Part shown: in pieces, positions 1-49,305 of the stretch
How positions within the stretch are numbered: the stretch's first letter is position 1
Layout: each line of letters opens with the position of its first letter
DNA from: Chiloscyllium plagiosum
Taxonomy: Eukaryota
DNA: 49,305 bases
NCBI RefSeq assembly: GCF_004010195.1
Contig: NC_057718.1
Coordinates: 79,551,721 to 79,601,025, forward strand
Reading direction: 5' to 3'
Notes under the pieces: generated by a model
Database searches by the model: none
Seen by the model: only the letters and a program-made list of their open reading frames with translations
Told to the model about the DNA's origin: nothing
Position numbers and translations under genes: made by a program

Positions 1-234
1 TACTTCATACACCGTACATTATGTTTTTGTGATTCATGAACCAAAAAGTCCAGATTTGTCTGTACTTCAGAATTCTGCAATATCTTCTCTAGAGCATGAC
101 TTCTTATTTCATGTATCATGTGACAACATCCTCCATTTTTCTAACCAAAATTTTGCTCTTAAAAAATTAAACTGACTTAAAATAAAATTGCACGTGAAGG
201 TATTTTAGCACAGAGGAATGAATTTACAGGTGTG

Positions 235-507
235 AGATTAGATTTCCTACAGTGTGGAAACAGGCCCTTCGGCCCAGCAAGTCTACACCAACCCTCTAAA
301 GAGTAACCCACCCAGTCCCATTTTCCTAATGCACCTAACGCTATGGGCAATTTAGCATGGCCAATTCACCTGACCTGCACATCTTTGGACTGTGGGAGGA
401 AACTGGAGCACCCGGAGGAAACCCATGCAGACATGGGAAGAATGTGCAAACTCCACACAGACAGTCACCCGAGGCCAGAATCGAACCTGGGACCCTGGTG
501 CTGTGAG
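235..507 (-). mobile_element. HE1-type tRNA-derived V-SINE, slightly 5'-truncated
   Basis: Reverse complement shows part of the tRNA-like head, the V-domain core (TGTGTGGAGTTTGCACATTCT...GGGTTTCCTCCGGGTGCTCCAGTTTCCTCCCACA), a CR1-like 3' tail and a short TAATC-type repeat; near-identical to other copies in the window. Confidence 0.9.
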
Positions 508-509
508 CA

Positions 510-850
510 TATAAATTCAAGAGAGGTTATATACCCAGAAAGAATATTTCTCCTTTTGGAAGAACAAATTAGTGTTTAAAAATAAGATGTTTCCATTGAT
601 CATGAGATGAGGATAGTATTTTTTCTCTCAGAAGTCATGAGTAGAACTCTCTAAGAGAATGGTGGATACAGGGTAACTGAACACTTTTAAGGCAGAGGAA
701 GATAAATTGTTAACTCTTAATGGAGTCAAACATTATCAGTGAAGGGCGAGAATGTAGAGTTGAGGCCACTTTGAAATCATGATTTTATTGAATGGCACAG
801 AAGGCTCAAGGAGTCAAATGGCTGACTCCTGATCCTCACTCATGTCTTTA
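510..850 (+). mobile_element. Decayed CR1-clade LINE 3' end
   Basis: Resembles the other CR1 3' ends here (TTTAAGGCAGAG..GATA, ...CAAATGGCTGACTCCTGATCCT tail); no ORF. Confidence 0.6.
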
Positions 851-1580
851 TACACACTTTTAAATGGGTATATCTTAAAATATTCTCAATCATAATTCAC
901 CTCAAAAGGATATGTTGAATTGGCTTAATCACTTGTCAGAAGACCATCAAGAGATTTTCTCAAGGGCTACTTCTTAATTTTCAGGAACTCATCTGAAATT
1001 GTGGATAACAGTAGTAGCTGGTGGGTAAGAATAGAGGTTCAGGCAGCAGGGTTGCCACCAGTCACGACAGAAGGAATACTTCCAACAGATAGGAAAGTCA
1101 CAGGAAAAAGACTCTGAGAGGTAATGAAGATTAAGTTGGGTCAGGAAAGGTGTAAACTTTCTTTTTTGTTTCCCATGGCCTGACAAGAAAAATGAAATTT
1201 ATCTGGAGTGGTCTTGTCTGGTTTCCAATTCTGTTTCCATTATCCTTATGCATTTGGAAAGCTGCAGCAGTCACTCTACTCAGACCAGGATTTAAATTGC
1301 AGTCAGGACGATTATATTGTTGCTCTCCGATCTGTACATTTAAAGGAGGAAAGTCTTGGTTTTTGGTCAGTGCCATTATGGCCTTTTATGAACAGATCAA
1401 AATCTGGATTAGCATGAAACAAGCAGGAATTTATTGGGGTAAAGCACTCAGGATGATTTAACTATCTACCCATCTCTCCACCATGGGCAGTTAACATCAA
1501 AATCAGTTCCATAGAAAATTCTTAATAAATCAAAAACATTGCTTACTAACTTACATTAGCACTTGGGAATTTAATGCTTA

Positions 1581-1897
1581 CGGTGTGGCATAGTGGCTAG
1601 CACTGCTGCCTCACAGTGCCAGGGACCTGGGTTCAATTCCAGCCTCTGGGGACTCTCTGTGTGGAATTTGTGCAATCTCCCTGTATCTGCATGAGTTTAC
1701 TTTGGGTCCTCTGCTTTCCTCCCATATTCCAAAAATGTGCAGCTTAGGTGAATTGGCATGCTAAATTGCCCATAGTGTACAGGTTAGGTGCATTAGTCAG
1801 GGGTAAATGCAGGATAATGGGGTGGGTTACTCTTTGGAGGGTTGGTGTGAACCTGTTAGGCCAAAGGGCCCATTTCCACACTGTAGGGATTCTATGA
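1581..1897 (+). mobile_element. HE1-type V-SINE
   Basis: tRNA-like head with A and B boxes (GTGGCATAGTGG...GGTTCAATTCC), V-domain, tail CCACACTGTAGGGATTCTATGAT. Confidence 0.9.
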
Positions 1898-1914
1898 TCT
1901 TCTATGAAATACTG

Positions 1915-2085
1915 AACAACCAGATACTCATCATTCATTGCATTCACTTTTTATGGGAAGTTACTGTAGGCAAATTAACTGATTCATTTGCTTATATAAT
2001 GTCAGGGACTATCCTTCAAAAAGTAATGCAATCGATGTGAAGCACTTTGGGGTCTCCTTAGATTATAATTATATAAACAAGGGTA
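1915..2085 (+). mobile_element. DeuSINE-like 3' relic
   Basis: Similar to the 3' part of the 14968-15292 relic (...CTTCAAAAAGTA...TGTGAAGCACTTTGGG...). Confidence 0.45.
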
Positions 2086-3721
2086 TTTTCATTCTGTAAT
2101 ATGGACTTTTACAATAAGACAACAGAAAATGTATATATTTATAACTTCTTCTAACATAAAATAATGTAGAAGTCATACCCAATTCAACTCAGACCCTTTC
2201 TATTTTCTATAGCTAATAAATCTTATCAGACTATTTGGAATCCAACAGTTTCTTTATTTTGAATGTTCCACATTAAATTATAGTTAGTGTAAGGTCTTAG
2301 GACAGAGTGCCACTTTAAGTCAACTGTTGCAGCTGATCTTTAATGGAAGGTTTGGAAACATGAGTTAGATGACTATGGTGAATGACAGGAGCTGTTGTTA
2401 TCAGTGACGGTTGGTGCAATTATCACCACATGACTGCACTGATCTGTTACTTACTGTATGCTGCAGTATAAATAGTCGCTCAAGTTTACCCATGTTTCAG
2501 TTCAATATTGTGGTTCTGCTTTATGTCAATTTTCCAAATAGGAAGCTCGGTGCAATTTACTCAGAGATAACCTTCTGGAAACACTGAAAACTACACTCTC
2601 CAGTGCCCTGAAAATTGTTTTACTAAATTGCGATCCACTTATCTTGGGGAAAGATTCTCAAAATTGGAGTCTAGACCTATTTCTGACCTTTCGGTGAAAG
2701 GGTTGCTGATTGAACTGGGAGAAACAGCTGGCATTTGGGCAACCTTTGATAAGTGAAAATGGTACAAAATTACTGCAATCAATATTAAAAAGGACAGCTT
2801 GCCTTGTGGTGTAGGTGAGACTTTCAGCATGCTACTACTGCTGGCTTCTGATCTAATGCTGTGGCTTTTCACACCCAATTGAACTGTGACAAGCATGACT
2901 GGCTTCTAGAGAAGAGTCATGGTTAAATCAAAATTTGTGTAGAGTTAAAGAAAAAGGGATATTTCAATGGAAATTTACAATTTAGAAGGATAAACTTCTT
3001 TAAGGTCCTCGTTAATTGGAAGGTTCAAATGTCTAGTTTATTGCATGACAGCAATCAGGTATGAGTTGCATTAGTAAGTCAGACATTGTTGCTAAGACTA
3101 TTGGGAAGCCTAGGATAGCAGGTTAAGCCTCTTCGAGATTCCACGATGTTCAGTCTTTTAGCAGCAAGTCCTTAGGATATCAATAGGGCACGACTTGATT
3201 CTGTTTTGTGGTTTACTATGTATGTTAGTCTGCATAATACATAACACAGTTGATTTCTTCTTGAGTCAGATATGTTAAGTTCATTTGCAATGCAAATGTT
3301 TTACAAGGTTACAACATTACAGACTCGCACATGTGGTCTGGATTCTATGCTTATTGATGTTACTGTATTTTATACATACAAATTGCTGACTGACTCCATT
3401 ACGTAAAAATTCAGACTGAAGGTGAGCTGGTACTTTAAAACCAGAAAGTGACAAGTTGCGATTTAATGAAATTGTCTTAAAAATACAGCCTGTATGGTTC
3501 AAAATCTGTTGCATAATACAAGAGGAATTAATGCAGTCATCAGCATTAACCATTTTGATATATCACCCATATAACAGTTACGTTTATAAGTTTATAATTG
3601 TAATATTGTATAGCAATTTGTTCTAGTCAAATACATTTAGTGTTTACTTTGATTACAAAATGTTCCATTGGTTGCGGCTCTAAATTTGGAAATCCTGGAT
3701 AAATCATTGCTTAAAAGTAAT

Positions 3722-4866
3722 TGATATTATCCCCACTGTACTCACTGTACACCCATGACTGTGTAGCCGAATTTCAAATGAACACCATTTACAAGTTCGC
3801 TGATGACATAACTATAGTAGGTCAGATATCTAATGACAATGAGTCAAAATACAGAAGGGAGATAGAGGGCTTGGTGACATGGTGCAATAAGAACAATTTG
3901 TCTCTCAACATTAGCAAAATTAAAGAACTGATCATTGATGTCAGAAAGAAAGGAGAAGAACAATCCCCCCTCCCCCCATTTAGGAGAGCATCACGTTCCT
4001 CGGAGCGACGATAACTGACAACTGGACTTCCCACATAGATGTGACGGTCAAGGAAACACAACAATGGGGTGGCATGGTGGCTCAGTGGTTAGCATTGCTG
4101 CCTCACAGCACCAGGGACCCAGGTTCGATTCCTGCCTCAGGTAACTGACTGCGTGGAGTTTGCACATTCTCCCCGCGTCTGCATGGGTTTCCTCCGGGTG
4201 CTCCAGTTTCTTCCCACAATCCAAAGATGTGCAGGTTAAGTGAATTGGTCATGCTAAATAGCCCATAGTCGGGGTGAATAAGGGGAATGGGCCTGGGTGG
4301 GTTACTCTTCAGGGAGTCGGTATGGGCTGAAGGGCATGCTTCCATAGTGTAGGAAATCTAATCTAATCTAATCTTCCTCAGGCAGCTCAGGGAATTTGGC
4401 ATGTCCATTAGGACCCTTACCAATGTTGACAGATGACGATTGAAAGCATACTGTCCGGGTGCATAATGGCTGGTATGGTAACTGCTCTGCCCAGGTCTGT
4501 AAGAAACTGTAGAAGGTGATGTGCACAGTCCTAGACCACCATGGAAGCCTGCCGCGAAAGGCTGCCAACATCATCAAAGACCCACTGCACCCTGGTAATG
4601 ATCTCCTACAACCTCTTCCATCAGGCAGAAGATACAGAAGCCTGAACACATGCACCAGCAAGTTCAGGACCAGCTTCCTCCCGGCCATCATTAGACTGAT
4701 AAATGGACTGTCTAGCCTCAATAAGCGATGTAATCTGTACACCTCTGTCCAAGTCTTTTTGAGCTATACATCCTTGCTTACTATGATCTGCCTGTACTGC
4801 TTGTAAACAAAGCTTTTCGCTGTACTTCAGTACATGTGACAACAAGTCAATCAATCAATCAATCAA
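3722..4866 (+). mobile_element. 5'-truncated non-LTR retrotransposon, Rex1/Babar-like, interrupted by a SINE
   Basis: ORF 3721-4014 has RT motif YKFADD and WCNKNNLSLNISKIKELIID; ORF 4516-4806 has DPLHPG..LLQPLPSGRRYRS..SFLP, typical of the C-terminus of this clade; ends in a (TCAA)n tail at about 4847-4866. Confidence 0.8.
4066..4374 (+). mobile_element. HE1-type V-SINE inserted in the Rex/Babar-like LINE
   Basis: Full head GGCATGGTGGCTCAGTGGTTAGC...GGTTCGATTCC, V-domain, (ATCTA)n tail; LINE sequence resumes on the far side. Confidence 0.92.
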
Positions 4867-4879
4867 ACGTTTTCCTACG

Positions 4880-5337
4880 TAGAGTCATAGAGATGTACAG
4901 CATGGAAACAGATCCTTCGGTCCAACCAGTCCACGCCGACCCAGATATCCCAACCCAATCTAGTCCCACCTGCCAGCATCCGGCCCATATCCCTCCAAAC
5001 TCTTCCTATTCATATACCCATCCAAATGCCTCTTAAATATTGCAATTGTACCAGCCTCCACCACATCCTCTGGCAGCTCATTCCATACACGTACCACCCT
5101 CTGCGTGAAAAAGTTGCCCCTTAGGTCTCTTTTATATCTTTCCCCCTCACCCTAAACCTATGCCCTCTAGTTCTGGACTCCCTGACCCCAGGGAAAAGAC
5201 CTTGTCTATTTATCCTATCTATGCCCCTCATAATTTTGTAAACCTCTATAAGGTCAGCCTCCGACGCTCCAGGGAAAACTGCCCCAGCCTGTTCAGCCTC
5301 TCCCTGTAGCTCAGATTCTGGCAACATCCTTGTAAAC
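4880..5337 (-). mobile_element. CR1-clade LINE 3' end (HER1-like)
   Basis: ORF 5121-5339 gives DLIEVYKIMRGIDR..GLFPGV.ESRTRGH, a CR1 ORF2 C-terminus; tail CTCTATGACTCTA on the minus strand. Confidence 0.88.
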
Positions 5338-5489
5338 ATCCTACAGAAATCTCGATTCTTAAGTAATCTTAGCTAATTTTCAGGAGTCATTATAAATCTG
5401 ATTCTCTAAAACTTAGTGGGAAGATTGGCCCTTGCCTACAGCAATTTTTAAATCATGGGCTCGTGTCCCATAAATTTCTGACATAGTAG

Positions 5490-6485
5490 TATAGAAGCAC
5501 AGAAACTAGGGGTTGAAGTTTAACCTATTGAACCCACTCTACCATTCAACATGATCATAGCTGACCCTCCACCTCAATGCCATTCTCCTACTCTGCCCCT
5601 CCATCCATATTCCTTGATGTCTTTAGCCTCTAGAAACATATTCAGTGACTTGGCTGCCACACCCTTCTATGGCAGAGAATTCCACAGCTTCCCCATTTTA
5701 TGAATAAAGATTTTTTTCTAAAGCTTAGTTCAAAAATGCCTATCCCCTATCCTGAGATTATGGCCCTTTGTCTTGGGGCCTCCAGCCAGGGAAAACACGA
5801 TCCCTGCATTAGTCTGTTCAGTCCTGTCAGAATTTGATATGTTTCATGGTGATCCATTAGACGTAGGAACAGAAGGAGGCCATTCAGCCCACTGAGTCTG
5901 CTCTGCCATTCAATGAAATATTGGCAGATCTGATTATCTTCGAATCCATTTTCCTACCTCCCTTCTCATTTTCCAAATTTCAGTGAATACAGCCTCAGTT
6001 GATCCAATCATTTCCCCTATTACAAACCTACCATCTCAGGAATCAGCCTGATGAATTTTTGCTGAGCTTTCTCCATGTCAAGTTTGTCTTTTTTTAACTA
6101 AGGAGAACAAAACACAATACTCCAGGTACCAAAGCCCTGTACAGTTGCAATAAGACTTTCTTACTGCTGTACTCACACACTCTTGCAATGAAGGCTAACA
6201 TAGCTGATGAAGAAGCAGCACTTTGAAAGCTAGTGATTCCAAATAAACCTATTGGACTATAACCTGGTGTTGTGTGATTTTTAACTGTGACCAACATCAG
6301 CACCTCCAAAACATAACATTAGCCTTCCTAATTGCTTCCTGCATCTGAATGAGCAGTATACAAAAGTACTTAGGTCCCTTTATACACTGACATTTCCAAA
6401 TCATCATTATTAAATAATATTCCAACATTTTGTTTTCATACCAAAGTGGACAACTTTGCACTTATCCACATTATACTTCATTGGC
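5490..6485 (-). mobile_element. Cluster of older CR1-clade LINE fragments
   Basis: Several CR1-like 3' ends on the minus strand; ORF 6094-6309 contains MLAFIAR..EYSSKKVLLQLYRALV, a CR1 ORF2 motif. Confidence 0.7.
6204..6309 (+). mobile_element. Penelope pseudo-LTR mini-element (family A) with decayed hammerhead motif
   Basis: Starts at CTGATGA (6204), GAAAGCTAGTG at 6225-6235, then sequence matching the 3' end of the Penelope element at 8163-8249; AACATA duplicated at 6197-6202 and 6310-6315. Confidence 0.8.
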
Positions 6486-6496
6486 CGTGGATAAAG

Positions 6497-6873
6497 AATG
6501 TGCTCTTAGACAAATTTGATGAAAGTTCACTTTGAGTATCCTTAGTGTATCTGAAATAGATTAGATTCCCTACAGTGTGGAAACAGGCCCTTCAGCCCAA
6601 CAAGTCCACACTGACCGTCCGAAGAGTAACCCACGCAGACCCATTTCCCTCTGACTAATGCACCTAACACTATGGGCAATTTAGCATGGCTAATTCACCT
6701 GGCCTGCACATATTTTGGATTGTGGGAGGAAACCGGAGAATCCAGAGAAAACCCACGCAGACATGGGGAGAATGTGCAAACTCCACACAGGCAGTCGCCC
6801 GAGGCTGGAATCAAACCCGGGTCCCTGGCGCTGTGAGGCAGCAGTGCTAACCACTGAGCCACCGTGCTGCCCC
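6497..6873 (-). mobile_element. HE1-type V-SINE, full length
   Basis: Complete tRNA head, V-domain and tail on the minus strand; several CpGs retained. Confidence 0.93.
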
Positions 6874-7157
6874 TGTAGTAGGTAAAGGTAGATCATATCG
6901 AGATTTTATTTCCAAAGGAAATTGAAAAATAAATGCTGCTGCACGGTTTGTTTGAAATCCATGGTGGATGGTACAGTACTTCTGGCATTTTATGGCTATT
7001 CAGAATGATTTAAACCTAGCTCCATCTTCCTATTTCAGCCCTCCCTGGGACTCCTGGCTGACAGAAAAGGATGAAAGTCAGGGATATTGGGCTCCATGAA
7101 TGCCTGACTCAGTGAGAGGCAGTGCTACTGTCAAAGGCTATGCTTTTATAAACAAGA

Positions 7158-7368
7158 TTCGGAGATGCCGGTGTTGGACTGGGGTGTACAAAGTTAAAAA
7201 TCACACAACACCAGGTTATAGTCCAACAGGTTTAATTGGAAGCACACTAGCGTTCGGAGCGACACTCCTTCATCTCACCTGATGAAGGAGCGTCGCTCCG
7301 AAAGCTAATGTGCTTCCAATTAAACCTATTGGACTATAACCTGGTGTTGTGTCATTTCTAACTTTGTA
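7158..7368. mobile_element. Head-to-head inverted pair of family A Penelope pseudo-LTRs
   Basis: About 7187-7274 is the reverse complement of about 7281-7368; TAAACAAGA duplicated at 7149-7157 and 7367-7375. Confidence 0.88.
7276..7310 (+). ncRNA. Minimal type I hammerhead ribozyme motif (one stem I mismatch)
   Basis: CAC-CUGAUGA-A-GGAGC GUC GCUCC-GAAA-GC-UA-AUG. Confidence 0.7.
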
Positions 7369-7379
7369 AACAAGAAGTG

Positions 7380-8160
7380 ATTGGTGATTTGCCAGCCTCT
7401 GAAGAGTTATTTCAAGCCAAAAATGGTTGTGGATGCAAATTAGGTGGCTTTCTGGAGAGATTCCCACAGAATATCATACCTAAATATACAAAGGAACTTC
7501 AAACAATACTCCTTCAAAGGGGAAAGAGACAAGTCAAAACTGATTGCACTATGATCTCTGGTGACTATAAAGATAATGAGAGGTGATGACCTCCACCCAC
7601 CCCTTCTCAACAGCAAGCCATGCCCTGAAGATAATATCCCACAGTGCCAACACATTTTGTGATTTTCCCTTTGAAGAATTCACAAGACAGGTGTTAAAAA
7701 GCCACCTTCAATACTGTTGGAAAGTGCAAGTGAGACTGAATGTCCTCATGTGTATTACTTGGGCTCAAGTGTTAGCATGCTGTGAAGGCTACAGTTGGAG
7801 GAGTATCCCCTAGTCAACTCCTGCATTGCATGTAAAGACTTTCTCCTACTCTGAGTCCGAGAAATCAGCTATTGAGCAGCCAGAGAAAAGGAAACAGGAC
7901 AACAAAAGGACTTTATCTCACCTTGACTGTCTTTCAATTTAAGACTGATCCATATTTCTTCATTAACTTTTATCTTTTTGGTCTTGCCTTTCTTTTTAAT
8001 CTTGTGCATGTGTTGTGTTTCTAATTTTTCCTGTGCTTAGTAATGAATAAACTCACTCTTTGTTAATGCAAGAAAGCCTGATTAGATTATATCCCTTTAA
8101 AACATACGTTAATTTGGGTCTTGGACAAAAGTATTCACAAGGGAAGCAAGCTATTTTTAA
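7380..8160 (+). repeat. Unclassified dispersed repeat, possibly LTR-like
   Basis: 8047-8100 (AATAAACTCACTCTTTGTTAATGCAAGAAAGCCTGATTA) recurs at about 37469-37525; boundaries uncertain. Confidence 0.4.
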
Positions 8161-8214
8161 ATGTTAAAAATCACACAACACCAGGTTATAGTCCAACAGG
8201 TTTAATTGGAAGCA

Positions 8215-8249
8215 CACTAGCTTTCGGAGCGACGCTCCTTCATCAGGTG
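8215..8249 (-). ncRNA. Minimal type I hammerhead ribozyme motif in the Penelope 3' pseudo-LTR
   Basis: Minus strand reads CAC-CUGAUGA-A-GGAGC GUC GCUCC-GAAA-GC-UA-GUG: intact core, stem I CAC/GUG, 5-bp stem II, palindromic AGCU stem III, CUA cleavage triplet. Confidence 0.8.
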
Positions 8250-8679
8250 ATAGTGGAGGGCTCAATCCTAACACACAGAATTTATAGCAAAAATTTACAG
8301 TGTGATGTAACTAAAAGTATACATTGAAAAATTGATTGTCTGTTAAGCCTTTCATCTGTTAGAACACCGTGATAGTTTGACTTCTTTCATGTGTAAAACA
8401 CAAAACCTTTTTTTTAAAAAGTTGCATTCTCAGGTTAGCTGTTAACAATGGTGATAGCTAGACAATAGGTTGAAGGTGTTGGTCCCTGTGTTCTCTGTCT
8501 ATGCCATGATGTTTAGATTGATTCTAATCTAAAAAGTGAGATAACAGAGTTTCACATGAATTCATGCAGTTTTTGAGCTCAGAGTTCTACATGAATGCAT
8601 GCGGTTTTTGAGCAAAGTACAATGTAACCCTGCAAGTACAAATTCACCCCACAAAATATATCCGTGCATGTGGGTCTTT

Positions 8680-8935
8680 GTCTGTCTGCGTGTGTGTGTC
8701 TGTCTGGGTTGGGGGTTGTGAGTGTGAGAAAGTGTATGTGTGTGTGTATTGAGTGCAGAGTGTCTTAAGTCTGTGAGGGGGTGTATGTGTGAGTGTGGGA
8801 GTGTGTGTCTGTAAGGGTGTGTGTGGGTGTCTGTGTGCGTGTCTGTGTGTCCGTGTGTATGTGTGCATAGGAGTGCCTGTGTGTGTGTGTGAGAGTGTGT
8901 GTGTGTGTGTGTGTAGGAGTGTCCGTGTGAGTGTA
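8680..8935. repeat. Degenerate (TG)n/(CA)n microsatellite inside the Penelope 3' region
   Basis: Long interrupted TG runs; source of the spurious HT-repeat ORFs. Confidence 0.9.
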
Positions 8936-8984
8936 TAGTGCAATGGTGGTCACCTGTAATGTGACATGAACCCAAGGTCCCGGT

Positions 8985-11139
8985 TGAGTACCGAACTTAG
9001 CTATCAGCCTCTGCTTGGCCAGTTTTTGCTGCTGCCTGTCCCGAAGTCCACCTTGGGGGATGGTCACCCGAAGGTCTGAGGCTGAATGTCCTGGACCACT
9101 GAAGTGTTCCCCAACTGGGAGGGAACACTCCTGTCTGTTGATTGTTGTGCAGTGCCCATTCATCCGTTGTCGTAGCCTTTGCTCGGTTTCCCCAATGTAC
9201 CATGCCTCCGGGCATCTTGCCTGCAATGTATAAGATAAACAACATTGGCTGAGTCACATGAGTACCTGCCATGTATAACGTGGGAGGTGTCCACACGCGT
9301 AATGGTGGTACCTATGTCCACACTCTGACATGTCTTGCAGCGCCTACCGTGACAGGGTTGTATGGAGTTGTCCTGAGAGCCGGGCAGCTTGCTACGAACA
9401 ATAATCTGTTTGAGGTTTGGCAGTTGTTTAAAGGCAAGTAGTGTAGGTGTGGGGAAGGTCTTGGTGAGGTGCTCATCCTCATTGATAATGTGTTGCAGGT
9501 CACGAGGAACATGGCGTAATTTTTCAGCTCCTGGGAAATACTGAACAATGAAGGGTACCTTGTCGGTTGCAGCACGTGTCTGTCTCCTGAGGAGGTCATT
9601 ACGGTTCCTTGCTGTGGCATGTCGGAACTGGCGGTCGATGAGTTGGGCATTGTACCCCATTCTTGCGAGGGCATCCCTGAGTACTTCCAGGTGTCCGTCA
9701 TGTTCGTCCTCATCTGAGCAGATCCGGTGTATGTGTAGGGCTTGTCCATAGGGGATGGCTGTTTTAATATGTTTTGGGTGGAAGCTGGAGAAGTGTAGCA
9801 TTATGAGGTTGTCTGTGGGTTTGCGGTAGAGTGTGATGCTGAGGTGTCCATCCTTGATGGAGATGCATGTGTCCAAGAATGAGTCAGATAGTAGAGAGTA
9901 GTCCATTGTGAGTTTGATGGTGGGATGGAACTTGATAGTATCACTGTGTAGTTTTATCAGTGACTCCTCGCCATGGGCCCAGAGGAAGAAAATGTCGTCA
10001 ATATACCTTGTGTATAATGTTGGTTGGAGGTCCTGTGTAGAGAAGAAGTCTAGTTCGAACCTGTGCATAAAGATGTTGGCATATTGGGGTGCAAATTTTG
10101 TCCCCATAGCTGTTCCATGTGTCTGGATGAAGAACTGGTTGTCAAAGGTGAAGACGTTGTGATCGAGGATAAAGTGGATGAGTTGTAGGACAATGTTTGG
10201 AGTTTGGCAGTTGTTGGTGTTGAGTACTGAGGCTGTTGTCGCGATGCCGTCATTGTGGGGGATGCTGGTGTAGAGTGCTGAAATGTCCATTGTGACGAGG
10301 AATGTTTCCGGTATGACTGGTCCGTGGGTGCTGAGATTCTGTAAGAAATCCGTAGCATTGCGACAGAAGCTGGGGATCCCCTGTGCATTAAGTTTCAAGA
10401 TGCCTTCAACATAACCAGAGAGATTCTCACACAGGGTCCCATTGCCTGATACGATGGGATGTCCTGGTGTGTTGGCTTTGTGTATCTTTGGAAGGCAGTA
10501 GAAGTCGCCTACATGAGAAGTACGTGGGATGAGGGAACGTAGGGAACTCTGAAGGACTGGATCCAAAGTTCTGATCAGTGTGTTTAATTCACGGGTGTGT
10601 TCTTTGGTTGGATCAGCTGGTAGTTGCCTGTAGTGTTCCTGGTTGTTCAGTTGTCGTTAAACTTCCTTGCAGTAATCTGTTCTATTCTGAATGACATTGG
10701 CTCCTCCTTTATCTGCTGGTTTGATGACAATGTTGTGATTGGTTTTGAGAGCCTGGATGGCATTGTGTTGTGAACAGGTAATGTTTTGCTCTACCTTTGG
10801 GTACGGCTGATGAATCTGGCATTTATATATTTACTGACGGCAGCGGCCCTCCGGTGGGGTCCAGGTTGACACCTTCTTTGGTCGCTCCTCTACAGATTCC
10901 TGTGATGACTGTACCAGTTCATCAGTGGGCTCATTGGGATCACTGCTGGCATCTTGAAAGAATTCCCGGAGTCTCATTCGTCTGATGAACTCCTCCGTGT
11001 CTGCTGCCAGAACCAACGGGTCCATTTTGGTGGTGGGGCAGAAGTTGAGACCCCTTCTCAGGACTTCAATCTCTTCCGGTCGAAGGGTGTGGTCTGATAA
11101 GTTGATAATAGACTTCCCCGCAGTGATAATGTTATCCAC
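8985..11139 (-). pseudogene. Disrupted Penelope ORF: reverse transcriptase and GIY-YIG endonuclease
   Basis: FYCLPKIHK, MDISALYTSI, GTAMGTKFAP, RYIDD, YRKPT, PCHGRRCKTC, VVYLIHC / CPEAWYIGET..LRQRMNGH. Frameshifts near 10800-10830 and 9220, and an in-frame stop near 10658. Confidence 0.92.
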
Positions 11140-11199
11140 TGTGGTGCCAGGGTGGGCTTTGCTATAGCTGGTGAGAATGCCAAGTTTCTCCAGTTTTGA

Positions 11200-11935
11200 A
11201 AAAGTTGGTAAATGGACTATAATGTGGACAAATTTGAAATTGTTCAGTTTGAAAGGAAGAATTATTTAAATGGAGAGAAACTACAGAAAGCCTCAACACA
11301 AAGTGACTTGGGAGTACATGTGCACAAAACACAAAAAACTAGCACACAGGTGAAGCAGGTAATCAGGAAGCCTAATGGCCCTTACTTCGAGAGGATTGGA
11401 ATATAAGAATAGAAAGTCTGGCTGCAACTACACAAAGTGCTGGTGAGACCACATCTGGAGTGCTGTGAGTTTTGCATTGGAGACAGTTCAGAGAAGGTTC
11501 ACTTGGATGATCATTGGTATCCATGTACTTTGAGCCAAGATTAAACAGGTTGAGACTCTACTCATTGGAATTTAGAAGGATAAGAGGTGATCTCACTGAA
11601 ACACGTAGAAATCTTAAAAGCATTGACAGTGTGAATGCTAAGAGGATGTTTAGCCTCATTGAAGAGTCGAAGACCAGAGGGCGTAGTTTCAGAATGAAGG
11701 GGTGCCAATTTAAGACTGAGATGAGGAGAATTTCTACTCTCACAGGGTTGTGAAGTTTTGGAACTTCTTGCTACAGAGATCTGTGGGGCAGAGTCCTTGT
11801 GTATATTAAGGCTGAGGTAGACATATTCTCAATCAACAAGGAAATCAAGGATGATGGGAAAATGCAGGAAAGTGGAAGCTAAATCAGCTGGTTCAGGGCG
11901 CCAAGCGGCTGACTCCTGTTCCTATTTCTTATGGA
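11200..11935 (+). mobile_element. CR1-clade LINE 3' fragment
   Basis: ORFs 11212-11406 and 11514-11753 give RLNRLRLYSLEFRRIRGDL.E and ESKTRG; tail GGCTGACTCCTGTTCCTATTTCTTATG. Confidence 0.85.
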
Positions 11936-12084
11936 GTTAACACTTTGATTTTAAAACTCTTAAATTTGGACCATGGCAAATTTGGCTTTATAATGATTCT
12001 GTGAAGCACTACGAGATTTTTATTGCTTTCAAGGCCTTAAATACATATAAGTTGCTGTTATGTGAATGCAATGTTATAAACATT

Positions 12085-12408
12085 GGTGGCATTGTGACTC
12101 AGTGGTTAGCACTGCTGCCTCACAGTGCCAGGGACCTGAATTCAATTCCAGCCTTGGGTGACTGTCTGCGTGGAGTTTGCATGTTCACCCTGTCTGCATG
12201 GGTTTCCACCCACAATCCAAAGATGTGCAGGTTAGGTGACTTGGCCATGCTAAATTGCCCGTAGTATTCAGGGATGTGTAGATTAGGTGCATTAGTCAGG
12301 GGTAAATATAGGGTAGGGGAGTGGGCCTGGGTGGATTACTGTTTGGAGGGTCAGTGTGGACATATTGGGCTGAAGGGCCTGTTTCCACACTGTAGGGATT
12401 CTATTCTA
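12085..12408 (+). mobile_element. HE1-type V-SINE
   Basis: tRNA head, V-domain with a small deletion, tail GGGATTCTATTCTA. Confidence 0.9.
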
Positions 12409-12694
12409 ACTAATATACTGTAGTATGCTATATAACATTTCTAAATTCTGCAAAACGCTAGAGTATCAAATTCATGATAGAAATACATTTACTAATGTAC
12501 TGCACAATATAACTTTTGTACAGGACTTTAAATGTTCTAATTTAGTTTCATTAAGAGAACAGAGATAGTCTTTATCCATAAGGGGTTTGAGATGGATGAT
12601 TACTGTAATTATGATACTGTGTTAATAACATTAATAACCAGGACAATTGAGCTTCTGAGCACATTACAGTCCTATTCCATGGAGAAAAGAGCTG

Positions 12695-13445
12695 AGCTCT
12701 TGACATGAAGTGAGAGTGACTGCCCTTGACACAAAGATTGTATTTGACTGAGTGTGGCATCAAGGAACACTAGCAAAATAGTAGTCAATGGGAATGGGGG
12801 GAGAAGTCTCCATTGGTTGGAGCCATATTTGGTGAAAAGAAAGAAGGTAATAGTTGTTGAAGGTTTGTCATCTCAGCTCCAAGACATCATTGCAGGAGCT
12901 CCACAGCATAGGGTCAATGATCTTCAGCTGCTTCATCAATGACCTTTCCTCCATTATGAGGTCAGAAGTGGGAATGTTTACTGATGATTGCACAGTGACT
13001 TTCATGAATTATCAGAATCTGAATCAGTCCATGTCCACGCTCATCAAGACCAGCTTGGAGTGATATTTGGCAAGTAACTTTTGTCTCATACAAATGCCAG
13101 GCAATAATCGTCTTTAATAAGAAAAAAATCTCATCGTCTCCCCTCAACATTCAATGGCATTATCTCCACTATCAACATCTTGGGAGTTACCATTCACCAG
13201 AAAGGGAAATATTGTGGCCACAAAAGACAAACAGAGGCTAGGAATTTTGCAATGAGTAACTCCCAGAGCCTATTCACCATCTATGAGGTACAAGTCGTCA
13301 ATGTGACAACATACCCCATACTTATCTGGATGAGGGCAGCTCCAACATCATTCAAGAAGTTTGAAATAATACAAGATAAAAGAATCTGTTTGACTGGTAC
13401 CCTCTCCATCACCTTCAACATTCACTCCCTCCCACACTAATGCAC
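12695..13445 (+). mobile_element. LINE RT fragment, same family as 37860-41558
   Basis: WLEPYL..KKVIVVEGLSSQLQDIIAGAPQ, IFSCFINDLSSIMRSEVGMFTDD. Confidence 0.85.
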
Positions 13446-14091
13446 AGTGTAATCTTTTTGCATCATACAACAGGAACAAATTATTGTAGTGCATAGATTG
13501 CTCAATAAAGCTATTTAATTTGTTTGATTGTAGAATATTTCCCACAGCACAGTCTTGACTTTTGCACAAAGTATTATATATTAAATTATTCTTTGGAAAA
13601 ACTTTTATCTTGCTATTTTAAAAATCTTGCAGCAGAAAGTAAACAGAAGAAATAATGGTTTTGTTGCATCATGCAAGGCCATCTGCCTCCCAGGTGTCTC
13701 TGCATCATTTCTCGGGTACGAGCGATCTGTTTAAATGAACTTTATTTAATATTTATTTGGCAGCGCCACCAAATAGAATAAATAAGAATGCCTTGAGGCG
13801 CAGAGAGGCACAGTATACCAAAGTGTCCTCTGCGAATTGAAGTCAGGCCATTAGTTTTTAACAATTCCACCACTGACTGCTGCAAGGCAGAACTCTAATG
13901 GTGCTAAGAGACATGCAACACCATTCTCTGCAGGTAATTTCAAACCTGAAAATGTCTTTGGCATTAGTTTTTTGTCACAGAAGGTCTAGCAAGAAAAGAT
14001 TAGAAAGGTTAATCAGATGTCAGAGGTATGGCTTTGAAAACATTACTCCCATGATTAGACTTTGAAGTATTTTTTGCTGCGGTAAAGGGGA

Positions 14092-14119
14092 CAACTCACA
14101 CACACACGCACACACACAC
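14092..14119. repeat. Short (CA)n microsatellite
   Basis: CACACACACACGCACACACAC. Confidence 0.85.
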
Positions 14120-14967
14120 TTCTACTTCCCCATTCTTGCTCCAATCATGTAAGCACAGTATTCAATTGAAGATAATGACAATATGCAACTGTATGTCATT
14201 TAAATATTGAGGCAGGAAGCATCACTAAGCTTTAAGCCAAAGAGCTAGTTTTTCAGCTCCCCTATTACTAATTATATAGTCAAATCTATCCCTTTGGTGA
14301 TAGTAGATTAATTCCTCTTTATCATTTTTTAAAAGACCCAGAATATTTCAAAACTGATTATGTTCCTGGTTTGAGGCAAACATGAGTTTTCTTTTTAATT
14401 AGTATGATAAACAAAGAATGAAGCTATGTTGCTGACAGCAGACAGTAAGAAAATAATTTACTCAATGTTATTAGGGTCAAGCACCAGTTGCAGTGGGCTA
14501 GTTAGTGTCTGCAATCACTTGAGTATTACTCAACACTTTCACTAAGATATTTGGCAGATATCCCTCTTCAATGTAACCTTTATTCTATGTAACAGAGATA
14601 TTTGAGGGAAAAATAATTATTCAGTACTAGCTGAATAGTACTGCATGGTTTTGCTCACATATAGTAAAGCATTTGGTGAACATGTTGAACAGTTCGTGAC
14701 TAATCTGACTAAAGCCCACTAACTAGGTTCTCACTTCAGGGAAGAGTTAAAAGTGATTCTAGACTGATCTAGATTCTGTCCTTGGTTACTTTCTATAATG
14801 ACTCTAAAGTTAGAAAAAAGTTCAGGAAGTAAATGGGTTTCTTATTATTTTACTACTTTTAAAATTGTTCAGCTGTGATTTGTTTTTCACAAAATATAAC
14901 ATCTGGATTATTACAAATACTTTCAAAACTTTTCATTAAAACATATAAAAAATAGATCCTTCAAAAC

Positions 14968-15292
14968 AGTACTGAGGCACTGCTGCATTATCACTGTGCT
15001 GTGCTTTGGAAGGCTCTGACTGTCTTCTCAAGTAGTTGAAACAAGTTCTTAACACTTTTAAAAGACAATTCAAAGATTTTTGCAGAAAATTCTCCCAGTA
15101 CCCTGACCAACTTTAATCCCTAAACATATAGTGTTGAACACATTATGTGATCTTCGCTGTTTGCAGAACTTCATTGTGCAGAAATTGGCAATTGCATTTC
15201 ACTACATTACAATAGTGACTTCACTTCCTTGGCTGTTAATAGCTTTTGAAACATCCTTAGATTGTGAAAGTCACATTATAAATTCATATTCT
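14968..15292 (+). mobile_element. Ancient DeuSINE-like relic (SacSINE1/AmnSINE1 type)
   Basis: CAGTACTGAGG..CTGCTGCA..., TTCTCCCAGTACCCTGACCAA, TGTGCAGAAATTGGC, CTACATTACAATAGTGACT..CACTTC..TTGGCTGT match the Deu-domain SINE consensus as recalled. Confidence 0.7.
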
Positions 15293-15509
15293 TACTTCCT
15301 TTCCATTTATATTTCAAACTACCTCTATATTCTCTGGTTTAATTAATGATATTTAAAGTAAGTAATAAACATTGACTGGATTCTGTTATCCAGATAACAG
15401 TACAATATTGGTACAAATGAAAATAGAGCTGAAAACTTGCAAAAGTTGATAATCATGATTATTGTCATTATCATGATCATCATTAAATACTGTAAGGATC
15501 AGACTTCAA

Positions 15510-15855
15510 AGTAATGAAAGGTGTGGATAGAGTTGATGGTAGTTGTTTTTTCCCTAAGATGGTGAATATCAAGACTAGGGGGCACATTTTTAAGGTGAGA
15601 CAAGAGCAAGCTAAAAAAGACGTAAGAGGCAAATCTTTTACACAGAAGGTGGATCGCATGTGGAATGAATGTCCTGAGAAAGTGGTGGATGTGGGTACAA
15701 TTGCAATGTTAAAAGACTTTGGATGGATACATGAATAGGAAAGGTTAGGAGGGATATGAGCCAGGAGCAGGCAGGTGGGACTAGTTTAGTTTGGGATTAT
15801 GTTCAGCATGGACTAGTTGGACCGAAGAGTCTGTTTCAGTGCTGTATGACTCTTT
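15510..15855 (+). mobile_element. CR1-clade LINE 3' end
   Basis: ORF 15514-15738 MKGVDRV..FFP..KTRGHIFKVR; tail GTGCTGTATGACTCT. Confidence 0.85.
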
Positions 15856-16560
15856 ACATCTTTATTGTCTGGCATGCAAAGTTCAAAGTGTAAGCATGTT
15901 GTTGTAGCGAGGAAGTAAATAGAGTCTCGGAAACATAGGAACTAGAATGGGAATTATTACTGTCTACTCTTTTCCAGATCCTCAGGTCAGGTTCAGAATC
16001 AGCAGAGATTTACAAAAATCTTGCCCACCTTCTTTGGGCAGATGGCAAGAAGAGACTAAAAAAAAGGAGGGAAAGAACATGAATAAAATGTTTCACCTTC
16101 AAACAAGAAGATGTGATTACAGCGGATTCCACTACTAAAATCATATGATGAATTCACTCTTTTGGGAGAAATCATTTTATTTGCAAATAATTAAAGAGAA
16201 ACATCACTCAATTCAATACAAATTCAAATGCAAAGTGTCATCTTTATATCTTTCAATATCATCAATATTATATATTTGCAATTCCATTGAAGTGTTGTAT
16301 TCCAAAAAAAGGAGACTAATAGTTCGTTTCATTGAGATCAGAAAGCTGACAACTGGGAACTTCCAACCTGACAACATTAAAATTAGACACATGAAACAGA
16401 AAGCTAGATGATAAGCATGGGAAGGTGACAGGAGGCTGAAAGCAAGGACCCAATTTAAAGGGATAATAATTGATGTATTGTAATGCAATGTCAAGGAGAA
16501 CCGACTAGCGGGAAAGGGAAAGGTCAGATGACTGTGGGCACCCGATGCTCCTTTGAGCTG

Positions 16561-16752
16561 TGACTTGGAGGTGCCAGTGTTGGACTGGGGTGGACAAACT
16601 TAAAAAGCACACAGCACCAGGTTCATTTGGAAGCACTAGTTTTTGGAGCGCCGTTGTGTCAACCACCTGATGATGGAATGGTGCTCAGAAAGCTAGTGCT
16701 TCCAAATAAACTTGTTGGACTATAACCTGGTGTTGTGTGATTTTTAACTTTT
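16561..16752. mobile_element. Decayed head-to-head pair of family A pseudo-LTRs
   Basis: Left arm on minus with the terminal extension; right arm on plus with CAC-CTGATGA (16664-16673) and GAAAGCTAGTG (16688-16698); flanks TCCTTTGAGCTG / TCCCTTGAACTG (10/12). Confidence 0.8.
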
Positions 16753-17229
16753 TCCCTTGAACTGGTACTGAAGGTGGTCAGAAATATTGAGGCATCTTGT
16801 CTGCAAAGAGTGGAAGGAGTAGGCCACACAGTCAAACTATGTAGTCCTGGCTGGACATGACAAAGCAAAAGAGTCACAGTATTGTAATAAGGTTTTTGGT
16901 GTATTATTTAGTGGTTTTCACCTTATTTAGGGCCACAATGGTTGCCAGGCATAAAGGTGGCCAATTGCTAAGGCCACTCTGTTGTTCATTGCACTGAGTG
17001 GCTTTCATTTGGGGTAGATTGTTAATTATTAACTATATTGCAGGCTTATGAGCTTCCATTTTTTGATGACAAAATTGCAAAAGAGACAAGAAGTGATAAA
17101 GTCTTTGAACAGGGTTGCTGAGAGGACTGGAATGACGTGTTCCATATTTTGTTGGTCTCAATGCAAAGATTCAAAGGTGGTTGAAACATCTTTCCATTAG
17201 ATGTTTCGTAGAGTTCATGATGAATAATT

Positions 17230-18450
17230 TGACATTAGAGATGACCCTGCCTGTTGTCATGCATGTCAGCTCTTTGAAATTGTATATATGCTGCCCACCT
17301 TTCACAAATATGGCATCAGTGATCTGCGATGTGCAATAATGTACTGCAGTTTGAGAAACATCATCAAGACCTGCAGCCTAGATCTCCTGCTGTGCAACCT
17401 CCTCCTCCAGTAGAGAATGGTGGTCTAGTGCTTCGCCTTCGTTGAGGCCCACATCCCTCTAGCAGATAAGACCAATGTGCAGGACTCCTGCAGAAATGTG
17501 TATAAGGTACCATCCAAACAGTAGAGGCAGCTCAATGGCCTGTACGGTATAAGTTGTTCTGAGCAGTTGGCGTTGGTTGTAGTGATATATCTCTTCAACT
17601 ATTTCTTGGCCCTTAGGAACCATTCACATGGTTTTAGCGATGTGAGTCATACAGTTGACTGCTGGAGGATTAAATCATCTTGGCAGCTGCCAGGAGAGTT
17701 AGCTCACACATGTCGAAAGCATTTGTTGTGGTTGCAGAGGAGCTGAACGTGTAATGTGTGGAAAACTTTCTTATTGACAAATCTTATTGGCTGTTCATTT
17801 GATGCTTTGATGGCTACATTGGTGCAATCCCTGATGCACTTGCAGGAATCCAAGATGGAGGTATATTCTATAGCTAGCTCTTTGAAATTGCATAGATGCT
17901 GCCCAACTTTCACAAGTATGTGATATACAATCATGTGTTGCCACTTGCGAAGCATCACCAAGGTCTACAGTTGATCCTTGAAAAGAGTGAAGAGATTAAA
18001 CAGTTCAAGTCCATGGTGATCTTGATACCTACTGGACAGGCATGGCGAGCAGAACTGTGAGGTTTAAGATCTTGCTCATAAAGGGCAGATATCTCAGACA
18101 CCATCTGTCAATAAGTATGGTCTCCTTTAGTACTGATTCTCTGAGATATCTAGGCAAGCATCTTTTGCAATGGTACACTCGATGCAGAGGAAATGACTTA
18201 ATTGCCTTCTTGCACTCCTTGTGCCAATATTGTAACTCAGCATTATTCCTGAGTACCTTAATGTCATTTCTGGCTGTCGCTCGGCAATCCTGGAGTGTCA
18301 CAGCACCTTCAATTGACCAAGTGCACACAGTCCACTTTCTTCGCTAACTCCTGTTTACCTGATGGCAACTGGGTGAATGAGTGAGCACCCCTCTCAGCCA
18401 TGCATCTTATTACAAACCCATATCACTGAATAGCATGACCAACTCATCCT
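17230..18450 (-). mobile_element. PIF/Harbinger DNA transposon transposase relics
   Basis: ORF 17704-17961: IRDCTNVAIKAS..FVNKKVFHTLHVQLLCNH, followed by ANSPGSCQD; upstream frame FQGSTVDLGDASQVATHDCI. These are decayed HARBI1-like DDE motifs. Confidence 0.8.
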
Positions 18451-18743
18451 CCTGGATGAATTGTAGCTTCCTTCTTCTTGGCCTTTTCCAGGTCTAACAC
18501 GGATACTGTGTCTTCTTTCAAAAACTGCACCTGATATACCCTTAACAAACTAACAAATTATCCACTACTCAGAGTCAGATGGATTGTCGAATTCTGCCAT
18601 TGGTTATCATCAATTTCCAGAAAGACATTCAAAAACCAGTTGTAAAGAATCACATGATCTTTAATGTTTCTCTTTCAACCATTGTTGATTGCAACAAATA
18701 TTTCAATTTGAATCTGTATTGTTTATTTCTTCATTGGGAGCCA

Positions 18744-18816
18744 GCCAGTAGTGTTATGGTAGTGAGCATAGCTGCCTTCCCTGCAGTTGCCTTATGTTTG
18801 ATGCCCAGTCATTGTA
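18744..18816 (+). pseudogene. Degenerate tRNA-Gly(TCC)-derived sequence
   Basis: GTGAGCATAGCTGCCTTCC..GCAGTTG matches the D and anticodon arms of vertebrate tRNA-Gly(TCC); T-arm/B box and acceptor stem are decayed. Confidence 0.65.
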
Positions 18817-20480
18817 GTTTGTCTATTTGCAAAAATGTGTTCTTTTTGTATCAGGGTGTTGTGGTGCAGCAAGGCCTGGGTCAGAAAATATGGGTTCACG
18901 TCTGAACCGCTCTAGATATATATCCTAACATGTCTGAACAGGTTGATTAAAAATATCTATTCCACTATCGGGAAAATCACTGTCCAGAAATCTTTGAAAT
19001 TAACAGCTAAGGTGCACATACATCAGACAACTGAGGTGATTTTAGTGTTCAAATTTCCTACATTAATGGTGTTTTTCAACTGGTATTGTGTCATGTTTTT
19101 AATGCTGTTTATAACAGCTCTTCCAGGACAGCTTACCAGCCAAAAGCAGAAATGTATATATTTTAAAGAGACATTCAGACAGTAAAACAATCTGAAATCT
19201 GGCTATTGCATTCCCAATTTGACGCACTTTTATGAGCTTGCCTTTTCTAAATGTGGTAAAAGCTTGCAGAACCTCAAATTAATAGCACCTCAGATGTACA
19301 AACCAAAAAGCTTTTGCTATATATTCAGACTGCGCTCACAACTCACAATGGGAGTAATTTTGATTTAAGGTAATAATGAAACATGCACAAGACTGGTTCA
19401 GCCTTACATTGGCTCCCCCTCAATAAGATACATATTGTCTTCAATACATAAATATTCAGTTCATGCTATCACTCATGTTACACTAACAACCAAAGTTAAA
19501 AGTACTGCCTTCTGTATTCATAGAAAGACTGCAGCCAATTTTAAGACTAAATTCTCGCAGATTAGTTACTGCCTACAAGATTTGATCCCTTGTCTGCTAG
19601 CCTTGTTAAGGCCTCCTCAACCACTCCCTAAAATAGCTTTCTTCTCTGCCTAATATGTTGGCCTCTGGCCCTACTTAACAAGTATTTTAACGGCTGAAAA
19701 TTCCCTTCATGACATTCTCTAGCAAATCCATACACATTTTGGCAGGGATTTCACACTATGGATGGAACTTTTCAATGTCGGAATGACGTGAGCAATTGTA
19801 ACAAATTTGGCCAGTGTCAGTCAGGTGCTTGGTTCAATCATGATCCAGAGATCTATGTTATTACATTCTAAGGACTGAATCAATCTTGCCAGTTAAATCC
19901 ACCTAGTCTGGGGATTACCAGTAAATCAGTTGGGAGTTGCACAGAGGTTAGTCAGTGGAGCTACTTCATTCTTAGTCAAGACTATCTTCATACATTGGCC
20001 CAAAGGTAGGTGATGGCAGTCCTCGTGTTTGAGCAGTAAACATTAAGAGGTATTATCAGAGGAAAGTGCTTTGTTAAGGAAACTGCGGAAGTCAATCTGG
20101 GTATTGGAGCCAGCATACTAGAATATAGAGGGGATAATCACTGTGGAAGTGTGGGGAGGGAAACTCTAGCTCTGAATGGGAATTGATACAGCATGGGAAG
20201 GCACAGGGTACAGCAGGAATGGGGCTTGCGAGTGTTTGTTCATTGGTGGTCACCATGACCATGACTCTGGGTGTGATGGAGAGACAGTGGACAACTGTGT
20301 TGGGCATGGCTATGTGGTAGGTCAAGGGCTTAGGGGCAAAACTGAGGAGATTGTTAGTTAAATAAAAGAATTGGGTGGGCACATGGGGCAAATCAAAATC
20401 TGGTGAGGTTTAAAGGGACTGAGATGCTGAGTGGAACTTGAAAGGAGGAGTATCTTAAATAACAGGCAGAGCCCTCAACT

Positions 20481-21170
20481 CGGTGGTTAGCACTGCTGCC
20501 TCACAGCACCAGGGAACCAAGTTTGATTCCAGCCTTGGGCGACTGTCTGTGTGGAGTTTGCACAGTCTCCCTGTGCCTGCGTGGGTTTACTCCAGGTGCT
20601 CCGGTTTCCTCCACAATCCAAAGATGTATAGGTTATGTAAATTGCCCACAGTGTTCAGGGATGTGTAGGTTATGTGAATTGCCCACAGTGTTCAGGGATG
20701 TGTAGGTTAGGTGCATTAGATTAGATTACTTACAGTGTGGAAACAGGCCCTTCGGCCCAACAAGTCCACACCGACCCTCTGAAGTGCTACCCACCCAGAC
20801 CCATTCCCCTATATTTACCCCTTCACCTAACAGTACAGGCAATTTAGCATGGCGAATTCAGCTAACCTGCACATTTTTTTTGGACTGTGGGAGGAAACCA
20901 GAGCACCCGGAGGAAACCCACGCAGACACGGGGAGAATGTGCAAACTCCACACAATCAGTCACCTGAGTTGGGAATTGAACCCGGGTCTCTGGCGCTGTG
21001 AGGCAGCAGTGCTAACCACTGTGCCAACGTGCCTTTACCCATTAGTCAGTGGTAAAGGTAGAGTAATAGGTTAGGGGAATGGTTTTGGGTGGGATACTCT
21101 TCAGAGGGTCTGTGTGGACTTGTTGGGCCGAAGGACCTGTTTCTAGACTGTAGGGATTCTATTCTATTCT
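20481..21170 (+). mobile_element. HE1-type V-SINE (outer), split by a second SINE
   Basis: Head and V-domain at 20481-20719, tail at 21040-21170; internal 37-bp tandem duplication at 20623-20696. Confidence 0.88.
20716..21033 (-). mobile_element. HE1-type V-SINE (inner, nested)
   Basis: Full SINE on the minus strand; CATTAG duplicated at 20714-20719 and 21040-21045. Confidence 0.9.
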
Positions 21171-21354
21171 ACATCTTCTCAAGTACATCTAGAAAGCCTT
21201 CCACCTTTAGCCAAACTCAACACCGTAACAAACATGAAAAATGGTTGCCAGCATGCCCCGTCTTGCACGTAAATAATCAGGCATTCATGAATCCAAAATT
21301 AGACACAAATTCCATTACAAAAATCTGCACATGCATTAACCAATAATGCACTTT

Positions 21355-21453
21355 ACAAAAGCAGAAGTAGCTGGTGAAACTCAGCAGGTCTGGCAACATC
21401 AGTGGAGAGAAAGCAGAGCCAACATTTTGAGTTCAGTGACCCTTCTTCAGAAC
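21355..21453 (-). mobile_element. Pseudo-LTR-type mini-element (family C) with decayed hammerhead motif
   Basis: Minus strand reads GTT-CTGAAGA-AGGGTCACTGAACTC-AAAA-TG-TT, interpretable as CpG-decayed CGAAACGTT; same family as 29083-29312. Confidence 0.7.
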
Positions 21454-21854
21454 ATAGGTTTCTTTGTTTTATTTTAATGTAGATTACAGATCTGGAGTGA
21501 AGTTAAGGTTCTTGGTCCTCTTGTCGTCTTGCTGTTGATGCTGAGCACCAGTGGTTAAAGTGATGTACCAGAGGTCTGCATGCATTTTCAACAGTCATTG
21601 AGCAATCTACTGGACTTTGCTTTCCTGTCCATGGAGACAGTCAGACACATGCATTCCAGATACAGCATGGGACTGGTAACATTAGTGCACACAAATGTTT
21701 GATCCACTTTACCCATGGTCCAAACAAAGCTGCCTGCTGCTCCTGTCTCTGCGCTGACATCGTGGTGGCATCTTCTGCCTGCAGATGAATAGATGCTAGA
21801 TCTTCAGCCATCCTCTGGAGTTTCTTCCTTCACTAGCTTTGGAGATGTGTCAGT

Positions 21855-22027
21855 AACATTTAAAAGGCATTTAAATGGGTTTATGAATAGGAAGGGTTTG
21901 GAGGGATATGGGCTGGGTGCTGGCAGGTGGGACTAGATTGGGTTGGGATATGTGGTCGGCATGGACGGGTTGGACCAAAGGGTCTATTTCCATGCTGTAC
22001 ATCTCCATGACTCTATGACTCTATGAT
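21855..22027 (+). mobile_element. CR1-clade LINE extreme 3' end
   Basis: TTTAAAAGGCATTT...GGACCAAAGGGTCTATTTCCATGCTGTACATCTCCATGACTCTATGACTCTATGA. Confidence 0.85.
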
Positions 22028-22639
22028 GTGCTGACCAGATTGTGCCCCCAAGTTGAATCCAGATAAAATACTCATTGAGGTATCAGTATCTGAGCTTCTG
22101 GGGACTGCAGGAAAAGTCTTCCTGGTGCATCATCTGAGGGACCTATAGGTTTGATCGTCAGTGGCTGCGTAGGTGGCATGAATGTCTGGATAAGACAACA
22201 GAGGGAATGAGTTGCACAATAGAGGTGAAAGCTTGATCAGCTGAAAAATAGGTTCATGGTGTTGGTATTGCAGAAATATTGCAGCTCCGCACAATGCATT
22301 TTAGTTTGTGGTCAGGATATGGAGGTCTTGGCATCTCCAAATGAACAGTCATCATCCTCTTTGTGTGCTCAAGGATTTATTTTCTCCCTGTACAGAATGA
22401 GAAGACACATGTCAGTCATCTGTCTTGGCCCTTTGAGCCCTACTGTGGGCTGTTTACTTCTGCAATGAGACAAAGGGAAGGATTGTATGAGTTGAAAGTG
22501 GTTGGCAGCCATTAATGGTGGTGTAGGTATCCGAGGGGGAGAGCCATTGAGGAAAGATGTGATCTGCAACAGTGAACATGGCTGACCATTAGCCTTGGTG
22601 AGAAGTGTGTGCACTGGCAAAATTAGTGAGTGTGAATTA

Positions 22640-22900
22640 GCAGGGAAGTCATGTGAAGTAGCTGCACCCTTGTGGAGCACAAAAACTAATTAGCCTTCCT
22701 GTAGCATTGCTGCATGTTCCTCTGGATTGTAGACACCACACTGACTCAATGGCTATTTTTGACCAGTCTGACAGCATTGCAATGTCCTTTGACAGTCTGG
22801 GAGAAAGAGTCTTCATCTCCACTATCCTGTCCATCAAGACACCAGTTCTGTCCCTGAGATGACAACTTGCCTCTCTTTGTCATGTCATTTGGAATTGTTG
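22640..22900 (-). mobile_element. Myb/SANT-like ORF relic, probably the accessory gene of a Harbinger transposon
   Basis: Across a frameshift the minus strand gives DWSKIA..VSVVSTIQRNMQQCYRKAN, resembling the W..IA..VS.....R...QC..K.N pattern of MSANTD/Myb-like domains. Confidence 0.5.
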
Positions 22901-23860
22901 AGCAGCAAACTAAGGACAGCTCCTGGCTTGAAGCATTTGAAGTAGTGCACAAAGGGATTTGAACAAAGTATCTGCAGCATGAATGCCAAGGAGGCCCAGC
23001 ATTGGCAAGCACTTCTGCATTTGCTGGATGCAAGATTGTGTAAGAGCATGGCCAAAGAGGCAGGTTGCAAACTCAATTAAGTGAGTAATGGTGATCTGCA
23101 AGAGAAAGGTCACCAAGACTCAAAAAGGAAAACCTTGCAGGAAAGTACTTGAAATTGAGACTTAGCCAAAAATGGGAAAGGTCAGCTCAAATATTCTGAC
23201 CTGATCACATAATTGCTACCCTGTAATATCACAATCATATGTTCAGAGGTATTGTCACACAGGTTACTAGAAGAACCACTTATATTTATAAAGCACCTTT
23301 AGTATATTAAAATGCACCAAGGAGCTAAAGTAGGGCACTTGCATGCCAACTTTAATGAGCAATGTAAGAGATATTGGGCAGACCAAAGCTTCGTCAAAGG
23401 AGCTCACTTTTATTAAGCAACTTAAGAAAGCAGAGACGGAAAGCTGGATGTTGTGTATTTCTGTCAATATGTTGGGACTGTTGCTTTGAGAGACTGATCA
23501 CGTCATGTCTGCCACAATATTCCAGTGAAACCCAACAGGTTCATTTCCCACCCAGGCACTTTAAAATCTTCAAGACACAACATTAACTTCAATAACTTCA
23601 GAACATGAACATGAACACTCTCATCTATTTTTGTTTAATCCTACCCCACCGCTCCTGTGTTTTCTTTTCATCACTTTGCTCTGAGCAAGCCAACCTATTT
23701 TTAACTATCCACAGTTATTATTAGCAACTATTTTGCTTCAAGATCGTTCATTTATTAGCACTAATAATTCATTTGTCTTTTGCTGAGGGCATCTTACATC
23801 CACTCACTCCTCCTCTCCCTTTAACAACAACATTTGTGTTATAATTTTTTAGCTCTTTTC

Positions 23861-24020
23861 AGTTCTGAATTAAACTCACCGGGCTCAAAATGTTCGCTCT
23901 GTTTCTCACTCCATGGCTGCTGTCTGACCTGCTGTGTTTCTCCAATACTTTAAGCTTTCTTTTGCTGTCAGTACATGGTTTGTGTCTGGACTTCGGGCAT
24001 CTTGAACTGCAATTTTTTTC
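23861..24020 (+). mobile_element. Decayed family C-like pseudo-LTR mini-element
   Basis: GTTCTGAA...CTCAAAATGTT.GCTCTGTTTCTC...GCTGTCTGACCTGCTGTGTTTCTCCA...GCATCTT; similar to 21355-21453 and 29230-29312. Confidence 0.6.
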
Positions 24021-24139
24021 TTGTTTGGTTCCAGTTTCATCTGGCAAATTCTGTCAAACAGTCACACTAGATGTGGATCGTGGTCAGCAATACTTTCTTC
24101 CATTGTGCCTCTGCATCCACAAACTAGCAGGTAATTTAC

Positions 24140-26000
24140 TATAGTTTCCACTCTGGGAATATCACTAACCATCTCATGTTAGTGTTGCTGTTACTCCTCT
24201 GGAGCAGTAGAAATACAAAAGGGCATAAACTACTCACTGCATCATCAGAAGGGTATGCAGAATGTAGTTAAAAAGCTGCTTCTTCTATCCAGCTTCACTT
24301 GCCAGGAACCATCCTTTTCATCTAGGGCAGTAAATACTTCTTGCAGTTTATGACAAAATTCTTTAGCTGCTTTGCATGGGGTAGTGAGATCTCTTGAGAG
24401 CTTTATTTATACCCTTTGGGTCAATGCATACTCTCAGTCTTCCAGGTTGTCTCACCATCACCATGTGGCTAATTCATTCTGGAGAAGTTGTCACTTTTTT
24501 GACTTGTTGCTACTTTTCCAGCTCTTCTAACTTTTCTTTCAGGCTGGCCTTGATAGACTGCAAATTTCCTTCAAAGATGCTAAACTGGCCTTACACTTTC
24601 TTCTACTTTGAGTTGTCAATTTCCAGTTGGCATGTTGAGGGCTCCCAGTTCAAACTATTGACTTTCACTGGCTGAGATGAAAGGCTTTCCTTGCTGCTTA
24701 GATTTACAGCTCTAGATCTTTGTTCATGTCAGTACACTGGCTCTTGGAGAAATTTGTCCTCTTAGCATAATTCTAGTTCCTTGATAACGCTTCAATCTAA
24801 TTTATAGGCAGTTCATTTTTGATTTACATGTTAAGCCAATTGACACAAGTCTATAAACACATCCTAATATTGCATGACGGCACCAGTGTTCATCTGACTT
24901 GATGTTCTTCTTCTGTAGTCCACATTTCAATAATCACCTATCACCTCTCGACCTAACTAATCTAACCTGCTGTAAAGTATAAAGTGATGTCAGAATCTTC
25001 AGGTGGTAGCTCTCTGGTGCACATTTGAACTTGTTTGTTGCACTTCCTTCTAAACCATAAACCAAAATGATTCAGCTTCTAACCACAGGAACACTCTTCT
25101 CCTTGCATCTGGTTCTTTGTCTATGACTTTTCTGTCCTTTGGGCCTGGAGCAACTATCAGGGATATGCAAAGCCTATGTTCTGCCAGAAATATGCTCTAG
25201 CTGATGATTTACAACCTTAGAGTTTCTGTACATGTCAACTGCTTTCCTGAGAGTTAAGTTTCTCCTCTTTCAGAGATGCACTCTCTGTGGGATTTCTTAT
25301 GCTCAATACAAGCCTTTGTTTAATTAGATAATCTTTTAGTTCTACAAATTCACAGGATTCTGTGAGCTAAGTCAGTAAAGTCACATATTGATCCATTGAC
25401 CTTTTTTCATCTTAGGCCCTAATACTGAACATGTATCATTCGCAAGTTGCATACACTTTGGATTCAAAACATGCCTTCGACGCCTTTAAAAATTTCTCCG
25501 CTCTTCACAGAGTTTAGGATGGATTACACTTTGAAAGTCTGTTCACAACAGTGACTGGAGCATAGCTACTCTTAGCTATGCAGGCATATTAAACAAATCT
25601 GACATTATTTTATAATCTTGTCATTGCGAATGGAAAAGGAGCCAGTTTTGCTTCATTTTGAACGTAGCTGGGAGAGGTAACATTTCAGTTGTGTGTTATC
25701 CAAAGTTCTAACTGTGACTTGTTTCTTCATTTATATTCAGCTCTATTCAGTTGCTTTGAGCACTTTCACAGCTTTGAACGTTCTTTTTTATTTGTCAGCA
25801 GCTATCCATTTTTATTAGACAGCTCTTCAACATTCAATCTCAGCTTCACTTCTGACATGATGTTCTGTGCTCACAAGACAGCAATCTGGCGTGTGCAGTC
25901 TTTATTAAAGTGCTTACAAGATGGCTGCCTTCAGCGCATGTGCCTCATAGTAGAAGTCTTATGACTGCAGCAGACAAAGAATATCATTTGTATATGAGTA
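24140..26000 (-). mobile_element. Decayed Ty3/gypsy LTR retrotransposon (gag-PR-RT part, Mag-like)
   Basis: Minus strand: PBS-like ACATCATGTCAGAAGTG at about 25847-25863; gag SMDQYVTLL..LTESCEF.ELKDYLIKQRLVLSI (about 25300-25400); protease-like QMNTGA (about 24880-24897); RT VFTALDEKDGSWQVKLD...LTTFCIPF...MPFCISTAPEE (24190-24340). Confidence 0.75.
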
Positions 26001-26159
26001 TGTTTCAATCTAAACATCCTGAGTGGTTTCAGAATGAAGTCCAACATCCTATGGCCTAGGCAGCTGAAGGATGGCCCCAATGGTTGGTGATAGGTATCAA
26101 GGAGGCAGCAAAAGCCAGAATTGGAGGAACACTAGGCTTTTGGATGGCTACAGAGTCAA

Positions 26160-26580
26160 GTTTAGGATTAGGATTAAGCCATTCAGCCCCTTGAATCTAT
26201 TACACCATACAGTTAGATCATTTTTCATTGGTAATTTTAACTCTATTTACTTGCTGCTGTTCTGTCGGGATGACCTTGCCTAAAACAAATCAATCAATCT
26301 CAGTTTTGAAATGTTCAACTGGCCAGCCTCAACAACTTATCTGGGAGGAGAATTCCAGACTTCAATTATACTTTGTGTGAAAAAGAGCTCCCAGACATTG
26401 CTCCTGAATGGTCTGCATATAACCTGAAGGCTTTTGCCTCCCTTCTTTGTATTCTTCTTAACTATCCATCCATCTAACCACCTTATTCTCAATTAGATCA
26501 CCTTTTCATTTTCTATTATCAAGGGATTACAAGTTTAGACTATGAAACTAATCTTCACGATTTAACCCTCTTAGTTCAAG
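26160..26580 (-). mobile_element. Old CR1-clade LINE 3' end
   Basis: GCCATTCAGCCCCTTGA..., AATCTCAGTTTTGAAATGTTCAA, GAGAATTCCAGA pattern shared with other minus-strand CR1 tails. Confidence 0.6.
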
Positions 26581-27970
26581 TTTCCAAGACATAAAAACTA
26601 ATTAAAATTGTATTAAGAATGATGAAAAGATCAAGAGAATAATTCATGAAAAGTTATGAGGTAAATATCAATTTAAATCATGGCTGTAACAGTTGAATGA
26701 TTTCTGAAATTGTATTTCCACATCACTCAGACTTAGATGCACCAGTGCCTTTTATCCCAATGCTGATTTCTAGAATTATGTGATGCAGTATTGTGGGTAA
26801 TATTAATACTCACTAACTCCTCTATCTGATACCAAAGTCTGCAGTTCAGAATATTGAGACCATTTTCTGCCGACAAACACTATTGAGTGTTTTTTATGCA
26901 ACATTGCTTGTAATGTCAATTGCTTTGATCAAAATGAGATCTAATCAGCTTGAAAAAATTGCACAGATGCTCATTAAGTAAGCGTTCAAACTCGAGATAG
27001 AGATGTGTGCTCTCAGACAAGGCAAACAAGAGGTCAAGAAGCAACTGTTTCTTAGTCTCTATCTGCCACAGTTTATTAGTCTTCTTGTCTTCCAGACATT
27101 GGTGATTAAAGAGAAACATCTCTTATCTTAGCTAACACAAGTAACATATGACAGCTTGACACCTCACAGAAGTCATTTCAGTACTACATTCCATTTACTT
27201 ATTGATAACAAATTCTTGACTGAAGATATATGAATACTCATGGAATCTTTTTCAAAAAGATGATTTCATGAATATATTTATGTTAATGATAATGCCTTTT
27301 AAAGAACATTTCACATAGTTTTGAAATAGAAGTTAGCACAATGATCTAGCTGGTGATCAATCCTGCATTTTCAACCGTGGCTGTGATAAAACTTGAAGGG
27401 AGTTAGAAGTTTTAATTTTAAAAACTGCAAGTGCTGTTTATATTGATTTGGAAAAATATATTTCATGCTTTAACCTATCCAATACATAGCCATGAGGCAC
27501 AGTAGACCATTAATGACAATGCCAGAATTATATTCAATCACAATCTGTAACCTCACAGCTGAGCATATGCTTCATTCCACCATCATCATCAAGTCAGGAG
27601 CTCAAACTGGGTTCAATTCAGGGCATGCCAGGAACAGCATCAGTCATTCCTAAAAGTGAGATGCCAACCCGGTAAAACTGTAATACAGGACTACTAACAT
27701 GCCAAATGGTGAAACCAACATGAGGTAGACAGGACATTTCAATCCAACAACCCTCAAATCAGATCTAAGTTCTTCAGCCCTGCCCTCTCCAATCACGGAT
27801 TGTGGTGGACAATTATACCTGTAACAGGAGGAGAAGGCTCCACAAATATCCCTATCCTCAATGATGTGAGAGCCCAACACATCAGTGCGAAAGGGAAGAT
27901 TGACGCATTTGTTTTTATCTTAAACCATAAAGGCTGAGTGAATGATCCAATGTGGTCTCTTCCTGAGGTT

Positions 27971-28221
27971 AGGAGAAAGTGAAAATTGCAGATGCTGGAG
28001 ATCAGAGTCAAAAGCACAGCAGGTCAGGCAGCATCCAAGGAGCAGGAGAGTCACATTCCTGATGAAGGGATTATGCCTGAAACGTCGACTTTCCTGCTCC
28101 TCGGATGCTGCCTGACCTGCTGTGCTTTTCTAGTGCCACACGTTTGATTCTGATCTCCAGCATCTGCAATCTTCACTTTCTCCTAACTTCAGGAAGAGAC
28201 CAAATTGGATCCAGCACCACA
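27971..28221. mobile_element. Head-to-head pseudo-LTR pair (family B) with hammerhead motif and inverted copy of target DNA
   Basis: Arms at 27971-28052 and 28087-28184; CTGATGA at 28059, GAAACGTC at 28079-28086; 14-bp direct repeat CTCTTCCTGAGGTT at 27957-27970 and 28222-28235. Confidence 0.88.
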
Positions 28222-28290
28222 CTCTTCCTGAGGTTCTCTACATTGCTGGTCTTGAACCAATTTAATTCACTTTACAATAACAATGCAGAG

Positions 28291-28525
28291 TCAAGATTAG
28301 AGTGGTGCTGGAAAAGTGGTGCAGGTCAGGCAGCATCTGAGGAGCAGTAAATCACTTTCCAGGCAAAAGCCCTTCATCAGGAATGATGCTCATTCCTAAT
28401 GAAGGGCTTTTGCCCGAAACATCAATTTTCCTGCTCCTTGCTTGCTGCCTGACCTGCTGTGCTTTTCCAGCACAACTTTAATCTTGACTCTAATCTCCAG
28501 CATCTGCAGTACCCACCTCCGCCTG
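28291..28525. mobile_element. Head-to-head pseudo-LTR pair (family B), each arm with a mutated hammerhead motif
   Basis: Plus arm CTAATGA-AGGGC TTTT GCCC-GAAAC-ATC (28396-28423); minus arm CTGATGA-AGGGCTTTTGCCTG-GAAAG; exact 14-bp duplication ATAACAATGCAGAG at 28277-28290 and 28526-28539. Confidence 0.88.
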
Positions 28526-28764
28526 ATAACAATGCAGAGCTGAAGATAGCGGATACTGAAAAGGTTATGGGTCCTGACAACATTCTGATAACAGTACTGT
28601 AGACTCGCGCCCAGAATGAGCCATAACTGTAGCCAAGCCAAGCTCTGCTCCAACTACAGCTACCTGTCAATGTGGACACAAAAAACCAAATAAATCTAAC
28701 TTGACAATTAACACCCTATCAGTCTACATCAGCAGAGTGGTGGGACCAACAGTGCAATCTGATC

Positions 28765-29023
28765 ACAAAAAGGACTTAAGGGGCAACTTTTTCACACAGA
28801 GGTGGTGCATGAATGGAATAAACTGCCAGACAAAGTGGTGGAGGCTGGTACAATTGCAAAACTTCAAAGGCAACTGGATGGGTACATGAAAAGGAAAGAT
28901 TTAAACAGATATGAGCCAAATGCTGACAAATGGGACTAAATTAATTAAGATATCTGTTTGTCATAGATGAGTTGGACTACTGGGTTTATTTCTGTGCTGT
29001 ACATCTCTATGTCTCTGACTCTA
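28765..29023 (+). mobile_element. CR1-clade LINE 3' end
   Basis: KKDLRGNFFTQR in ORF 28701-28889; tail GTGCTGTACATCTCTATGTCTCTGACTCTA. Confidence 0.8.
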
Positions 29024-29082
29024 AAAGCTCAGTTTGGATTTGACCAGGACTACTCACCACCTGATCTCATTACAGCCTTCGA

Positions 29083-29312
29083 CAAAAAAAAAGAACTGCA
29101 GATGCTGGAAATCAGAAGCAAAAGCATAAACAGAAATTGCTGGAAATATTCAACAGGTCTGGCAGCATCTGTGGAGAGAAATCAGAGTTAACGCTTTGGG
29201 GGAGTCCAGTGATCCTTCTTCAGAACACTTCAGAAACATTAACTGTGCTTTCTCTCCACAGAAACTGCCAGACCTGCTGCATTTTCCCAGCAAATTCTGT
29301 TTTGTTTTTGCT
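29083..29312. mobile_element. Head-to-head pseudo-LTR pair (family C)
   Basis: Left arm is the reverse complement of the right arm; minus arm starts GTT-CTGAAGA-AGGATC; flanks TCTCATTACAGCCTT (29065-29079) and TCTCATTACTGCCTT (29313-29327). Confidence 0.85.
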
Positions 29313-30144
29313 TCTCATTACTGCCTTGGCCCGAGCACAAACAAAAGAGTAGAACTCCAGAAGTAGGTGATAACGATTACCTGTGATATCAAGGTCACAT
29401 TTGACAGAAAATAGCATCTAGCATTGATTGATCAGTAGGGGATATCAAGTTTTTATGGGGAAAAAACAGGAAAGTAGATGTAAGGATGTCAGATCAGCCA
29501 TGACCATATTCAATGGTGCAGCAGGCGGAAAAGGCGGAATGGCATACACCTTTCTATTTCTTCTGGTCTTATGGTGTAAGAGAACTGGGAAAACTCAAGT
29601 CAATGGTAATTGGGGAGAAACTCTCTACCGTTTGATCCTGTCCACAATATTATGATCCTATCTGATGTTACTACTGAACAATCCTGGCCAAGATGACGGC
29701 ATCCAAGGCAGTGGGCTTTCTGCAACAGAATCAAATGGTTGCTGAACCCCTGCCTGAGTTTCTCTGGTGTCCGAAGGAAAGGTGGTGGGTGGGGTTGTGG
29801 TGTTGGTGAGCCTGTGCCCGTGGGTTCACGGAGAACCAGGAACTTTGCTGCTGATCTTACTGTAGTCTGTGGGATCCTGAGGAGGATAGATGTTTGCATT
29901 CGCTGAGGGGGCCATTGTGTAGAATAAGGTGATAGTGGTTTGAAACCAACTTGAGAAGGAATTTATTCCAAGGCAAGTGCATGTGTAGGATTGTCAACCT
30001 CAGAGTGTTATGAAGAGGAAGGAGGTAGATAGATCTCTTAAATATCAAGGAGGCAAAGAGCTGGCACAAAAGAGGAGTTGAGGACTGTGCACATGAACCA
30101 TGAGTTTATAGGATGGCAGGGCAAGGGAGATGAAATTTATTGTT

Positions 30145-30335
30145 GGCACGGTGGATCAATGGTTAGCACTACTGCCTCACAATGCCAGGGACCTGGATTG
30201 GATTCTACTCTCAGGTGAGGGTTTAGTGTGATATGCTGGCAAATGGGACTAGATTTACATAGGATATCTGGCCAGCAATGGATGAGTTGGACCAAAGGGT
30301 CTGCTTCCGTGCTACATATCTCTATATCTCTATGA
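30145..30335 (+). mobile_element. SINE tRNA head abutting a CR1 3' tail
   Basis: GGCACGGTGGATCAATGGTTAGCACT...CAGGTGA followed directly by a CR1 3' end ending CTCTATATCTCTATGA; no V-domain. Confidence 0.7.
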
Positions 30336-33300
30336 AATATGGCTTGATAGTTGTTTTTAATTTAATGAGGTGATTTTTCACTGAAACTCAATGCTGTAAG
30401 TTTGGTTTTAATAATAAAACAGAAGTCTGTTACTCAAAACAAATGAAAACAAAAAAGAAAGGACCAAATTATTTATAGATAGCACAACTTAAAAAATTTT
30501 GAAACACATGGCAGAATACAATCACAGCTATTCCACCACTTTACAGTACTCAAATACTAGAGAAAATTTACTTCTCCATTACATCTGTAGATTTGACTTA
30601 AATGTTTATTTGAAGTACTGGTCTTGGAAGTTTGATAGCTTTTTCCTTAATTAAATACACAACTGAGCTTAAACTTGCTTAGTTTTGCATTACCTCTTCA
30701 AGTTTCTAATCAAGAACTCTGGTCCAGAATTTTTAAACTAAAACCCTAACACTGAGGTAACCTATTTCCTTTCTGTTCTCAGCCACTTTTTAAATAAGTT
30801 ATTGCATCACAGCAATGTGGTCTCAATAAAACATGTGCTATAACATTTTCTTTTACAGGCATAGAAATGCTTTCAACTTATATGGTTAGAGAATTAAACT
30901 CCACCAAAACAATTGTAGATACTTGTCTTGAAATTTGTCTAGCAGAATCAAAGGATTGTAATCTGTGTGAACAACAGTTTCATTCATATTATTTGAAAAT
31001 GTAAATTTCAACATAATGTATAGCAAACATAAGACTTAATGCCTCCTTCTCAACCGCTGAAATTATTTGTTGATATATAGTCAGTTTCTTTGAGAAATAA
31101 CTCATGGCTATATGGTCTCCAGCTCATCATCATGGAGTAAAGCAGCCCTCACATTGATGTTGCTGCCATTAACATGGCTTCTCACAATTCAGTGCAGCTA
31201 AGACCTGTGGGGTTGTCAGCAGAACTTTCAAATTGTCAAAGGCACCATGACATTCTTGAGTCCATTCAGATTTTCTGCCTTTCTTCAACAAATCCGTTAA
31301 AGATGCCATGTAAGTGCTGAAGTTCAGAACAAATTTCTTATAGAATCCACTCATACCAAATAACAAAATTCATGTTTTGTGCTCGGTATGTGAAAATTCA
31401 AAATAGCCTTGCTATCATTTCTCTAAGTGCTTCTTGGCCTTGTCCCACAATGTTGCCCAAATAAGTAACTTATGCTTTCGTGAATTCACTCTTAGCTACA
31501 CTTATAACCAAATTTTCAAGGCAATCAAATAATTCAGTTGAAAGGAGTAAATGTTCATCCCAGGTTTGCCTGCAAACAACAAAAATATTCATCATCTTTC
31601 ACTGAATTTATTAGTTAATCGTTAGAATGTTACTGGTGCATTTTTCATGCCAAACGTTGTCAAAGTCCATCTGGTATAACAATAGCTGATATTTCTCTGG
31701 ACCTATCAGTCAACAGAATTTGCCTATATTCCTTTAGTAAATTGATTATGAAGATCAATCTACATGTCCAATTTGTTCAATGCTGTCCTCCAATTCTGGG
31801 ATAGGACATAAGTTTGCATTTATTACCATTCTGACTGCAACAATCAATACAGAATATCTGTGAGCCACTTAGTTTTGGAAACGTTACACTAGATGACCTC
31901 AGCTATTAGGATTTGGTTCAATATGCCATCGTCCATCAGGAATCTCTACCCTGATTTGACTTAATCTCTCTGGATTCTGTATGTAAGATTTATAAGTAAC
32001 ATATCTCCCAAATTAACATCATGAACAGTAATTTTTCCTGACCTATTCACAAAATCAATTTATGATTCTATAATAGCCTTGTAAGTCCCTTTGATAGTTG
32101 TTTGGAAAAAAAAACTATTCTAATTGTTTACTCATCTCTGTATAATCCAATCTGATTTCTGGAGGGACAACATAAGAATTTTCAATTCTGATTCATTCCC
32201 CAAATATTCTGATATTTTTGTTTCACTTGCTACTTCTTTCACTACCATAAATACACTTTTCTCCTACTGTCCCTGTGATACTATCTCTTTGACACGTTAA
32301 CATGACACATTCGCTGATTTTTTCTCCTATTGGAGTACTCACTGCATAATTGATATCTGTATTCCCTTTTTATTTGATAAAGTCATATCTTTGCTTTTGA
32401 TGGATCTCTAGTGACAGGTAACAACACTAACACATTGTTTCCAGCAACAAAATTTTGAACTTGGCTTTCTTTATCTGCTCTCATTTTCATTGGATGTCAA
32501 TCATCCTTCAAATAGTTGGTGGCCAGCTCACACGCTTCAGTCAGTTTCTCTCTGAAACATGAACCATTTTTGAAAGCACACTATCTGAGATCCAATTTAT
32601 CATTTTTCTTCATAATCAATTTAAGTCACCCTTTCCCCTCACGTCCATATCTTAGTTGAAGTGCACTACCTCATGCAGACTCATTGGGAGTTTTCCTGAT
32701 GGCAAATAGTAACAAAAGATTTCCTTTATCACAATCATTAGGACATTCTTGACAATAAGCTCAAATTAATGTTTTCAAAGTTTGACGCCATATTTTCAAA
32801 GCTATTTGAGTTTGTGGGTGATAAGCAGAAGATATAAATTGTTTTATTCCTAAGTTAGTCATATTTCTTTCAATATTCACAACATACAATCTTGATCTAA
32901 TTCTCTCTCGTTGGGTAATTAATATCTTACAAAAAGTCGTATTTTTCTTTGTGTAATCTCTAGCTTATAAAAAATTGACTTAACTTTTCCACCATCATTT
33001 TTTTCAGTCATTTTTGCTCAAGGCATTGCTTCAGGAAATTTTGTGGAAACATCTATAATTGTTAAAAAACATTGATATCTATTCCTTGTTCAGGAGACTT
33101 ACACAATCTATTAAGACACTGCTAAATGGTTCTTCAAAGCTGGTATCAGAATTTTTTTAAAATTCTATTTCTGGCAAAATTTAACCACATCTTTATGCAA
33201 ACTCACCCAATAAAATGTTTGAATATTTTAACCCATGTTTTCCTAATACCAAAGTGACTTGCATTGGAATTTCATGTGACATTTGTCAAAAGTCATGGCA

Positions 33301-33720
33301 ATACTCAGTTGGCACCACCACCCATTTCTCATTGGTTGGTAATTGAGATGATCTCCATTTCCTTATTAGTATTCTGTTTTTTCAAATAATAACACTCAGG
33401 TTCTTTTTTACTCAATCTCTGAGTAGGCTGCTTGGTTATAACTCTTTTCATTTGAATCTATTTGTTGCAACTCTATTGTCTTTATATTCATCCTTTTTAA
33501 TTTATTTTTGAAAATTATATCTGATAATTGAATTTTCAAATCTTCTCCCTGTTTAATGATCCCTCTTCTTCCTGTCTAATTCTATGGTCTGAGATCCAGT
33601 TAAAGCACAGTAAGGAAATAAAACAGGATACTCCTTCTGTAACATTTAAATCCATTTTGCCTCCACTAGTTGTTTCACCACTATTGGTAAGTATTCTTAA
33701 ACTGTCAGGTCATTTCCTAA

Positions 33721-34001
33721 AGTGGCTCAGTAGTTAGCATTACTGCCTCACAGCACTAGGGACTTGGGTTCGATTCCAGCCTTGGATAATTGTCTGTATA
33801 GCGTTTGCACACTCTCCCAGTGTCTGTGTGGCTTTCCTCCCAAGATGTGTAGGTTAGGTGAATTGGCCATGCTAAATTGCCCATAGTGTTAGGTGCATTA
33901 GTTGGAGGGAAATGGGTCTTGGTGGGTTACTCTTTGGAGGGTCAGTGTGGACTTGTTGTCCAAAGGGCCTGTTTCCACACTGTAGGGAATCTAATCTAAT
34001 T
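33721..34001 (+). mobile_element. HE1-type V-SINE inserted in the Gmr1-like element
   Basis: tRNA head, partial V-domain, (AATCT)n tail. Confidence 0.9.
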
Positions 34002-34519
34002 CTGCAAGAATTTATTTTGCCAGTCTCACCACAGCATTTCCATTTACTGAATTACTCTTTAATCCAAATCTGCATAGTGAGACCGGTTTGTAACTTCCAC
34101 GCATACATCCAAATAATATTTTCTCCTTCATTAATCCCTCTGGAAAACAATAGTGTCATGAGCCAGCACCAGTGACCTACTTGCTCAAGTGTCTCTGAAT
34201 ATTTTTACTCGATTACCGCCTGGTTCAAAGCATAAGGAAGTACCTCACCTTTTGAGATAAAATACTCAGAACCTCCAGTAGTCTGGTTCACCTTGTCAAA
34301 AAAGAATTCTCATCCCTCCCTTCTTAGTACATTCTAAGGCAGCATGTTCTCTTTGTGCTGCAGTTATCTCCTTCTCTGATGTAATATTTTGTGAATGTTC
34401 CTTAGACATTCCTATGACAATTGATCTCCCATTTAACTTCCAGCAAGTGGCTTTGGTATGTCCAGCCTTATTACAATGGAACTATGTTGTTTCTTTATAT
34501 TACTTTATATTAGTGAGAT

Positions 34520-34656
34520 TTAAACAATCCTTGGATAAGCACATGATGATGGGATAGTGTAGGGGGGGGCGAGCTGAGAATAGTTCACAGGTCGGCGCAA
34601 CATCGAGGGCCGAAGGGCCTGTTCTGCGCTGTATTGTTTTATGTTCTATGTTCCAT
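34520..34656 (+). mobile_element. Short, CpG-retaining CR1-clade 3' end inserted in gag
   Basis: GGTCGGCGCAACATCGAGGGCCGAAGGGCCTGTTCTGCGCTGTATTGTTTTATGTTCTATG. Confidence 0.75.
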
Positions 34657-35170
34657 GTACTGAATGGTTCTAATTTTTCTCATTTGCTACTTTACCATCC
34701 TTCGAGTTGTTCTGTAAAACTAGTATGTCTTCCTTCCACAGGTTGTCTATTCCTCTAATTGCCCTGTGGATTTTGATATGACCATGTTGCCACTTGTAAT
34801 CAAGTGTGTGAGATATCATAGGCAACTGCTAGAAATTTTGAAGATACATGCTCATCTAAATAGGTTTATAAGTTTGCAGGATTGTTGTTTCTGAATTCTT
34901 CCATGAACATAAGTTCCCTTATATTTTCAAATGTTTACTATAGGTTGAGTGATCTCAACCACTGATCAGATTTTTTTACTTTAGCCCTAAATTTTAATTG
35001 ACAGGCTTAATTAAGGCACAAGCTGATTAGTATTCAGCATTACCTGTTTTGGCAGTTTCATACTCTGCAGCTTGCTCTTCTAACAAATTAGCATACACTG
35101 TCAAAGATGTACATGTGAAAACGCTCTGTAATGTTAACAAACACCTTTTGGCCAGTTTATCTGTTTGGCT

Positions 35171-35746
35171 TGTTATGGGTCAGGCCAGACTCCCTCAAAA
35201 CATTTCAAGAGTGTATTCATGGAGTGATGCAGATGGTCAAACCACATAGTTTTGAACAAAACAGAATTTATTTACAAGATTACCAAATGAAATACAAGCA
35301 AAAGAGAACAGAATATAGAATATCTCAACCTATCCAAAAACCCATCAGATTACCCCAACTTAATGATGCTGTTCCAAATACTTGCAACCATCCCCATAAA
35401 CAACCTTTGGCACAAAAGGCAAAATCAAACACAGGGTCTTACAGGAGAGATGTCAGGGAGGATCAACATTGATCTGCTTCTTTAGGTCCAGCAGCTTCAA
35501 ATTCTGCTTGCTAAAACAAAACAAAACCAAACCAGAGAAAAGCTGAGCTGAGCCACATCCCTTTCATTGGACAAGTGATTTTTTAAAATTTGAAAGCCTT
35601 TTTGTCTGAGGCAGTATCTGTTAGCTATAATCAAATTGTCCCTAAACCCCTTCAAACCTAGACCTTTCGGAATTATGGCTTTTACAACGTCTCTGAAGAA
35701 AAAGCCAAGGACAACATAACCTTGTTAAAGGAGCAGCATCGTCACA
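35171..35746 (-). mobile_element. Solo LTR inserted in the Gmr1-like gag
   Basis: Ends TGTTA...TCACA; flanks GGCT/AGCT (3/4); AATAAA on the minus strand at about 35277-35282; gag reading frame continues across it. Confidence 0.75.
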
Positions 35747-35804
35747 AGCTACTTTCTCCAATGAGGCAAAAAAAACCTTTGACATCCTTCTCAGTAAACT
35801 TAGG

Positions 35805-36548
35805 CAAGCAACATTTGTGTCACACAAGTACCAGGCAATGATCATCTTAAATAAGGGAGAATTGACCTATTATTCCACTTTCTCCCATTATTCCTTGATG
35901 TTCAGTGGAAATATCATAGTTGAATTTTGCCACTATCGACATGATGGGAGATGCTATATGCCTGAAATTAAACTGGAATGACCATATAAATACTGTAGCT
36001 GCAAAATCAGGTTTGAATATCTGTGCCAAGTAACCCACCTCTTTTTTTCTCCAAAGCCTGTCCAACCTTTACAAAGCATACTCAGGTGTGTGATGGAATA
36101 CTTACCACTAGCCTAGATAAATGTAGTTCCAACAATAGTCAAGAAACTCAACATCATCCAGGATAAAGCATCTTACTTGAATAGGCCATCCATCCCCCAC
36201 CTTCAACATTAATTCCCTTGTATCATCCATAAGATGCATTGCAGTAACTCACCAGGCTTTCTTCGGTGACACCTTCCAAAATGCAACGTCTGCTATCCAT
36301 TGGAACACCATGACCTGCAAGTTTCCTGTTCCCAATCCACACATTGTTCTGACTTGGAATTATACTGCTGTTGCATCACAGTTTCTTGTCACTATCCTGG
36401 AACTCCCTTTCTAACAACATTAGGGATGTCCCTACAACCGAAGGACTTCAGTGTTTCATGAAGGCAGTTCATCATCACATTTTCAAAGGCAATTGGGAAG
36501 AGATAATTTTGGCTAAGCTAGCAACACCCAAACTGCATGAATAAAGAA
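35805..36548 (+). mobile_element. LINE 3' fragment, same family as 37860-41558
   Basis: Colinear with about 40780-41558; ends GCATGAATAAAGAAAA. Confidence 0.8.
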
Positions 36549-36660
36549 AATCAACTGAAGAATGTAAAGCTAAATTAACTTCAATGTGAAGAACTGTTAT
36601 GAAGTCACCTGTAGTCCATAAAACGTTAGCACCAGCTCTTTCACCATTAGGAGGTGCTTT

Positions 36661-37693
36661 TGTCATGACCACAGGTCATGAACCTAGAGCAGTTATGAAG
36701 GTATTGAACACTTAATTACAATTTTTTTTGTGAAGAGGACATTCAGCCTAAAGATGACTGCAGATGAAAATTCAGTGGCTGTCTGGAGAGAGATTGTTCC
36801 ACCTGACGAGGTGTCAAGGGAACTTCAAAGGGATGGACTAAAAACTGAGAAATGGATGGCAAAGTGAACTGTAATTTCTTTGTGAACATGATGGGATAAA
36901 AAACAACATTTGCCTGGACGACACACATGAATAAATAGGAACAGGGTTAAAAGGCAACTTGACCCTCATCTTTTTGTGCTAGTTGAAGAAAGTGTGCTAG
37001 TGAGCTGACTGACATTTTTGAGTGCACCAGAGGGTTGAGGTACTCATGTGCACTATTCTGGATACAAGTGCTAATGTGTTGTGAAGGTCACAGTGAAAGG
37101 ATCCACCCCAGACACCTTCTTACCCTGTGTTGCAGGTAGAATACTTTCTTGTTCTGAGTGCTTAAGCCAGCTAGGTAGCAAGTCAGTCAGAAGAAAGTGG
37201 GAGAAAAGAAAGCCCCTCTTGCTCTAAATTCCATAAGCCAGCTAACCAGTAAGTCAGGCAAAAGGAAATAGAACAAAAGAGCTTAATTCAAACTGCAAAC
37301 TCAGGAATCTCGAAATCGACTGCTTGATTATCAAGTTTCACTATCCATTCTTTATGAGCCACCCATAAATTGAACCATTTACCTATTAGCTACATTTTGG
37401 ACTCACTTCCCATTTATAAGTTTATGTATTTGTTTTGCATAATTATTTCTTCTCACGTTTTTGTAACTAATAAACTCACTTTTTGTTAACTCAAGAAAGC
37501 CTGATTAAATTGGCTCCTTTAAAAACAGAAATTTGTTTGATCCAGGATAAGGTTAGCCTTTTGGCTGCTAACCAAGGGATTGGTGAAGAAAGGAGAGTCA
37601 GTTAATCACCCCTCAGTTGGGACCTTGACAATTTGTGGTATCTATCTGGAACCATAATAATTTAGGAAACTTCACCCGGGTCTGGATGTAACA
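36661..37693 (+). mobile_element. Putative solo LTR (about 1 kb)
   Basis: Begins TGTCA, ends TAACA, flanks CTTT/GTTT, internal AATAAA at about 37469; shares a block with 8047-8100. Confidence 0.4.
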
Positions 37694-37984
37694 GTTTGAA
37701 AAGCAAACAATACGGAAGGGATATCAGTTATCTCCCTCTGCTTCTGAGGGTCTGAAAAATACCAGCCTTGAAATACCTCTGCTTGTAATGTTCTTTTTAA
37801 TGTTACGCATGTCCTTCATGGAAGGAAATTTTCCATCTTCATTAGGTTTGGCCGACATGTCACCTCAGACCCACAGTAATGTGGTTGACTCTCAACTGCC
37901 TTCTGAAATGGCCGAGAAAGCTATTCGATTTCATCAATTGCTACAAAGTCTCAAATAAATCAATTTGGATAAATCACCTCCTTT

Positions 37985-38495
37985 TGGGAAGAATGTTGAG
38001 AAACCTGAAAGGGTTCAGAAAAGATTTACAAGGATGTTGCCAGGGTTGGAGGGTTGGAGTTGTTGGGAGAGACTGAATAGGCTGGGGCTGTTTTCCCTGG
38101 AGCATTGGAAGCTGAGGAGTAACCTTATAGCAGTTTATAAAATCATGAGGGGCATGGATAGGGTAAATAGGCAAGGTCTTTTCTTTGGGATGGAGGAATA
38201 CAGAACTAGAGGGCATAGGTTTAGGATGAGAGGGGAAAGATTTAAAAGCGAACTAGGCGGCAACATTTTTACGCAAAGTGTGGTGTGTGTATGGACTAAG
38301 CTGCTAGAGGAAATGGTGGAGGCTGGTAAAATTACAACATTTAAAAGGCATCTAGCTAGGTATATGAATAGGAAGGGTTTAGAGGTATATGGGCCAAGTG
38401 CTGGCAAATGGGACTAGATTAATTTAGGATATCTGGTCAGCATGGACAAGTTGGACCAAAGGGTCTATTTCTGTGCTATACATCGCTATGACTCT
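37985..38495 (+). mobile_element. CR1-clade LINE 3' end (HER1-like) nested in the long LINE
   Basis: ORF 37965-38417 ERVQKRFTRMLPGL...RLNRLGLFSLE...YKIMRG...RTRGH...FFTQ-like motif. Confidence 0.9.
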
Positions 38496-38548
38496 AGGAC
38501 CAGGTACCAACCTGGGCACTGGAACAAACAATGGCAGAATTAGCCCTG

Positions 38549-38638
38549 AGAAAAAAGTGAGGACTGCAGATGCTGGAGTACCAGAGTTGAAAAATGTGGT
38601 GCTGGAAAAACATAGCAGGCCAGGCAACATCCAAGGAA
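38549..38638 (-). mobile_element. Single family B pseudo-LTR arm, hammerhead part absent
   Basis: Matches the family B arms; exact 14-bp duplication CAGAATTAGCCCTG at 38535-38548 and 38639-38652. Confidence 0.85.
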
Positions 38639-39599
38639 CAGAATTAGCCCTGTCAACCCTGCAAAGTTTTCCTTACTATCATCTGAGGGCTAATGCCAAA
38701 TTTGAGACAGCTGTCTCACAGACCAGTCAAGCAACAACCTGGCGTAGTCATACTCACCGAATCATAATTTATAGACAATGCCCCAGTTACCACCATCATC
38801 ATCCCTGGATATGTCCTGCCCCACTGGCAGGACAGACTTAGCAGAGGTGGTGGCACAGTGTATACAGTTGAGAGAGAGTTGACCTGGGAGTCCTCAGCAT
38901 TGACTCTGACCCCATGAAGTCTTGTGGCTTCAGATTAAACATGGGCAAGGAAACCTCCTGATGATTACCACATACCGTCCTCCCTCAGCTGATGAATCTG
39001 TACTCTTCCATATTGAACTACACTTAGAGGATGTATTGAGGATGGCAAGGGCATGAGACTTTGGGGATGCCAATGTCTGCCACCATGAGTAACTCAGCAG
39101 CAATGCTACTGATCAAGCTGGTCGGGTCCTAAAGAATATAGCTGCTACACTGGGTCTGAGGCAGGTGTTGAAGAAACCAACAAGGAAAAGCATACTTGAC
39201 CTCATCCTTATCAATCTGCTGGCTGTAAATGCATCTGTCCATGACAGTATAGATAAGAGTTACCATCGCACAGCCCTTGTGGAGACAAAGTCCCACCTTC
39301 ACATTGAGAATAAGCTCCATCATATGTGCTATCACGGTGCTAATTGGGACAGACTTCAAACAGACCTAGTAACTCATCGGCATCTATGAGGTACTGTGGG
39401 CCATCTACAGCAGCAGAATTGTACTCCAGCACAAGCTGTAACCTCATGGCCTGGCCTACAATTACAATCAAGCCAGGGGATCAGTTCTGGTTCAATGGAC
39501 ACTGCAGGAGGCCATGCCAAGAGCAGCACCAGGCATAGCAGCAAAAAAAGGTGTCAACATAGTGAAGTTACCAGACAGGATTACTTGCATGCAAAACAG

Positions 39600-39716
39600 A
39601 GTCCTGAAGAAGGGTTACACCTGAAACATTGATTTCTCCAACCCCTGATGCTGCCTGGCTTGTCATGTTCTTTACTTGTCTACCTTGGATTCCAGCATCT
39701 GCAGTTTTGTTTGTGT
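39600..39716 (+). mobile_element. Pseudo-LTR-type mini-element (family D) starting at a hammerhead motif
   Basis: AGTC-CTGAAGA-AGGGT TAC ACCT-GAAA-CA-TT-GATT (39600-39634), then GATGCTGCCTGGCTTG...TTCCAGCATCTGCAGTTTT; interrupts the LINE. Confidence 0.75.
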
Positions 39717-41785
39717 CAGCGTAAGTAGCAAGTGACAGACAGAGCTAAGCAATCCCAGTGGATCAGATCTAAGCTCTGCAGTCTTGCTACATTCAGTCGT
39801 GAATGGTGGTTGATAATTAAACAACTTATTGGAGGAGGAAGGTCAACAAATATCCCCTTTTCAATGATGAAAAGGCCCAGCATGTCAGTGGAAAAGATTA
39901 GGCTGAAGCATTTGCAGCAATCTTCAGCTAGAAATGTTGAGTTGGTGATGCATCTCAGCCTCCTACAGTGGTCTCCAGCATTCCAAATATCAGTCTTCAG
40001 CCAATTTGATTCATTCCATGTGATATCAAGAAATAACTGAACACACTGGATACTGCAGAGGTTATGGGCCCTGACTACATTCTGGAAATAATATTGAAGA
40101 CTTGTGCTCTAGGACTTGCTGCTTCTCTAGCCAAGTTTTTCTATTACAGTTACAACACTGGCACCTACCCCGACAATGTGGAAAATTGTTCAGGGATACT
40201 GCATACATAAAAAAGAGGACAAGTGTACTTGCAATCATTAGTAAAGTGATGGAAGGGTTCATCAACAGAGCTATCAAGCAGCACCTGCTCAGCAACTACC
40301 TGCTCAGTGGCACCCAGTTTGGGTTCTGTCAGGCCACTCAGCTCCTGACCTCATTGGTTCAACCATGGAAAAAAGAGCTGAATTCCAGAGGTGAGATGAG
40401 AGTAACAGCCCTTGACATCAAGGCTGCATTTGACTGAATGTGGCATCAGGAAGCCCTGGCAAACTGGAATCAATGGGTATCAGGGACAAACACTCTGCTG
40501 GTTGGAGTCATACCTGGCACACAGAAAGATGGTCGTGCTTGTTGGAGGTCAGTCATCTCAGCTCCGGGACATCTCTGCAGGAGTCCCTCAGCAGAGTGTC
40601 CTAGGTCCAACTATCTTCAGCTGCTTCATCAATGTCCTTCCCTCTATTATAAGGTCAGAAGTGGAGATGTCACTGATGATCGTACAATGTTTATCACAGT
40701 TCACAACTCCTCAGACACTGAAGCAGTCCATGTTCGAATGCAACAAGATCAGACAATATCCAGACTTGGGCTGACAATGGTAAGTAACATGCACACCTGA
40801 TAAATGCAAGTCTATGACCATCGTCAATAAGAGACAATATAACCACCATCCCTTTATAGTTAATGGTGTTACTATCACTGAATCCCCCAATACCAACATC
40901 CTGGGGGTTATCAATGACCAGAACCTCAACTGGACTCATCACATAAACACAGTGACTAGAAGTGTAGGTCGGAGGTTGGGAATACTGTGGCAAGTAACTC
41001 AGTTCCTTACTTCCCAAAGCCTGTCCAGCATCTATATGGCACAAGTCAAGAGTCTGATGGAATACTCCCCACTTGCCTGGATGAGTATAGCTCCAATAAT
41101 GCTCAAGAAGCTTGACACAATCCAGGACAAAGTAGCCTACTTGATTTGCTACCGCATGTGCAAGCATCCATTCCCTCCACCACCAACCTTCATTAGCAGC
41201 AGTGTGTACTAGCTACAAAATGAACTGCAGAAATTCACCAAAGATTTTAGGTAGCACCTTCCATGACCACTTCCATTAGAAGGACAAGGGCAGCAGAATC
41301 ATGGGAACATCGCCACCTTCAAGATCTCCCCCCCCAAAGCCATTCATCACTCTGATTTGGAAATAATATCGCCGTTCCTTTATGTCACTGGGTCACAATC
41401 CTGGAATTTCTTTCCTAGGGCATTGTGAGTTAACCTACAGCACATGGACTGCAGCAGTTCAAGAAAGCAGCTCACCATCACTTTCTCAAGGGCAACTAGG
41501 GACGGGCAATAAATGCTGACCAGCCAGTGATGCCAACATCCCACAAATGAATAAAAAATTCAAACTTGTTCAGACATCCTATTGGGGCAATGGCAATACA
41601 AAATGACAACCACTCCTGATGTAGCATGGCATGCTATGCTACGGGTGGACAGGAGGTTAAGGAGGGGAAGGCTAAAATATTTGGTGTTGGCAAGTTAGAG
41701 GGAGATCTGTTTCGAAAATGATCAGATCTAGCTTTCATCACGACATTGGTACCCCGAACAGAAAACATTTACACCCTACTACATA

Positions 41786-41873
41786 AAAATGAAATATTAC
41801 TGTTATATCTACATTAACAAAATGAAATATCACTATTATATCTACCTATAAAGCATGAAATATTATTGCTATA
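41786..41873. repeat. Degenerate minisatellite, about 33 bp x 2.7
   Basis: Three copies of an ATGAAATATTACTGTTATA-like unit. Confidence 0.75.
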
Positions 41874-42499
41874 AGCCCTGTTCAATTAATCAATAGATAG
41901 GCTAAAATCAGAGGAAAACAAATCATAAAATTGTGTCAATTTATATTGTGCAGGATTCTTATGATCTACAGAAAACAGCAGAGTTTCAGTTATTATATAA
42001 CTCATAATGAAAAGAAATGTTTGAAACACAATTGCCTGAATTCAGGTTTCTAAAATAATGCCTTATTTCACTCCTGAGATACTTTTCAAATTCGATTATG
42101 AAATAGGGAATCAACAACAAAATGTTTGGACAGCTTCAATAGTCTGCCTCACAATATAAGAGGGCAATGTAAATGGTGGACAAGGCAACCACTTGCCAGT
42201 ATCAATTAAGAAGTGTGAGAGGAATCAATTGAGGACAATGCAGGTTCTTACAAACCTCTCCTTTGACACAGATCAAATCTCATTAGACCTCTTTCATTTA
42301 AAAGACAATTTTGTGTACCCTTTGCTTTGTGCAATAAAATAACTAGTGTTGGACTTTGACAGTTTCCCAGTAATCTTATTTTTAATTTGAAGAAGTGGAG
42401 GAGGTATATCGTTGCAGTGAAAGATTGTTTTCATTTTTCTCTCTGAACCAGCTGTGAAAGGGATTTATTGTTTAACTTGACATTGTTCTTTTTTATTAG

Positions 42500-42586
42500 A
42501 TTCTGCTGCTCCAGAAACTGTCAGATGTTGCTCAGATCATTTCTTTTGCGGTGATTTCTGTGAATCAAATTGCATCATATTCTCAG
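42500..42586 (+). CDS. Candidate 87-nt internal host exon, gene unidentified
   Basis: Branch-like TTAAC/TTGAC, pyrimidine tract and TAG acceptor at 42497-42499; CAG|GTCAGG donor; length divisible by 3; two frames open; lies in non-repetitive sequence. Confidence 0.45.
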
Positions 42587-43639
42587 GTCAGGCTCCTTGG
42601 TGGCTATCAATAGCCAGAAATGAATTTTCTTTGTTACTTAACTGCCACAGATCGGGCAAATTTATTGTGATCATCACACAGTGTGAGACTTCGAATTTAT
42701 TTGTTTTCTTTTGAGAGGGGAAAGTCTGAGAAAAGCTGAAAATACATTATGAAATGGTGACATTACATGATTCCTACAATGCAGTAAATTTTTCTGTAAC
42801 TCAGCAATCAAGATTATGGCATTTTCACACAAATCAGATTTTATACCCATCATCTAGAAAAGCCTCTTCTACTTTAATTTCCAGTCCTTGCCCTTTTTTT
42901 GCCAGGCATTATTTAGTGGACCTTAGTTATTCTGTGTCCAAAGAAATTCTGGCATTTCAATGAAGAATCATGAAGAAACTTCTCCCCCATGATGCTCCAA
43001 ATCGATGGCCTGTTTACAAATTCATTTACATTCATATAATCAGTCTTAACTGTCAATCCTACTGGTGTGAAAACAGAGCAAAGGTAACAACAGTTGCTCT
43101 TTTCTAGTTACAGTCCAGATTTATCATGAACTGGGGAGAATTTTACCCTGTGATTCCCCAGCATTATATCAATCCTCAAAGTACTTTATGCTAATGTTTA
43201 CCATTCAACATGTCAAAACTTATTTTGATTTCACAACTTTAAATTTAAAGTACCATTCCACATATGTTATAGGTTTCTAGCAATCTTAACATTATGAGCT
43301 TGATCTACAGTGAGTATTTTTTAATTGTATGGTAGTTCCTAAGGGACAATGAATTCCTAGTGTTTGTACCAAATTCCTTCAGGAATGTTTAAGGCAGATG
43401 TTAACCAGTATAAAATAAACATAGTAATCCTTGCAGGAACTTGGTTGATTCTTATAATTTAAGATGGTCCCTTGCAAAATCTTTCCTCTAATGTCAAGTC
43501 AGAGAAGTGAGCCAAGATTTAATACGAGACATGGGGTGTGGTGGTGAGGGGGAGGTTCATGGGGAAAGGGAGGGGGTTGCAAGAGAATGGAAGACTTTGA
43601 GGAAAGAGTCGGAAGCAAGGGTGTGACTTTTCCATCCCA

Positions 43640-43935
43640 ATGATAAGGGACGGAACTAGTTGCCATTTGGAGAAGGATCAATAACCAAAGGACACAGATT
43701 TGTGATAAAAGCCTGAAGGTTTGAAGGGATTTAAAGTAGTTTTTTTTTAACACCAGTTGTGGGTATCTGGAAAAGTGGTAGAGGGAGGAGCCATCAAAGC
43801 ATCTAAAAAGTATATAAGGCTATGTATGGGCCAAGATTTGGAAGATGGGACTAAGTTGATAAGTTTTTGATTCCTGGCATAGACACAATGGGTCAAAGAG
43901 CCTTTTTCCTGTGTTGTAAACTCCATAACTCTGTC
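43640..43935 (+). mobile_element. Old CR1-clade LINE 3' end
   Basis: ACCAAAGGACACAGATTT...GGGTCAAAGAGCCTTTTTCCTGTGTTGTAAACTCCATAACTCT. Confidence 0.65.
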
Positions 43936-44339
43936 CAAACAATGGAAAGCCAAAAGATCATGAAGCAGGAATTTTTTTTTGCACTGGGATCAGGTCATTA
44001 CAAACATGAAAGGAAAGTAAGTATTTACACAGTATAAACCCTATGATTTATATTGGGATGAGGAGTGTTTTGTTTGACTGCTCCTTCTTCCCACAAGCCT
44101 TCCTTCTCCCCAAAACATGTTTTTTTTTCTCCAGAGAGGGTGTTTTCTTACTTCCAGCTGCCCTCCCTTACCATTTTGACCTGCTGGTGAAGGTCCAGAC
44201 ATAACTGTTCGAGCTCCCCTACTCTGACACCTTTCATCACCCATGGCACCTGCTGCTGGCTGTTCCATTACATACTTCCCTCCTTGAAACCTGCCATCCT
44301 GACAACTACACATAGCACATGAATGAAATGAAACACTTA

Positions 44340-45250
44340 GCAAGCATTGTGAATATTCCAATTGCTGACATAATGATGGAGGAAAGGTTAACAATGATTG
44401 AGCTCAAGATGTTAAGTTTTTGGATGCTGCCCTGATGAATGAATAGCTATCATCATGTCCTGGTGTTATAATGATTTGCCTTCAATGACTCCAGCCACTG
44501 GAGAGGGTTTTAGCCAGGTTCCTTTGTTTTCCACTCAGTTGAATGTTACCTCGGTGTCATTCTCATCTCATATTTGGAAGCTAGCCTCCAGGAGATTGTA
44601 ATGAGGTCATCCAGTTGGACCTCATAGAATATGTGTTCCCTGATCGGGACTGTTAATCTGAAATTGGGAGCCCTGGCTGACAGACAAAAACAGAAGTGTC
44701 AGACCTTCTGACAGTCTGAGCTGGTTCTGTGAAAGTTGAATCAGTGTCAAGGACTTTCCACATGTAAATAAAGGCTAACTTGGTGACTGGATACCAGCCT
44801 CTCTGGAGTTATTTCAAGCCATGTATGGTTCAAGCTTTAACATAGTCTGGAGTCAAGTGGTCCTAACTGAAACTAAACTGAGTATTGGTGAACTTGGTAG
44901 CACTGTTGATGACTCCTTTTTTGCTGTGCTGATGATTCAGAGTAGGTTGGTAGGATGGCAATTGGCTATAGTGAATTTATTGTTCTTGTGGGCAGGATAA
45001 ATATGGGCAGTTTTCCACACAGTCAGTGAGATGCAACTGTTGCAGCTGTAATTGAGCTTGACTACAGGAATACTGCCAATCAGTACCACATCTGGGATGC
45101 AGGGTCTGCAGTCTTGCTGTGTTCAATGCACTCATCTGTTTCATGATATCACATCAAGTGAATCAAATTGGCTGAATTCTGGCATCTGTGTTGACAAGGA
45201 TCTCAGGAGGCCAAGAAAACTCATCCACTCAGCACATCTGCTTGTAGACA
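44340..45250 (-). mobile_element. Old LINE fragments, 37860-41558 family
   Basis: Reverse-complement similarity to about 39940-40690 (CATAATGATGGAGGAAAGGTTAA, GGGCAGTTTTCCACA, TTTCATGATATCACATCAAGTGAATCAAATTGGCTGAA). Confidence 0.7.
44597..44816 (+). mobile_element. Short solo LTR (about 220 bp)
   Basis: TGTAAT...ATTTCA imperfect inverted termini, AATAAA at 44767-44772, interrupts the LINE; no clear TSD. Confidence 0.6.
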
Positions 45251-45404
45251 GTAATGTATACTTCAGTTTTACCTTTTGCATTCAAAACAAACATGGATTA
45301 TTTAGTTTGTCCATCATATTGTACATTTTACCAGAGTCCTACATATTTGATTAAAGTTAAACAATTTGCATTTGCCTAAATTGGAAATAATAAGCTAAAT
45401 AAGT

Positions 45405-45560
45405 AAAATACTTTGGATGCTAAAATTCTGAAATAGAACAGAAAATATTGGAAATATTCATCAAAGTCATGACACATCTGTGGAGATGCTTTTTTAAGTT
45501 GGATGGCCTTTTGCCAGGTCTGATGACAGGTCATTAACCTGAAAGGCTAACTCTGATTTT
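45405..45560. mobile_element. Very decayed family C-like inverted pseudo-LTR pair with hammerhead motif
   Basis: CTGATGA-C-AGGT CATTA ACCT-GAAA-GG-CT-AAC at 45520-45551; the left part resembles the minus arm at 29100-29180. Confidence 0.6.
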
Positions 45561-46964
45561 TTTTTCTAAACCAATATATTGCTGTGCCAATCTTGAAGTC
45601 ATGTTGGGATGGAGGAAATATGTTGGCCCTAGGACTACAGTTGTGATGGCACACAATGCTGCTGTTATGGATGACCCATAGTGGTACAATGGATGTCCAG
45701 TTTTTTTGCTCCTATATTTTTGGGTGCTTCAATGCTATCAAGGAAACCTACTGCCTCTCGGCATAGGTTTTAATTAACATACTTTGAATTTTTGATTTTA
45801 AATTGTCAATTCAATTTACTTCTCATCACCAGTTAGATTCAAAATAGAACATTATTCTATATTTATTTTTGACTAGCTCAGTTGCAGTGCTCTAGGTACA
45901 GGACAGGCAAGTGAGTTGAATCCACCCTTTAGATTGAAAAAAACTGCAAGAACCTAAGTATGAATGTGCAATGTATTTCTTTTATGTATGACAATAGATT
46001 TCTGCCTTATTGCAATCTTTTGTGACATTTTCAGCTGTTTGGAGGGTGTTTTGACTTATTGTCTTGGTTAGTCCTCATTTTCTTTTTAATAGGTTTCAGT
46101 CTTAATATTAGCGTTGTCTACAAATTCTGGAATAATTCTTCTACTTTATTAAAGAACGAAACAAAAACCTAACATATCATAGCTTTTCAAGATACCTTTT
46201 TTTGTGTACACATAACACAACAAGGCAAACTTAAAATGGGAAGTCTCTGGACGTTGAGATCTTGATTGTTTCTTTCCAAATTCTTGGCTTTAAATTTGGC
46301 TTTTTTGGGAGGTAGGGGAATATTTATACACTAAAAAAGCATTTTATTTCATATTTAAAAAAATAAAAAAGTTAAGCCTTCTTTAATGATGGGATGTATT
46401 CTGATGAAGGGGTTAGCATCCCTGTCTCTGAGCCTAAGATTGCACATTCAGGTCCTATGCTATGACCTAATGAACAATAACAAGACAGAACCGGTTGATG
46501 ATCAATTTGCAAATCTTACCATCACATGCTACTGGCAGATGGAAAGAGAGGGAAAGATTGCTGGTTATCCATGAGGTGAGAAAGAAGTCTAGTATCACCA
46601 TCTATAGCTCCAGACTACAAGATTCTTGTAAAAGTACATTTTACCACAAGAACTCAACTCCCCTAATGTATTGCAGAACACCACCACCACATTATTCAGT
46701 CAAAATTGATACAAAAATAAGCTGACTGGCAGCTGAAATAGCTGTAGTCTAGTGCTCCATTAGAATGTTAAGTTCTTGAGCCTTAGCTGTCTGTCACTCA
46801 AACTTACTTACATTCTTTTGGAGAAACATGCAGAGGGTTTCGCTATCTGTCTGCCTGTCTGGTTGATGTAGCATTATATGAAAGTAAGGTTCAATCTCTC
46901 TGGGAAATTCTCTCATATAATTTCCTGTGCACTATATGTTAATTTATTCGCGTACATACACTCC

Positions 46965-47265
46965 AAAAGATCATCAGATGTCGAGGCAAAAGTAGGCCAT
47001 TCAGCCCATCAAGTCTGTCCTGTGGTTGAACTGATATTCCTCAATTCAACATTATCCCCAAAAGTCTTTATTCCCTGAATGATTCAAAACCTGTCTGTCT
47101 CAGCTTGAATATACTTTACAAACCACAAGCCTCTGCAGTAAAGCATTCCACAGATTCATACCCACTGAGGGAAGAAATTCCTCCTCATCTCATGTGTGAC
47201 TCTTTATTCTGAGGTTATGCCATCTAGTCCTGGACTCTCCCACAAAGGAAAATAATCTCTCTGTA
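46965..47265 (-). mobile_element. CR1-clade LINE 3' end
   Basis: AGTAGGCCATTCAGCCCATCAAGTCTG...GCATTCCACAGATTCA...AAGAAATTCCTCCTCATCTC...TCTAGTCCTGGACTCTCCCAC. Confidence 0.75.
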
Positions 47266-47569
47266 TTTCTCAAGTCAAACACCACTCCCACCCCACACCC
47301 CGCCCCCCCACCCTGAAAATATTATGGGGTAACTCTTATGTGTTTTATTTTTGTTTATGTCCAAACTGTGTCAGTCTTTTGGATGTTTTGTTGCCACAAA
47401 GCCGAATGAGTTCCTTCACCATATCTGACCAAACTCATCTCATTAATTTTAAGGAAATTCCCCACCCCCACTGCATCCAACCCAATCACAGCTATCTCCC
47501 TTGGAACTGACTGCACTCATGATCTCAGATCCAATCTTAACTTTGGCATCTAACCTGCTGAACTGACCT

Positions 47570-47856
47570 CGGCATGGTGGCTCAGTGGTTAGCATTGATG
47601 CCTCACAGCACCAGGGTCCCAGGTTTGATTCCAGCCTTGGACTGTCTGTGTGGAGTTTGCACATTCTCCCCGTGTTTGCGTGGGCTTTTTCCGGGTGTTC
47701 CGGTTTCCTCCCACAGTCCAAAAGATGTGCAGGGCAGGTAAGTTGGCCATGCGAAATTGCCCATCGTGTTAGGTGCATTAGTCAGAGGAAAATGGGCCTG
47801 GGTGGGTTACTGTTCGGGGGGTTTCCACACTGTAGGGAATCAAATCTAATCTAATC
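47570..47856 (+). mobile_element. HE1-type V-SINE
   Basis: Head, V-domain, (AATCT)n tail. Confidence 0.9.
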
Positions 47857-47879
47857 ATATAATACAGGTTGAGTGCCAG

Positions 47880-47968
47880 CTCTCGGATGCTACCTGATCA
47901 GCTGTGCTTTTCCAGAACCACGCTCTTTGACTCTGATCTCCTGCATTTGCAATCCTCACTCCCTGCTA
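47880..47968 (+). mobile_element. Family B pseudo-LTR arm fragment
   Basis: CTCGGATGCTACCTGATCAGCTGTGCTTTTCCAGAACCAC...GACTCTGATCTCCTGCATTTGCAATCCTCACT matches 28100-28178. Confidence 0.8.
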
Positions 47969-49305
47969 GATCTTGGGTACTATCTCCTATCTCCCCCGGA
48001 TCATGACCACAACAGGCCATCGTGCAACAGGCCATTGTGTCCATGACTGTCACAATCCATTCTCATCAGGGGATCTCTCCCGACAGCCTCCAAGCTCATA
48101 GTTCTCCAACACCACTTCTTCTTTCTCCGCAAAATCCACAAATAGGACTGTCCAGGCAGACCCACTGTTTTTGTCTGTTCCTCTCCCATCGAACTTCCAA
48201 CCTCAATTGTTTTCTTCTCGCCTTGTCCAGTCCCTCCCCACTTATATCTGTGATTCTCCTGGTGCTTTACATCAGTTTCAAAATTTCCAGTTTGTCAGCA
48301 GCAGCCACATCATGTAATCTCTTTACACGTTCATACCCCATTAGAATGGTCTCAGGGCCCTCCACCTCTTCCAGGAAAGAAGGCCTGAACCCTTCCATCT
48401 ACCACTACTCTCCTCCATTTGGCCGAAGTCATCTTCACTTTGAGCAACTTTCCCTTTAATTCTTCTCACTCTCTTCAGGTCAAAGGTGTGGCCAAGGGTC
48501 TCGGATATGTGTGTCGCCTTGTGGGGTATGTCAGACATTCCTTGTTTAATCTTTTTGGGGCTCCCACTCCACAACTCTTTCTCTGGTACATCAGTGACAC
48601 CATTAGTGTTGTTTCATTCTCTCGTTCTGAACTGGAAAAATTTATCAAATCTGCTTACAATTTCCACACTGCTCTTGCTTTCATGTGGTCCATCTCTGAC
48701 TCTTCCCTTCCCTTTTTTTGATGTCTCTGTTTCCATTTCTGGGGTAGGCTGGCCACCAAAAACCATCACAAACCCACTGACTCCCACAGTTACTTCGACG
48801 ATACATTCTCACACCTTGCTTCCTGTAAGGATTCCAAAACAATTATTTCTCCACCTCTATTGCATCTGTTTCTAATGATGCCATATTCCACAGTGGGGAG
48901 TTTCAGAAATGTCCATGTTTTTCCTAAACCAAGGATTCCCCACTACTATGGTCGACAGGGCCTTAGCCATGTTTAAGCCATCTCCCACACTTCGGCACCA
49001 ACATCTTCCCTGCCCTCCCACAACAATGATAATGAGTACCTTTTCCTCACTTAGCATTCCACCAAACTCCACATCCAAAGAATTGTCAGCCATCATTTCT
49101 GCCACCTCCAATGTGATACCACCACCAGAGAAACACTCCTCTTTCCTCCCTTATCAGCATTCCACAGCAGTCATTCCTTCCAGGACACTCTGGTCCATTC
49201 GTCCTCCATTCCTAACAGCTCCTCGCACCCCACAGTATTTTCCTATATAATGGGAGGACGATTCTGTATTTCTCAAGTCAAGCATCACCACCACCCCGCC
49301 CCCCC

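Follow-up and report, generated by a model that had tools for sequence, protein, structure and literature searches.

Copies of the hammerhead motif CUGANGA...GAAA are scattered through the window, the whole 49,305-nucleotide stretch of Chiloscyllium plagiosum DNA analysed here, which raises the question of whether they mark separate, self-propagating RNA families or Penelope-like element (PLE) ends. A preliminary description had read them as about four families of short, non-autonomous, retrozyme-like elements mobilised by PLE proteins. The observation is real, although most copies of the motif are worn, and the retrozyme reading is unsupported.

Hammerhead motifs in the window

All 11 positions named in the preliminary description carry the motif or a decayed form of it, and together with the core 23865(+), which was not on that list, they form our set of 12 cores. 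Recurrence was confirmed by 10 loose matches to CUGANGA-N9-22-GAAA, against 3.15±1.75 (maximum 6) in 40 block-wise dinucleotide shuffles; four other loose matches, 28540(+), 48478(-), 27777(-) and 15985(-), lie outside all family profiles and were discounted as chance. Intactness did not hold up to the same degree, as only six of the 12 cores are without mismatch at C3–A9, G12–A15.1, U16.1 and H17 and the others have one to three changes. Two sites, 8246(-) and 16667(+), satisfied a strict descriptor of the minimal hammerhead that demanded an intact core, at least 3 bp in each of stems I and II and pairing of 15.2/16.2, against none in each of 12 shuffles; relaxing it to one core mismatch added no further site in the window. 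An Rfam scan of the window gave no hammerhead at E ≤ 1, its seven matches, all below gathering, being hairpin look-alikes to miRNA models. ARAGORN reported 0 genes in the window, and a 29-nt family A pattern had 0 matches in metagenome contigs and 0 in viral contigs.

The sequences previously quoted for stems I, II and III are present in the window, as is the extra A after A9 (10/12 cores). Over the 12 cores, 75 of 96 stem cells are paired (G-U counted as a pair), six cores keep a Watson-Crick palindrome, AGCU or ACGU, and two combine stems I and II, the extra base and a palindromic stem III, the register of 28380 and 29223 being uncertain in these core and stem counts. Pairs were counted with C3 and G12 as anchors, since MAFFT set families A and B in the wrong register. 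For five pieces folded as monomers, the z-scores were weak (-0.04 to -1.87). Families A, B and C are distinct, and 39604 and the 45410–45566 site are distant relatives of B and C (held-out profile matches, E 4e-4 to 5e-3), which makes the earlier count of about four families a fair one. Pair swaps between families keep pairing at I.2 (A-U vs U-A), I.3 (C-G vs G-C), II.3 (A-U vs G-C) and III.2 (G-C vs C-G). The stems had been described as covarying; with only about three independent lineages, these differences are not a statistical covariation result.

A coding PLE ends in a family A hammerhead

The copy at 8246, whose position at the end of a protein-coding PLE had gone unlisted, closes an element with a broken open reading frame (Table 1), to which residues 20–642 of P0001 align by tblastn at 10797–8956 (68%). 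Linkage of a PLE-type reverse transcriptase (RT) to a GIY-YIG domain at the C terminus within a single ORF was found for family A, and families C–E have no associated ORF within the window. In the family B piece beside the second RT remnant, an ATG at 47887 opens 39 codons that span the junction with the remnant.

Table 1. Penelope-like coding remnants and short end copies (stubs) in the window.
Position	Strand	Feature	Core	Tail	Target duplication	Further evidence
8956..11265	-	Broken PLE ORF, RT then C-terminal GIY-YIG; stops and frameshift				RVT_1 E 2.6e-8; GIY-YIG part vs P0032 E 2e-17
8163..8256	-	Family A end (3' pseudo-LTR) belonging to coding PLE	C3 at 8246
6204..6308	+	Family A single stub	begins at C3 (stem I 5' strand lost)	partly deleted	weak
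7159..7367	.	Family A head-to-head stub	7279 (right arm)	~30 nt, left arm; right arm tailless	13 bp, 1 mismatch
16566..16750	.	Family A head-to-head stub	16667	left arm only	not above chance
27944..28235	.	Family B head-to-head stub	28059	both arms	14 bp	left arm begins at predicted cut
28288..28520	.	Family B head-to-head stub	decayed, one per strand (28380-, 28396+)	right arm only	14 bp, exact
38552..38643	-	Family B single stub	none	present	14 bp, exact
47874..48829	+	Family B end piece immediately 5' of a second PLE RT remnant, itself very decayed (place of a 5' pseudo-LTR)				tblastn E 1e-10
21356..21454	-	Family C single stub	21450, decayed
23856..23960	+	Family C single stub	23865, decayed
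29088..29316	.	Family C head-to-head stub	29223(-), decayed	left arm only	15 bp, 1 mismatch
39598..39712	+	B/C-related single stub	39604, palindrome lost
45410..45566	.	Old C-related head-to-head stub	45520		none found	arms weakly matched

Downstream of the predicted cut (8218/8217), the family A end carries AUUAAA at 8206–8201, poly(A) sites at 8189 and 8186, as located from reads of family copies, and then a GU-rich stretch; the element's DNA ends at 8163 and has no tail there. Family A arms match this 3' end at 80/82, 84/88, 79/89, 73/82 and 50/56 positions (up to 98%), and the short family A copies contain nothing beyond it, which tells against separate retrozyme-like families. Other parts of the preliminary description proved right: the motifs are minimal type I hammerheads of the PLE kind, occur in great abundance and are probably mobilised by PLE RT/GIY-YIG proteins.

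Polyadenylation and excess of element ends

In one poly(A)-selected RNA run, 983 of 3556 placed reads carried poly(A), 12–15 nt after AUUAAA/AAUAAA. The loose poly(T) ends fell at 8186 (538 reads) and 8189 (445 reads). Because the element lacks an A-run there, and because no poly(T) end is among the six best DNA loose ends listed, we rejected internal oligo-dT priming as their source; A-tailed genomic copies are an unlikely source. From X22, another run on that sample, 0 of 8.3 million reads were placed on the element. The family A poly(A) site lies between the predicted ribozyme cut, ~30 bases upstream, and the DNA end, and family A transcripts receive their poly(A) upstream of the tailed and the tailless DNA end alike. 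We did not find this arrangement in the PLE and hammerhead literature searched. It applies to family A alone; no AAUAAA or AUUAAA follows the core in the arms of families B–E. The captured RNA is uncut, with reads crossing the cut site without a drop, in a poly(A) library that would lose cut products; it also has no read-end pile-up, in a library type unable to show circles. RNA depth is ~670–770 at 8275–8324 against ~1500 over the end, and since it extends into the body, long copies supply a large share of the polyadenylated RNA.

Summed depth in public DNA contigs reaches 5.0, 7.9 and 13.6 times the body median in the last three full bins, ratios that are not a copy number. Depth is flat over 8350–8640 and jumps only in the last ~90–170 nt. 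Loose ends carrying the tail occur at 8163 and were found in all three runs with reads. The large excess of ends could also stem from stubs copying stubs.

Architecture of the stubs

We distinguished 19 pieces at 13 sites, with stubs of 90–140 bases that cover 1892 of the window's 49,305 bases (3.8%); most units have no body. Six of the 13 sites, not reported as such before, are head-to-head palindromes with their two cores on opposite strands, and in four of the six the PLE 'tail' is clearly on one arm only. All six centres differ, so that the fixed centre expected of dispersed SINE- or MITE-like copies was not seen, a weak comparison given at most two palindromes per family. The hairpin fold of the palindromes is predicted to beat the hammerhead fold by 8–44 kcal/mol. 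Target duplications of 13–15 bp flank five of the 11 sites tested (score at least 11, vs 0/150 random pairs), and at the other six no duplication rose above chance. Head-to-tail tandems with a core in each unit were found at 0/13 sites in the window; the closest same-strand cores, 337 bp apart, belong to separate insertions.

Of the 18 short arms, about 12 have their start at -10 to +2 relative to C3 and six at +11 to +42, downstream of the 5' edge of the core, and only one begins at the predicted cut site; the 5' boundaries of B–E arms in these counts were set by agreement between copies, with no upstream body as reference. Ribozyme cleavage was accordingly rejected as the cause of the stub starts. 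At 27944..28235 the right arm runs on into 27 nt copied in inverted form from the left target DNA (25 identical), and since the hairpin includes target flank, it was built at the site.

Origin of the stubs

The motifs are probably the minimal hammerheads of PLE pseudo-LTRs, and the short copies dead-end insertion products that the PLE's own RT/GIY-YIG protein made from element RNA, rather than an RNA family that is distinct and propagates itself. In the upstream pseudo-LTR, the element RNA would begin a few bases ahead of the hammerhead, and the RT would start internally ~90–130 nt downstream, putatively at two start sites as in the anole element PAc, and run off the 5' end of the RNA to leave a stub resembling a strong-stop product. 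The head-to-head form might arise if both nicked target ends prime synthesis, or by fold-back copying. Simple two-end priming does not explain the 27944 site, with its tail on both arms and copied target DNA. Since the poly(A) site comes before the presumed RT start sites, the template for the terminal bases would be either the 5' copy or read-through RNA. Cutting by the hammerhead would require a dimer or the help of a protein, and in the stubs the hammerhead would be a passenger.

The stubs might instead be true non-autonomous elements, SINE- or MITE-like PLE parasites with their own internal promoter, re-copied in trans and in part descended from other stubs. Such PLE derivatives exist in Chlamydomonas (PMC8557442), an internal promoter is known from the Penelope pseudo-LTR (PMC2377424), ends exceed bodies several-fold in the DNA contigs, and 17 RNA reads contain one fold-back joint (8206/8242). 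We nevertheless regard this as unlikely, as the stubs have no sequence specific to them, the six centres all differ and RNA depth continues into the body. Some re-mobilisation of stubs may occur. Ordinary random 5' truncation of cDNA initiated on long RNAs at their 3' pseudo-LTR, with the strong hammerhead stem II only stalling the RT or favouring template switching, would fit the stepwise rise in depth toward the end, the scatter of some arm starts and the common 5' truncation of PLE insertions (PMC8557442). It would not lead one to expect flat depth followed by a jump confined to the terminal bases, or a whole core in most arms, and polyadenylated RNA that stops before the DNA end leaves the 3' copy no template unless read through; we consider truncation alone quite improbable.

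Non-LTR retrozymes, in which tandem units are excised by two hammerheads, circularised and re-inserted, are a very improbable source. The type I hammerheads with compensating stems are compatible with them, as are rare short head-to-tail repeats of the last 34–45 nt at low depth in the DNA contigs, and a preprint (bioRxiv 10.64898/2026.07.22.740005) reports pseudo-LTR-derived retrozymes in the one cartilaginous fish sampled. The tandem arrangement is missing at all 13 sites, however, cut sites do not mark both ends of the units, RNA reads pass the cut undiminished, and the motifs are minimal, whereas retrozymes have the canonical type with loop-loop contacts (PMC7229834).

The family A pseudo-LTR might be likened to the R-U5 of a retroviral LTR, with an RNA start, a hammerhead, a working poly(A) signal, and RT start sites with a tail able to pair back over the poly(A) site. 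Stubs would then be strong-stop cDNAs that became integrated, the hammerhead, lying 30 nt ahead of the poly(A) site, would be a switch stripping the tail from element mRNA, and ~10^5 stubs would spread portable poly(A) signals in the shark genome; we put this forward tentatively and with considerable doubt.

Comparison with known systems

Minimal hammerheads and inverted pseudo-LTRs with tails are already published PLE features, the former in truncated PLE ends of many vertebrates, and the observation in the window itself adds little. What is added is the order of signals in family A, which bears on the PLE cycle and on the job of the hammerhead, both left open in PMC4209133 and PMC11167929. 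Having the poly(A) site upstream of the DNA end indicates which RNA can be template and offers a simple test of the hammerhead's effect on element mRNA; with a very high copy number in sharks, junction statistics are easily gathered.

Non-LTR retrozymes (Cervera & De la Peña 2020, PMC7229834; Li et al. 2026, preprint) are defined by circular RNAs and by at least two units in head-to-tail tandem, every one of them bearing a hammerhead. The shark stubs are likewise short, non-coding and pseudo-LTR-related with a type I hammerhead, but lack that tandem order in the window. The metazoan pseudo-LTR hammerheads of Cervera & De la Peña (2014, PMC4209133) number thousands per genome in coelacanth and Xenopus. 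They share with the shark motifs the type I fold with no real helix III, the palindromic 15.2–16.2, an additional base between 9 and 10.1, G10.1-C11.1, the presence of several consensus families in a genome, a mostly solo occurrence in truncated PLEs, and some pairs on opposite strands, 100–700 bp apart; they differ from the shark stems of 3–4 bp (I) and 4–5 bp (II). The accessible text names no sharks and mentions no poly(A) site right after the motif, and its supplements may list shark motifs.

The canonical insertion unit of EN+ PLEs consists of a pseudo-LTR, an adjacent inverted 5'-truncated copy and a 30–40-bp tail (Arkhipova et al. 2013, PMC3846280; Craig et al. 2021, PMC8557442). The shark units agree with it in their head-to-head inverted ends, one-arm tail, target duplications (~9–15 bp) and ORF start inside the pseudo-LTR, but most have no body. 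PAc, a Poseidon element of Anolis carolinensis, has its hammerhead ~100 nt ahead of the two 3' ends by which the tail is defined (Frangieh et al. 2024, PMC11167929). Its ORF starts at the core ATG, whereas the ATG in the family A core meets a stop after 9 codons; the two elements are alike in the order RT then GIY-YIG, an AT-rich target, the dominance of uncut RNA and the lack of a read end at the cut site.

Hammerhead motifs and their integrity

The motif CUGANGA...GAAA, or a decayed form of it, was present at every position named in the preliminary description. The loose motif occurred ten times in the window, against 3.15±1.75 (maximum 6) in 40 shuffles, and a strict minimal-hammerhead descriptor matched two sites (8246-, 16667+; cores are named by their first base) and none in 12 shuffles. 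An Rfam search of the window matched no hammerhead model at E<=1. Twelve cores, the eleven previously named plus 23865+, were compared after anchoring on core positions C3 and G12. The core was intact in six of the 12, and pairing was kept in 75 of 96 stem cells; an extra A and a Watson-Crick palindromic stem III were found in ten and six cores, respectively. From the descriptor, core and stem-pair counts, the family designs are therefore hammerheads, and the majority of individual copies are damaged. The proposed covariation of the stems stands insofar as pairing is kept despite base changes between families, with support amounting to about three lineages.

Penelope-like partners and anatomy of the stubs

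The 8246 hammerhead lies within the final 94 bases of a coding Penelope-like element (PLE) that has a CA-rich 3' region and ends at 8163. The window is shark DNA: among 120 listed of 1594 matches to its reverse transcriptase (RT), the best named relatives were from Chiloscyllium (up to 84-89%, partial alignments), Hemiscyllium (81%), Heptranchias (76%) and Scyliorhinus. The other five family-A arms, short copies of the PLE end, match this end at 80/82, 84/88, 79/89, 73/82 and 50/56 positions and consist of the coding-element end and, where present, a tail (a ~30-nt 3' extension), with no further sequence. A family-B piece at 47874 stands immediately 5' of the remnant of a second, heavily decayed PLE RT (tblastn E 1e-10); its ATG opens 39 codons spanning the junction. 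A PLE ORF start inside the pseudo-LTR (pLTR) is described in PMC3846280. No coding partner of family C or of the 39604 and 45410-45566 sites (D and E) was found within the window, and common downstream sequence links all three to family B (held-out profiles).

The window holds 19 arms at 13 sites (1892 bases), of which two adjoin PLE ORFs, five are single and six are head-to-head, the 45410 site weakly. The tail is on one arm only in four palindromes (7159, 16566, 28288, 29088) and on both arms at 27944. Target duplications of 13-15 bp, exceeding all 150 random pairs, were found at 5 of 11 sites tested, with none above random pairs at the other six. All six palindrome centres differ (arm starts are tabulated, approximate for families B-E); about 12 of 18 short arms begin within -10 to +2 of C3, and one of 18 exactly at the predicted hammerhead cut. 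At 27944, target flank forms part of the hairpin (27 bases, 25 of them identical), which was therefore built at the insertion site. Within 27944-28235 the second arm continues into a reverse copy of the 27 nt of target flank and 10 nt of element-like sequence, after which comes the target duplication; this arrangement is the mark of a template switch made as the element inserted.

Folding predictions give a long hairpin for RNA that reads across a palindrome, and forcing the hammerhead stems in such transcripts would cost 43.9, 39.4, 29.7 and 8.5 kcal/mol; the predicted cost for the linear 8246 end is 5.5 kcal/mol. In each of families A, B and C, base pairing is possible between the tail and a segment 3' of the core (z-scores weak), and in family A this segment includes the poly(A) site. 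Examples from the three families (7159-7230, 28438-28520, 29090-29175) have the segment 15-45 nt after the cut. The pairing sequences of A and of B/C are unrelated; common to three families, the modelled pairing is possibly an RT-binding stem.

The window also carries a SINE-like repeat (~300 nt, tRNA-like head, at least 10 copies) and LINE remnants, which we take to be CR1/L2-type; one contains an RVT_1 match (E 0.0013) at 40409-40771. In family C, motifs directly 3' of the predicted cut (29195-29170 and 21420-21395, both minus strand) resemble a branch point, a pyrimidine tract and CAG then ATG, presumably a possible 3' splice site. The Penelope intron of D. virilis ends at the hammerhead (PMC4209133).

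Repeats of the window and arm starts of the palindromes
Feature	Position	Strand
SINE-like repeat	1573, 4065, 12082, 20463, 30139, 33710, 47565	+
SINE-like repeat	220-537, 6543-6873, 20703-21033	-
LINE remnants	37959-38495, 40075-41212, 4941-5254, 15706-15861, 21855-22019, 28802-29016	
Palindrome arm starts relative to C3 (about)	+2/-4, +11/-8, +28/-5, -6/-5, -4/+20, +42/-5	

Public DNA and RNA reads over the family-A end

Reads of four public runs were compared with 7900-8640 at 85% likeness. Across 8350-8640 the summed depth of public DNA contigs (X2) stayed level, with a median of 0.54 million; it reached 5.0x this median at 8225-8249, 7.9x at 8200-8224 and 13.6x at 8175-8199. On the unique flank it was mostly 6-70, with values up to 480 in four bins. 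Family-A ends far outnumber PLE bodies, summed contig depth not being copy number; were single-copy depth a few tens, the ends would number on the order of 10^5. Each of the three runs that yielded reads had tail sequence attached at 8163. Among 40 listed of 129 variants, those near the core were at 8232 and 8233 in loop II and at 8250 and 8252 outside stem I.

A poly(A) single-cell RNA run (X21, about 2% sampled) placed 3556 reads on 7900-8640; because these were mostly 90-95% alike and none lay on the unique flank of the 8246 locus, they come from other family copies. Poly(T) loose ends at 8186 (538 reads) and 8189 (445), together 983 poly(A) junction reads, demonstrate in this one run that element-sense family-A RNA receives its poly(A) tail 12-15 nt 3' of AUUAAA (8206-8201), immediately 5' of a GU-rich stretch. 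AUUAAA and AAUAAA hexamers and a GU-rich stretch are the usual Pol II polyadenylation signals. The signal region (8206-8186, minus strand) lies between the predicted hammerhead cut and the DNA end of the element. A common variant at 8205 (about one third of DNA depth) turns AUUAAA into AAUAAA; one or the other is present in 5 of 6 family-A arms, and both are absent after the core from all B-E arms. Depth showed no drop at the predicted cut (1535 vs 1503), nor was a pile-up of read ends there among the ends listed; the captured RNA is therefore uncut. A cut 3' piece would measure about 30 nt plus tail and would probably escape capture, and uncut reads are thus no measure of cleavage. In X22, a run of the same sample, 0 of 8.3 million reads matched 7900-8640, a contrast probably due to differing library types. 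A literature search thin on subscription papers and supplements found no paper describing PLE polyadenylation.

Origin of the stubs

The PLE origin of family A, the two 3' ends, the target duplications, the site-built hairpin in one case and the location of the poly(A) site 5' of the DNA ends are demonstrated. The Penelope transcript begins in the upstream pLTR at an internal promoter (PMC2377424). In the anole, each target strand is nicked and extended by the PAc protein, which begins reverse transcription at two internal sites that define the tail; it uses uncut RNA as template, and hammerhead cleavage occurs only with protein present (PMC11167929). Stubs of 90-130 nt would result if copying began at two such sites within the 5' pLTR and continued as far as the 5' end of the RNA, and palindromes may arise by two-end priming or fold-back; self-priming has been proposed for PLEs (PMC3846280).

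We consider it likely that the stubs are PLE by-products carrying passenger hammerheads. Their re-copying from other stubs is unlikely, and plain truncation with RT stalling, whose outcome overlaps that expected of by-products, is distinctly improbable as a separate account. The preliminary description had favoured retrozyme-like RNAs, a reading we abandon as highly improbable: retrozymes require tandem units (PMC7229834; bioRxiv 10.64898/2026.07.22.740005), whereas no two cores of the window form a head-to-tail unit.

Comparison with known systems

PMC4209133 defines minimal hammerheads with an extra base, a palindromic 15.2-16.2 pair and compensating families, and describes solo copies from truncated PLEs, opposite-strand pairs, and cleavage that was low and confined to dimers. 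PLE insertions with an inverted copy and a tail are described in PMC8557442 and PMC3846280. No paper describing shark PLE hammerheads was found by a search outside which lay Dfam, Repbase, several supplements and most subscription papers. The motifs of the window are real and abundant, and of a kind already known, the minimal hammerheads of PLEs.

Follow-up and report, generated by a model that had tools for sequence, protein, structure and literature searches.

Introduction

Endonuclease-containing Penelope-like elements form insertions in which inverted pseudo-LTRs are accompanied by a tail and a target-site duplication, Pen2a_Av being one example (PMC3846280; overview in PMC8557442). The Penelope-like protein PAc cleaves and extends both DNA strands and starts synthesis at two positions in the RNA, which delimit the tail; a model in which two cDNAs are primed fits this in vitro activity (PMC11167929). 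How the tandem and inverted structures of these elements come about has, according to the overview, yet to be defined (PMC8557442). Hammerhead repeats that are non-autonomous and akin to pseudo-LTRs occur in the one cartilaginous fish sampled (10.64898/2026.07.22.740005).

In other retroelements, newly made DNA is known to fold back at the site of insertion. For L1, a short fold-back inversion at the target site was recorded in 3 events (0.3%), and 1 further event had both features (0.1%), with extra synthesis of 52-220 bp (PMC10191854); inverted and locally templated L1 ends have also been described (PMC11702581). Snap-back 5′ junctions were found in engineered R2 insertions in human cells (PMC11371274), and twin priming (PMC12016303) and short fold-back duplications at yeast breaks (PMC11724301) belong to the same background. 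We found no report in the literature of a Penelope palindrome that enters host flank; subscription papers, figures and supplements may hold examples.

The locus described here lies in a window (the whole stretch of DNA that was analysed) of 49,305 nucleotides. It is a back-to-back pair of hammerhead-motif repeats, likely pseudo-LTRs of the Penelope type, that sits in a LINE between the two copies of a 14-bp duplication. Its parts are as follows.

27758..27943, plus strand: host LINE fragment upstream of the insertion, 69% to a paralogue at 39762-39942
27944..27956, plus strand: 13 nt of host beyond the target-site duplication, copied in reverse (12/13 to the reverse complement of 28199-28211) and in the register of the LINE paralogue
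27957..27970, plus strand: left copy of the 14-bp target-site duplication (14/14 to 28222-28235), probably the primer end of the first cDNA
27971..28053, minus strand: left arm, a pseudo-LTR-like repeat with a tail of ~33 nt at its outer end, lacking 16 nt near 28009/28010 and the hammerhead core
28054..28130, plus strand: inner right arm with a hammerhead core motif at 28059-28083; 28054-28086 have no pairing partner in the left arm
28131..28184, plus strand: outer right arm with a second tail, presumably the first part of a fold-back excursion
28185..28211, minus strand: inverted copy of host 27944-27970 (25/27), bridged by contigs from runs X1 and X17
28212..28221, plus strand: 10 nt of element sequence continuing the inner right arm from 28130, which would be the original tail-less end of the right arm
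28222..28235, plus strand: right copy of the 14-bp duplication, 14/14 to the left copy
28236..28290, plus strand: host LINE resuming in register; its last stretch (28277-28290) is the left duplication belonging to a second insertion
28291..28525, no strand assigned: second head-to-head pair, of a related family, with a tail on the right arm only, a 14-bp duplication and no flank copy; it serves as an internal control
28526..28605, plus strand: host LINE after the second duplication (28526-28539), 76% to 40021-40102 and matching at 47/61 in register

An inverted repeat that continues into host DNA

The 27 nt of host at 27944-27970 are the reverse complement of 28185-28211 at 25 of 27 positions, counted arm to arm, the two mismatches being 27952/28203 and 27967/28188. 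The match ends sharply at 27944/28211; a match this good at that fixed register has a chance of ~4e-13, and the next best match of the same 27-mer anywhere in the window is 17/27. The inverted host copy subdivides into a reversed duplication (28185-28198) and the reversed 13 nt beyond it (28199-28211). On the element side, 28146-28184 are an inverted copy of 27971-28009 (37/39), and just before 28146 the outer right arm is one base shorter than other copies. The host-element junction is thereby duplicated to the exact base. Arms 27944-28012 and 28143-28211 are 94% complementary, the inner inverted pair 28010-28052 / 28087-28129 matches at 41/43, and mismatches over the whole palindrome amount to 6 of 109 paired sites. 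The locus folds as a single long hairpin of -123 kcal/mol, with z = -19 relative to 100 shuffled sequences. The reversed second copy covers 66-69 nt of the left junction, namely the outer part of the left arm and 27 nt of host, and the copied segment, 28131-28211, is 81 nt long.

A sequence-only reading of this DNA had reported that the inverted repeat does not stop at the end of the element, that 10 nt of pseudo-LTR-like sequence follow the inverted host copy, that an exact 14-bp direct duplication comes next, and that the host then resumes. The comparisons bear out each of these points: the repeat runs into the LINE for 27 nt, 28212-28221 is element-like, 28222-28235 are identical to 27957-27970 at 14 of 14 positions, and the LINE register continues from 28236. 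The same reading overlooked two features of the arms. The left arm lacks 16 nt found in the right arm, and the unpaired centre is right-arm sequence. Together they make the right arm (28054-28184) longer by ~48 nt, of which 16 nt are the first feature and ~32 nt, with the sense-strand hammerhead core, the second; the left arm is a strict subset of the right arm plus the inverted host. The right arm has a tail of 33 nt at 28152-28184. If 28131-28211 are set aside, 28130 leads straight on to 28212 in the sequence of the element. The two copies of a 12-nt piece at these points, 28130-28141 and 28211-28222, differ at 3 of 12 positions. The 10 nt at 28212-28221 have microhomology of 2 nt on their left and, depending on the subfamily, of 2-6 nt with the duplication on their right.

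The 27-mer is host LINE. It matches the LINE paralogue near 39.9 kb at 15/27 without gaps and in the same register as its surroundings, a value that 0.1% of random registers reach. The upstream LINE agrees with the paralogue at 39.76-40.1 kb at 28/44 in one running register, the host after the duplication at 24/47 once a 6-nt gap is allowed, and the host after the second insertion at 47/61 in register; beyond the same end of other element copies in the window lies unrelated sequence. The possibility that the 27 nt belong to the element consensus, which the sequence-only reading had named as what would refute its case, is thus largely refuted. The paralogue runs on into weak RVT_1 matches, below the Pfam cut-off, and the host LINE may be CR1-like. 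At 28243/28244 the window's lineage has a 6-nt deletion relative to both the LINE paralogue and the contig of organism B described below.

Relation to Penelope-like elements

The focal locus resembles the Penelope-like inverted pairs in its head-to-head repeats, its candidate hammerhead core motif, its optional tail of 30-40 nt (33 nt here) and its short target-site duplication; the second pair and a related solo copy near 38549 likewise have duplications of 14 bp. It differs from them in having a tail on both arms, a palindrome that enters host DNA for 27 nt, and a third short piece of element before the duplication, and in lacking an RT/endonuclease open reading frame. Positions 28059-28083 give one of 6 matches in the window to a pattern for the hammerhead core; Rfam, at E values up to 1, returned no hammerhead match, its 14 matches in all each being below the gathering score.

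A decayed Penelope-like element occupies 8156-10656 on the minus strand, with an RT frame at 9160-10656 (RVT_1, E 2.6e-08) whose Atlas neighbours carry RVT_1/GIY-YIG at 0.96. The frame at 8765-9253 presumably holds a GIY-YIG-like motif. A hammerhead-motif repeat at 8156-8250, of a family that differs from the focal repeat, lies on the same strand as this open reading frame and downstream of it, which shows that in the family of the 8156-10656 element the hammerhead strand is the sense strand. Since a Penelope-like open reading frame is here followed on its own strand by a related kind of repeat, the outer ends of the pairs would correspond to RNA 3′ ends.

The window holds four other head-to-head pairs (7158-7375, ~16567-16755, 28291-28525 and 29080-29319), which served as controls. 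All four have a tail on a single arm only (in the related pair at 28291-28525 it is 34 nt long), and none has a palindrome extending into its flank. Duplications of 13-15 bp were found in three, each overlapping the tail-less arm by microhomology, and none was found at the pair near 16567-16755. In two of the four the tailed arm is shorter inside, and neither arm is a subset of the other. With 28131-28211 removed, the focal locus has the layout of these four pairs. The suggestion that it records how inverted pseudo-LTRs form in general is therefore not upheld: 0 of the 4 other pairs enter the flank, and in 2 of them neither arm is contained in the other.

Independent contigs and age of the locus

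Contigs were compared from 4 of 24 listed sequencing runs (X1, X7, X15 and X17), X17 carrying the label of organism B and X7 that of organism C. Over 28143-28310 the X17 contig departs from the window by 4 substitutions and one 6-nt insertion, and it bridges each of the three junctions on the right; its first 32 letters do not fit the window. The X1 contig covers 28160-28310 with 0 differences and, by a rule of 31 letters, bridges two of the three right-hand junctions, but X1 possibly comes from the same sample as the window's assembly. At the left junction, X1 bridges (27837-28002) and X17 gives cover with 28 letters beyond. Neither X15 nor X7 has cover at 28233. Among the matches listed for the four runs, no contig spans the central junction 28053/28054 or the whole locus, and the joints listed for the same runs include no empty site. 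The same listed matches show no ancestral allele without 28131-28211 in organisms A and B, and those from organism C leave the right side uncovered. The X7 contig (27500-27973) ends exactly 30 letters into the inverted repeat. Assembly from 31-letter words would break where both arms are identical, and this end may thus be an indirect hint of the same palindrome boundary in organism C.

Fold-back chimeras are a familiar library artefact. That the structure arose in a library or an assembly, or reflects element consensus or chance, is nonetheless barely credible and is already largely refuted. X1 may be the assembly sample, and X15 and X7 are uncovered at 28233; on the other side, the arms differ at 6/109 paired sites, unlike a fresh chimera, the contig of X17, a run labelled as another organism, crosses the three right-hand junctions and has substitutions of its own, and the 27-mer keeps the host LINE register, is absent after other element copies and has a chance of ~4e-13. 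As the right-hand structure is also present in a second organism's contigs, an assembly artefact, the other outcome that the sequence-only reading had said would undo it, is largely refuted as well. Divergence in the flanks (11/363 and 15/300 for X17; 23/474 for X7) is near that between the arms (6/109), which makes the event an old one, earlier than the divergence of organisms A and B. Both nearby insertions (27971-28525) are common to the window and organism B. The feature is thus real, old and well preserved.

Origin of the locus

With the host-element junction present twice, DNA synthesis must have used the finished left junction as its template. The sequence-only reading had held that the second arm was templated on the first cDNA strand after it had joined the target. 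Of this, the part concerning the outer arm and the 27 nt of host survives, these having been copied from a left junction that was already formed; a copying of the whole second arm from the first cDNA is less likely, since the extra 16 nt and ~32 nt of the right arm would require two later deletions.

On balance, we favour an ordinary two-armed Penelope-like insertion with a single out-and-back fold-back template switch during gap filling, an origin argued from one locus. A top-strand nick at 27970 would prime cDNA from the end of the tail, giving the left arm; a second cDNA would start from the bottom-strand end, at a microhomology that is reached before the tail, and yield the inner right arm together with 28212-28221, the two strands joining in the middle. 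The finished left junction then serves as a DNA template, a step that follows by logic from the duplicated junction: the growing top strand may pair with its own single-stranded left arm, copy the tail, the duplication and 13 more host bases, and release. It would return to the original template through the 2-nt microhomology and complete the last 10 nt and the duplication. The point of exit may lie anywhere from the inner arm to 28145, and candidate polymerases are the element's RT and a host repair polymerase. Consistent with this origin are the copy of the junction in host sequence (25/27), the layout that the locus shares with the control pairs once 28131-28211 are removed, and the hairpin (-123 kcal/mol, z = -19), the structure being shared by organisms A and B. 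Against it, the two 12-nt copies differ at 3/12, above the 5.5% expected from arm divergence, unless a CpG decayed both ways or the copies had different templates. The left arm's 16-nt gap goes back to an event distinct from the fold-back.

A reverse-complement copy of cDNA and nearby target lies inside the insertion, as in R2 and L1. As with L1 fold-backs, target DNA is duplicated in inverted orientation at the insertion, which in L1 is ascribed to extra synthesis during resolution, and the size is similar (81 nt here); the L1 copies are described on the 5′ side of the target site, whereas the focal copy reaches across the junction on the primer side and takes in part of the element (PMC10191854). 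As in R2 snap-back, the 3′ end of new DNA would prime on cDNA or, less often in R2, on nearby target before the final junction is made (PMC11371274). R2 belongs to another retroelement class, and unlike those insertions the focal one is a fixed germline event that returns to the original template with the duplication intact. The focal locus probably works like R2 snap-back or L1 fold-back inside a likely Penelope-like inverted pair.

The main rival, which we consider unlikely, places the switch generations later: an ordinary pair inserts, and a replicating polymerase switches within the hairpin, copies the left junction backwards and returns. It yields the same end product, a reverse-complement fragment with a defined exit and return (28131-28211, with a seamless return at 28212), and would account for the difference at 3/12 between the 12-nt pieces. 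Four-point replication switches are likewise out-and-back events that leave a reverse-complement copy of nearby sequence and extend an inverted repeat; they are independent of retrotransposition, and their fit to the observed order hinges on the date of the 16-nt gap (PMC5453318). If the left arm then still had these 16 nt, the order of points is 3-2-1-4; events of this type and its mirror case together account for 31% of 794 high-confidence human-chimp events. If they were already gone, the return lies ahead of the exit, an order that the study did not observe, and it also reports finding no evidence of intra-strand events (PMC5453318). Against this rival, the copied part is common to organisms A and B and shows no sign of being younger than the rest: divergence is even, at 4/66 in it and 2/43 inside (Fisher p = 1), in a comparison of few sites and little power.

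Less probable again is that snap-back copying of the first cDNA, continued past the junction, produced the entire right arm, two later deletions shortening the left arm, with the 10 nt as a templated adaptor (polymerase-theta-like) creating microhomology to the other end. This would be a general route to inverted pseudo-LTRs. Palindrome centres are prone to deletion, the junction is duplicated and the inner arms are alike (41/43). Self-priming has also been proposed for Penelope palindromes (PMC3846280), and in R2 the ends of the cDNA snap back onto cDNA or onto target DNA close by (PMC11371274). The centre, however, consists of unpaired sense-strand sequence of the right arm, where a top-strand snap-back would leave an antisense loop; in two of the four controls the tail is on one arm and the longer inner end on the other, so that neither is a plain copy, and none of the four shows an overshoot. 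The polarity might also be reversed, through opening of a hairpin, which seems to us very unlikely. Here the bottom strand of the right arm and the 27 nt would be the original cDNA with its host primer, and the left arm would be the snapped-back copy, which continued into chromosomal DNA; the hairpin would be opened 27 nt upstream by a second nick in the top strand, and the flipped end would join a 10-nt second cDNA. The left arm is indeed a strict subset of the right arm plus inverted host, and the centre would be the cDNA's own end, as snap-back predicts, pairing six bases (two of them G:T) beside the restart point; among L1 insertions, outcomes with a hairpin or an inverted flap have been described (PMC11702581). 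This route requires one more nick and one more join, and it makes a coincidence of the agreement between the rest of the layout and the control pairs.

The duplicated host-element junction means that at least one insertion of this kind involved DNA-templated copying of the finished first junction, and palindromes extending into unique flank provide a signature that can be counted. Tallied across the genome in young and in old copies, they would tell whether inverted arms arise by two-cDNA priming or by fold-back. It is conceivable, though improbable, that the second arm is routinely finished by DNA-templated fold-back on the primed first cDNA, usually stopping at a microhomology before the tail, and that this locus is an overshoot into the chromosome and back, a frozen intermediate of integration. 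In that case shark-like genomes, with their very many copies, would hold hundreds of overshoots, whose lengths would map the strand-displacement or resection step of the transposition cycle. Taken singly, one old locus changes little, because L1 and R2 are already known to fold back where they insert; it is a clear example and no new mechanism, similar slips being known in other retroelements.

Other repeats in the window

Motif scans for more copies gave 0 matches in viral contigs. Three matches in metagenome contigs (0 in a first scan) and three in prokaryote genomes titled Algoriphagus were taken as chance.

A solo, 5′-truncated copy of the focal family lies at 38549-38638 inside LINE sequence with a 14-bp duplication. 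An apparent second flank palindrome there (38539-38563/38670-38694) was rejected, since it consists of this solo copy, its direct duplication of 14 bp and LINE sequence that is complementary by chance. The two independent, related insertions within 27971-28525 lie 55 bp apart in the same LINE, and both have 14-bp duplications. Nested inverted repeats at 20479-21170 proved to be one common short repeat, presumably SINE-like, inserted in another copy of itself in the opposite orientation; within them, near 20620-20710, is a tandem duplication of ~40 nt.
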